From assembly GCA_963719205.1 (NCBI GenBank), contig CAVRAW010000001.1, forward strand, positions 258,639 to 322,638: 64,000 bases of DNA, written 5' to 3'. A model generated the notes under the pieces. It saw nothing but the letters and a program-made list of their open reading frames with translations, ran no database searches and was not told where the DNA came from. The DNA comes from Pirellulales bacterium (lineage in GTDB: Bacteria; Planctomycetota; Planctomycetia; Pirellulales; JADZDJ01). Of the stretch, positions 1 through 64,000 are shown piece after piece; positions within the stretch are counted from its first letter, which is position 1; each line of letters opens with the position of its first letter. Both the position numbers and the translations under genes were made by a program.

Positions 1-265
1 CGTGATCGCTCGATACGGCTTCATGCAAACGCCGAACATCAAGAAACTTATGGAATGCGCCGAGGATGAAGGGATATTAAAAGCCGACGGCGAAATCACC
101 TATTTCATGCGCAGCGAATCGATCGTGCCAACCGATCGAGGACGGCTGAGCAAGTGGCGGAAGCGGTTTTACGCGTTCCTAAGCCGCAACTCGCAGGACG
201 CGACAAGCACCTGGAGCATCCCTGCCGATCAAGCGGTGGGATTGCGCGTGACGACGAAACTTTGA
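1..265 (+). CDS. kup: KUP/HAK/KT potassium uptake transporter, C-terminal fragment (5' part outside the window)
   Basis: The frame is open from the window edge to TGA 263-265. The translation ..YGFMQTPNIKKLMECAEDEGI..TYFMRSESIVP..RKRFYAFLSRNS.. follows the conserved C-terminal tail of Kup as I remember E. coli Kup (..YGWRETPNVEEVF..SFFMSHESL..LYLLLQRNA..). Confidence 0.85.
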   Translation, partial: VIARYGFMQTPNIKKLMECAEDEGILKADGEITYFMRSESIVPTDRGRLSKWRKRFYAFLSRNSQDATSTWSIPADQAVGLRVTTKL

Positions 266-281
266 TGGATCAATTTCGCGC

Positions 282-312
282 AAAAAAAGCCCAGGGGCTG
301 CAACCCCTGGGC
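282..312 (-). terminator. Rho-independent terminator between convergent genes (usable from both sides)
   Basis: gcccagggg (289-297) pairs with cccctgggc (304-312) around a 6-nt loop. A7 at 282-288 gives a T7 tail on the minus strand just after the stop of 342..1724. Confidence 0.8.
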
Positions 313-341
313 TTGTGAGTCACGCGGTAAATCATAAGTTG

Positions 342-1724
342 CTAGTTTCCGTTCCACCACCAGCTATCCGTGTGGGCTTTCATCGCCGCGGTGCGCACGG
401 GGCCAAGTTCGGCCGACGTATCGTGCTTCTGCACAATTGCCCAAGGCTGGAACTGCACGCCGCCGGAAACGCAGATGATCCAATCCTTTCCCTTTTTCAC
501 ATAGCTGGCTTTGCTGTCTACCTGCTTCGGCGGATTGTAGCGCGCCAATCCTAGCTTCTGATCGTTGTATAAACAGGTCGGGTGCAGATCGGCCTTCTCC
601 ATGAGTTGTTCTTTCATGAGCAAGGCGCCGACCACCGCCAGATCCATGCAATTGTGCAACTCGGCGAACAGCGGATCTTTCTGGGAAATCTCTTCGTAGT
701 GCGCCGTGAGCGAATCGGCCCACTTCCGCACATTCGGACTGACCGCTTGCGTTGTTTTCACGCGCTGGCCCGCCGCATTCACCAGGTCTTCCTCGGCCAT
801 CGCCATCACGCCCGGGCCGCGCAGCTCCCACGACATGCCGTCGGTATCGGTCAAGAGTGGCTCGTAGCGGGGCGCCAGCCACCAACGCGGCATGACGTTT
901 GTCACATTGGCCGCTGCGGCCCCGATTAGTTGCATGTAATTCTGCATGCCAGCGACCGGCAGCGGGTCGAATCCCATGGCCAATCGCTTCATCCGATAGT
1001 CCGCCGCCACCAGCACGTTGGCAAACCGGCTGCTGGCCGGCACGCCGTTGATCGAAATATTTTGCGCCCCCAGCGCTTGTTCCAAACCATGGATTGTCGC
1101 CTGAGGATCTGGCCCGATCGTTTTCTGCTGCGCCCGATAATTCGTCCACCGCTGCAAGCCTTCCGCCGTCGGATCCATCGACACGCTCACGCCGCCGTTA
1201 CGGGCGGCATCGGCAAATCGCAGGGCCACCAACAGATCGTCCAAATGCAACACGGGCCGTCCGGTGGTCACGCCCACCACATTTCCCATCGCATTGACTT
1301 GCCAACCTTCGGCCGGGCCGGCGAGAATCACATCCTTGCCGTCGGCATCGGCAAACACATATTGCACCCGCTGCAGTCCGGCCAGATATTTCACCTCATC
1401 CGGCAGCGGCTGATTCGCCTGCATGCATTGGGCTATTTTTTCATCCAGCTTCCTTAACGATACCATTCGCAGCGGCGCCATCTGGCTCATATCGCCCGGC
1501 ACCGGCTGCATCGCCTTTTGGCGAGCTTCGCGCAGTTCGGCCCCGTGCTGTGCATCGACGTTCGACAACACGCCGTCGACGTTGACCGACACGCCGCCCA
1601 CCGCCTGCTGGATGACCTGGGCCTGCGCGGGAGAACCCAGAATTGCCACAACCATCAGGCCCAAAATAAACGCCGCGGCATACAATAAATGCGGTCGCTG
1701 CGGCAGATACGAACGGCGGTACAT
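342..1724 (-). CDS. Secreted DUF1598-like protein (planctomycete family, recalled from memory)
   Basis: The ORF spans 342..1802. I start it at ATG 1724, where MYRRSYLPQRPHLLYAAAFILGLMVVAILGSPAQAQ reads as a signal peptide. The long frame has high third-position GC, and the overlapping ORFs in other frames are Arg/Gly-rich noise. Confidence 0.75.
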   Translation of the reverse strand: MYRRSYLPQRPHLLYAAAFILGLMVVAILGSPAQAQVIQQAVGGVSVNVDGVLSNVDAQHGAELREARQKAMQPVPGDMSQMAPLRMVSLRKLDEKIAQCMQANQPLPDEVKYLAGLQRVQYVFADADGKDVILAGPAEGWQVNAMGNVVGVTTGRPVLHLDDLLVALRFADAARNGGVSVSMDPTAEGLQRWTNYRAQQKTIGPDPQATIHGLEQALGAQNISINGVPASSRFANVLVAADYRMKRLAMGFDPLPVAGMQNYMQLIGAAAANVTNVMPRWWLAPRYEPLLTDTDGMSWELRGPGVMAMAEEDLVNAAGQRVKTTQAVSPNVRKWADSLTAHYEEISQKDPLFAELHNCMDLAVVGALLMKEQLMEKADLHPTCLYNDQKLGLARYNPPKQVDSKASYVKKGKDWIICVSGGVQFQPWAIVQKHDTSAELGPVRTAAMKAHTDSWWWNGN

Positions 1725-1987
1725 AAAACGCCTCGGGGTATGGCAAGAAGAGTCGGGAAATCGCGCAATAGTTATCCTAGTTGCCTGCCTGGCAGTCTGC
1801 AAGAAAATGGGCGAATTCCGCAGTTTAGTGCGGCCGCTCCCATCAAAATCCTTGCATACCTACGGGGCCACGGACTACCTTGAAGGGTGGCGCAGTTTTG
1901 CAGCAAAATCGAACACCGCGGCCATTCGGCGACTTCGCTTAGCAAAACTGCCGCCGCAGGGGTACTAATCGTAACGGGGAAACGGGC

Positions 1988-4038
1988 ATGCTCGCCTATC
2001 TGGTGATTCGTGAAGGATCCAAATGGACCGACGTGTTCCGGCTCACGCCGGGGCAATCGGTCACGCTGGGCCGTGCGCCCACCAACCAGATTGTGATGAA
2101 AGACGATCGCTGCAGCCGCACGCACGCCGAAATCTTCTTCTCGCAAGACCGCTGGGTGCTTCGCGATTTGGAAAGCCGCAACGGCACCATCGTCGGCGCC
2201 GAGCGCGTGCGCGGCGACTACATGCTTCAGCCGGGCGACGTCATCCGCGTCGGTCATTCGCAGTTGGCCTTCGTGCACGATCTGGCGGCGGCCTTCCCCG
2301 ATTCGTCGGCCGCCCCGCCCAAGAAGGCGCCGGCATCCCCTGGAGAAACGGTGATCACCGTCGGTCACGACGACGAAGCGCACGTGATGTCGACTCCCAC
2401 CGACGAGCCGACGAAAATCACGCACCGCCGCGGCCAAACTCGTTTCCTCGCGCCCGTGGCCGAGGAAGACGCGGCCACGCCGAAGGTTGGCCGTGCCGCC
2501 GCGCAATTGTGCCGCCTGGCCTTCGAAATGGCCAAGATCCCCGACCTCCGCTTGTGCACCAAGGCCGCGCTGGACGGACTGTTTGAAGGCACGCAAGTCG
2601 ATGCCGGCGCGGTGCTGTTGCTGCCGCGCTTCATGACCACCGAACCCACCGCCACCGATTTGGAAGTGGTCGCGTCGCGCACCGATTCGCCCTTGAATTA
2701 TCAGCGCGTTTCCAACTTCGTGGCCACCACCGTGCTGCGCGAAGGGGAAGCGGTGCTGGCGCGCAACGTGATGGGCGATAGCGCACTGTCAATTCGCGAC
2801 AGCAAAGGCGAATTTCACGCCACCAGTATCTTGTGCGCACCCATCCGCAAAAGCGAACGTCCGCTGGGAGTCATCCACTTGTATTCCACCCAGCCCGATC
2901 GCATGCCCGATCCCGACGATCTGGAGTTCACCCTGGCCGTGGCCGATACGTTGGCCGTGGCTTTGGAGAATCTGAATCGCCGCTTGGAACTGGCCGAAGA
3001 TCTCACGCAAATCCGCGACGAAAACCTGCAATTGCGCGAACGGCTGGGCGTGGAAAGCGAAATCATCGGATCCAGCGTTGTGATGAACAAAGTACAGCGC
3101 GATATCGGCCGTGCCGCGCCCAATCGGGCCACCGTGCTGATCCGCGGCGAAAGCGGCGTGGGAAAAGAACTCGTCGCGCGGGCGATCCATTTTTCCAGCC
3201 CGCGCAGGAAGGGTCCGTTCTGCGTGCTCAATTGCGCGGCGCTTTCGGAAAGCTTGCTGGAAAGCGAACTGTTCGGCCACGAGCGCGGCGCATTTACCGG
3301 CGCCACCGAACGCAAGATCGGCAAGTTCGAAGGGGCCGACAGCGGCACGTTGATGCTGGATGAAATCGGCGAGATGAGCCCCACGATCCAGGCGAAATTC
3401 CTGCGCGTGTTGGAAGGGCATCCCTTCGAGCGCGTCGGCGGCAGCGAGCCCATTCAAGTGGACGTGCGGGTGATCGCCGCCACGAACCGCGATTTGGAAC
3501 GTGCCGTGGCCGAGGGCACTTTCCGCCGCGATTTATTTTTCCGCCTGCACGTGCTGGAAGTGTTTGTGCCGGCGCTGCGGAAGCATCCCGAGGATATCTC
3601 CGATCTATCGCAGCATTTCCTGCAGAAATTCAACGCGGAAACGGGGCGAAAAATCCGCGGCTTTTCCCGCGAAGCCATGGAGCACATGCTGCGCTATCGC
3701 TGGCCGGGCAACGTGCGCGAACTGAAAAACGTCGTCGAACGGGCCGTGGTGCTGGCGCCAGCGAGATCATCGACGTTGAGGATCTCACCTTGTCGAAACT
3801 GTCGACCGCCGGCGACACGGGCGATCTGATACCGTCGCAAGCCAACGCCTTCGAGCCCATGTCGTTGGACGAATTGGAACGGCGTCACATTCTGGCCACG
3901 CTCAATTCCAACAACTGGAACAAAAGCCAGACGGCACGCATCCTGGGCATCGAACGATCGACGTTGGATCGCAAGATCGATCGCTATCAGCTCGACGCCG
4001 ATTTGCCGCAACGGGGCCGCGCCGCCAGACCCTCCTGA
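1988..4038 (+). pseudogene. FHA-GAF-sigma54 AAA+ enhancer-binding protein, frameshifted just before its Fis-type HTH
   Basis: ORF 1988..3829 carries an FHA domain ([26 protein letters not shown]), a GAF-like region, and an AAA+ module with [14 protein letters not shown] and [19 protein letters not shown]. It then runs into a nonsense tail. The expected continuation [13 protein letters not shown]...RRHILATLNSNNWNKSQTARILGIERSTLDRKI is in the frame of ORF 3790..4038. The switch is at ~3755-3760 (ctgGCGCCagc) and needs +1 nt to repair. Confidence 0.85.
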
Positions 4039-4050
4039 ATCGATCGGGCC

Positions 4051-5133
4051 ATGAACCAAGGATCGATGCACGTGCTTCACCCGCGCCGCGCCTTCTCGCT
4101 TGTCGAATTACTGGTGGTCATCGCCATCATTTCGGTGCTCATCAGCTTGCTGTTGCCGGCGGTGCAGGCGGCGCGGGAAGCGGCGCGAAATCTCGAGTGC
4201 CGCAGCCATTTGAAACAGCTTGCGCTGGCCACGCTAAATTACGAAAGCTCGCACAGGTGCTATCCGCCGGCCGGACTGTGCGGCGAGCGAATCCAAGACT
4301 TCTACGAAGGACCGTTCAACCCGCGCGGCGGCCCCATGCTGAGTTGGGTCGTGCTGATCTTGCCGTTCATGGAAGAAACGGGCCTGTATCGCCAGTTCGA
4401 TCTGAAGCAAAGCGTCTTGCAACAGGCCGGCGACCCTCAGGCCGCCCCGCTGCCGATGATGACCTGCCCCAGCGACATCGCCCCGGGGCGATTCTTCTCG
4501 GACAGTTCCCTCACCGCTGGAAAGCGCTTTGCCAAGGGCAACTACGCCGCATTTGTCTCCCCCTACCACACCAGCTATGCCGACTTGTGGCCCGGCGGAT
4601 TAAGCGGCGCGCACCGTTATGCATTCAAAGACGTGCTCGACGGCGTCACGAATACGCTGCTGTTTTCCGAGGTGCGCACCCGAAGTCAGGAACAAGATCA
4701 GCGCGGCGCTCGGGCGCTTCCCTGGACCGGCTCCAGCTTGTTGGCCTTCGACATGCACGACGCAACTTACCCTGAAGTTAGCGACGATTTGAATCAGCGC
4801 TATCAACGCTCCGGGCTGCTGTTCAGCCCGGCGCCAGGCAGCATGGGCTCGACGCAGCCTCCCAACAATCTTGGGCCGAATCTGGACATGCTTTATGTTT
4901 GTCCCGATCCCTCCGACGCACAGCTCGACGGCATACCCTGCGGCGAGTTCGCCACCGGCGGCATGTGGGGATTTCTTTCCGCCGCGCCGCGCAGCCGCCA
5001 TCCCGGCGGAGTCAATGTGGTCTTCCTCGACGGACACGTCGGCTTGTTGAGCGACATCATCGACGAGCGAATCATGGCGTATCTGGTTTCCAGCAGCGAC
5101 GGTCAGACGATCGACATCTCGCAGGTCCGATGA
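4051..5133 (+). CDS. DUF1559 / H-X9-DG protein with prepilin-type N-terminal methylation motif
   Basis: The N-terminus AFSLVELLVVIAIISVLISLLLPAVQAAREAAR is a type IV pilin-like leader. The C-terminal HPGGVNVVFLDGHV is the H-X9-DG motif. An alternative start at ATG 4066 is preceded by aagga. Confidence 0.9.
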   Translation: MNQGSMHVLHPRRAFSLVELLVVIAIISVLISLLLPAVQAAREAARNLECRSHLKQLALATLNYESSHRCYPPAGLCGERIQDFYEGPFNPRGGPMLSWVVLILPFMEETGLYRQFDLKQSVLQQAGDPQAAPLPMMTCPSDIAPGRFFSDSSLTAGKRFAKGNYAAFVSPYHTSYADLWPGGLSGAHRYAFKDVLDGVTNTLLFSEVRTRSQEQDQRGARALPWTGSSLLAFDMHDATYPEVSDDLNQRYQRSGLLFSPAPGSMGSTQPPNNLGPNLDMLYVCPDPSDAQLDGIPCGEFATGGMWGFLSAAPRSRHPGGVNVVFLDGHVGLLSDIIDERIMAYLVSSSDGQTIDISQVR

Positions 5134-5149
5134 AAACGCGCGCCGTGCG

Positions 5150-5518
5150 TTGGTGCAAAGCAATGACACACGTCCGCTACATTTCGATCATTGCGATCAT
5201 CATCGGCGTGGCTTTGGTGAGCGCGCCTGGTGGTGGCCTGCGGTTGTCGGTGGCCATCGCGCCTGGTCCAAGGCGCAGGCCGCCGAATACGCCCAGGCGG
5301 CGGCCAATTATCACCGGCTGGCGCACGATCGATTGCAGCAGCCCGCCGTGGAATTAAATTCCGCGCAAGCGCGGTACACTCAGAATCGAGACGCGCTGGT
5401 GCAGGCCCGCTGCGCAGGCCAGTCGGCGGCGGCCGTCATGCAATGCCTGGGCATCACGACGGTTTTCGCAGGGCTGCTCGCCTACTCCGCGCTGCGGCAA
5501 GGCGATAAACCCGCCTAA
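5150..5518 (+). CDS. Small hypothetical membrane protein, probably frameshifted near its 5' end
   Basis: Third-position GC is high in the frame of ATG 5130/5163 (MTHVRYISIIAIIIGVALVSA, a TM helix) up to ~5225. After that it is high in the frame of ORF 5150..5518 (..WWWPAVVGGHRAWSKAQAAEYAQ...LGITTVFAGLLAYSAL). The switch is at gaGCGCGCCtgg (5221-5228). ATG 5130 overlaps the DUF1559 stop as ATGA. No family recognised. Confidence 0.4.
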   Translation: MVQSNDTRPLHFDHCDHHRRGFGERAWWWPAVVGGHRAWSKAQAAEYAQAAANYHRLAHDRLQQPAVELNSAQARYTQNRDALVQARCAGQSAAAVMQCLGITTVFAGLLAYSALRQGDKPA

Positions 5519-5542
5519 CCCAGTCTCCACAGCCGCTTCCCG

Positions 5543-5977
5543 TTACTCTGTCGGCGTCTGGTCCTTGTGGACGCTGGCCATGGTGGTGGTGGTTGCGGGT
5601 GTCGCTCGGGCGATGAATTCTTCAACCGCCTCGGGGCTTTGGGCGCCGATCATGCGATCCACATGCCAACCTTCGGCAGTCTTCGTGTAGATCACCAATT
5701 GCGGGATCCGAGTGCCCGACATTAACTGGTTCGCCAGCGGGCCTTCGCGATCGGTGTTCACATGCGCAAAGGCAACCTTGTTCAGATCGCCGCGGGCGGC
5801 CAACTTTGGCATCACCGTATTTCGCATTGTCTGACAGCCTGGGCACCAATCGGCGCCGACCAAAACGACCAACGGCTTGCCAGTATCCACGGTATCTTGG
5901 TATGCGGTCTTGTAGGTGTCGGCGCCGGTGGCGAGCAAACTCACCTGTAACAATGCGGTCAGGGCAATGCTATTCAC
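5543..5977 (-). CDS. Secreted thioredoxin-family protein
   Basis: A signal-peptide-like N-terminus (MNSIALTALLQVSLLATGA) is followed by ..VVLVGADWCPGCQ.. (a WCPGC active site) and a thioredoxin-fold length. Confidence 0.85.
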   Translation of the reverse strand: MNSIALTALLQVSLLATGADTYKTAYQDTVDTGKPLVVLVGADWCPGCQTMRNTVMPKLAARGDLNKVAFAHVNTDREGPLANQLMSGTRIPQLVIYTKTAEGWHVDRMIGAQSPEAVEEFIARATPATTTTMASVHKDQTPTE

Positions 5978-6585
5978 GGATAGATCTCCTAGTTGGCTTG
6001 AATCGTGACGATGGGTAAATCAACGATTCCCACGCCCGGCGAAGGGCGGACTCCGATGCCAGATTGGCCGGCGGCTGAAGGCTCCTTCCCGAATTGGTTG
6101 GCCACGGCGACGACCAGCCGAGAACGGCTGTGTGGTGGGCTCGTCGCGCTGTGCCTTCCGTCGTGGTTGGCTTCCTTCTGCGTTGTCTCCGTTCGACCAA
6201 CGTGCAAAACACTCGGATCAGGGAAGGCCGTAGTCTAAGTGGGTAAAATAAACGTGCAAGGGGGCGATGAGCAAAATTTAACGATTACATAAACTTTGTC
6301 GTCGCGCCAGCAGTGCGTACCACACCAGACACATCGCCTACACCGGATTACCCAGTTTCACCCATCGACCGCTTAACTCGGGAAGGTGTGATCGAATCCC
6401 TCAGGCGCACCTAGCCGAATCGACCGGTCTGGCGCGACCATACGGCAAAGCTTCGCTCATTGTGTCATGCGGATGTCGACCGATATAATCGTGCGGCTGA
6501 TTTGCACCCCATTTGCTGGGCCACGCGCCGAAAACGCCGATCACAGCCGGTTTTTTACGCACGGTTTACCAATCTTGGCTCTCCC

Positions 6586-7603
6586 ATGAAGCTCCGTGTC
6601 GGCCTGGTCGGCTTGGGTAAGGGATGGGAGGTGCGCCATCGTCCGGCGCTGCGAGCTCTGGGCGATCGCTTCGAAGTGCGTGCCGTCTGTGAACAGGTCG
6701 CACAGCGGGCCGAGCAAGCAGCCCGAGATTTCGGGGCCACAACCGTCGATGGTTTTCGCGCCCTGGCCAGCCGCGACGATATTGATGCGATTTTGATGTT
6801 GGCCGAACAGTGGTACGGATGGCTGCCAATTCTGGCCGCCTGCGAAGCCGGCAAGGCAATCTACTGCGCCACGCCGCTGCAACTCACTTTAGATGAAGCG
6901 CGACATCAAGCAGCGAGTAGATAAAGCCGGCGTTGCATTCATGGCGGAATTCCCGCGGCGGCAATACGCCGCCACGCTGCGACTGAAGGAACTGATCGCC
7001 ACGCGATTGGGCGAACCGCGATTGCTGTTCTGCCATCGCCGCGTTCCGGTCGGCGAGAATGTTCCCAAGCACGAGGACCCGAAGGACACAGGCCCCGACA
7101 CCGGCGACCTGGTGGAACTGGTCGATTGGTGTCATTACGTGGTCGGCCGCGAATCGACCTCCGTGCTGGGAATGATGCACAGCGCGTCGTCGGCCTCTTT
7201 CGGCGACGACTACCGGATGATGAGTCTCGATTTTTCTCCCCCGGGGCAACATGCCGGCACCGGCGTCGTGGCTCAAATCAGCTCCGGCTACTACATGCCG
7301 ATGGGCTGGGAAGAGGCGGTTTCGTTTCGCCCACCGCCGGCATTGCAGGTGGCCTGCGAGCACGGCATCGCATTTGTCGATTTGCCAGCCCAGGTCATCT
7401 GGTTCGATAAGGCCGGCCGGCATCAAGAATCGCTCGACACGGAACGGCCAGTCGGCGAGCAATTGCTCTCTCAGTTCCACCGGTCCGTTACCAGCCTGGT
7501 TCGCAATCCGGCCGGGCTGGAGGACGCCTACCGGGCGCTGGTCGTGGTTTTGGCAGCCCGCCGGAGCCATGAGGAAGGGCGTCGGATACCGCTGTCGTTT
7601 TGA
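6586..7603 (+). pseudogene. Gfo/Idh/MocA-family NAD(P)-dependent oxidoreductase, frameshifted
   Basis: MKLRVGLVGLGKGW..DIDAILMLAEQWYGWLPILAACEAGKAIYCATPLQLTLDEA (frame of ORF 6460..6924) continues as ..DIKQRVDKAGVAFMAEFPRRQYAATLRLKELIATRLGEP.. (ORF 6893..7603). The break is at gaaGCGCGac ~6898-6903. Confidence 0.8.
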
Positions 7604-7936
7604 GAGCTGCCGGCTTACTAGGCGTCTGGAACTACTTGAACCATCGGGGACGCCACCGCCAGGCGATCACCGCCTCGCTCTTATCTTAACGCCAGGCAAT
7701 AGGTTAACCGCGGTTTGAGCGGCGGACTTACCCGCGCCTTGTAAGCGTTGGAACATCTGCGACCACCTTGGGTCGAAAAACGCCAAAGATTTCGCAAAAA
7801 AGCTTGTGTCGCCTAATCCCGTTGGTATCATGGGGAAGCGTAAAAATTTCCGTAATCAGCATGCCTCCGAGAACCCAATTCTTCCCGGCGGCGGCCCGCC
7901 TTTTACATCCTGATTGACCCCAAACGAACAAACTGT

Positions 7937-8707
7937 ATGGAAACGGTTAGTAAGGTAATGCTCGTGACGAAGAATCGTACTCGCCATGCCTGTTTTCGGT
8001 TGGGGCTCTCGCTGTTTTGTCTGATTGCTGCAGGAACTTGGGCTAGTACGACGCAGGCCGACTGGATCGCCGGCTTTCCGCCGGAACCCGGCATCAGCCA
8101 GTCGCCCACCAACTTGGACATGACTCATTGGCTGTTGACCGTCAGCTATGACGGCGCCGGCAATTTCTCGGTATACAGCCAGTATCCGGGCGTAGGTGTG
8201 TTGAACAACTTCTCGGATCCCATTTACGACATCGGCCCGAATACGGCGCTGAACATCGCATTGCAGATCAATCCGACGACCGGCGCACCGATCAGCGGCA
8301 GCTTGATCATCACGGGCGACGCGTCAACGTATTACACGGCAAGCCCCACTGGCACCCTGTTGACCGGTGACATTTCGCAGTTCGGCTATGCCGAACCCGG
8401 CAATACCACCCCCGGTGCGGAACATTTCGAATTCCTGTTCACCACCACGGGCGGCGATCTGGCAGCTTGGTATCCATCGATCGCCATCAACTTGACTTTT
8501 GTCGAAATCAATTTCAGCGGCGTCTTCGGAAACACGCCGTTTGAAAACACCGATTCGTACAGCGCCCAGTCGGATACATTTTCTGGGCCGACGCCGGTGC
8601 CAGAACCCGCTTCGCTTTCCCTGTTGTGCTTCGGAGCGCTCGCCGTGTCGACGGGGCTGGGCATTCTGCGTGGTACCAAAGTGCTGCGTGGGACTCCAAT
8701 GAGATAA
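7937..8707 (+). CDS. PEP-CTERM sorting-domain protein
   Basis: There is an N-terminal signal peptide (..LSLFCLIAAGTWASTTQA). The C-terminal ..PTPVPEPASLSLLCFGALAVSTGLGILRG.. is a PEP motif plus TM helix plus basic tail. ATG 7958 is an alternative start. Confidence 0.8.
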   Translation: METVSKVMLVTKNRTRHACFRLGLSLFCLIAAGTWASTTQADWIAGFPPEPGISQSPTNLDMTHWLLTVSYDGAGNFSVYSQYPGVGVLNNFSDPIYDIGPNTALNIALQINPTTGAPISGSLIITGDASTYYTASPTGTLLTGDISQFGYAEPGNTTPGAEHFEFLFTTTGGDLAAWYPSIAINLTFVEINFSGVFGNTPFENTDSYSAQSDTFSGPTPVPEPASLSLLCFGALAVSTGLGILRGTKVLRGTPMR

Positions 8708-8852
8708 GTCGGCAGGTCGCCGCGCGGTAATCTTTTTACCCCCGTTCGGCGAATATCTCGAAAATAACCACGCCTCAAATAATCCACACCTTAGATTTGC
8801 TACCTTCGATTTTAGCTGTTTCATCTATTCTTCCAATCCCCGGAGTCGGGCC

Positions 8853-11800
8853 ATGTCTCTCCGCCACTCTGAACGTGTAGCCGTATGTCATCCCAAGAAG
8901 CGCCAATCAAAATCGCTTCGCTCGCCAAAGCGCTTTGCGGTCGAACCGCTTGAGCATCGCCACTTGCTCACGCTGTTGGGTGTCAGTCCCTCTTTCCCGA
9001 CGATCACGTACGACAGCACGGGCACGGTGACGTACAACGCGACGACGCACAATTTTGATTTAGCTGCCTCGCCGCTGCTTTTTAAAGCTAGCGCCGTTGC
9101 GCCGACACAAGTCGTCACCACGCCGCGCAGCTTCACGATCAACGTCCAGATCGATAACTCAGGAAACCTGATCCCAAATCTCTTGACGAGCGACTTGATC
9201 GTCACAGGAACCATCGTCGGCAATCCGGGGCTCAGCGGCACAATTCTGACCGCCAAAGTCATTGCAGTTGGTTACCAGTACACCGGCAGCGGCACCGACA
9301 ATTACGACTTCATCGCGATCCCCACCGGCGGCACGCTGTTTTCCATGTTCGCCGGTCAAGACGTCGGTATCACGGTCGCGTCGGCCAACTCGACCTTTAC
9401 GAATAACTTCAACGTCAATTTCAGCGGATTGGCCAAGGGAACCATCGGGTCGGTCCCGCTGTTCACCGGCAACATCAACGGCACGAAGTACAACGACATC
9501 ACCGGCAACGGCATCACCGGCGACGACACCGGCATGGGCGGAGTGACCATCAATCTGTTCCGCGATTTGGATAACAGCGGCACGCTCACCCCTGGCGACG
9601 GGCCGGCCATCGCCACCACGACCACCGCCGCAGGCACCGGCGCCTATTCCTTCGCGAACCTCGTCCCGGGCACCTACTTTGTTCAGGAAACTGTTCCCGC
9701 CGGCCAAACGCAGACCGCCGGCGGCACCTACACCGTGAACGTCACTTCCGGCAGCACTGCGAACAACATCAATTTTGCCGACTTCAAGAACATTTCAATC
9801 AGCGGCACCAAGTTCAACGATCTGACCGGCGACGGCTTCTCCGCCGACGACACGGGCTTGGGCGGCGTCACGATCAATCTGTATCTCAACGGTGGTTCGA
9901 CACCGGTGGCTTCAACGGTCACGGCGGCAGACGGATCCTATAGCTTCAGCAACCTCGGCCCGGGCACCTACTTCGTTCAGGAAGCGGTTCCGCCTGGCTC
10001 GACGCAGACAGGTGGAAACGCCGGCTACACGATTAATGCCGCCAGCGGCTCGAACTCGACCGGCAACAATTTCGGCAACTTCTCGAACGTTGCGATCACC
10101 GGCACCAAATTCAACGACATCACCGGCGATGGCTTTAGCGCAGATGATACCCCGTTGGCCGGCGTCACGATCAATCTGTATCTCAACGGCGGCAGCACGC
10201 CGATCGCTTCGACCGTGACCGCCGCCGATGGCTCCTTCGCCTTCAACAACCTTGGCCCGGGCACGTACTACGTTCAGGAAACGGTTCCGGCTGGTTGGAC
10301 GCAAACCGGCGGCACCGGTGGTTACACCATTACGACCACCAGCGGTTCGGGATCTTCGGGCAACAATTTTGACGATTTCCACAACATCTCGATCTCCGGC
10401 ACCAAGTTCAACGACCTCACCGGAAATGGCATCACCGGCGATGACACCGGCTTGGGCGGCGTGACCGTCAACTTGTATCTCAACGGCGGCTCGACGCCGG
10501 TCGCTTCGACCGTGACCGCAGCCGATGGCTCCTACAGCTTCACCAACCTCGGCCCCGGAAGCTACACGGTGCAGGAAGTCGTGCCCGCCGGTTCGACGCA
10601 AACCGCCGGCAACGCAGGCTACACGGTGAGCGCCACCAGTGGCTCGAATTCCTCGGGCAACAATTTCGCCAACTTCGCGAACATCTCGATCTCCGGCACC
10701 AAGTTCAACGACCTCACCGGAAATGGCATCACCGGCGATGACACCGGCTTGGGCGGCGTGACCGTCAACTTGTATCTCAACGGCGGCTCGACGCCGGTCG
10801 CTTCGACCGTGACCGCAGCCGATGGCTCCTACAGCTTCACCAACCTCGGCCCCGGAAGCTACACGGTGCAGGAAGTCGTGCCCGCCGGTTCGACGCAAAC
10901 CGCCGGCAACGCAGGCTACACGGTGAGCGCCACCAGTGGCTCGAATTCCTCGGGCAACAATTTCGCCAACTTCGCGAACATCTCGATCTCCGGCACCAAG
11001 TTCAACGACCTCACCGGAAATGGCATCACCGGCGATGACACCGGCTTGGGCGGCGTGACCGTCAACTTGTATCTCAACGGCGGCTCGACGCCGGTCGCTT
11101 CGACCGTGACCGCAGCCGATGGCTCCTACAGCTTCACCAACCTCGGCCCCGGAAGCTACACGGTGCAGGAAGTCGTGCCCGCCGGTTCGACGCAAACCGC
11201 CGGCAACGCAGGCTACACGGTGAGCGCCACCAGTGGCTCGAATTCCTCGGGCAACAATTTCGCCAACTTCGCGAACATCTCGATCTCCGGCACCAAGTTC
11301 AACGACCTCACCGGAAATGGCATCACCGGCGATGACACCGGCTTGGGCGGCGTGACCGTCAACTTGTATCTCAACGGCGGCTCGACGCCGGTCGCTTCGA
11401 CCGTGACCGCAGCCGATGGCTCCTACAGCTTCACCAACCTCGGCCCCGGAAGCTACACGGTGCAGGAAGTCGTGCCCGCCGGTTCGACGCAAACCGCCGG
11501 CAACGCAGGCTACACGGTGAGCGCCACCAGTGGCTCGAATTCCTCGGGCAACAATTTCGCCAACTTCGCGAACATCTCGATCTCCGGCACCAAGTTCAAC
11601 GACCTCACCGGAAATGGCATCACCGGCGATGACACCGGCTTGGGCGGCGTGACCGTCAACTTGTATCTCAACGGCGGCTCGACGCCGGTCGCTTCGACCG
11701 TGACCGCAGCCGATGGCTCCTACAGCTTCACCAACCTCGGCCCCGGAAGCTACACGGTGCAGGAAGTCGTGCCCGCCGGTTCGACGCAAACCGCCGGCAA

Positions 11801-20381: not shown

Positions 20382-21341
20382 CTATTTCCGGACGGGAAAT
20401 CCCAATTTCTTATTGACAACGTTGAGCAATGCATCTCCTGCCTGATAGCGGCGCAGGTTCTCGCAAAAGAAGATGGTCATATTATCGATGCGCCAGCGGC
20501 TTTGGCCCGCGACGTGCGGCGTGATGATCACGTTGGGAAGATTCCACAACTTGCTGCTGGTCGGCAGCGGTTCTTCAGCGGCGACGTCGAGGCAGGCCCC
20601 GCCAAGTTGTCCCGATTCTAGCGCCGCTACCAAATCGTCCTCCACCACCAGCTTCCCTCTCGCCATATTTGCCAGAATGGCGCCCGGCTTCAGCCGCGCC
20701 AGAGCGCGCTTATCGATCATCCACCGCGTTTGATCCGTCAGCGGCACACACAGGATCAACACATCGACCTGAGGCAGCATCTCCTCCAGCCGATCGGGCG
20801 GCCACAGTTCCGCCACGTGCGGCGACTTATCGACCGGAAACATGTCGGTCGCCAAAATCCGCGTTTTGAACGCCGAAAGCAATTCCGCCACTCGCCGCCC
20901 CACGCCCCCAAATCCCACGATGCCCACCGTGGCATGGTGCAAATCGCGCGTCGGCCGCCGAATGTATTCCTTCGCCTGTTGCGCACGATAAAACACCGGC
21001 AGGCTGCGCAGCAAGCCGGTGACGAGCGCGATCGTGTGCTCCGCCACCTGATCGGCCAGCACTCCCGAGGCGCTGGTGACGATGATCGGCGACTCCACCA
21101 CGCTGGGCACGAGGCAATGGTCCAGCCCTGCGGCCGACGATTGAATCCATTTCAGCCGGCCCTGGCGCACGATGCCATCCCAATCGACTGGCACTTTTTC
21201 GTGCCCGCAGTACACGTCGCATTCGAACAGCTCCGCGGCCACCCGATCCTGTCCGGCGTCGCAGATTTCCGCCGCCGGCGCCGCGGCCTGAATTTGGGCC
21301 ACGTGGCGCGGCTCAACCGGATAACAAAGCACAATGCGCAT
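20382..21341 (-). CDS. D-isomer-specific 2-hydroxyacid dehydrogenase family protein
   Basis: ..ATVGIVGFGGVGRRVAELL.. is the NAD-binding GxGxxG. ..LILCVPLT..T..MI and ..ANMARG..V.E..L..AL..G.LGGA.LDV...EPLP..S.LW..PNVIITPHVAG match the family signature. Confidence 0.85.
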   Translation of the reverse strand: MRIVLCYPVEPRHVAQIQAAAPAAEICDAGQDRVAAELFECDVYCGHEKVPVDWDGIVRQGRLKWIQSSAAGLDHCLVPSVVESPIIVTSASGVLADQVAEHTIALVTGLLRSLPVFYRAQQAKEYIRRPTRDLHHATVGIVGFGGVGRRVAELLSAFKTRILATDMFPVDKSPHVAELWPPDRLEEMLPQVDVLILCVPLTDQTRWMIDKRALARLKPGAILANMARGKLVVEDDLVAALESGQLGGACLDVAAEEPLPTSSKLWNLPNVIITPHVAGQSRWRIDNMTIFFCENLRRYQAGDALLNVVNKKLGFPVRK

Positions 21342-21553
21342 GGATTACGATTCTCGCGGGCTGAAAACACCCATCCTACCCTCAACACCGGCATCTACCC
21401 AGCGTCGACCGGACTGCTTCTGCCGCGAATAACGACGATGCGCGGTGCGCAAAGTTCGCATAGGGCGCGAGTTGGGCGAGATGCGCTCGTTCCATTCACA
21501 TCGAGGGGACGTCTGCGACGATGAACGAACTGGGATTCCCGCGGAGAAAATGC

Positions 21554-22198
21554 ATGTTCAAACGCACCTTAACCTTTGCCGCCGTGATGGGGGCCGCCGT
21601 CGGCATCCCCTATGTCTCCAGTCAGTGGTCGCAAATCAAAGCCAATTTCACCGGCGGTTCCAGCACGGGCAGCTATGCCCTGCCCCGCACCGCCTCGTAC
21701 TCTCCGTCGACCACGCCGCAGGTCATCACGCCTTGGCAAGCCACGGACACCTCGCGGGAGGAAACACCGATCGTCGAAATGAACGACGCTTTCAGCTTTG
21801 ATGTCACGCCGTCTTGGGTGATGACGCGCTGGCCGCGCGTCACCGCCGGCCTGATCGACGACAAATATCAGGGCCTCCGCGTACCGTTGATCACCGGCAT
21901 GCGGGAAGACGATTTGGCCGGCTCGATCACTTACTATTTCACGCAATCGCAGAAGTGCGCCAAGATCACCTTCTCCGGAGGCACGGGTGATCCGCGGCGA
22001 TCGACCAACGGCTTCATCGAAAAATTCGGCTTCAAGCCGTTCCCCGGCGACCAGCCCGGCACGCAGCGCTATCAAATCCGTTGGAACGGCAAGGCGCAAA
22101 GCGAGCTGACGGTTCGCCCCGCCGCCGTGGTCCGCACCTCCACGCCCTATTCGCGCTACGACGTGCAATTGATGGTCACCAATCCGTCGGCGCGGTAG
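21554..22198 (+). CDS. Hypothetical secreted protein
   Basis: The ORF spans 21521..22198. ATG 21554 has ggaga 7 nt upstream and yields MFKRTLTFAAVMGAAVGIPYVSS (signal-like). No family recognised. Confidence 0.6.
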   Translation: MFKRTLTFAAVMGAAVGIPYVSSQWSQIKANFTGGSSTGSYALPRTASYSPSTTPQVITPWQATDTSREETPIVEMNDAFSFDVTPSWVMTRWPRVTAGLIDDKYQGLRVPLITGMREDDLAGSITYYFTQSQKCAKITFSGGTGDPRRSTNGFIEKFGFKPFPGDQPGTQRYQIRWNGKAQSELTVRPAAVVRTSTPYSRYDVQLMVTNPSAR

Positions 22199-22250
22199 CA
22201 TCACGCAAGATCTCACGTGGCTACTTCGCGCACTGGTTCGTGGCTCCAAC

Positions 22251-23213
22251 ATGTCCAGCCAACCTGTCGATCCGCTCTCGATGGGCCCGGTCTCAGCGAC
22301 CGAACTGCCGTTCGTATTGCGGCTGCTGTTTGATCGACTCGATCCGCAGGTTCGCGCGGCGCAAATTGCAGCCGTTCTCGCCAGCATCGATGAATCAAGT
22401 GGTCAAAACCAAATTCTGGCGGCTGGCCGCCGTCGAGGACAGATCGTGGCCGCCGTGTGGCTGCAAATCCGGCCCGGGCGCGTCGGCTCATTGCAATCGA
22501 TTGGCATAGCCGAGCAGGAGCCTGACGAAACTGCCATCGAACTGATTCAAATGGCGGTGTCGCGGGCGCTGGTCGCCGGCGTAAATTTCGTGCAATCGCT
22601 GACGGAAACCGATGCTGGCCGCCTGGCCCGCTGGTTGCAAAGCAGCGGATTTCAACACGCCGCCGATTTGCTGTATCTAGCCAGCCCGCGCACGACGTTT
22701 CCACCGATCAGAATTCCATCGAAGTTGGAATTTCAACCGTTCGGCGAATCGACGGCTGCATCGGCCCGCCTGGCGCAAGTCATCGAACAAACGTGCCAAG
22801 ACTCGGAAGACTGCCCGGCAATCCACGGCGTGCATCCCATTGGCGATGCCTTGACGAGCTTCAAGGCCACCGGCGAATTTGATCCCTCGCGCTGGTTCAT
22901 CGTGCGAAAAGAACAATTCGACATCGGCTGCCTGCTGCTTACGGAACAACCTGCATCGTCATTCCCCATTCCGCATTCCCCACTCCCCAATCACGCGAGG
23001 TGGGAACTGATTTACATGGGCCTGGTTCCCGAAGCACGCGGACACGGCTATGGGATTGAAATCGTGCGCCATGCGCAGTGGGTCGCGGGCCGGGCGCGTG
23101 CGGCACGCCTGGAGTTAGCGGTGGATGCGGCCAACGAACCTGCAATTCGCGTGTATTCGGCGGCCGGATTCGAAACATGGGATCGCCGCAGCGTGTTTCT
23201 CCGCACGAAATGA
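22251..23213 (+). CDS. GNAT-family N-acetyltransferase (two-lobed)
   Basis: The C-terminal lobe ..LIYMGLVPEARGHGYGIEIVRHAQ...LELAVDAANEPAIRVYSAAGFE.. has the GNAT motif A (R/Q-x-x-G-x-G/A). Confidence 0.7.
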   Translation: MSSQPVDPLSMGPVSATELPFVLRLLFDRLDPQVRAAQIAAVLASIDESSGQNQILAAGRRRGQIVAAVWLQIRPGRVGSLQSIGIAEQEPDETAIELIQMAVSRALVAGVNFVQSLTETDAGRLARWLQSSGFQHAADLLYLASPRTTFPPIRIPSKLEFQPFGESTAASARLAQVIEQTCQDSEDCPAIHGVHPIGDALTSFKATGEFDPSRWFIVRKEQFDIGCLLLTEQPASSFPIPHSPLPNHARWELIYMGLVPEARGHGYGIEIVRHAQWVAGRARAARLELAVDAANEPAIRVYSAAGFETWDRRSVFLRTK

Positions 23214-23521
23214 TTTCGCGCCGTAAAAAAGCTGCGTTTTTCCCGAGACGCAACGAAATATCGCGCCGCCGGCAATCCGCACCACCTCCCTTGCGATCAA
23301 AAACCATCGGGATTTCTCGAAGTTTTCCGGCTTTGCGAAATGCGCCAGCGCGCGGCTCGCTGAACTAGATTTTGAGTCCGAACAATTTCTCCACGCCTCG
23401 CGGATGGCCGCGAAAAAAATTTTCGTCCACGCCGCGGCGAACATCTCGCGATTTTCTCGGAGAATTTTGTGCGCAGGTCGCGCACAAATCACGTCGGTCG
23501 GAAAAAACACATTCGGGTGGT

Positions 23522-23549
23522 TTGACAGCATCGCCAGCATGCGTACAAT
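23522..23549 (+). promoter_or_regulatory. Sigma70-type promoter upstream of dnaA
   Basis: TTGACA (23522-23527), a 16-nt spacer, then TACAAT (23544-23549), about 170 nt upstream of the dnaA ATG. It lies in a visibly AT-richer intergenic stretch. Confidence 0.6.
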
Positions 23550-23717
23550 CGGCGACTTCAGTTGACATTTTTACCCGCAATCATCCGACGGCTCCGCCGT
23601 TGATAGGGCGTTTCTCTCCGCCGCGTAGTGTCCAGTCAGGTTTTTAAGTCGCAGCCATGACGGTGCGATTAGCGGAGCGGTGCGCGCCGTTGTTTCAGCA
23701 CGGTCAGGAATCGACCA

Positions 23718-25223
23718 ATGAGCGATAAGGATATCGTGTCGGCCGTGCGGGCAAACCTGGCCGACAAAATCGGGCGGGATCGTTTTGATGTCTGGTTCGG
23801 TCCCGCCACACGGCTCACGTTCGACGGCAAGGCGCTGGTTGTCGAGGCCGCTTCGAAGTTCTCGCGCGATTGGCTGCGCACCCATTACCGCCGCCAGATC
23901 GAGGCCGCCTGCGGCGCGGCGGCGGGCAACGCTGTGGCGGTGGAGTTCCGCGTTGACGAATCGCTGACCGCCCAGCAGCGCCGTTGCAGTGCCTCTCAGC
24001 CCTGCCTCTCAACTGCCGTCGACTCTGCCACGCACCCCGCCGGACATGCCCGCCCTGAACCGGCGATCGCCAGCCCCGCAAGCATCCGGCTTCATCGAGC
24101 CGCCGCCGGCGCCGCAATCGCCGCGCCTTATCCCAAACCCGCAGCCAGTGGCAACACCCCGAAAAATGCAGCTGACCAAATCAGCCGCCGTCGCTTTGCC
24201 ACGCTCGAGTCGTTCGTGATCGGGCAAACCAACCGGCTGGCTCAGGCTTCGGCCCAAATGGTCGCCGAGCGCCCCGGCTGTTTGACGCCATTGATGGTGT
24301 ACGGTCCCACAGGCTGCGGGAAAACGCATTTATTGGAAGGCGTCTTCTCGGCCACGCGTCGCCGCCCCCCGGCCCTCAACGCAGTCTATCTGGCGGCCGA
24401 GCAGTTCACCACCTTGTTTGTCGAGGCCTTGCGTGGCAGCGGCCTGCCCAGCTTTCGCCGCAAGTATCGCGGGGTCGATCTCTTGATCATCGACGACTTG
24501 CAGTTTCTGGTGCGCGCCAGGGCGACTCGCATCGAGCTGTTGCACACCATCGACGCCTTGGCGCGCGAGGGTCGGCAACTGGTCTTCTCGGCCGATCGGC
24601 CCCCCGCGGAACTTAGCGAATTGGGTCCGGAATTGACCACGCGGCTGGCCGGCGGAATGGTTTGCAAAATGGAACCGCCCGATTTGCACACTCGCATCGG
24701 GCTGGTGCACCATTTCGCCAACCGACTGGAAATCGATCTGCCCGACGACGTGGCCCAATACACGGCCGCTCAAATCACCGCCGGCGCGCGAGAAATTTCC
24801 GGCGCCGTTAATCGTCTGCACGCCGCCAGCCGCATGTTCAAACGCGCGCTCGACCTGCCGTTGGCCGAGGAATCGCTGTCCGACTGCATCCGCCACGCCA
24901 CACGCGGTGTTCGGCTGGCCGACATCGAACGCGCGGTTTGCGAAGTGTTCGGTCTGCCGACCGAAAGTCTGCAGACCAACCGCCGCACCAAAAACGTGAG
25001 CACGCCGCGGATGCTGGCCATGTGGTTGGCCCGCAAACACACCCGCGCGGGACTATCGGAAATCGGCCAATATTTCGGCCGCCGCAGCCACAGCACGGTG
25101 ATCTCAGCCCAAAAGCGCGTGGCCGACCTGCTAGCCAAGCAAATGCAAGTCGATCTCTCTGATCGCCCCTGCGTGATGGATGAAGCCATCCGCCGCGTGG
25201 AAGAAAAGCTCCGCGCCGGTTAG
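23718..25223 (+). CDS. dnaA: Chromosomal replication initiator protein DnaA
   Basis: The N-terminal DnaA domain I-like sequence is followed by a low-complexity linker. The AAA+ core has LMVYGPTGCGKTHLL, DLLIIDDLQFL and ..RLAGGMV.. The C-terminal DNA-binding domain has ..PRMLAMWLARKHT..SEIGQYFGRRSHSTVISAQKRV. Confidence 0.95.
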   Translation: MSDKDIVSAVRANLADKIGRDRFDVWFGPATRLTFDGKALVVEAASKFSRDWLRTHYRRQIEAACGAAAGNAVAVEFRVDESLTAQQRRCSASQPCLSTAVDSATHPAGHARPEPAIASPASIRLHRAAAGAAIAAPYPKPAASGNTPKNAADQISRRRFATLESFVIGQTNRLAQASAQMVAERPGCLTPLMVYGPTGCGKTHLLEGVFSATRRRPPALNAVYLAAEQFTTLFVEALRGSGLPSFRRKYRGVDLLIIDDLQFLVRARATRIELLHTIDALAREGRQLVFSADRPPAELSELGPELTTRLAGGMVCKMEPPDLHTRIGLVHHFANRLEIDLPDDVAQYTAAQITAGAREISGAVNRLHAASRMFKRALDLPLAEESLSDCIRHATRGVRLADIERAVCEVFGLPTESLQTNRRTKNVSTPRMLAMWLARKHTRAGLSEIGQYFGRRSHSTVISAQKRVADLLAKQMQVDLSDRPCVMDEAIRRVEEKLRAG

Positions 25224-25233
25224 TCCACGAGCG

Positions 25234-26370
25234 CTATTTCACCCGCTGCATGTAGCGCAGAAATTCCGCATCCAGTGCCGATAGATCGTCACCAAAGCAT
25301 TGCTGAAATTCTTTCAGCCGCTGGGCCGAATCGCCCCATACCATCGGCCCCTTCGCCGATTGCAGCTCCGTGAACGCCTGGTATTCCTTGGCGTGCTGCC
25401 GCAGCAGAAAGTACGTCAGCGCCCAGGCCTCGGCGTACGCATCGAGCGATGTGCGCGGATCGCGCAACCGCGCGTCCTCCGAAATCAAGCTCACCAGCGA
25501 GTTGGCCGGCCGGCGGCTGAGATATTCGCGGAACCGTGCCAACCGCGGCCGGTTCACTTCTCCCAACGTTCGCCAACCCTTGGTGCTATTCAGATCGGGC
25601 GTCTCGAAATACATCGCCAGCCCTTCGCTCAGCCACAGCGGCACGTCGGCGAAGCGTTGCTCCAATCCACAGTTGAAAGCAATTTGATGCGTGGCCTCGT
25701 GAATCACAGTCGCCACCATCGACTCGGCCTCCGGGTGCGAAAGAATCTGAATGATCTGCGCCAGGTTGCCGCGTTTCTCGTTGCCAGTGCGCAACTGCTC
25801 CATGCCCGTCAAATCATACATGTTCACCCGATTGCTGCGCAGACTATAGAAGCCGACAATGCTCTTCGCACTCGAGCCCAACTCATCAGCCGTGTAGCGG
25901 GCAAAACCTTCGCGGTCGGCGAAGATCAGCACCACCAGCGGCATCTCCGGCGGGTGCAATTTGAATCCATGATGCTCGAAGAATGTGGTGAAGCCCAGAT
26001 ATAGCCGTTCGAACAGCGCCCCGCACCACTGGGCATAAGCCTTCGACGTGTTGTAGCAGATCAAATAATGAACCGTGTTGTGGATTTCAAATCCCGGCAG
26101 CTCAGCCTGCAGTTTCTTGCCGAGCGCTTCGGCCGAAAGCGGCGCGAACGGCTGCTCGTCCTGCGAATGCCGGACGAGTTCTTCCGGCGGCACGGCCCAT
26201 AGCACGCCATCAGGAGTGAGCACCATCAGCCCGCCGTCGGCAGCCGTTACGACCGTTTTGCCCGTGAGAGTTGTGGTTTTGTCGTCGTGCTTGAAAACCA
26301 CGTTGTCGACGCCTCGTGTCGGCGTTGCAAACGCCAATAGCAAGGCGTAGATGCACACGACGAAGTACAC
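25234..26370 (-). CDS. DUF1570-like secreted protein with HExxH metalloprotease-type motif
   Basis: Signal peptide MYFVVCIYALLLAFATPTRG. VIHEATHQIAF is an HExxH motif. The family name is recalled from planctomycete annotations, not searched. Confidence 0.75.
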   Translation of the reverse strand: MYFVVCIYALLLAFATPTRGVDNVVFKHDDKTTTLTGKTVVTAADGGLMVLTPDGVLWAVPPEELVRHSQDEQPFAPLSAEALGKKLQAELPGFEIHNTVHYLICYNTSKAYAQWCGALFERLYLGFTTFFEHHGFKLHPPEMPLVVLIFADREGFARYTADELGSSAKSIVGFYSLRSNRVNMYDLTGMEQLRTGNEKRGNLAQIIQILSHPEAESMVATVIHEATHQIAFNCGLEQRFADVPLWLSEGLAMYFETPDLNSTKGWRTLGEVNRPRLARFREYLSRRPANSLVSLISEDARLRDPRTSLDAYAEAWALTYFLLRQHAKEYQAFTELQSAKGPMVWGDSAQRLKEFQQCFGDDLSALDAEFLRYMQRVK

Positions 26371-26462
26371 TTGCGCGCGAGAGCCTGCATATCTCTATGA
26401 TAGCTCGGCCCGAAGAAGCCCGGAACGCAGATTTCGCGCGGCATCTTTGAAGCGAATGCCGC

Positions 26463-26873
26463 TCAATTCGCGTCGCCGCCCGATATTTTTTCTTCGACCT
26501 TGTCGGCCTGCCAGGCGACAGCGGTGATTACTTTGGTCACTGCTAGCGGATCGGCGGTGGCGGTCAACTGATTGGCACGCACCACGATCACGTCGCCCGC
26601 CGGCGACGGTTCCACGGCAAACGCGCCGTGCACCATCTGCGTGTTGAACTTCAAAAGCTCCATTGCGTTTTGCTGATTGGCCGGGCCACAAACGGAGCTG
26701 AACGCCAAGATCGGATTCCCCTCGGCGTCTTTGGCATCGAACCGCGCGGTCACGCGCTGTTTGCGCAATGGGCCGACGGGCACCACAATCTGCCACTGCT
26801 CGCCCGACTCGGTCACCTGCCACCCCGACGATTGTGCCACACTGCGCACTAATTGCTTCGGGTCGCTCACCAT
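26463..26873 (-). CDS. YbjN / T3SS-chaperone-like domain protein (possibly the C-terminal domain of the upstream SPFH protein)
   Basis: ATG 26873 overlaps the SPFH stop (ATGGTGA). The ORF itself is open up to 26933. The sequence ..[42 protein letters not shown]...[15 protein letters not shown].. resembles YbjN-like domains, but this is tentative. Confidence 0.55.
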
Positions 26874-27841
26874 CGGTTGCACTTTGGCCAAATCCGGCAC
26901 GGCGACGGCGGCTCCTGCGCCCATCGGGCGCATCCGCCAGCTTGCGGTGCACTGGCTGGCGCTTGCATGCCCGCCTGCTGCTGCGTCGCCTGCATGGCTT
27001 GTTGCAACATTCCAGGGAACATCATGCCGTAGCCGGCGCCCATTCCCATGCCCATCGCGCCGGCGCCCAGGCCCCCGCCTCCGCCTTGCTTGGCCATCTC
27101 GGCCATGCTGTTGGCGGCTTGGTACATCGTGAAGGCCTGCAACCCGCCTAGCGCACCGATGCGGCTGCGAGCGTTGATCGCTTCCTGCACGTCGTCCGGC
27201 GGCGTGATGGCGTTGATGATGAAATCGACCAGTTCCAGTCCATACTTGCTGAAGTCGTCGGCCACCTTGGCCTTGGTGCCGGCTTCAATCTCCTGCCCCT
27301 TGGCTTGCAGATCGAACACGCCCAAGCCTACCGCGGCCAGTAGATCGCGCAACCGCGCCACGATCACGTCTTTCAAGAACGACGCCACCTGGTCGGTCGT
27401 GTATTTTCCCTGCGTGCCGACCAGCGTGTTCAGCAAGAGCGGCGAATCGACCACGCGGAACGAGTATTTTCCATTGGCGCGCAACTGCACCATGCCGCCG
27501 AACTCGGCGTCGCGCAGCGGAATCGGCTGCGGCGTGCCCCACTTTTGATCCAGAAACGTCTGTTTGCCGAAGAAGTAAACCTGCGCCTGGAATGGAGATT
27601 TCTCCCACGCAATGGTGAGAATGCGCGTGATCAGCGGCACGTTTTGCGTGGTCAGCGTGTGGCGCCCAGGGCCGAAGCAATCCAACGCCTTGCCGTCGCG
27701 GAAAAACACCGCTTCCTGGTTTTGCTGCACGATGAGCTGCGCCGCCAGCTTGATGTCTGCCGATCCCTCCGGCGGCACGCGCTGAACAAGCGATGTGTTT
27801 GTATCGTCGAAAAACTCAATGACTTCCAGGTGAACAGCCAT
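26867..27841 (-). CDS. SPFH/band-7 protein of the 'virion core protein-like' (COG4260) type
   Basis: [67 protein letters not shown].. matches that family as I recall it. It is followed by a Gly/Met/Gln-rich linker, and the last ~25 codons look like out-of-frame sequence. Confidence 0.8.
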
Positions 27842-27900
27842 GATTTTGACCCACGTTTACAAGATGAGTTTTGCCCCCGCCCTACTTCCGACTTTCGACC

Positions 27901-28407
27901 CTACTCCAGCCCTTTCGGAATGTCTTGCCGCCCATCGATCGCCTGCTCCACTTGTCCCAACTGATCGTTCAGTGCGTCCAGCGGCGGCGCATCGGCGGCG
28001 GCGTGTTCCAGCTTTTCAATGTTGCCCGCCAGCTCTTCGACCGCGTCCATCGTTTTCACGTCATGCTGATAGACGCTGTCGAGCCGCGCCTCGTCGATCT
28101 GCACTAAATCGAAAAATCCGCTGTAGCCTTGCATGCCGCCGCGCAGCCGGCCCATCACCTTGTCCAGCCGCGCCCGGAAGCGATCCAGTTGCGCCAGTAT
28201 ATCGAGCTTGCGGGCATCAACCAGTGTGCGGCCGTAGGCATCGAGCGCGCGCTTGGAGCGCTGCAGTCGGTCGGCCAGCCATCCGCGCTGCAAGGCATCG
28301 CTATCGCGGCGATATTCCTTTTCCAGATATCCCTTGAAACCGGGGATCCGCCGGCCGATGCTTTCGATCCACCCACGGCTTTGGGCGTGTTGGCGTGGTT
28401 CAGGCAT
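27901..28407 (-). CDS. Hypothetical coiled-coil protein, first gene of the SPFH operon
   Basis: The ORF spans 27901..28518. I start it at ATG 28407 (MPEPRQHAQSRGWIESIGRRIPGFKGYLEKEYRRDSD..). It is heptad-like and charged throughout. No family recognised. Confidence 0.6.
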   Translation of the reverse strand: MPEPRQHAQSRGWIESIGRRIPGFKGYLEKEYRRDSDALQRGWLADRLQRSKRALDAYGRTLVDARKLDILAQLDRFRARLDKVMGRLRGGMQGYSGFFDLVQIDEARLDSVYQHDVKTMDAVEELAGNIEKLEHAAADAPPLDALNDQLGQVEQAIDGRQDIPKGLE

Positions 28408-28746
28408 GATGTACCTCGAAGAAATCGACCCGATGAGCGCGGACTTCCAGTACCCAATAGCAATTCGCTGGCCTGCCTGCGATCTTGCCGCCGGAGGCTG
28501 TTTTGGCGCTGGCATCATAGCAGCTTTGATGGTTGTGCGGAATTAGCTGGCACACGTAACCCAAAGACCGCTGCGAGATTACGTCATCGGCCTCGGCCAA
28601 TCCACCCGAACTAGCACCGCTGGAATCGTCTTGGCCCTCTCGGCCGATTTCGCTATAGTTCGCCCGCTTGTCGGCTCGGGGTTTCCCCATGGGCCTGCGT
28701 GATTGTCTTTTCGTAGCTTGTCATTCATCAATTCCTGGTTGAAACC

Positions 28747-29458
28747 ATGCGCCGATTGCTGCGCCTTCCGTCTCGATATGCGCTTGTTGCAGCGCTCTTG
28801 GCCGCGATGGCGCTGCCGGGCTGCGGTTGGCATCAGCATCGATTCGGCGGCCCATGGCCGTTCGGCAGCGACGAAACCGCCGACCTGGCCAAGTACGGCC
28901 CCGTGGCGGTGCAGCGCGTGCAGGAAATTCAATCGCAGGCCAAGAAGGCGGCTAAGCAAGATGCCCAACAGCAGGAAGCCTTCACCGCCGACCTAGCCAA
29001 GCGAATGCAGCAAGAGACGAATTGCACGGTTCGACTGGCCATCATTTCTACGCTCACGAAATTCAATACCGCATCGGCCAACGCCGTGTTGTACGCCGGT
29101 CTGAAGGATCCCGAAGCCGATGTGCGCGTGGCGTGCTGCGAAGCATGGGGCAAGCGGCCCGGCCCGGATGCCACCCGCCTCCTTTCCGAGACTCTTTCGT
29201 CCGACACCGATCACGACGTGCGGATGGCTGCCGTCAAGGCGCGTCGGGTCGGCCGGCGATAAGCAGGCCGTCAAAGCATTGGGCATCGCCCTCGAGGATC
29301 CCGATCCTTCCATGCAGTACGTGGCCGTGGCAAGCATGAAGAGCGTCACCGGCCAGAACCTGGGAACCGACGTGAACGCCTGGCGCGAAATGGCCAAGCG
29401 TGACGATCCTCCGGTGCGAAGCAAAACCATCGCCTCGCGCCTTTGGAATCTGTTCTAA
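28747..29458 (+). pseudogene. HEAT-repeat lipoprotein, frameshifted
   Basis: Lipobox ..LLAAMALPGCG. HEAT-like ..GLKDPEADVRVACCEAWG.. and ..SDTDHDVRMAAVKA (ORF 28747..29262) continue as ..VGSAGDKQAVKALGIALEDPDPSMQYVAVASMKSVTG.. (ORF 29120..29458). The break is at aagGCGCGtcgg ~29239-29262. Confidence 0.7.
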
Positions 29459-29763
29459 CAGCGCCCTCGCCTCTCGACCCTTCTGGCAAACTCTGCCGAA
29501 TCTTCCGGCCGCGCCGCACCTAGATTCACTGTGCGCAAATCCCGCTCCGCGCAACACATGTGAGGTTCGCAAGGCTAGTGCGGGCGGTGGGCCGCCGGAT
29601 CAAATCTTGCCTGCCGCGGTCCGATATTTCTACTCGGAAGTCTGTGGCTAGTTTGGAATTCCGGCACGGACGGTCACCCCGGATAAACGCTTCAGCCGGC
29701 AGACGCCCCACGGTGCGCACGCACCATCCTTCCGACCGTCCGTTCCTCCTGGAGCTTTCCTAC

Positions 29764-31194
29764 ATGTCTTCGTTAGTGACGCCAGCGATCGCGGTGGGCT
29801 CGACTTTGCTGGCCGTGGCTCTGTTTACACCCCGCACCCAACCGCCAGCGCTGCAACAAGTCCCTGCGGCACGCTTCGAGGCGCCGTGGACACCTTCCTA
29901 TGCGCCGCCGCATGGCGCGTTGACTTCGTCGTCGGCCAACAATTCTGCGCCATCCGAAACGTCTACGATTGGCCGCGACGGCAAGCAGCTATCGGCCGAC
30001 GAGATCGCCCTGGGCGAAAAAATCCGCAAGACCCTGACGCTCTACGAACCAAAACGACTCAATGCCCGCGATCAAAGCTCGTGGGAGGTCATGCACAATT
30101 TGATCGCCTTTGGCCCGCGCACCGAAATCTACCGCGACGGCCCCGGCGGCCAGACGGTCAACGCCATGGGTTGGCTGTGTTACGGCGGACGCTGCCAGGG
30201 ACAACCGATGATCGTCCTGCAGGGCGGCAATCCGCACGGCCTGCGCGGCGTCGGGCTGCAAGGGCATGAAGGGCAGTTCCTCGGCATGTTGGCGCAGTGG
30301 AAAGTTCTGCCACAAAGCCCCATGCGCATCGACGGCAAGGATTGCACCGTGGCCGACTTCATCGAAGAAGAAAAGGCCACCTGCCAAAGCGGCACCGAGC
30401 TGACGTTCAAATTGATCGCGCTGGCCCATTATTTGCCCAGCGACGCCACCTGGAAAAGCCGCAACGGCGAAGACTGGTCGATTCCCAAATTGATTCGAGC
30501 CGAGATCGAAGCCCCCATTCACGGCGCCGCCTGCGGCGGAACGCATCGCCTGTTCGGCATCGCCAACGCGGTCAAAGAACGCACCAAGCGCGGCGAACCA
30601 ATCGACGGACAATGGGCCCGGGCCGCCAAATACACCGCCGACTATCAACGCTATACGTTGGCCAACCTTGTGAATCCAGACGGCAGCTTCAGCACCGAGT
30701 GGTTTAACACGCCGGCCGATCGCCCCAACGACATCGACCGCAAGTTGCAAACCACCGGGCACATACTGGAGTGGCTCGTCTGGTCGCTGCCCGATGACCA
30801 ACTGCATGATCCGCAGGTCGAAAAGACCGTGAATTTTCTGTCCGGAATCTTGGTGGACAATCCTGATCGCTCGTGGAGCATCGGCCCAATGGGTCACGGC
30901 CTGCACGCTCTGATGATTTATCACCAGCGCATGTACAAGGATTTGCCGCTGCCGACGGAAACAGTCGCGGGTCAACCGTACAAAGCGCCGGTGAAGGTGG
31001 CTTCGGTACAGAATCCGCCGGAGCCAGCCTGCGAGCAGGAAAATGGGACCCTTCCCGAAATGATCCAGCCCGCCAAACCCGCCGCGCCGCGTCGCGAAGC
31101 CCGCCTCCCATCGATGCCGGACGAACTATTGCAGCTAACCCGTCGCCCCCTGGAAGTGTCGCCGCTCACTTCGGCGGCGTCCGCCTCAGAATAA
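29764..31194 (+). CDS. Hypothetical membrane-anchored or secreted protein
   Basis: The ORF spans 29560..31194. ATG 29764 gives MSSLVTPAIAVGSTLLAVALF (TM or signal). The clean frame has high third-position GC. No family recognised. Confidence 0.7.
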   Translation: MSSLVTPAIAVGSTLLAVALFTPRTQPPALQQVPAARFEAPWTPSYAPPHGALTSSSANNSAPSETSTIGRDGKQLSADEIALGEKIRKTLTLYEPKRLNARDQSSWEVMHNLIAFGPRTEIYRDGPGGQTVNAMGWLCYGGRCQGQPMIVLQGGNPHGLRGVGLQGHEGQFLGMLAQWKVLPQSPMRIDGKDCTVADFIEEEKATCQSGTELTFKLIALAHYLPSDATWKSRNGEDWSIPKLIRAEIEAPIHGAACGGTHRLFGIANAVKERTKRGEPIDGQWARAAKYTADYQRYTLANLVNPDGSFSTEWFNTPADRPNDIDRKLQTTGHILEWLVWSLPDDQLHDPQVEKTVNFLSGILVDNPDRSWSIGPMGHGLHALMIYHQRMYKDLPLPTETVAGQPYKAPVKVASVQNPPEPACEQENGTLPEMIQPAKPAAPRREARLPSMPDELLQLTRRPLEVSPLTSAASASE

Positions 31195-31216
31195 AACAGT
31201 GGTACCTTGCGTAAGA

Positions 31217-31249
31217 AGCTCAGGGTTTCACGCCCCTGGGCTTTTTTTA
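31217..31249 (+). terminator. Rho-independent terminator
   Basis: agctcaggg (31217-31225) pairs with ccctgggct (31234-31242) with one mismatch, followed by a T7 run. It lies 23 nt after the stop of 29764..31194. Confidence 0.75.
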
Positions 31250-31349
31250 TTGGTGGGCAGTCACCGGTTCCGGCAACTTTTGCCCGCTCTTGCCCGGCCG
31301 CATAAGATTCCTTCGCTAGTGCAAATGTGTTGCAACTATGGAGGATGCC

Positions 31350-32403
31350 ATGCGTACCCGCGAAGCGAATGCCGAGCAACTGCTGCGGCTGATTCAGAGC
31401 GATTCAAATGCGAAGTCGGGCGGGCATGCAGATTCGGAGCACGAAAAGCCCGCAGCGCAAGCAAGGGCAACCGCTGTCGACGACGCGAACTTGTTGGACG
31501 CCTATTCGCAGGCGGTCATCCACGTGGTCGAAACGGTGGGCCGTGCCACGATCGGCATCATGCCGCCGCGCGCTGCTCGCAATGGCGGCCAAGGCTCCGG
31601 CTTTGTGATCACGCCCGACGGCTACGCGCTGACCAATAGCCACGTGGCGCATGGCCGCAACAAGCTGACCGCCAGCACGAAGGAAGGGGATCGGCTCGAT
31701 GCCGAATTGATCGGCGACGATCCGGCGACCGACCTGGCCCTGGTACGCTTGGCGGCGCGCGATCTGCCCATCTGCACGCTGGGGGATTCCGACGCCCTGC
31801 GCGTCGGCCAACTGGTGATCGCCATCGGCAACCCGCTGGGCTTCGATTCCACGGTATCGACCGGCGTGGTCAGCGCCGTGGGACGCAGCATGCGCTCGCA
31901 GGACGGCCGGCTGATCGAAAGCATCATCCAGCACACCGCCCCGCTGAACCCCGGCAACAGCGGCGGCCCGCTGGTAGATAGCCGGGGCCATGTGGTCGGC
32001 GTCAATACGGCGGTGATTCCGATGGCGCAAAGCATCGGCTTTTCCGTGCCGGCGAACACCGCGCTGGGTAATCGGCGAATTGATCTCGCACGGCCGTGTG
32101 CGGCGCCCCTACCTGGGCATCTCCGCCAGCGTGGCCCCCATTGAACGCCGCCTGGTGCGCGAACTCGATTTGCTGGCCGACCGCGCCGTGCAAGTCATGG
32201 GCGTGGAACCAAATGGCCCGGCGCAACAATCCGGCGTGGAACCCAACGACCTGATCACCGCCGTGAACGACCGCCTGGTCACGTCCGTCGACGACCTGCA
32301 CCAACTCCTCTCCCGCTTGCCCGTGGATAAGCCCATCACGCTTTCCATCCTGCGGGATGACTTAGTGATGAGTGTTCACGTGCAACCTGCGCTGAGTCGC
32401 TAA
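31350..32403 (+). pseudogene. HtrA/DegP-family serine protease with PDZ domain, frameshifted
   Basis: ggagga lies 6 nt before ATG 31350. Catalytic motifs are ..GSGFVITPDGYALTNSHV.., ..DLALVRL.. and ..NPGNSGGPLVD.. The first ORF ends ..GFSVPANTA. The continuation WVIGELISHGRVRRPYLGISAS plus the PDZ domain is in ORF 32080..32403. The break is at accGCGCtgg ~32059-32066. Confidence 0.85.
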
Positions 32404-32410
32404 CTATTTA

Positions 32411-32434
32411 GCCCCCGGTGAATACACCGGGGGC
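32411..32434 (+). terminator. GC-rich stem-loop after the protease gene (no T-tail)
   Basis: gcccccggtg (32411-32420) pairs with caccgggggc (32425-32434) around loop aata. It starts 8 nt after the stop. Confidence 0.5.
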
Positions 32435-32660
32435 AATCCGCGCACCACTACAACGAATCACCCTGCCTGATTCCGCGCACTTTGCGTTTGTGCCGTTCAT
32501 CCGTATCCATCTGTAATTCCTGGATTCTGATTTTCTTTGCGACTTTGGCGCCTTTGCATGAGCAGTTCTGTCTTGCCGTTGCTGGCTTATCCGTCGGACT
32601 TTAGAATCAGTTCCTTCCGATGGACCATCACTGAAGAGCCACAGCGTCAGGACTTTCTTA

Positions 32661-34494
32661 ATGAGCCAGGCTCTGCCACGAGAAAATCGCGCGGCGGATA
32701 CTCTGCCCTCGTGGCGCGGCACGCTGTTTAGCCTGGTGCCGGCGCTTGATTCGTTGCGCACCTACTCGTATCGCACGCTCATGGCCGACACCATGGCCGG
32801 CCTCACCGTGGCCGCCGTCGCCGTGCCCCAGGCGATGGCCTACGCCCAAATCGCCAATATCCCGCCGCAATACGGCCTGTACACTGCGATTGTGATGACG
32901 GCCGTCGGCGCCCTGTTCGATTCGTCGAAGCAATTGATCAATGGGCCCACCAACGCCATTTCGATCGCCATCTTCAGTGCCATTGTAGGCTTTGGCGAAG
33001 CGGAACGCATTCCGGCCGTGATCATGCTGGCCCTGCTGGTGGGCGTGGTGCAAACCGGCATTTCGCTGTTGCGCCTGGGCGATTTGTCGCGCTATATTTC
33101 GCATTCCGTGATCGTGGGCTTCACCTTGGGCGCCTCCCTGCTGTTGGTGATGGATCAGTTCAAGCACCTGCTGGGGCTGCCGGCGATGGGAACCGGCGAA
33201 GATCACTTTCTCAAGCGGTTTTACTTGACCGTCTCCCACATCGATCTCACGAATCGCCCGACACTCTGGATAGGACTGGGCACGATCGGCATTGCGCTGT
33301 TGCTGCGATGGGTGAATGTCATGCTGCGCATTCGGTTGCCGGAGCTGCTCGTGGCGCTCATCTGCGTGACGTTCATCGTCGGCAAACTGCATTTGGACGA
33401 GGAAGGTGTGAAAATCGTCGGCACAATTCCCGCCAAGCTCCCCTCATTCGAATTGCCGACGCTTGACTGGACTTGGGTGCGCCAGTTGACCGGCAGCACG
33501 CTGGCCATTGCGCTGTTGGGATTGTTGGAGGCGATCTCGATGGCCAAAGCGATCGCCGCGCAGACGGGACAGAAACTGGACATCAATCAGCAGTGCTTGA
33601 GCGAAGGCGTGGCGAATCTGGCAGGCAGCCTGTTCCACTGCTTCCCCGGAAGCGGCTCGCTGACTCGCTCCACGGTGAACCAGCAAGCCGGCGCAGACGC
33701 AGTGGTCGGGCGTAATTTCGGCCGCCGCGGTGGGGCTGACCGTCGTTCTGTTCGCGCCGTATGCCAACTTCATTCCGAAATCGGGCCTGGCGGGCATTCT
33801 GATGCTGGCCTCCTGGCGGCTGGTCGACAGGCAACAGTTGGTCTACTACCTGCGCACTACAAGGTTCGATGCGTGGATCGTGGCAATCACCGCGATCTCG
33901 GCGGTGGCCATCTCCGTCGAATTCTGCGTGCTCATCGGGGTGCTGATGTCGTTTATCCTGTACGTGCCGCAGGCGGCGCGGGTGCGGATCACCGAACTGG
34001 TGCTCACGCCGGAACGGGTGATTCGCGAACGAATCCCCGCCGACGTGCCGTGCAGCCGCATTCGCATTTTCAGTCTGGAAGGGGAACTGTTCTTCGGGGC
34101 CTCGCCGGAATTGGAAGAACATTTCGACTACATCTCGCACCTCGCCGAAGATGGCATGCGCGTGATCGTGCTGCGGCTCAAGCGGGCCCGCAATCCCGAC
34201 GCGGTGTGCATGAGCGTGCTGGATCGCTTCATCGACCGCATGCAGGCGGCCGGCGTGACGGTGCTTTTGTGTGGCGTGCGGCCGGAAATCCTAAAAGTGC
34301 TCGAAGCCAGCGGTTTGGCCGATCGAGTGGGTCACGACCGCATCTTCGTATTTGAAGACACTGGCAAATTCTGGACCAGCACGATGGATGCGGTGCAATA
34401 TGCCTATCAGGTCATCGGCAACGACGTCTGCGAAACCTGCCCGCGCCACGGCGAAGGATTGAACGAGAAGGAAGGCTGGTACTATTTGATCTGA
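32661..34494 (+). pseudogene. SulP-family anion transporter with C-terminal STAS domain, frameshifted
   Basis: ..AGLTVAAVAVPQAMAYAQIANIPPQYGLYTA... runs to ..GSLTRSTVNQQAGA (ORF 32661..), after which that frame becomes an Arg-rich nonsense tail. The real continuation TQWSGVISAAAVGLTVVLFAPYANFIP... plus the STAS domain (..IRIFSLEGELFFGA..VIVLRLKRARNPD..) is in ORF 33730..34494. The break is at ccgGCGCAgac ~33690-33700. Confidence 0.9.
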
Positions 34495-34512
34495 TGGCCA
34501 CGCCCTTTGGCC

Positions 34513-35070
34513 TCACTTCGGCACAAAGCTGGTGACCCGCCACTGCGCATCGGCGCCGGTCGGAGTGATGCGGTGGTATTGGGCCGGGTAGCCGTAGTGC
34601 GGATCGAACAGGCCGTGTGGATAGACAGGCTGAGTGGCTGGCGTCGCTGAAGGCTGCCCAGAAGCCGTCTTCGGCAGCAGGCAGCTTTCCAGGTCGCGCT
34701 GGATGATTGCAAACAAGCCGGGGACCGACCAGTTGTCCCAAATGTGCGGCTTCGTGGGGCGGCCGTTCAGCGTCATGGCGGTTACTTGACCGCCGCGCAC
34801 TTCGACATGGGCCTGGCCGGGATTGATGCCGGTCAGTTCCAGGTCCATGTCGTAATCGGCCGGACCATGGGCCACCCAGCGCTGGGTGGCAGCGTTCAAT
34901 TCGTCGAAGCCGAACTTGGGCAACGGCTCGCGGCGGGCGACGGCTAGCACCACGGCTCCGATCGTTGCTCCTGTGAGCGAACCTAGAACCAGCCCCAAAG
35001 CGATGTTCCGCAGCCGCGTTGGCCTACGGCGAGGCGGCGGCGGTTCATTCTGGTCGCTGGAGTTCATCAT
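34513..35070 (-). CDS. Hypothetical single-pass membrane protein
   Basis: I start at MMNSSDQNEPPPPRRRPTRLRNIALGLVLGSLTGATIGAVVLAV (TM helix). No family recognised. Confidence 0.6.
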   Translation of the reverse strand: MMNSSDQNEPPPPRRRPTRLRNIALGLVLGSLTGATIGAVVLAVARREPLPKFGFDELNAATQRWVAHGPADYDMDLELTGINPGQAHVEVRGGQVTAMTLNGRPTKPHIWDNWSVPGLFAIIQRDLESCLLPKTASGQPSATPATQPVYPHGLFDPHYGYPAQYHRITPTGADAQWRVTSFVPK

Positions 35071-35227
35071 CTCGCTGGATTGTAGCCGATTGCGGGCATG
35101 GCAGCCGGAAATGCCCGCAGCGATCTCCGAACGCCTCAACCCCGACCCTTGTCATGCTTGCCGCCAGATTTCAGAATGACGCATCGACATTTTGGACATT
35201 TCGACCCTTTGACTTTACGACCCCATC

Positions 35228-36442
35228 ATGCCTAGCTGCGTTTTGGCTTACTCCGGCGGATTAGATACCTCGGTCATTCTTGGCTGGCTGCAGGAGGAGG
35301 GCTATCAGGTCCATGCCGTCTACGTGGACCTGGGACAGCCGTGCGAAGACCGCGAGGCCATCTTGAAGAAGGCGAAAGACTGCGGTGCGGTGTCGGCGCG
35401 GGTCGTGGACGCCCAGGAAGAACTTTGCCGCGATTTCGCTTTCCCCGTTTTGCAATGGCAGGCCAAGTACGAAGGCATTTATCTGTTGGGCACGTCGATT
35501 GCCCGGCCGCTGATCACGAAGAAGTGCCTGCAGGTGGCGCGGGAAGTGAAGGCGGATGCCTATGCGCATGGCGCCACGGGCAAGGGAAACGATCAATGCC
35601 GCTTCCAATTGGCGGCCGACGCGCTCGCGCCCGGCACTCAAGTGATCGCCCCCTGGCGGATCGAAAAATTCCGCCAGCGCTTTCCGGGTCGGAAGGAAAT
35701 GATCGCCTTCTGCGAACAGAAGAAGATTCCGGTGAAGGCCTCTGTCGCCAAGCCGTATTCGAGCGACGAGAACTGTCTGCACATCAGTTACGAGGCGGGG
35801 AAGCTGGAAGACTTGACCGTCAACGGCGTCGAGCTGGTTGATTTCGGGATGACCGTCTCGCCGCAGCAAGCGCCGGACAAGGTCGAGACCATCACCATCG
35901 GTTTTCATGCCGGAGTGCCCACGACTCTGAACGGCCAGAAGAGATCGGCGCTGGCGATGGTGCAAGAACTGAATAAAATCGGCGGCCGCAACGGCATCGG
36001 GCGGATCGACATCGTCGAAAATCGATTCGTGGGCATGAAAAGCCGCGGCGTTTACGAAGCCCCGGGCTTGACCATCCTCTACGCCGCCCACCTGGCGCTC
36101 GAGCAATTGACGCTGGACCGCGATCTGACGCACCTGCGCGATCAACTTTCGCCGCAAGTGGCCGAAATGGTTTACTACGGCTTCTGGTACACGGCCAAAT
36201 TGGACGCCTTGATGGCCTTCATTCGCGAAGCGCAAAAAAACGTCGACGGCGAGGTAACCCTGAACTTGTACAAAGGCAACATCATCGTCGCCGGCCGCTC
36301 TAGCCCCAAAAGCCTGTACGACGCGGGCATCGCCAGCATGGAAGGCGGCGGCAGCTACAACCAAACCGACGCAGAAGGATTCTTAAAAATCCAAGGCCTC
36401 CCCCTGCGCGTTCAAGGCCGCGTGACACCGCGCAAGTTCTAA
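35228..36442 (+). CDS. argG: Argininosuccinate synthase
   Basis: ..VLAYSGGLDTSV.. is the ATP-binding motif. ..AYAHGATGKGNDQCRF.., ..APWR.. and ..YSSDENCLHISYE.. also match, and the 404-aa length is typical. Confidence 0.95.
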   Translation: MPSCVLAYSGGLDTSVILGWLQEEGYQVHAVYVDLGQPCEDREAILKKAKDCGAVSARVVDAQEELCRDFAFPVLQWQAKYEGIYLLGTSIARPLITKKCLQVAREVKADAYAHGATGKGNDQCRFQLAADALAPGTQVIAPWRIEKFRQRFPGRKEMIAFCEQKKIPVKASVAKPYSSDENCLHISYEAGKLEDLTVNGVELVDFGMTVSPQQAPDKVETITIGFHAGVPTTLNGQKRSALAMVQELNKIGGRNGIGRIDIVENRFVGMKSRGVYEAPGLTILYAAHLALEQLTLDRDLTHLRDQLSPQVAEMVYYGFWYTAKLDALMAFIREAQKNVDGEVTLNLYKGNIIVAGRSSPKSLYDAGIASMEGGGSYNQTDAEGFLKIQGLPLRVQGRVTPRKF

Positions 36443-36451
36443 GCAGTTGTC

Positions 36452-36471
36452 TCACCACGGAGACACGGAGA
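36452..36471. repeat. Left arm of a 20-bp imperfect inverted repeat bracketing the low-GC orphan gene
   Basis: tcaccacggaGAcacggaga at 36452-36471. The reverse complement of 37624-37643 is tcaccacggaAGcacggaga (18/20 identical). It lies 10 nt after the argG stop, inside a ttgtctc/gagacaa hairpin (36447-36476). Confidence 0.6.
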
Positions 36472-36509
36472 GACAATTCTAATAAGGAAGCCACGAAAGC
36501 AGGAAAATC

Positions 36510-37523
36510 TTACTTTCCGGTCAGCATATGGGCGTCTGCTTTGTGGATTGAAAAGAAAGCCTCCGTAGAGAAAGTGTGTAGCTTTCGATACGTATTCATC
36601 ACCTCGAAGAATTTGGCCCCCAATATCGTTTGCCATTGAACTGTCGGAGGAGCTGCATTGGAACTAATCGGATGGTCGAAATGCAGCCGCACGACAACTG
36701 AATTATCTTTGGCTATGACGATCCCTGAATCGCCAAGAATTACTTCCGTGCCGGCAGTATCGCGATGAACCAAGACAGTGGATTTGACCGTGGCCTGCAA
36801 AAATGATGCAAATAATTCAAGTTCATCGACGTCTGGCGGGATCTGCTCGACCAAGCCTTGATCCATCACGACGCTGTTGAAGTAATGGATCTCCGCTAGT
36901 AGATAGAGCATTTTCAGGCAAATATAAAGTTGCTCGCCTTCCGCAACTGTGACGAAGTAAACCTCGCGAAACGGAGCTTCCGAGATTGCCGCAACAAGCT
37001 CAGGAACGAAATAGGTACGATAGAAATCTGATTTGCGAATTAGACGGAGCACTTCGGTTCTATCGTGAATGATGAGATTCACGTGCGATAAATCGGTCAT
37101 AGAGGCTCGCATCCTGTTTGCCTTTTGACCGATCCTTTCGGCAACTTGTCGAGCGCACTCACAAGGTGATGGCAATTTCTGAATTATTGCCCGCACGCCG
37201 CTCGCATGGACAGAATTGTCTTCTCGTAGAACATCGACCTCCCCAACGCTCAGAGTGGTTCGATCAACCTTGTCTTCAATATCGTGACCATCCAACAATC
37301 GTCCCGAATACCCCGGTTTGCGACCAAGCCGTACGCTCGTTTCCGAGTGATAGAAATCTGTGACTTCGACGCCAAAATACGGTGAATTCGGAAAACACTG
37401 CACCAGAAAATCTGGAAACTTGTCACCATTTCCTTTAACGTCGTTGAGCGTACGGCCGCCATACACCCTATCAAAGGTCTGTCTTTCCCACTGTGCTTTC
37501 AAGTCGGCAGGCATATGTGACAC
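36510..37523 (-). CDS. Orphan hypothetical protein in a low-GC segment
   Basis: This is a 337-aa ORF with no competing ORFs. Two 60-nt lines I counted by hand (36541-36600 and 36601-36660) are 24/60 and 30/60 G+C, clearly lower than neighbouring genes by eye. No family recognised. The N-terminal ..KFPDFLVQ..FGVEVTDFYH.. faintly recalls a PD-(D/E)xK nuclease core but lacks the Lys. Confidence 0.7.
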   Translation of the reverse strand: MSHMPADLKAQWERQTFDRVYGGRTLNDVKGNGDKFPDFLVQCFPNSPYFGVEVTDFYHSETSVRLGRKPGYSGRLLDGHDIEDKVDRTTLSVGEVDVLREDNSVHASGVRAIIQKLPSPCECARQVAERIGQKANRMRASMTDLSHVNLIIHDRTEVLRLIRKSDFYRTYFVPELVAAISEAPFREVYFVTVAEGEQLYICLKMLYLLAEIHYFNSVVMDQGLVEQIPPDVDELELFASFLQATVKSTVLVHRDTAGTEVILGDSGIVIAKDNSVVVRLHFDHPISSNAAPPTVQWQTILGAKFFEVMNTYRKLHTFSTEAFFSIHKADAHMLTGK

Positions 37524-37623
37524 TCTTTACAAGCCGAATCATACCCAGGGCCTGATGTTCCTGCAGGATTTCCTGCCGTCCTGGCTTCCTCACGATAACT
37601 TCCCGTCTGTCTGCTGCTCTGTG

Positions 37624-37643
37624 TCTCCGTGCTTCCGTGGTGA
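37624..37643. repeat. Right arm of the 20-bp imperfect inverted repeat
   Basis: tctccgtgcttccgtggtga at 37624-37643, 11 nt downstream (on the minus strand) of the metH stop. It pairs with 36452-36471. Confidence 0.6.
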
Positions 37644-37653
37644 AATGCCGGTC

Positions 37654-41352
<3,699 letters not shown>

Positions 41353-41585
41353 ACTTAATAGTCAAATGATACGCTGCGGCGCGTGGAGATGCTGCAGCCA
41401 ACCGTCCAGGCCTCTGTTGTATCACCAGTTTACCCAACCTCGAAAGTCCCCGCTGTTGTGATACGGCTCAAGGTCGATATGACCGTTACCGATAAAAAAG
41501 ACAGCGCTAGTGCCTGCGCTGCCGGTGTCGGAATGCGCGAGCATTTTGCCGCCGCGGATCGCCGCATTGCTCGACTGAAAAACCT

Positions 41586-42531
41586 ATGGCCAATCAACCT
41601 GACATCGTTCAACCGCGGGTCCGCCGCTCGATTGGTGGAAACACCCCCGCCGCGCTGGCCGAACAGAGCACGCGCGTGCTGATTCGCGTGCCGAGGTTAT
41701 CGGGATCGGTGATTCAGACGCAGACCACACAAGGGCAGCTCACGCAACCGCATTCGATCAGGCCGCAGCCGATTCAGCCGCAAGCGATTCAGCCGCAGTC
41801 TGTCCAACCGCCGCGGGCGCTGGCCAAGCCGCTTTCCGCCGATCTGGCCCCCGCGCCCGCAACCGGCCAGCGATCGCACTATTCTACGACAACCGAGCAA
41901 CTGCAAGGTTCGGCGCCGCGGCCCGCGGCTCCGGCGTCGGCACCGTCAGTTTCGCGCTCGGCAGCTCGCATCGATGCCGCGCATACTGCGGGCAGCGGTC
42001 CGCATATGGCCGCGCCCGACTGGCTGAACGATCGCGCCGGCAAGACGAACTCGGTCGCCCAGACGCGGCTGTTGTTGGTCGTCGGGGCGGTCGCCGGATT
42101 TGCGCTGCGCGCTGACGTGGCATTCGCACGGAAGCCGCGTGCCAACGAGCCAAAACAGCGCCTCGCGCATCGAAGCGCCGTCGCAGGGCTCGACCGACAA
42201 GCCTCGCTCGGCGGCCAACGTACCCGACACGGCTGCGGCCGAATCCAACGCTCCGGCGCAGATTCCGCAGGCGCAGGTTTCGCAAAACAACGTCGGTCCG
42301 GCGATCTCCAAGGAATCGACGATTTCCACATGGCAGTGGAATCCCAAGGGTGCGGCGAACTCGCCGGCGACGATTGGACAAAGCGAAGATCGCATCTCGG
42401 AAAATGAATCGACCAGCGCGGCCAGCCCCGCGACGCCAGACGACGTGCAGAACAGCGATCCTTCGCGCGCCGCCTGGTTGCAAGGCACGATCGACAACGT
42501 CCATTCGACTCCAGCCCCGGTGCAACGATGA
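41586..42531 (+). pseudogene. Pro/Gln/Ser-rich single-pass membrane protein, frameshifted
   Basis: ORF 41586.. is sensible up to the TM helix TRLLLVVGAVAGFAL. The Ser/Ala/Pro-rich continuation ..LTWHSHGSRVPTSQNSASRIEAPSQ...STPAPVQR is in ORF 42100..42531, whose TGA overlaps the next ATG (ATGA at 42528). The break is at ttGCGCtGCGCGCtg 42102-42114. No homology support is available to me. Confidence 0.55.
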
Positions 42532-43588
42532 GCGCAACCGATCAGGCCTTCATACGTGCGTACGCCGCGCCAGGCGCTCCGGCAATCTCCGCGCCGCTGA
42601 GAACAACGACAGCGACCAGCGAACATCCGGCAATCCTTTCCAGCCTGCCGACGCCGCAGGCCGGGGCCGCGGCCGCCCCTCAGGGACCTGCCATCAGCCC
42701 AGTTTCAAACTCGCGCACGACCAGCGTTCATATCGGTTTGGGTTCGGTGGTGCCGGCGCCGCACGCTGCGTTTGTGAGCAAGATCGCCGCCGCGATGGCC
42801 GCCGGGCAGCAGCAGACCACCAGCGGGACGACGTCGACCTTGTCTGCCGCGATGACCGGGCAAGCTTCTCGCGGGCCGCTCTCGGCATTCAGCAATCAAT
42901 TCTCGGCTGCCGCGACGACGCCGACCGCTCCGAGACCGGCGATGGAAATCGACGCGGCGCGCTGGCCGGCTACTTGCGAGCAACTGTTGTCGCGGCACGC
43001 GGATCGTTTCGCTCGCCTGGTGGAACAACTGCGCGGTGAAATTGCCTCGGGCGTGCGGACGCTGGCGATCACTGGGATGCACCGCCGCGAAGGGCGCACG
43101 ACATTGGCATTGTGCCTGGCGCGGCAACTGGCGGCGGCGAACATCAAGCTGGCGCTGGTGGACGCCGATTTCGCAAATCCGCGGCTGGCCAGCCAATTGA
43201 GCATCGGAGTGCATCGCGGCTGGGAAAGCGTCTTGTGCGGCGAGCAATCGCCCTGGGACGTGATGATCGAAGCGATGGCCGATGGCCTGGACTTATTGCC
43301 GCTGGGTGCGCCGGCGACGCCCGAGGAGGTTTCGATCGGCAGCTATCGCATTGCGGCCACGCTCAACGAATTGGACGAACACTATGACCTGGTGTTGATC
43401 GATGCGGGGCCGATCGCGCTGGACGGCGCCCCGCATTGGCTTTTCGACGCGGCTGCGGGAGTGCAAGCGATCATCCTGGCGTACGACGCGCGGCGGCAGC
43501 GCCCGGTCAAGTGGCTGCCGGATGTTTGCAATTGGCGCAAGCGGGCCTGCGGCAGTTGGGCCTGGCGGAAATGTTTGCCGACGAGTAG
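42528..43588 (+). pseudogene. CpsD/CapB-like (MinD/ParA-fold) P-loop protein with low-complexity N-terminus, frameshifted near the 3' end
   Basis: ..VRTLAITGMHRREGRTTLALCLARQLA..KLALVDADFANP..YDLVLIDAGP.. resembles the BY-kinase/ParA fold, but Walker A reads EGRTT instead of EGKST. After ..AYDARRQR the frame ending ..QVAAGCLQLAQAGLRQLGLAEMFADE with TAG at 43586-43588 is the sensible one. The listed ORF instead runs on to 43949 as Cys/Arg/Trp-rich nonsense across the next gene. Confidence 0.65.
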
Positions 43589-43651
43589 GAGCAGGCGGCT
43601 GGCGGCAGGCCGCAGGCAGCTAGGCGAGAAGATCAACAAAAAACTCAATCG

Positions 43652-44470
43652 ATGTACGAATCGTACTGGCAACTCGACCGCCGCCCGTTTGAAAACGCAT
43701 GCGATGCGCGCTGTTATTACCCCGGCGAAAGCCATCAGGGGGCGATGCTCAAGCTGCGCTATGCCATCGAAAATCGCCAAGGGGCGGCGCTGCTTTGCGG
43801 AGCGGCGGGCAGCGGCAAGTCGCTGTTGGTGCAACAACTGCGGAGGCACCTGGGCAAGCAATATCGGCCGTTCGTGCAATTGGTGTTTCCGCAGATGCCG
43901 GCTTCCTCGCTGTTGGCGTATCTGGCCGATGAATTGGCGGCGCCGGTGACCGGCGAGTCGCACAGCATCGAGCAGACTGTGCGACGTATTCAGCAGTTCC
44001 TGGCGCAGAATCTGGCGGAAGGTCAGCACACGGTGGTGGCGATCGACGAGGCGCATCTGATCGACGACACGCGCACGTTCGAAGCGCTGCGACTACTTTT
44101 GAATTTCGAATCGGACACGCAACCGGGCCTGACACTGCTGCTAGTGGGCCAGCCGGGCTTACTGGCGCATATCGACCGCATGCCGGCTTTCGAGGAGCGA
44201 TTGGGCGTGAAGTGCCTACTGCGGCCCTTCACGGTGGATGAGACAGCAGCGTACGTGAATTTCAGACTGCAGGCGGCTGGAGCGAAGAATCTGATCTTCG
44301 AGCCCGAGGCCATGAGCACGCTGCAGGAACTTGCGCACGGCCTGCCGCGGCAGATCAATCGGCTGTGCGACCTGGCCTTGCTGGTGGGCTTTGCCGAGGA
44401 ACGCAAAACCATCGGGGCGGATCAGCTTGAAGCCGTGGCGGAAGAGCTGGTCACGGTGACGCCGGAATAG
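43652..44470 (+). CDS. ExeA/GspA-like AAA ATPase
   Basis: MYESYWQLDRRPFEN.., Walker A CGAAGSGKSLL, Walker B VVAIDEAHLI, and ..LLLVGQPGL...RL..K..L.PF..DE...Y...RL..AG follow the ExeA family pattern. Confidence 0.8.
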   Translation: MYESYWQLDRRPFENACDARCYYPGESHQGAMLKLRYAIENRQGAALLCGAAGSGKSLLVQQLRRHLGKQYRPFVQLVFPQMPASSLLAYLADELAAPVTGESHSIEQTVRRIQQFLAQNLAEGQHTVVAIDEAHLIDDTRTFEALRLLLNFESDTQPGLTLLLVGQPGLLAHIDRMPAFEERLGVKCLLRPFTVDETAAYVNFRLQAAGAKNLIFEPEAMSTLQELAHGLPRQINRLCDLALLVGFAEERKTIGADQLEAVAEELVTVTPE

Positions 44471-44491
44471 GTAGCGGTCAGCAATCAGCGG

Positions 44492-45667
44492 TCAGCGATC
44501 GGCCTTCATCACCACCGTCTGCTTGAGCACAGGTGGCGCTGCTGCGGCCGGCTCTGAGCGGCCGGGGCGAAATGGCGTCAGATCGACTCCCGGGGATTCT
44601 CCCCGAATCAGGCGGCTCATGACCACGGCGGTGCCGGTGGATTGCCACAACCCGGCGCGAAAGTGTCCGGTCGCCAGATACACGTTCGATAGTCCCGGAG
44701 CCGGGCCGAGGTAAGGCAGGTCGTCAACGCCGCGAGGACGGAAGCCGGTCCAGCAGCGTTCGATGTCGGCCGCTTGCAACTGCGGCACTAGGCGAATGGC
44801 GAATTGCAAAAAATCGGCAATGGCCACGGCGGTGTTGCGGGGATCGAAGCCGACGTCTTCCTGTGTGGAGCCGACCAGCACGCGTCCGTCGTCGCGCAAA
44901 ACCAGATATCGCCGCCCCGCGTTCACGAGCCGCGAGAGAATCGGCCGGCCGCAATTCAAGAGCACAATTTGTCCACGAATCGGCCTGACCGGCAGGCTGA
45001 ATCCCAGACGGGCGGCAACGCTTTGCGACCAAGCGCCACAGGCGAGAACCACTTTGTCGGCGGCGATCGAGCCCATGTTGGTGCGCACGGCGGTGACGCG
45101 CCCGGAGTTGACATCGAAATCATAGGCCTCGATGCCGGAGGAAATCTCCACACCACGTTTGTGGCACGCCGCCAAGAGTGCCTGGAGATGACGGGGAGCG
45201 CGGATTTGCGCCTCTTCCGCCACCAGGGCCACGCCGGTCAGTGGGAAGCGATCGTAGGCCCCCGCCAAGGCCGGCTCGGCATGGTCCAGATCCGCGGCAT
45301 GCAGCCACTTAACGGTCAGCCCTTCGCGCCGCCAGCGCTCGCAGGTTTGCAGCGATTCGGACATCATGGCGTCGCTGTCGGCCACGTAGATGCCGCCGCA
45401 GCGTCGGTAGCCGTTGTCGATGCCCGTTTCCTCCCGCAGGCGGGCCGACCATTCGGCGTGCAATTGATTGCTGAAGCCAGCCAGCCAATCTGGCGGCGAC
45501 GCCTTAGTGCGGAAATTGCAAGGCGGCAGAATGCCTGCAGCGGCCCAGGAGGTTTGGCCACCGGCCAGCTCGCGATCAATCACCCGCACGCGCAGGCCGC
45601 TGGCGGAGAGCTCGTAGGCCAGCGACAAGCCGATCACACCACCGCCAAGAATCAGAATGTCGGGCAT
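44492..45667 (-). CDS. FAD-dependent oxidoreductase, glycine/D-amino-acid oxidase type (ThiO-like)
   Basis: MPDILILGGGVIGLSLAYELSASGLRVRVIDR is a GxGxxG dinucleotide fold, followed by ..SWAAAGILPP.. The 391-aa length is typical of DAO/ThiO enzymes. The ThiO assignment is tentative. Confidence 0.8.
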   Translation of the reverse strand: MPDILILGGGVIGLSLAYELSASGLRVRVIDRELAGGQTSWAAAGILPPCNFRTKASPPDWLAGFSNQLHAEWSARLREETGIDNGYRRCGGIYVADSDAMMSESLQTCERWRREGLTVKWLHAADLDHAEPALAGAYDRFPLTGVALVAEEAQIRAPRHLQALLAACHKRGVEISSGIEAYDFDVNSGRVTAVRTNMGSIAADKVVLACGAWSQSVAARLGFSLPVRPIRGQIVLLNCGRPILSRLVNAGRRYLVLRDDGRVLVGSTQEDVGFDPRNTAVAIADFLQFAIRLVPQLQAADIERCWTGFRPRGVDDLPYLGPAPGLSNVYLATGHFRAGLWQSTGTAVVMSRLIRGESPGVDLTPFRPGRSEPAAAAPPVLKQTVVMKADR

Positions 45668-45748
45668 GCCACGATACGATGGATTCAGGTTGCAGCAAAT
45701 CTGCCGCTATTAGAACCGAATCGTGCGAGCCCTGCAAACGGCCGCCGG

Positions 45749-48700
45749 TTAGGCCGTGAAGTTTAAGTCGACGGTTAGATCGTCGAAATCGCTGTCGCCG
45801 CCGAAAATCTGATCCATGATGTGCAGTTGGGTCTTGCTGGGATCAACCTGCGCGTTTTCCGGCGAGGTCCAACGGAAGTGCTCGATGCTATTGGGATTGG
45901 CGGCATCGAACGAGAACAAAGCCACGGGGCCGCCGTTGGAGCTGTTGGCCGAATTGATTAGCAAAAAGTTTGAAGTCGTGCCGCTGGTGATGGCGTAGAA
46001 GGCCAAGTACTTGCCGGCCGGCACCGTGACGCTTTGCTGCGACCCGCCCGCGCTCCCCGAGCTAAACAACACTTTGGAATTCGCGCTGGCCAAGGCCGCG
46101 GCCGCGTAACCGTCGCTTCCGGGAGCGAGCGAACCGATGGCGCCGTCGAGCGAATCGACGAAGAACACGCCGATATCGCCCGGCGCGGTCGTCTTCTTGC
46201 CGGACCCAAGTGTGCCGTTCAAATTATCGGTCTTGTCGCCTGTGCCAGGGGCGTGCAACACCGGGGTGCCGGAGGTGCTGGCCGATTGACTCGACAGTTT
46301 CACGATGATCGTGGCATCGTTGAAGTCGCTGTCGCCCAGATTGAACAAGTCTTCCCAGTTGTATTGGCGCGGCCCGTGGTGGCATCGGCGATAATTTGCG
46401 TATGCTGCTTGGCGTCGGGATTGGCGGCCTGTATGCTGAAAAAAGCCAGCGGCGAGTCGGCTTTATTGTTGCCGTTGGGAGTATTCGACGGATTCTTCGC
46501 CAGGAAATTGGCCGTCGTGTTGTTTTGGATCAAGTAGAACACGACCATCTGGCCGGCTTGCAGCGTAATGGTCTTGCTGGCGCCGACCGACTGGCCTTTG
46601 CTGAACAGCACGACGCGCGTGGAACTGCTGAGCGCGGCCTGGGCATAGCCGGCGCTTCCGGGAGAAATCTCGCCAATCGAGCCATTGATCGAATCGGCGA
46701 TGAAATAACCCAACTCGTTGTTGTAGCCGGCTTTCTTCGCCGACCAGGTAATCGTGAGTTGCTGGGAAGTGCCTGGCGATCCGGGTACGACGTAGGCAGC
46801 GCCGCTATAGTTGGGAGCATAGGTGACCGAGAGCACCGTGGAGTCGGGACTCGTGCCGCCTGTCGTCGTGGCGATGGCAGTAATCGAATTCGCTCCAACC
46901 GCCAATTTTCCGGCGGGCAACGTGGCGGTGTAAACGCCGGAGCCGGTCGATGTTTCCGTGGCGGTGGCAATCACGATGCCGTTTAGTTTGAACTGCACGG
47001 TCGCGCCAGAAACCGCATTGACCGTCAGTTTGGGAGTGTTCGTTGTGACATAACCATTGCCGTCGAAGGGGCCGGTGTTGCTCGATGCATCGACGGCCAG
47101 GCCCGTCGGAGCGTCGGGAATATTCGGCGTCACCGTAAGTAAGAACGCCTCGGTGTTGTAGTTGGCTTGCGCATCTTCGGCGGTCGCGGAGCGCACGCCG
47201 GCCAAAAGATTTATGGTTCCGGAGAATCCAGCGCTAGGCGTCAGCGTCACCAGGCCGGTGTCTTGATCGATGCCAACAGTGACGTTGCTGGGCGCGCCGA
47301 ACGTCGTTGGATCGACCACCACATAAAACACGCCGTCGCCGATCGGGTCGTCGGAAGTGAGCGTGAAAGTTACCGGCGTGTCGGAAACGGTCGTTTGATC
47401 GCTGATTGGCCCGAGCGTGGGAGTTACGACGACGTCGGAATTGACAGTGATCGAAAACGCCTTGGTATTGTAGTTAGCCTGCACATCTTCGGCCCCGGCC
47501 TGTCGCACGCCGGCCAGCAGATGCAGCACCCCGGTGAAGCCGGAATTCGGCGTGACGATGACCTCTCCCGTGCCTTGATCGACACTGACGGTGGCATCCG
47601 TCGGCGCGGCAAACGTGTCCGCGTCGACCACCGTGTATGCCACGCCCACACCCGCCGTGTCAGTGGAGGTCAGCGTGAAATTGACGGGGTTCGTTCCCAC
47701 TGTTTCCTGGTTGCTCACCGGTCCCAGCGTCGGATTCAGCGCGGAGTCGAGCGTCACCGTCAACGTGAAGGGCAAAGTGTCGTAATACGATTTGACATCG
47801 CTGTCGGCGGAGTCGGCCCGCACACCGGCCAAGAGATTGATGGTTCCGATGAATCCGGCATCGGGCGTCAGCGTTACCACGCCCGTGGACTGATCAATGC
47901 TCACCGTCACATTGGCGGGCGCCAAAAAGGTGTTGGGATCGATCACGACGTAATCGACGCCTACGCTGGAGTCGTTTTTGCGTGACACCAGGGTGAAGTT
48001 TTTCGCCGTATTCTCGGTTGTCGTTTGATTCGACACCGGGCCCAACGTCGGAGGATTGACAACGACGTCGACGCCGAAGGTTTGCGTGGCGGTCTCGTTG
48101 TCGCCGTTGGTGGCGGTGACCGTGATCGTGACGCCGTGGTTGACGAAGTCGGCGTCGGTCGAGGTAACTCGCAGCACCGCATCCTGCGTGTCGTTGATGA
48201 TCCGGGCCAAGGTGATCGTAATGGGGTTAACGGGATGGCTCACTTCGGGACTGCCATCTTGGTTGGTAAATATCGAGCTGTTCTCTACGGTCGTCGACAT
48301 CATCTTTTCAAACGTGTCGAAGCCACTCACCAATTGTCCAAAGATCGTGTAACCGCTGTTGAGAAACTGCGGCATGCGGGCCAAAGTGATCGGGGCGGTT
48401 GTGCCCGCTCCGTCAATGGCGGTAACGAAAAACTGGGCATCATTGGAATTTGCCGTTCCGGCATTGGCCATGGCCAACAAACCCGGACTGAAGAAATTCA
48501 GTGAATCAACGATTTCGTTGGCGAAAGTTGTGCCGCTGCTGCCGTTATTTTGGGCCACAAACCCATCCAGCACTCGAAAGAATTCCTTGCCGGAGTAGAA
48601 ACTGTCGCCCACGAGCGATTCGATCCGCGCCGCCGTGGTCGGCGTCAGGTCTTCAAATAGATGGAAGATCAATATGTCGCTAAACGCCTGACCGTTGCTA

Positions 48701-49017
48701 TCGGTGCCTGAGACGGTCAGTTCCAAGCTCTGGCTCGTTGGCGAAACCAATTCCAAAGACAGGGGCGCGGACAGATCGCTGACTTCAAACGAATAGCTAA
48801 TCGGCCCGCCTAGGCTATCGACGCCCGTCAGCGGCACCAGCACCGATTGGCCGCCCGGCACTTGAATGTCGTGGAGCGAGCCCAAGGAAACCGAGAGCAT
48901 TTGCCGCAGCTCAAGCTGTTCCAAATAGGATCGGCGCGAATTGGCACGGGAGCGTTGGAGCTGTTTTCGACCGCGGCGAGGCGCGCGTTTGGAACGCCCA
49001 TTCCAAGAAAGTCTCAT
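45749..49017 (-). pseudogene. Large secreted protein: cyclophilin-type PPIase + three Ig-like modules + two DUF4114-like C-terminal domains, frameshifted
   Basis: The N-terminus is basic with EQLELRQMLS. The cyclophilin core is ..FFRVLDGFVAQNNG..GLLAMANAG.ANSNDAQFFVT..YTIFGQLVSGFD.. ORF 46300..49017 ends ..ANPDAKQHTQIIADATTGR. The sensible continuation ..YNWEDLFNLGDSDFNDATIIV... (the end of the first DUF4114-like domain, then a second one) is in ORF 45749..46348. The break is at ccGCGCCaat (plus 46365-46373). Confidence 0.8.
47128..48054 (-). repeat. Three diverged tandem modules of about 105 codons inside the PPIase protein
   Basis: PTLGPVSNQ(T/E)T...NFTL.S....VGV.Y.V.D..TF.AP...TVS.DQ.TG.V.(L/V)TP..GF.G...LLAGVR... 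occurs three times, at aa ~322-428, 429-531 and 532-630. Confidence 0.6.
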
Positions 49018-49298
49018 GATGCAAAATCCACCAGGTGCAACGACTTAGATGTCGGGACAAATGGAGCAAGGACGAGAAGCGCCTCTTGCGCAGCCCCTTG
49101 GAATTCGCCCGGAAAATTCCCAATAATCCAACAGCCGATCTGTCCCTAACTCAGATGCTATCCTGCCAGTATCATCAAAAAATGAGCGATTTCAATGACC
49201 CCCAGACCCCCAAGAAAAGCGACAAAAAAGCAGCCTAGAACAAAGGACGTCCATTAAACCGCCGAATCGACCCCAAGTTTCGAAAAAACCACACGTCC

Positions 49299-50177
49299 CT
49301 ACCGTTTCTGGCAGGCGGGGCAAAAATAGGTGGATCGTTGAGCCTGCACGATGCGACGTAGGACAGCTTGGCCGCAGGTGGGACAGGTTCGCCCCGCATG
49401 CTCATAGACGCGATGATGATTCTGGTAACCCCCGGATTGGTTCAAGACGTTGCGATAGGTGCCGTCGCCCAGCGTGGAACCCTCGTAGCGGATGGCAGAT
49501 TCAAGGATCTCGTGTGTCGCCGCCCGTAGACGTCGCCAATCGTCACGCTTGAGTCGATGGCAGCGGGCGCCGGGGTGAATGCCGGCTACGTGCAGGATTT
49601 CCGAAGCGTACAAATTTCCAACGCCGGCCATCGCCCGCTGATCCAATAGCGCGACTTTGATAGCGCGGCGGCTGCGGCATAATCGCAAGCGCAGTTCATC
49701 GGCGGAAACCAGCAATGCGTCGGGGCCGAGCCGGTTGTTCTTCCCGTGAAACTCGGCGGCAAATTCGACGGCAGAGAGAAGTCGAACCGTTCCCAGGCCG
49801 CGACGGTCCCAGAAAAAAAGATCCCGCTTTGAGTCCCCACTAAGGTGCAGGCGCAACCGTAAATGCTGCTGTGTCGGTGGAGCGGCCAATAGCACCAGGC
49901 CGGTCATACGTGGTTCGATAACGATGGCTTCTTCTCTCGCAAAACGCAGTCCTTCAATGTTGCCCTGTTTGCTGCCCATCCAGATCACCACGCGCTTGCC
50001 CAAGCGCTCGACGGCAGCAACGGTTTTGCCTTCGGTGCGGCGGCAGAACACATCGAGTCGCGGCCGGATGTTGATGGGCCGGCAGGCGCAAGGGGGTCTT
50101 TCCACTCGCACTACGCGGAGGCCCACAATCGGCGCTATGCCGCGGCACATCGTTTCGACTTCGGGCAGTTCAGGCAT
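49299..50177 (-). CDS. mutM: Formamidopyrimidine-DNA glycosylase (Fpg/Nei family)
   Basis: MPELPEVE has the N-terminal catalytic Pro. The C-terminal zinc finger is CPTCGQAVLRRIVQAQRSTYFCPACQ. Confidence 0.9.
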   Translation of the reverse strand: MPELPEVETMCRGIAPIVGLRVVRVERPPCACRPINIRPRLDVFCRRTEGKTVAAVERLGKRVVIWMGSKQGNIEGLRFAREEAIVIEPRMTGLVLLAAPPTQQHLRLRLHLSGDSKRDLFFWDRRGLGTVRLLSAVEFAAEFHGKNNRLGPDALLVSADELRLRLCRSRRAIKVALLDQRAMAGVGNLYASEILHVAGIHPGARCHRLKRDDWRRLRAATHEILESAIRYEGSTLGDGTYRNVLNQSGGYQNHHRVYEHAGRTCPTCGQAVLRRIVQAQRSTYFCPACQKR

Positions 50178-50446
50178 CGTTTGCTAGCACAGCGGGCGGG
50201 AGGCAGCAGAGAATTGTCGGGAATTCAGAATATCCCGGCAAACTTTGCGGGCCAAGTGGTCCGCCGGCTGGCAATCTGGGGGTGTTCCGGAAAACCTTGC
50301 CGATCGCGGAAACCTCTCCGCATCTAACGGTTCTATCTCAGCGACCGCAATGACGGATCGGGAAAACTTTGGCGGTCGATAGGGTTAATAGTGTTGCGCC
50401 GGCGGTGTCTAGCGCCGGTGCCACGCTCTTGCATGGAGGAGATGCA

Positions 50447-51709
50447 ATGAATCGTGTTATGTGTGTCGCGATCATCGCGGGTTCGCTGCTCTGCCTGGCC
50501 CCATGGGCCTGGGCGGACGAAGCGGCGATTCCGGCGTATTTCAGCGTGCTTTCCGAGCACGATCAGCGCGATGCTCAGCCGGCGCCGGCGGCGACGCCGA
50601 GCGTGATTCTTCAAGTTGCCGCGCAAACCGACATTCCACAACCCAAGATTTTCTCCGTCAGCACGACCAATCTCGACGCCGACAACGGCCAGGCCAATTC
50701 GTCGTACAGCTCTGGCGGCAGCAATGGGAACTCGTCGTGTGATCAGTGTGGCAGTCAGTGTGGCAGTTCCTCATGCTGCGGCCAATCCGGCAACAATTGC
50801 AACTGCAACGGTTGCTCGAATGCCTGCGGTCACGGCTGTTGCAACGACTGTTGCTGCGATTGCTTCCGTCCGACGTGGACCTTCAAAGCCGGGGCAGTCG
50901 TCTTGGATCGAGTCAGTCCGCGCTCGACGGCGATGGTGGTCGAGACCGGCACCGGGCGCTCGCTGATGAACGCCAGCGGCTTTTCCTTCAATTGGGACGG
51001 CGGCCTGGACGCCTCGCTCATTCGCCGCATGGGAGACGACAACAATCTGGAGGCTCGGTATTTCGGCGTCAATAACTTTACGGCCCGGCAGGCGTTCCTG
51101 ACCACTACGCCCGCCAATATTCCGACGACTCCGCCCGAGAACATTCCACCGTCTGCGCCATCGACTCCCACCAACCCGCTGGCGCCGAACGTCAATTCGC
51201 GGTTCGATAGCAGCTTGTACAGCGCTGAAATCAATTGGCATCACGAGTCGACCGAAACGATCGGCTGGCTGGCGGGGTTCCGCTGGCTGCAAACGAACGA
51301 TGCGCTGGGAATCACGTTCCCAGACCCAGTCGTCAACCGCACCTTTCGCAGCGTCACCGACAACCAATTGTGCGGCGGACAGATCGGCGCGGACCTAAAG
51401 GTGTGGGAAGAGGGTGGCCCGTTACGCATCGACACCGTGCTAAAGGCCGGGCTGTACAACAATAACGCCTCCAATGTGCAAGATTCGCACAGTCAGTTGG
51501 CGTTCGTGGGCGAAATTGGCGTCAACATTATCTATCAATGCTGCGATCACGTGGCGCTCAGTGCCGGCTATGAACTACTGTGGCTCGACGGCGTGGCCGT
51601 CGCGACCGAACAGATCCCCGTAATCAATCGGATTACGAACTCGGGCATCGATAGCGGCGGGGACGCCTTCTATCACGGCGCCATGTTCAGCGTTAATTGC
51701 GCGTGGTAA
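50447..51709 (+). CDS. BBP7-type outer-membrane beta-barrel protein with Cys-rich N-terminal tract (intact paralogue of 16049..17174)
   Basis: ggagga lies 6 nt before ATG 50447. Signal peptide MNRVMCVAIIAGSLLCLAPWAWA. The Cys-rich tract covers aa 98-139. The barrel part is collinear with the other paralogue (..YSAEINWHH...WLAGFRWLQ...QIGADL...GYELLWLDGVA..) and ends ..FSVNCAW (terminal aromatic). Confidence 0.8.
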   Translation: MNRVMCVAIIAGSLLCLAPWAWADEAAIPAYFSVLSEHDQRDAQPAPAATPSVILQVAAQTDIPQPKIFSVSTTNLDADNGQANSSYSSGGSNGNSSCDQCGSQCGSSSCCGQSGNNCNCNGCSNACGHGCCNDCCCDCFRPTWTFKAGAVVLDRVSPRSTAMVVETGTGRSLMNASGFSFNWDGGLDASLIRRMGDDNNLEARYFGVNNFTARQAFLTTTPANIPTTPPENIPPSAPSTPTNPLAPNVNSRFDSSLYSAEINWHHESTETIGWLAGFRWLQTNDALGITFPDPVVNRTFRSVTDNQLCGGQIGADLKVWEEGGPLRIDTVLKAGLYNNNASNVQDSHSQLAFVGEIGVNIIYQCCDHVALSAGYELLWLDGVAVATEQIPVINRITNSGIDSGGDAFYHGAMFSVNCAW

Positions 51710-51961
51710 GGCCACGGCTGGCCCATCTCTTGGCAACGGCCGGCGATCGGCCCTCTGTTAAACCTTACCGCCTGTAACGTCTAACGCGGTAGTTCGGGTT
51801 ATTCGGCAAGGTGCGAAAACTCCGTAGAGGACCGGCGGCGACGGTCGATCTGATTAAACACACGGATGCACCACCTGGTCATCCTGCCGCCCGTCACTCC
51901 CACCAACCGACCCCGCCGCGCTTTCGAAGCGCACACCATCTGCCCGTCCTCCTTTCCGTGC

Positions 51962-52000
51962 GGCCATGACCTTTCCCCAGGGTCATGGCCGTTTTTGTTT
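51962..52000 (+). terminator. Strong rho-independent terminator in the BBP7-trpB intergenic region
   Basis: ggccatgacc (51962-51971) pairs with ggtcatggcc (51981-51990) around a 9-nt loop, then gtttttgttt. It lies 250 nt after the BBP7 stop and 155 nt before the trpB ATG. Confidence 0.7.
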
Positions 52001-52155
52001 GGCAGCCGCGCCGGCTGGATTCGCGAACCACGCTTGGCTAGCCGTGTCGTGTGAGGCGATGCATCAGGGCTATTGACCCTGTGCGGCGGCAGCCCACAAT
52101 AAGGGATTCACTGCGGCGAAGTGGGCAAAATCTGCGGATAGCGAAAAGTGTTTCT

Positions 52156-53361
52156 ATGGCCTCTTTGAGCCAGGTTCCCGATGCTGCCGGACGCTTTGGG
52201 GCGTTCGGCGGCCGGTACGTTCCAGAAACACTGACCGCCGCTTTGGACGAACTGGCCGCTGCGTACGACGCCGCCTGCGGGGACATATCGTTTCAACAGG
52301 AACTGGCCGACCTGCTGAAAAACTACGTCGGTCGCCCCTCGCCGCTGTATCACGCCAAGCGGCTCTCGGAGCACGCCGGCGGAGCGCAAATCTATCTGAA
52401 GCGCGAAGATCTGAATCACACCGGCGCGCACAAAATCAATAACACGTTGGGGCAGGCGCTCTTGACGATTCGCATGGGCAAGCGGCGCGTAATCGCCGAA
52501 ACCGGCGCCGGCCAACATGGCGTAGCCACTGCCACGGCCTGCGCCCGCTTCGGCCTGGAATGCGTGGTCTATATGGGCGAGGAAGATATTCGCCGCCAAA
52601 AGCCCAACGTGTTCAGCATGCGACTGCTGGGTGCGGACGTTCGGCCTGTCCGCAGCGGTTCGCGCACGCTGCGCGACGCCATCAACGAGGCCATGCGCGA
52701 TTGGATGGGTTCGGTGCGCACGACGCACTATATTCTTGGTTCAGTGGTCGGGCCGCATCCCTTTCCGCGAATCGTGCGCGATTTTCAAGCGGTCATCGGA
52801 CGCGAAACGATCGATCAGTGCAGCGAGCAGCTCGGCCGGTTGCCGGAATTGGTTGTGGCCTGCGTCGGCGGCGGCAGTAATGCGGCCGGCATGTTCTATC
52901 CCCTGATCGAACACGACAAGGTGGAACTGGTCGGCGTGGAAGCCGGCGGACGATCGGCTAAGCCTGGTGATCATGCCGCGCCGCTGTCGCACGGCTCGCC
53001 CGGCGTACTGCATGGCAGCTATAGCTATGTCATGCAGGACGACGACGGCCAGACATGCGACGTGCACAGCGTCTCCGCGGGTTTGGATTACCCCGGGGTC
53101 GGACCGGAGCACAGCTTTTGGAAAGAAAGCGGCCGGGTGAAATACATCAGTTGCCAGGACGACGAAGCGCTGGCCGCATTTAATCTGTTGGCCCGCACCG
53201 AGGGAATCCTGCCGGCGCTGGAGAGTTCGCATGCGATCGCCAAGGGCGTGGAATTGGCCGCCAAACGCCCCAAAGATTCTTGTGTCGTGATTTGCCTCTC
53301 GGGCCGCGGCGACAAGGATGCGGCAGAAATTGCTCGACTGCGCGGCGAATCGTTTGGATAA
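52156..53361 (+). CDS. trpB: Tryptophan synthase beta chain
   Basis: I start at ATG 52156 ([26 protein letters not shown]..). ..[16 protein letters not shown].. carries the PLP lysine motif, and ..[10 protein letters not shown].. also matches. Confidence 0.95.
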
Positions 53362-53390
53362 CTTGCTAATCCGCTAGCGGAGATTCCCTT

Positions 53391-54191
53391 TTGTCTGCCA
53401 TCGACGATCTCTTTGCAAAATTGCAAAAGGAGGGCCGCAAGGCCTTGATGCCCTTCGTCACGGCGGGCGATCCCGATTTGGATTTCACCGCGGCGGTGCT
53501 TCACGAGCTCGTGAAGCGCGGCAGCAGCCTATGCGAGCTGGGAATTCCCTACAGCGATCCGATTGCCGACGGGCCGGTGATTCAAGCCTCCTACACACGG
53601 GCGCTGCAGCACAAAATCAAGCTCGCCGAGATTCTGAAGATGGCGGCCGGGGTTGTGCCGAAGCTCTCCGCGCCGGTGGTGACCATGGTCAGTTACGCGA
53701 TCGTCTACCGACACGGACTGGAACAGTATGTCGCCGATGCGCAGAAGGCTGGATTTGCGGGCATGATCGTGCCCGACCTGTTGGTTGAAGAATCCGGGCC
53801 CTTGGCGAAGATTTGCCGCGCGGCCGATTTCAGTCTAATTCAATTGGTGACCCCGACCACGCCGCCCGATCGAGCCAAGCGGATCTGCGACTCCAGCACC
53901 GCGTTCATCTATTACGTCTCGGTGGCGGGCATCACCGGCGAGCGGCGCGATTTGCCGCCGGAGCTAATGGACGACGTGGCCCGCCTGCGCGGGCAAACGC
54001 CACTACCGATCTGCATCGGCTTCGGCATCAGCACTCCAGAGCACGTGAAGCTGCTGGCCCCGGTGGCCGATGGGCTGATTGTCGGCTCCGCGATCGTGCG
54101 TCGTATCGCTGCTGCCGCCCAGAAGCCGAAGGCCGAAGTGCTGGCCGACGTGGGCGAATATGTCGCATCGCTGCTGGCCGCCCTGGGCTGA
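53391..54191 (+). CDS. trpA: Tryptophan synthase alpha chain
   Basis: TTG start at 53391. ..ALMPFVTAGDPD.., ..ELGIPYSDPIADGPVIQ.. and ..YYVSVAGITG.. are canonical TrpA motifs. It lies 30 nt after trpB. Confidence 0.9.
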   Translation: MSAIDDLFAKLQKEGRKALMPFVTAGDPDLDFTAAVLHELVKRGSSLCELGIPYSDPIADGPVIQASYTRALQHKIKLAEILKMAAGVVPKLSAPVVTMVSYAIVYRHGLEQYVADAQKAGFAGMIVPDLLVEESGPLAKICRAADFSLIQLVTPTTPPDRAKRICDSSTAFIYYVSVAGITGERRDLPPELMDDVARLRGQTPLPICIGFGISTPEHVKLLAPVADGLIVGSAIVRRIAAAAQKPKAEVLADVGEYVASLLAALG

Positions 54192-54336
54192 AGCCGGCCC
54201 GGCCGCTGTTTCTCTCGCTTTGGCCGGCTGTATATGATGCAGAAGCCGGCCCTCACGGGCCGATGAAACCAAGTGGTAAATGCCTGGCCCGGCATTTCCG
54301 CGCCAGGGTGCTTCAAGCCGCAGTTGGGCGCCAGCC

Positions 54337-54873
54337 ATGTCAGTCCACCGTCCGCACGAAACGCTCTACCGCTTCTTCGCCGGCCTCACCGAGTACGCCT
54401 TCCACACTCGGCTGGGCGTGCCCGACACCAGGCTGACCGACTATCTGACCGATCTGCTGGCGCGTTTCGTGCGCTACGACGCACTGGTAAGTCTGCGAAG
54501 CCTCTCCGGCCAACGATTAGTGGCCGTGGCCGACATGCTGCTGGAGGCGGATGCCCGCGTGGGGGACGCCCGCCGCGAAGCGCATCGGCACATCGGCGAT
54601 TACACGCTGTTTTGGACCGGCGTGTATCCCGAGACCTTGCAGCGCGGCAAACGCGGCCACCGCAGCGATCCGTTTGTCGATTACTGCGAGCACGGCAAGC
54701 GCGCTTATCGCATCGCCAGCACCATTCCGACCAGCAAGCCTGACGACAAAGGCGAAGTGCTCGAGCGCCTGAGCCACGACTTCGAGTTGTGCGTGTACGG
54801 CCTGAGCGAAGTGCGCCGCGAATGGGAGCGCCGCGACGGCGATACGCCGGCTGGACCGATTGTGCTGGATTAG
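54337..54873 (+). CDS. Conserved-looking hypothetical protein
   Basis: I start at MSVHRPHETLYRFFAGLTEYAFH.. (ATG 54337) within ORF 54280..54873. The frame is clean. No family recognised. Confidence 0.6.
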   Translation: MSVHRPHETLYRFFAGLTEYAFHTRLGVPDTRLTDYLTDLLARFVRYDALVSLRSLSGQRLVAVADMLLEADARVGDARREAHRHIGDYTLFWTGVYPETLQRGKRGHRSDPFVDYCEHGKRAYRIASTIPTSKPDDKGEVLERLSHDFELCVYGLSEVRREWERRDGDTPAGPIVLD

Positions 54874-54946
54874 CTCACCAATCCTTTGGTGACCAGCATG
54901 AACACGTCTTCCAGCGTCGGTTCTTTGTCGGTGAAGCTGCGCAGCT

Positions 54947-55795
54947 TTACCCGCGCTTGGTGAGTTCATCTAAGAGCCGCGCGACAATCTGATCGTCGGC
55001 TTCCAATTCCACCGTCACGCGGTGGTCTTCGACCTGCAGGCCGCGCGTTTCGGGCATGCTGCGAATGATCGAGAGGCCCGTTTCTAGGTTGTCGATGAAT
55101 TTGATTTCCACGAGCCGGTTGCGGCGGATGCGGCGGTAGACTTCGTCGATTGGGCCGTGCAACAACAACTGGCCGCGCTCGATGATGCCGATCGAGGTGC
55201 AGCAGTCGGCCAGCTCGCTGAGGATGTGGCTGGAAATTAGGATGGTTTTGCCCATGCGGCGCAGTTCCTTCAACAGCGCCTTGAATTCCAAGCGCGCGCG
55301 CGGGTCCAAGCCGCTGGATGGTTCATCGAGAATCAGCACCGGCGGGTCGTGAACCAAGGTTTTCGCCAGGCACAGCCGCTGCTTCATGCCGCGCGAGAGG
55401 CTGTTGACAAAATCGTCGCGCTTTTGCGTGAGATCCAATAACTCAAGCACGTCAGTGATGATCTGTTTTCGCTTGCTGTGCGGGATCTGGTACGCAACGG
55501 CGAAGAAATCCAAGAACTCCCAGACCTTCATTCCGTCGTACACGCCGAAGTTCTCAGGCATGTAGCCGACGACGCGTCGCACGCCCAGTGGATCGCGCGA
55601 GACGCTGTGGCCGGCCACGACGCCGTCGCCGTGCGTGGCCTTCAGCAGAGTGGCCAAAAAGCGAATCGTGGTGCTCTTGCCCGCCCCGTTGGGCCCGATG
55701 AATCCGAACAACTCCCCCGCCCCGACGTTGAGAGTCAGGTCTTCGACGGCAGTCAGGTCGCCGTAGCGTTTGGTGAAGTTGATCAGTTCAATCAT
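54947..55795 (-). CDS. ABC transporter ATP-binding protein; last ~25 codons out of frame (reconstructed stop 54870-54872)
   Basis: Walker A GPNGAGKST, signature LSRGMKQRL, Walker B VLILDEPSSGLD. The ORF ends ..LLDELTKRG*, but the shifted frame reads VKLRSFTDKEPTLEDVFMLVTKGLVS*, the canonical ABC C-terminus. The break is at aaGCGCGGGta (plus 54948-54957). Confidence 0.9.
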   Translation of the reverse strand: MIELINFTKRYGDLTAVEDLTLNVGAGELFGFIGPNGAGKSTTIRFLATLLKATHGDGVVAGHSVSRDPLGVRRVVGYMPENFGVYDGMKVWEFLDFFAVAYQIPHSKRKQIITDVLELLDLTQKRDDFVNSLSRGMKQRLCLAKTLVHDPPVLILDEPSSGLDPRARLEFKALLKELRRMGKTILISSHILSELADCCTSIGIIERGQLLLHGPIDEVYRRIRRNRLVEIKFIDNLETGLSIIRSMPETRGLQVEDHRVTVELEADDQIVARLLDELTKRG

Positions 55796-58154
55796 GGGGA
55801 TGGGACGAGGGGCGAGGGACGAGGGACGAGAAATTGTCGCGCCCGCTAGCGATATCGTCGCGGCTGTTCACATCGGGAAGTGGCTCCGGCAGCGGCGGTT
55901 CTTGCAAGGAGGCAACCACCAGCGTCGCTCCGCGCGCCGTTTGCGCCGCTGCCGGATCGACCGTCAGTCCGGGCTGCGGCTGGGGAATCAATCCTATCAG
56001 CCGGAGCTCCCCGGGCTGGAGATGTCGCTTGCCGCGCACGAGATCGGCCAGTCGATCGAAGTTGAAGCGAGGTATCCCAGCTTGGCCCGCGCCGCTCATA
56101 TCAAGCGACCATTCAAAATCCGGGTCGGCCTTGTGAAAGTTCAACTTGGTTCGACCACCGCTGGGTAAATCGCTAATCCATGCAATCTGATAATCGTCCT
56201 CCGGCGTTCGTCGAATGGCCGCGGCTCGTTCGATTGTGAATCTTGTTTGATTCCATAGTTCGCCGCCGATTGCGTCGTAATTGATCCCGCCTCCCATATC
56301 AACCATCTCTTCGCTATGCAGCAGGCCGGTTGAATTTGACGAAACGGCAAAGCTGGACAGCACTGCGCTGGGGTCGTCTTGGTAGGTGACGACGTGGCTC
56401 GTTTGGCCGGGGAGCATCGTAAAGTCGGGATCGGCGGAAAACGGCAGGATGAACGTGCCCGGTTCCGCCGCATGCACGTCGTAGTTTGTGGAAAGGGAGG
56501 TGTACAAGGCGAGGTAGCGCGTGAGAAAAGCTCGCGGGTAATCGTGGTTGATTTCAAGCACATCGATTTCGGTTTGGGAGCGGGCAAAACCAATATCCAG
56601 TTGTGCCAGCCGGACGACCACGACCGTGCTGACTAGAGCGATGACGGGGGCGGCGATCCAGGCCCATTCCACGCGGCGGATGGCCCAGAACAGCAACCAA
56701 TTTAGCGGCACCAACACAATCAAATACGTCGCCAGCGACCAGGTGACGAAATCGCGCTTCGGGATCACGATGCCGGCCGCTTCTTGCAGCACGGCGCGCG
56801 CGGCGTTGGCCACATCGCTGAAATCGGTCCAGCCGCCGATGCCGGCTTCGGACGCTTCGCTTTCCGCCGCGTCGGGCTTTTTCGAGTCGAGACGCCAATC
56901 GCGGCAGAGATAGCGCACGTTGGTCACCCAGATTGGATCGGTCACCGATTGGGCGGCATCGGCCCAGCTAACAGTCAGCGCGCCCATCAGTCCTGTTGCT
57001 GAAAACTTGCGCGGCGGGCGCAGCAACAGGCAGCCGTTCAAAAAACCATCGAAGCTGGGCCAATCCCAGAGCTCGCGTTCGGTAAGGCGAAAAGATGTGA
57101 CGACCATTCGTCCGCGGCCCACTTGCCGCTGAGCGACCAGATCGCCTGTGCCGGCAACGAACTGCGCACCAGGCTGCAGCTTCAATGTGATGCCGTTCCA
57201 TGCAGTAACCGCCGCCAGAGATTTTCGGGCGTGCTTGTTTACTGGCAATGTCCAATGCTGGTTCAACGGCGCCAACGTCTCAGCGGAAAGTTTCTTCGAT
57301 TCGCCCACCAGCGCCGGCAAGTAATCGTGCAGAAAAGTATTGCCGCTAAGCTGGTCCAAACTTTTCGGCCCACTGATGATGAGCTCCCCACCCTGATGCA
57401 GCCAATCGACCAGCGCCTGCTGCTGCCGTTCATTCAGCAGTTGCGGATCGACATCATCCCATATCACGTAAGCTGTGCTGCTCCACTGGAGCGAGCTGGC
57501 CGGCAGCGGCAATGGCGCCTTCAGCGGCGGCGCGACCACTTGATAGTAATTCAACGCATCGCCGCCGTGCGGCGCGCGGATCGAATCGAGCGCCTCCAGC
57601 GGCCGGTAACGATCTGCTTCACCGGCCAGCACTACCAGGAAATATTGGTACGGCCTCATCAGCGAGAGCGGCTCGGCACCTAAGGCAGTTTGCACACCGC
57701 CGCGGCCACTCAAATCCGTCGCCAACCACGGGCGCGTGCAATCGCCTGGAACGAAAAGTGGAAATTCCAGCCGCTTGGGTTGCCCTTTTGGCAAAACCAC
57801 CCGCCGGACAATTTGCAGCTGATACGGCGTCTGCAGCAAATCAACTGCATTGCCGGCGTCGGTCTGCTTCACGCTTGCCTCAAGCTCGCCGAGGAAATCG
57901 AAGTTGTTAGCCTTCGTTTCCAATACGACGCTGGACCAATGGCCGGGCTTGATCAGGCGCGGACTCCCATCGGCACTATTTACATCATGCGGAAAAACGC
58001 TGAGCTTGATCGGCTCGAAGTCGGGCTTGGCCGTTTGAGTTTTCGGTTGTTCCTTTGGATCATCGGCTCTCGCGCTGCGCGGCGATTGCGCACAAACCGA
58101 CAAACAACATCGCCGATAGCATCGCCAGCCGAGAGTACATCGCGGACCGCTCAT
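55788..58154 (-). CDS. Large multi-pass membrane protein coupled to the ABC ATPase; real N-terminus (ATG 58140) lies in another frame
   Basis: Its stop overlaps the ABC ATG by 8 nt. TM helices include ..FVTWSLATYLIVLVPLNWLLFWAI..WIAAPVIALVSTVVVVRL.. The stretch ..VIWDDVDPQLLNERQQQALVDWLHQGGELIISGP.. loosely recalls GldG/ABC-auxiliary domains (tentative). The listed N-terminus MSGPRCTLGWRCYRRCC is nonsense. The frame from ATG 58140 gives a signal peptide MYSRLAMLSAMLFVGLCAIAAQ. The switch is at cagCGCGagagcc (plus ~58066-58078). Confidence 0.7.
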   Translation of the reverse strand: MSGPRCTLGWRCYRRCCLSVCAQSPRSARADDPKEQPKTQTAKPDFEPIKLSVFPHDVNSADGSPRLIKPGHWSSVVLETKANNFDFLGELEASVKQTDAGNAVDLLQTPYQLQIVRRVVLPKGQPKRLEFPLFVPGDCTRPWLATDLSGRGGVQTALGAEPLSLMRPYQYFLVVLAGEADRYRPLEALDSIRAPHGGDALNYYQVVAPPLKAPLPLPASSLQWSSTAYVIWDDVDPQLLNERQQQALVDWLHQGGELIISGPKSLDQLSGNTFLHDYLPALVGESKKLSAETLAPLNQHWTLPVNKHARKSLAAVTAWNGITLKLQPGAQFVAGTGDLVAQRQVGRGRMVVTSFRLTERELWDWPSFDGFLNGCLLLRPPRKFSATGLMGALTVSWADAAQSVTDPIWVTNVRYLCRDWRLDSKKPDAAESEASEAGIGGWTDFSDVANAARAVLQEAAGIVIPKRDFVTWSLATYLIVLVPLNWLLFWAIRRVEWAWIAAPVIALVSTVVVVRLAQLDIGFARSQTEIDVLEINHDYPRAFLTRYLALYTSLSTNYDVHAAEPGTFILPFSADPDFTMLPGQTSHVVTYQDDPSAVLSSFAVSSNSTGLLHSEEMVDMGGGINYDAIGGELWNQTRFTIERAAAIRRTPEDDYQIAWISDLPSGGRTKLNFHKADPDFEWSLDMSGAGQAGIPRFNFDRLADLVRGKRHLQPGELRLIGLIPQPQPGLTVDPAAAQTARGATLVVASLQEPPLPEPLPDVNSRDDIASGRDNFSSLVPRPSSHPHD

Positions 58155-58232
58155 CGGACAGAGGCAGAAACGCCGTTAGCCACTAATCTTGAGTGTATCT
58201 CGGCGGAGCGCGGCGTGGAATCACGCGGGCTT

Positions 58233-59719
58233 TCAACCAGCCCGCTGCTCAGTTATCTCGATCGCCTTGAGCAGTCCGCGCGCCTTGTTCAGCGTTTCCT
58301 GCTATTCTTCGCGCGGCTGGCTGTCGGCCACGATGCCGGCGCCAGCCTGCACGTAAGCTTTGCCATCCTGCACCACGATCGTGCGCAGGGCGATGCAGGT
58401 ATCCATGTTGCCGCTGTAATCGACGTAGCCGACGGCCCCGGCGTAGGGCCCGCGGCGGCAGGGCTCCAATTCGTCGATGATTTCCATGGCCCGCACTTTC
58501 GGCGCACCGGAAACGGTGCCCGCCGGCAAGCAGGCCCGCAGGGCGTCGAAGGCATCCTTCCCGTCGGCCAGCATGCCGCTGACGTTGCTGGTGATGTGCA
58601 TCACGTGGCTGTAGCGTTCGATGGTCATCACGTCGGTCAGTTCCACCGAGCCGTAGCGGGCCACGCGGCCGACGTCGTTGCGGCCCAAATCGACCAGCAT
58701 CACGTGCTCGGCGCGCTCTTTGGGGTCGGCCAACAATTCTTTGGCCAACTCGCGATCTTCTTCTTCGGTTTGACCGCGGCGGCGTGTGCCGGCCAGCGGG
58801 CGCACCGTGACTCGCCCATCGACCACGCGCACCATCACCTCCGGCGAACTGCCGACCAGCGTAACGCTCGGCGTGCGCAGATAGAACATGAACGGGCTGG
58901 GGTTCACCACCCGCAGCGTGCGATAGATCTCAAACGGATGCGAACGAACGGCCAACTCGAGCCGCTGGCTGATGACGACCTGAAAAATGTCGCCGGCGCG
59001 GATGTACTCGACGCACTTTTCCACCGCGCGCTCGAAATCGGCCTGCGAGAAGTTCGACTGGTAGGCGATTTTCGAGTCGCCGCCGGTGCTGATATCGACC
59101 GGCGCTAGGTCGGTCGCCGGCGACGATAATCGTGCCACTAACTGGTCGACGCGCGCCGCAGGCATCGTCGTAGGCGGCTCGCAAGTCGCCTTGGTCTACG
59201 CGAGCCATCGCAATGGCCACGATCGTTTTGCTCACATTGTCGAAGACCACCATGCGGTCGTAGAAGGCGAACGAAAGATCGGGCAGGATGGCGATCGTCC
59301 GGCGGCGCGTTGGGCAACCGCTCGGTATAGCGCACCACGTCGTAACCGGCGTAGCCGATGGCTCCGCTCACAAACGGCGGCAAGTCGGGCAGTCGCACGG
59401 CCCGCAAGGCGTCGACGCGGCGGCGCAATTCTTCGATCGGATCGGGCGAATCGAATTCCTCGGTCTTGCCTCCGCGGCGAAAGGTTACATGATTGCCGCG
59501 GGCTTCGATCTCTTGGAAGGGTTCGGCCGTAAGGAAACTGTAGCGGCCGACTTTTTCGCCGCCGACCACGCTTTCGAACAAGCAGGCCGACGAGCCGGCG
59601 TCGAGCTTGTGGAAGGCCGAAACCGGCGTGAGCGCGTCGCCGATCAGCCGTCGATAGACGGGCACCAGGTGCACGCCGCGCGCCAGTTGGGAAAAAGTTG
59701 CGAAGTCGGGGTAGTGCAT
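58233..59719 (-). pseudogene. trpE: Anthranilate synthase component I with two frameshifts and an in-frame TAG
   Basis: Three collinear ORFs sit in three frames. 59719-59138 gives MHYPDFATF..LFESV..GRYSF..YDVVRYTERLP. 59253-58930 gives ..LPDLSFAFYDRMVVFDN... 59165-58302 gives ..[74 protein letters not shown] at 58302-58304 is followed in frame by QETLNKARGLLKAIEITEQRAG and TGA at 58233-58235. Confidence 0.9.
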
Positions 59720-59910
59720 GCGGCAGTCCCGGCGCGCCGGGAGTCGGCAGTGGTCCGTGGTCCGTTGTCAACTACAATAATCAACTGAGCTATCGGCGTG
59801 GTCAGAATAACAAGGCCTTACGTACCAGACAACCAAAGTTTGTCTCGTGTTCGCCGTTGCCGGACTGCCAGCAGATGGCGTGAACAAGCGGCCCCCGAAT
59901 TTCGTTCGCC

Positions 59911-59938
59911 TTGACACCCCCCGGGGCGTTGTTAGAAT
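59911..59938 (+). promoter_or_regulatory. Sigma70-type promoter upstream of mcsA-mcsB
   Basis: TTGACA (59911-59916), a 16-nt spacer (containing ccccccgggg), then TAGAAT (59933-59938). It lies about 135 nt upstream of the mcsA ATG. Confidence 0.55.
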
Positions 59939-60074
59939 CCCAACAGGGTTTTGCAGATTGAGCAAAACACGAGCGAAAAGCAGCGGCAAAACCCGTTCTC
60001 CTTCCGCGGCGCTTGGTGGAGCGGCAGTCGATTTTTTGCCTTCCTTCCATGTCGCTCCAGGTTGTCACGCATTT

Positions 60075-60581
60075 ATGAAGTGCCAACAGTGCGAACGTCC
60101 GGCAACGTTCCACATCACTGAATTGGAAGGCGGCAAGCACACCGAGCTGCATCTGTGTGAAGAGCACGCCCGCGCGTATCTGACGCAAGGCGAAGGGGAG
60201 CCCGGCAGCGCGCCGACCATCGCCGGCGCCCTGGCTCAGCAACTGGCCGTCGGGCAAACCGCGGAAGAATTGGCGCGGCTGGATCAGCGCGCCTGCCCGG
60301 TGTGCGGCATCACGTTCTACGAATTTCGCAATCAAGGGCGCCTGGGTTGCCCGCACGATTACGTGTTCTTCGAAAAAGAATTGGAACCGCTGATCGCCAA
60401 CATTCATGGTGAAACGATGCACAAAGGGAAAAAGCCACTGCACGGCGCCGGCGGCACTCAGCAAAAGACAGAGCTGATCCGCATGCGACGCGAAATGAAA
60501 GAAGCCATCGACAAAGAAAACTACGAGCGCGCTAAAGAACTGCGCGACGAAATCAAACGCGTCGAGGGATTGAAGGAATAA
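60075..60581 (+). CDS. mcsA: Protein-arginine kinase activator McsA (UvrB/C-motif protein)
   Basis: I start at ATG 60075. Zinc-finger-like motifs are MKCQQCERPATFHITE..LCEEHA and CPVCGITFYEFRNQGRLGCPHDY. The C-terminal UVR motif is ..EMKEAIDKENYERAKELRDEIKRVE. It sits directly upstream of mcsB. Confidence 0.8.
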   Translation: MKCQQCERPATFHITELEGGKHTELHLCEEHARAYLTQGEGEPGSAPTIAGALAQQLAVGQTAEELARLDQRACPVCGITFYEFRNQGRLGCPHDYVFFEKELEPLIANIHGETMHKGKKPLHGAGGTQQKTELIRMRREMKEAIDKENYERAKELRDEIKRVEGLKE

Positions 60582-60626
60582 TCGAACGCTCATCACGAAA
60601 GGCTAATAGCTAAACGCTTTCTCTCC

Positions 60627-61706
60627 GTGGAACTCAACGACCTTACCAACACGATCGGCGAATGGCTCCGAGGCAGCGGGCCCCAAGCCGATATCGTGAT
60701 GAGCACGCGCATCCGCCTGGCGCGCAACCTGGCCGAGTTCCCCTTCATCACTCGCGCCAGCGATCAAGATCGGGCCGACATCGAACGCATCCTGCGCGAG
60801 CGAGTTTTGCAAATTCACGAGTCGACGGGCGAATTGCTCTATGTAAATGTTACTGATCTGGACCGGCTCGATCGGCAATTTCTCGTCGAGCGGCAACTAA
60901 TCAGCCGCGAACATGCCGAATCGCAAGGTGCCCGCGGCGTGGTCATCGATCCCAACGAGCAAATCAGCCTGATGATCAACGAGGAAGATCATCTGCGCAT
61001 CCAGTGCATGCACAGCGGGCTGGACGTAAAGGGCGCCTGGGAGCAAATCAACCGCATCGATGACCTGATTTCCGAAAAAGTGACGTACGCGTTCCATCCG
61101 CGGCTGGGATATTTAACGGCCTGCCCCACGAACGTTGGCACTGGAGTGCGCGTGAGCGTGCTGATGCACTTGCCGGCACTGGTGCTCACACGGCAAATCG
61201 AAAAAGTGTTCCGCAGCCTGCAAAAGATCAGCCTGGCGGTGCGCGGACTGTATGGCGAAGGCTCACAAGCGATGGGAGACTTTTATCAGATCTCCAATCA
61301 GCAGACGCTGGGGCGCAGCGAGCTGGAATTAGTCGAGCAGGTGGCCGACGTCGTGCCGGCCTTGATTCATTACGAACGGGAAGCCCGCGATTTTCTGATC
61401 AAGGAAAGCCAGCAAACGGTGCACGACCAGGTGAGCCGCGCTTACGGCATTTTGCGCACGGCCCAAACCATCAGCTCCGAAGAAACCATGCACTTGCTTT
61501 CCAAAGTGCGGATGGGGGTGAACCTGGGGCTGATTGCCGATTTGTCGCTGCCGAAGCTCAACGAGCTATTCATCCGCACGCAACCGGCGCATCTACAAAA
61601 GCTGCGCGGCGTGGAACTGAATACCGCCGACCGCAACATCGAACGGGCGCGATATCTGCGCCGCTACCTCAACCGCGAGGAAGACGGCAACGGCGGGAAG
61701 AACTGA
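60627..61706 (+). CDS. mcsB: Protein arginine kinase McsB (ATP:guanido phosphotransferase family)
   Basis: GTG start. ..DIVMSTRIRLARNLAEFPF.., ..NEEDHLRIQCM.., ..YLTACPTNVGTGVRVSVLMHLPAL.. and ..GLYGEGS.. are the phosphagen-kinase/McsB signatures. Confidence 0.9.
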   Translation: MELNDLTNTIGEWLRGSGPQADIVMSTRIRLARNLAEFPFITRASDQDRADIERILRERVLQIHESTGELLYVNVTDLDRLDRQFLVERQLISREHAESQGARGVVIDPNEQISLMINEEDHLRIQCMHSGLDVKGAWEQINRIDDLISEKVTYAFHPRLGYLTACPTNVGTGVRVSVLMHLPALVLTRQIEKVFRSLQKISLAVRGLYGEGSQAMGDFYQISNQQTLGRSELELVEQVADVVPALIHYEREARDFLIKESQQTVHDQVSRAYGILRTAQTISSEETMHLLSKVRMGVNLGLIADLSLPKLNELFIRTQPAHLQKLRGVELNTADRNIERARYLRRYLNREEDGNGGKN

Positions 61707-61723
61707 TTGTCCGTGGCTCGTTG

Positions 61724-62347
61724 TCAGTGGTCCGTTGTTGGCGGCAGGTTCCCTTCCAAGATCAATCCCATCTGGATGATGTCGTCGAAGCGGCCGTCGA
61801 GGTAGCGTCCCTTGACGATTCGGCCTTCTTCGACAAAGCCGAATTTCTTGTACAGCGCGATCGCTTTCGGATTGGAAACGTAAACACCCAGATCGACGCG
61901 AATCAGCCCGCGGGCCCGTCCTTTGCCGATCGCCGCTTCCATCAGGCGCGTGCCGATGCCTCGGCCGCGGTAATCGACGTGGACGCCCATTCCAAGCTGG
62001 CCGCGATGGCGGATGCCTTCGCGCTCCTGAGGGACGATGTCGATGAAGCCCACCACGCGCTGGCCGTCCAGTGCGAAAAACGCCGGCGCATCTTCAGCGA
62101 TGTGCTTGCCCCAATATTCGCGCGTTTCCTCAGGCGAATGTGCCTGCACTGCGCCCAGCCATTTGCGTTCGCGGGCCACGCTGTCGATGCATTCCCGGAA
62201 GCTGTCGAGAAGTTCCACCGTCGCCGGAACGATGCGGACGGTCTGTGGCCGATCGGCGATCGGCAAGATCCTGTCTAGCTGAGTGGGCTGTGTAATCATG
62301 TGGGCCATGACATGGGAGCTTCGTCCTGGGTTCGCTCGCGTAGCCAT
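61724..62347 (-). CDS. GNAT-family N-acetyltransferase
   Basis: ..VVGFIDIVPQ....HRGQLGMGVHVDYRGRGIGTRLMEAAI..AR..GL.RVDLGVYVSNPKAIALYKKFGF matches the GNAT fold. The start may instead be ATG 62308 or 62299. Confidence 0.8.
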   Translation of the reverse strand: MATRANPGRSSHVMAHMITQPTQLDRILPIADRPQTVRIVPATVELLDSFRECIDSVARERKWLGAVQAHSPEETREYWGKHIAEDAPAFFALDGQRVVGFIDIVPQEREGIRHRGQLGMGVHVDYRGRGIGTRLMEAAIGKGRARGLIRVDLGVYVSNPKAIALYKKFGFVEEGRIVKGRYLDGRFDDIIQMGLILEGNLPPTTDH

Positions 62348-62353
62348 TGTTCG

Positions 62354-62860
62354 TCAGCCCAGCGGAGGACACAGGCGGCGCAACTCGGGAATGATATCCC
62401 GCGGCACGAAGCGGGCCAATTCATCGTCGGTCGCCAGCGGAGTGATCTGCTTCAGCAGCGTGCTGGAAACGTGCGAGAACTGGTCGTCGGCCATTAGAAA
62501 CACTGTTTCAATGTCCGGGTCGAGCTTGCGATTGGCGAGCGTCATGGTGAACTCGGCCTCGATATCGGTCAGCGACCGCACGCCGCGCAACATCAATTGC
62601 GCGCCGCATTCGCGCACAAAGTGCACCGCCAGGCCGTTGAACTCGCGAACTTCGACGTTGGGTAAATGCTTTGTCGCCTGCCGGACCAGTTTCAGGCGCT
62701 CCTCGGGCGTGAACAGCGCCTGCTTCTCCAGGTTCACGCCGATGCCCACGATTAGCTTGTCAACCAGGCGGCTGGCGCGCTTGATGACGTTGACATGACC
62801 CAGCGTCACTGGATCGAACGAACCGGTGTAAACGGCGATGCGGGAATTATTGACGTGCAT
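62354..62860 (-). CDS. coaD: Phosphopantetheine adenylyltransferase
   Basis: ..IAVYTGSFDPVTLGHVNVIKRA.. carries the (T/H)xGH motif. ..LRGVRSLTDIEAEF..ANR.L..DIETVFLMA...SHVSSTL.K match CoaD. Confidence 0.95.
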   Translation of the reverse strand: MHVNNSRIAVYTGSFDPVTLGHVNVIKRASRLVDKLIVGIGVNLEKQALFTPEERLKLVRQATKHLPNVEVREFNGLAVHFVRECGAQLMLRGVRSLTDIEAEFTMTLANRKLDPDIETVFLMADDQFSHVSSTLLKQITPLATDDELARFVPRDIIPELRRLCPPLG

Positions 62861-62912
62861 AGAGTCAACGTTCAGGAATCGGGGGTAATTTTAGCTGCCA
62901 TGATATCCAGCT

Positions 62913-64000
62913 TCACTTGGAACGACAAACCTGTTTCCCTTCGGCTAGCGCGTCAATGAGGCGGTTAATATCGCTGTCGTCGGCATAAGCGTGCGGACTA
63001 ATCCGCAATTTATCCGAGCGCTGGCTCAGGCTGACTTGTTTCGTCGCACAGTGCCGCTTCAAAGCGAACGAATCGTGCCCCGGGAATTCAAACGTCACGA
63101 TTCCCGAGCATTGCTTCGGCCGATCGCGGGAACTGAAAATCACGGCCCCAATTTCTTGCAGACGCCGACAGCACTCGTCGGTAATTTCCAAAATGCGCCG
63201 GCCAATCTGGTCGATCCCCAGGCCGGTGAGCAAGTTCAAGCTGGCCCCCAGCCCGGCGAAACCGACGCTATTGGGCGAACCGCCTTCGTAGCGATCGGCG
63301 GATGGCTTCACGCGGAATTCGATGTGCGTGAAATCGCCGCCCCCCACCATGCTGCTCCAACCCATGCCAATGGGCCGTAGCTTGGGCAGATGCTCGCGGC
63401 GGATGAACAGCAGCCCTGCCCCTTCGGGCCCGAGCATCCATTTATGGCCGTCGGCGGCGAAGAAATCGATGGGGGTTTGCCGCACGTCCAAAGGAAATGC
63501 CCCGACGGCCTGAATCGCGTCAACAAACAGCAATGCTCCCCGGCGATGGACCATTGCGGCGGCCGCGTTCAAATCGGTGCGCCAGCCGCTTAAGAATCCG
63601 ACCCAACTGAGCGACACGATTCGCGTGCGCTTGTCGCAAGCCGCCTCAAGGCGATTCAAATCGAGCCGCCCCCCTTCGACCGGCACACGGCGGACCTCGA
63701 CTCCGCGGCTTTCCAGGTTCAGCCACGGATATTGATTGGATGGGAACTCGTCGGCCGGCACCACCACGTTTTCGCCGACTTGCCATGGATAGCCTTCAGC
63801 TACCAGCGTAATGCCCTCGGTGGTGCTGCGGATCAGCCCGATTTCTTCAGGCTCGGCGCCCACCATGGCGGCCGCCGACTTGCGAGCGTCCTGCATCCGC
63901 CGCTCCCAGCGAGCCCACGCCGTTCCGCCCTCTTCGGTCGCTTCGGTGAGCCACTGGGCGATCGCGTCGCGTGCCGGAGCGGTTATGGGGGCCACCGCGG
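62913..64000 (-). CDS. Class V aminotransferase (cysteine desulfurase / epimerase-like), 5' end outside the window
   Basis: ..ALLFVDAIQAVGAFPLDV....DFFAADGHKWMLGPEGAGLLF.. includes the PLP-lysine HK motif. The frame stays open to the window edge, and the usual N-terminal ~20-30 aa are missing. Confidence 0.85.
   Translation of the reverse strand, partial: AVAPITAPARDAIAQWLTEATEEGGTAWARWERRMQDARKSAAAMVGAEPEEIGLIRSTTEGITLVAEGYPWQVGENVVVPADEFPSNQYPWLNLESRGVEVRRVPVEGGRLDLNRLEAACDKRTRIVSLSWVGFLSGWRTDLNAAAAMVHRRGALLFVDAIQAVGAFPLDVRQTPIDFFAADGHKWMLGPEGAGLLFIRREHLPKLRPIGMGWSSMVGGGDFTHIEFRVKPSADRYEGGSPNSVGFAGLGASLNLLTGLGIDQIGRRILEITDECCRRLQEIGAVIFSSRDRPKQCSGIVTFEFPGHDSFALKRHCATKQVSLSQRSDKLRISPHAYADDSDINRLIDALAEGKQVCRSK

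Follow-up and report, generated by a model that had tools for sequence, protein, structure and literature searches.

Results

The 64-kb stretch of Pirellulales DNA that we analyzed as a whole, hereafter the window, carries, among others, genes for a sigma54 activator, a Gfo/Idh/MocA oxidoreductase, a Ser/Thr kinase, an HtrA protease, a SulP transporter, an ABC ATPase with its membrane partner, and TrpE, in which the two parts of one protein lie in different reading frames. A preliminary description had listed about 17 such breaks, and they are indeed present in the sequence. A codon-model Viterbi pass switched frames at nearly all the listed sites, and Pfam searches of the broken genes divided single domains or domain sets between frames: the sigma54 AAA lid and HTH_8, the N-terminal and C-terminal parts of GFO_IDH_MocA, HEAT_2 (found in both frames), Trypsin_2 and PDZ, Sulfate_transp 1–315 and 313–380 plus STAS, DUF4114, and Anth_synt_I_N and Chorismate_bind.

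The breaks were placed by DNA alignment of the window with OY970289.1 (loci L006, L007, and L008), a close relative (Pirellulales MAG MFD05442.bin.c.2) that is syntenic with the window and 89–93% identical to it in nucleotide sequence. A frame-breaking indel was found in, or at most 3 nt from, each listed interval that OY970289.1 covers. The comparison with orthologues proposed in the preliminary description thus pinned 16 of the 17 breaks to the nucleotide; site 5 lies outside the coverage of the relative. Of the 15 genes that can be compared, OY970289.1 has 12 as single intact ORFs; the other three are broken in it too, next to GCGC but at positions other than those in the window, apart from one base shared at site 11. 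When the window is patched at the placed sites, 15 full-length proteins or ORFs result, of which 12 align end to end with OY970289.1 (10 without gaps) at 90–99.7% amino-acid identity. For SulP, the first gene of the 41.6–44.5 kb operon, and the membrane partner, the alignment falls into two segments, at about 83–98% identity, because OY970289.1 is itself frameshifted there.

The first four broken genes lie on the + strand (absent bases are given below in square brackets, additional ones in braces). The sigma54 activator gene (1988–4038; break 1 at 3755–3760) lacks one G between 3758 and 3759 (GCGC[G]C). All five relatives have one base more, reading GCGCGC in L007, L031, and L009, and the patched protein (683 aa) is 98.4% identical to that of the relative, without gaps. 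The gene for a small membrane protein (5130–5518; break 2 at 5221–5228) lacks a T between 5227 and 5228 (GCGCC[T]TGG). L007 has this T, which gives VSAPWWWP in a single frame; the same base is absent in L031, though the substitution pattern there shows the same upstream frame. The Gfo/Idh/MocA oxidoreductase gene (about 6583–7603; break 3 at 6898–6903) lacks two bases, GC, from GCGCGCG at 6897/6898; four relatives have both (GAA GCG CGC GAC in L007), and the patched protein (340 aa) is 99.4% identical, without gaps. The gene for a BBP7 barrel (16049–17174; break 4 at 16479–16486) lacks GC between 16482 and 16483 (TTGCGC[GC]ATG), and its patched 375-aa product is 98.4% identical without gaps to an intact 375-aa ORF of L006.

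The next three are on the − strand. In the gene for a secreted protein (about 17900–19014; break 5 at 18023–18030), one base is proposed to have been deleted at CGGCGC^AC. The segment 17825–19150 is absent from OY970289.1, and this proposal draws its support from a codon score 11 nats better for the shifted tail than for the unshifted one and from a repeat of the upstream helix motif. The Ser/Thr kinase gene (19152–20305; break 6 at 19292–19299) lacks one base between 19292 and 19293 (gene strand GCGCC[G]GAT). The Pkinase match breaks off at position 202 of the 263-position profile, and a different frame continues with the conserved DPNRRF stretch; the patched protein (385 aa) is 99.7% identical, without gaps, and the kinase of the relative is an intact 367-aa ORF. 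The gene for an SPFH protein with a YbjN-like C-terminal part (26463–27841; break 7 at 26925–26932) lacks one base between 26926 and 26927 (gene strand GCGCC[G]CGATGG). In over 100 orthologues the protein is a single chain of 445–487 aa, and one of them (P0121) has 459 aa, exactly the patched length; the patched protein is 97.4% identical to that of the relative, without gaps.

Breaks 8–12 are again on the + strand. The HEAT lipoprotein gene (28747–29458; break 8 at 29239–29245) has an additional G at 29243 (GGCGC{G}TCGG), whose removal gives a 236-aa protein 95.3% identical to an intact 235-aa ORF of the relative. The HtrA protease gene (31338–32403; break 9 at 32059–32066) lacks two bases between 32061 and 32062, within CCGCGCTGG; the relative reads ACC GCC CGC TGG and encodes HtrA as a single 350-aa ORF. 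The SulP transporter gene (32661–34494; break 10 at 33690–33700) lacks two bases between 33695 and 33696 (GGCGCA[CA]GACG). The motif NxxxG[AG]xTQWSG is found in 117 of 120 orthologues, a residue taking the place of a single base in the window, and most SulP orthologues have 611 aa, the same as the repaired length. The first gene of the operon (41586–42531; break 11 at 42102–42114) has lost one base at each of two points (GCGCT[C]GCGCG[N]CT), 42106/42107 and near 42112. The relative has one more base at 42106/42107, yet is itself frameshifted by a base missing a few nucleotides further on; the end of the shifted frame overlaps the next gene at ATGA. This second gene (42528–43588; break 12 at 43494–43504), with partial matches to the BcsQ/ParA-type ATPase families CBP_BcsQ and AAA_31, lacks one base between 43497 and 43498, immediately 5' of AGCGCC, and its patched protein (353 aa) is 96.0% identical, without gaps.

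The last five breaks fall in − strand genes. The gene for a PPIase/DUF4114 protein (45752–49017; break 13 at 46365–46373) lacks one base between 46365 and 46366 (gene strand GCGCC[C]AAT); patched, it encodes 1089 aa, 92.5% identical without gaps. The ABC ATPase gene (about 54872–55795; break 14 at 54948–54957) lacks one base between 54950 and 54951 (gene strand GCGCGG[C]GTA). The conserved C-terminal residues, the last of which are LEDVF, are read in the other frame; the patched protein (308 aa) is 96.4% identical, without gaps. In the gene for its membrane partner (55788–58140; break 15 at 58076–58085), which lacks two bases between 58080 and 58081 (gene strand GCC[GT]GCGC), the signal peptide MYSRLAMLSAML... 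and the mature part ADDPKEQ... are in different frames. This junction is 3 nt from the interval first proposed, and the relative has a break of its own, a −1, at a distance of 6 nt. Finally, trpE (58302–59719) has one additional base at about 59155 (break 16 at 59149–59160; + strand GACGCGC{G}CCGC) and another at about 59289 (break 17 at 59286–59292); with both removed, TrpE has 471 aa and is 96.8% identical, without gaps.

The placed lesions thus comprise seven −1 (eight with site 5), five −2, one double −1, and three +1 events; indels are the only lesions in the broken genes, with neither nonsense nor larger lesions found. The preliminary description had read nine breaks as consistent with the loss of a GC unit from an alternating run. 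This holds cleanly at 6898 and 16482, and 32061 may be a third case. At 33695 the absent bases are CA, at 58081 they are GT/AC, and site 11 is a pair of separate 1-nt deletions, none of them a clean loss of a GC unit; 29243, 59155, and 59289 are 1-nt insertions, contrary to such a loss. GC-unit loss is thus an explanation for two or, at most, three sites. The loss of a single C or G, proposed for eight other breaks, needs correction at 5228, where the absent base is T.

The association of the breaks with GCGC, which the preliminary description had noted from its own choice of positions, is borne out by the alignment-placed junctions, which are independent of that choice. Fifteen of 16 lie at most 2 nt from GCGC, compared with 9.9% of random coding positions (binomial P = 1.7e-13 for a distance of at most 3 nt). 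In the permutation check that it had recommended, none of 20,000 random sets reached the observed value. The exception is the trpE break at 59289, the sole junction away from GCGC, at a distance of 15 nt. Control 4-mers are found at most 3 nt from few junctions, no more often than at random positions (GGCC 0/16, CCGG 0/16, GCCG 1/16, CGGC 4/16, and GATC 2/16). When the events of both assemblies are pooled, 20 of 21 lie at most 3 alignment columns from GCGC, against 14% of coding columns. The errors are therefore concentrated at one short motif beyond chance. GCGC occurs 716 times in the 64 kb, or 3.4 per 300 nt, close to the roughly 4 per 300 nt first estimated, and only about 2–3% of these sites are affected. 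As 720 occurrences are expected, the motif is not avoided, and there is therefore no sign of a cognate restriction enzyme.

Each half-gene is a clean open frame, as described earlier: no in-frame stop was found in any of them. Against the relative, the parts downstream of the breaks (1419 codons) show 204 synonymous and 41 nonsynonymous codon differences, compared with 508 and 123 upstream. With ratios of 204:41 and 508:123, selection thus continues to act on the seemingly dead halves when they are read in the repaired frame. Neither the relaxed selection nor the mix of lesion types expected of genuine pseudogenes is seen here.

Similar breaks recur in other assemblies. OY970289.1 carries five further GCGC-adjacent frameshifts of its own, including those in dnaA (GGCGCG[CG]AG), in the genes for SulP and the membrane partner, and in a DUF1559 gene, for which four other genomes side with the window against OY970289.1. 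Three of the sites are broken in other MAG loci as well, L012 sharing site 1, L031 site 2, and L008 site 11. Among loci of Microflora Danica (MFD) Nanopore MAGs, four of six have a frameshift in the sigma54 orthologue, compared with none of 17 other MAG loci, mostly short-read assemblies as judged by contig name (Fisher P = 0.0017); GCGC lies inside each junction or at most about 7 nt away. Only Nanopore reads were used for the MFD MAGs, OY970289.1 among them, with Flye as the assembler and one round of Medaka 1.8.0 for polishing (PMC12313526). No short-read contig of the same species was found in the collections searched, the best intact SulP match being 86% identical.

Discussion

We are highly confident that the frame breaks are artefacts. 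With a probability of about 0.88, they are small consensus indels from a long-read, very probably Nanopore-only, assembly and polishing, and the genes are intact in the organism. We infer that the data behind the window were very probably Nanopore-only, of the same kind as those of its nearest relatives. One or two bases would have been lost, or one gained, during assembly and polishing of the contig from long reads. The errors are systematic: on or within about 2 nt of the GCGC palindrome, at a few percent of its occurrences, and at the same sites in independent assemblies. The systematic consensus error suggested in the preliminary description is thus supported by the GCGC-adjacent frameshifts of related Nanopore-only MAGs, dnaA included, by the identical sites recurring across assemblies, by the absence of breaks from the 17 other MAG loci, and by the normal purifying selection on both halves.

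In mutagenesis experiments in Escherichia coli, −1 and −2 hot spots occur at G runs and at alternating GC (NarI-type) sequences. The lesions, which are present in the sequence as given, resemble this spectrum, with −1 events next to C/G runs and −2 events in GCGCGC, and could be genuine, very recent frameshift mutations, for instance from a GC-specific mutational process. However, NarI-type frameshifts are infrequent events, induced in a reporter gene. In the present case, about one-third of all genes in 64 kb would be dead, trpE, htrA, and sulP among them, and dnaA in the relative, although purifying selection is unchanged in both halves, nonsense and larger lesions are absent, identical positions are broken in different species, and the lesions track the sequencing platform, being confined to MFD Nanopore assemblies. 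We regard genuine mutation as very improbable. Programmed ribosomal frameshifts or phase-variable contingency loci, which would account for clean open frames on both sides of a short repeat-like motif within coding sequence, are less probable still, to the point of being negligible. At the corresponding positions, the close relative has ordinary in-frame orthologues (12 of 15 are single ORFs), so that the conservation expected of a programmed frameshift is lacking, and the shifts go in both directions and differ in size. Contingency loci have long tracts in surface or variable genes, whereas the tracts here are far too short (2–3 units, up to 3.5 GC units) and housekeeping enzymes are broken, with trpE, htrA, sulP, and a kinase gene among the genes affected; the preliminary description had likewise judged such loci unlikely.

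Among artefacts, a basecaller or polisher might miscount bases in alternating G/C (heteropolymers, local very high G+C) at modest metagenome coverage, any base modification aside. Heteropolymers and local high G+C are separate error classes in R10.4.1 assemblies (PMC12392509), GCGC overlaps CGCG, forming (GC) runs of at least 2.5 units, at 10 of the 15 GCGC-adjacent junctions, and two losses are clean GC units. We nevertheless consider this origin possible rather than probable. Five junctions adjoin GCGC without CGCG within 3 nt and none adjoins CGCG without GCGC (the window has 326 and 253 such sites, respectively); GGCC and CCGG, of equal composition, are both at 0/16; and T, CA, and GT, among the lost bases, are not repeat units. 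As for modest coverage, the relative, a single contig of 4.2 Mb that is presumably well covered, still has such errors.

For consensus error at GCGC, we lean towards a base modification at this motif as the trigger. GCGC would most likely be modified on both strands by an HhaI-type methyltransferase, the modified motif would distort the pore signal across neighboring bases, and reads of the opposite strand would be unable to correct the error. Among the ORFs of the 64-kb window, we found no DNA methyltransferase gene. According to PMC12392509, the effect of methylation can extend to bases up to about 5 bp away and is limited to some occurrences of a motif. Counting against a modification, published modification-linked Nanopore errors are mostly substitutions and not indels, the type seen here (PMC10687267). 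The small share of GCGC sites affected, the trpE junction away from the motif, and the lack of GCGC avoidance also weigh against the overall explanation.

As far as the available parts of the reports go (PMC10687267; PMC12392509; PMC11610573), modification-mediated Nanopore consensus errors share several features with the breaks: they recur at a short motif, are lineage-specific, survive the read pile-up or one Medaka round, and lie a few positions from some occurrences of the motif. The published cases are dominated by substitutions; here we see indels, at a putatively modified GCGC. Only indels are visible here because frameshifts are what a reader notices. GCGC was not found as an error motif in the accessible portions of PMC10687267 or PMC12392509. 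The homopolymer indels of Nanopore assemblies, as excerpts of PMC9262707 and PMC10687267 present them, similarly leave two clean ORFs in place of one gene in MAGs built from long reads alone. Unlike these, the junctions here lie outside long homopolymers, the longest run touched having 3–4 bases, and their predictor is GCGC.

The broken genes matter for data quality and not for biology. In annotation, roughly one-third of the genes of this 64-kb stretch would appear as fragments or pseudogenes, and related Nanopore-only MAGs are affected likewise, even dnaA being split. The error passes into gene counts, pseudogene estimates, pathway calls (e.g., for the trp operon), and protein databases derived from such MAGs. 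Frameshifts that cluster at one palindromic 4-mer are diagnostic of a motif-specific consensus error, and the error motif is in turn a cheap pointer to a possible base modification. Much more speculatively, the errors might be the footprint of a clade-wide GCGC modification in these soil Pirellulales, perhaps one other than plain 5-methylcytosine, since small indels arise in place of the usual substitutions, and poorly handled by the Nanopore models of 2023.

Reading-Frame Breaks in Ordinary Chromosomal Genes

The window has a G+C content of 60% and, according to Pfam, carries ordinary chromosomal genes (dnaA, argG, metH, trpE/B/A, fpg, coaD, mcsA/B, and htrA) together with genes for a sigma54 activator, a SulP transporter, BBP7 barrels, and DUF1559 proteins. 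The names of its orthologues assign it to Pirellulales/Lacipirellulaceae. The preliminary description listed 17 reading-frame breaks, and a Viterbi pass on codon usage found frame changes without a stop-then-start at almost all of these positions. The shift directions were also as tallied there, +1 being needed at eight sites and +2 or −1 at nine. Pfam matches show one domain or architecture split between frames in the sigma54 activator, the Gfo/Idh/MocA enzyme, the HEAT protein, HtrA, SulP, the DUF4114 protein, and TrpE. The tightest split is that of SulP, where profile positions 1–315 end at 33701 and positions 313–380 begin at 33691 in the other frame. The motif N..(A/S)G(A/G)xTQWSG is present in 117 of 120 SulP orthologues, and the window has a single base in place of the x codon; most orthologues are 611 aa long, the length of the window protein once two bases are added. 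Similarly, the kinase domain match breaks off at position 202 of the 263-position profile, with a conserved DPNRRF stretch following in another frame, the C-terminal stretch of the ABC ATPase, ending in LEDVF, is found in the other frame, and the membrane partner of this ATPase has a clean signal peptide in a different frame from the mature protein.

No coding signal was detected by the codon model at 36438–37657, a 1.2-kb stretch in the argG–metH interval outside the span of the fetched relative loci. A 337-aa ORF in it (36510–37523) has no Pfam match, and the region has no tRNA or Rfam match.

Junctions Located by Alignment with a Close Relative

A homology search with a chimeric protein query retrieved P0121, a 459-aa SPFH protein that is 95% identical to the window protein and has the repaired length of its gene. 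P0121 is located on the 4.25-Mb contig ena:ERZ25039539:contig_488, which is OY970289.1, chromosome 1 of the Pirellulales MAG MFD05442.bin.c.2. Three loci of this chromosome, L007, L006, and L008, are collinear with window positions 1–12836, 15157–35643, and 40862–60987, respectively, at 89–93% nucleotide identity. The BBP7 protein, the kinase, the SPFH protein, the HEAT protein, and HtrA are each encoded there by a single ORF. SulP orthologues of 76% identity showed no conserved gene neighbourhood, and a relative of 86% identity is present on 3-kb contigs only. The searched collections contained no short-read sequence of the same species, the best intact SulP match being 86% identical. As OY970289.1 is about 90% identical to the window, a lost base can be inferred only where sharing of the relative's codon can be assumed.

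Junctions were placed as gaps in the alignments of the window to the OY970289.1 loci, and the motif played no part in placing them (missing bases in square brackets, extra bases in braces). One base is missing in the genes for the sigma54 activator (3758/9, GCGC[G]C), the small membrane protein (5227/8, GCGCC[T]T), the kinase (19292/3, gene strand GCGCC[G]G), the SPFH protein (26926/7, gene strand GCGCC[G]C), the PPIase/DUF4114 protein (46365/6, gene strand GCGCC[C]A), and the ABC ATPase (54950/1, gene strand GCGCGG[C]G), and in the second gene of the 41.6–44.5 kb operon (43497/8, immediately 5′ of AGCGCC). The first gene of this operon lacks two single bases (GCGCT[C]GCGCG[N]CT). Two bases are missing from the genes for the Gfo/Idh/MocA enzyme (6897/8, GC lost from GCGCGCG), the BBP7 barrel (16482/3, GC lost from GCGCGC), HtrA (32061/2), SulP (33695/6, CA lost after GGCGCA), and the membrane partner (58080/1, gene strand GCC[GT]GCGC). 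One base is in excess in the HEAT gene (29243, GGCGC{G}T) and twice in trpE (59155, GCGC{G}CC, and 59289). Four further genomes (L031, L009, L011, and L015) concur on the sigma54 activator and Gfo/Idh/MocA junctions.

Each junction lies within the interval first proposed for it or at most 3 nt outside. The accompanying idea that one GC unit had been lost is only partly right: it holds at 6897/8 and 16482/3 and perhaps at 32061/2, and fails at 33695/6 (CA), at 58080/1 (GT), in the first operon gene (two single bases), and at 29243, 59155, and 59289 (one extra base each). Patching the located positions yields 15 uninterrupted ORFs, 12 of which align end to end with OY970289.1 (10 without gaps) at 90–99.7% amino-acid identity. 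In the remaining three, SulP, the first operon gene, and the membrane partner, OY970289.1 has frameshifts of its own, so that each of these aligns as two pieces. The stop codon of the corrected first operon gene overlaps the start of the next gene in an ATGA (42528–42531), an arrangement typical of translational coupling.

For the proposed break in the secreted-protein gene, no counterpart of window 17825–19150 was found in OY970289.1 or any fetched locus; codon scores prefer the shifted tail by 11 nats at this putative site. In OY970289.1, where this 1.3-kb segment is missing, the kinase gene and a LOG-like (Lysine_decarbox) gene are adjacent, and the difference is an insertion or deletion between close relatives. 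OY970289.1 also has about 630 nt extra (L008 14111–14746; window 54871/54873) between the ABC ATPase gene and its upstream gene. The noncoding stretch upstream of dnaA (23209–23715), which may be the origin region, is unusually indel-rich between the two genomes, with about a dozen gaps of 1–21 nt.

Association of the Junctions with GCGC

The linkage of the frame breaks to GCGC noted in the preliminary description is accurate and statistically solid. Fifteen of 16 junctions have a GCGC at most 2 nt away, and seven touch one, as against 9.9% and 5.6% of random coding positions. None of 20,000 resamplings attained the observed mean distance, and the binomial p at a distance of ≤3 was 1.7e-13. 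The sole junction away from GCGC is that at 59289, in trpE, where one site had already been regarded as less clear. Motifs of equal composition were at or below background (GGCC and CCGG 0/16, GCCG 1/16, GCGG and CCGC 3/16 each, CGGC 4/16). CGCG is near 10 of the 16 junctions, in every case overlapping GCGC; GCGC occurs without nearby CGCG at five junctions, and the reverse at none. As an internal control, about 20% of natural intergenic indels between the two genomes fall within 3 columns of GCGC, a share near the 14% found for random coding columns.

GCGC itself occurs 716 times, or once per 89 nt (Markov expectation 720). From junction contexts and motif counts, longer motifs (GCGCC, NarI or HaeII sites) are not enriched above plain GCGC. 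Wholesale collapse of (GC)3 runs was rejected, as GCGCGC falls only mildly short of expectation (57 against 78) and relatives show a similar deficit. A 2,312-aa ORF (8853–15791) contains a 297-nt (99-aa) tandem array at 9770–13693 (13.2 copies, 89% identity) and is unbroken although it has many GCGC sites. A similar array is present in OY970289.1.

Sequencing Artefact or Gene Decay

We consider that the frame breaks are an assembly artefact, with a probability of about 0.9. If the genes were truly broken, their downstream parts would be dead reading frames. Compared with OY970289.1, these parts show, in the repaired frame, 204 synonymous and 41 nonsynonymous codon differences, against 508 and 123 upstream of the breaks, a ratio that a dead frame would not retain. 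No nonsense lesions were found in the broken genes. Furthermore, OY970289.1 carries GCGC frameshifts of its own, in dnaA, SulP, a DUF1559 gene, the membrane partner, and the first operon gene. Its dnaA (L006 12588–14108) has lost 2 nt (GGCGCG[CG]AG in GGCGCGCGAG), so that its 506-aa product ends in nonsense sequence and lacks the DnaA C-terminal domain; the window gene (23718–25223) is intact. It is not credible that a chromosome recovered as one contig should truly have a disrupted dnaA. SulP is split there into 149 and 462 aa, four other genomes match the window at the DUF1559 break, and the membrane partner shows a 2-nt loss after TTGCGC and a 1-nt loss adjoining GCGC.

Breaks also recur in assemblies of different species: that of the sigma54 activator in L012, of the small membrane protein in L031, and of the first operon gene in L008. 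Among 23 other loci, the sigma54 orthologue is frameshifted in four of six from Microflora Danica (MFD) MAGs (twice in L031) and in none of 17 others, which by contig name are mostly short-read (SPAdes NODE_, MEGAHIT k141_) and include at least one, L024, labelled ONT (Fisher p = 0.0017). GCGC lies inside or within about 7 nt of each of these MFD junctions. GCGC-adjacent frameshifts were seen in the sigma54 and GFO orthologues of other Pirellulales MFD MAGs (L009, L011, L012, L015, and L031), and since the same genes are affected, the problem seems clade-wide within this dataset. In L024, from another project, both genes are intact. Intact selection, the lack of nonsense lesions, recurrence, and the restriction of sigma54 breaks to MFD loci thus bear out the systematic consensus error preferred at the outset. 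The MFD MAGs were assembled from Nanopore reads only with Flye 2.9.2 (--meta --nano-hq) and polished by one round of Medaka 1.8.0 (r1041 sup g615 model), circular contigs being binned separately (PMC12313526). Judging from its nearest relatives and the error pattern, the window's own assembly is very probably also Nanopore based.

Possible Origin of the Errors

We lean towards DNA modification at GCGC as the probable cause of these errors. Modification can cause motif-specific systematic Nanopore errors that persist through polishing (PMC10687267), and methylation can interfere with bases up to about 5 bp away, at only some occurrences of a motif (PMC12392509). The indels described here, 0–3 nt from GCGC at about 2–3% of sites (16 junctions for 596 GCGC in the aligned part), fit this published pattern. 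GCGC being palindromic, modification on both strands would deprive the polisher of a clean strand. Counting against modification, published modification-linked Nanopore errors are mostly substitutions (PMC10687267). No DNA methyltransferase was found by Pfam among the genes of the window, our literature search returned no direct report of GCGC as a Nanopore error motif, and the main text of Nanomotif mentions neither GCGC nor Planctomycetes. The main alternative is a pure context error without modification, and "heteropolymers" and high local G+C are indeed listed as modification-independent error classes (PMC12392509). The frame breaks represent an artefact of a known general kind, and their interest is practical, not biological.
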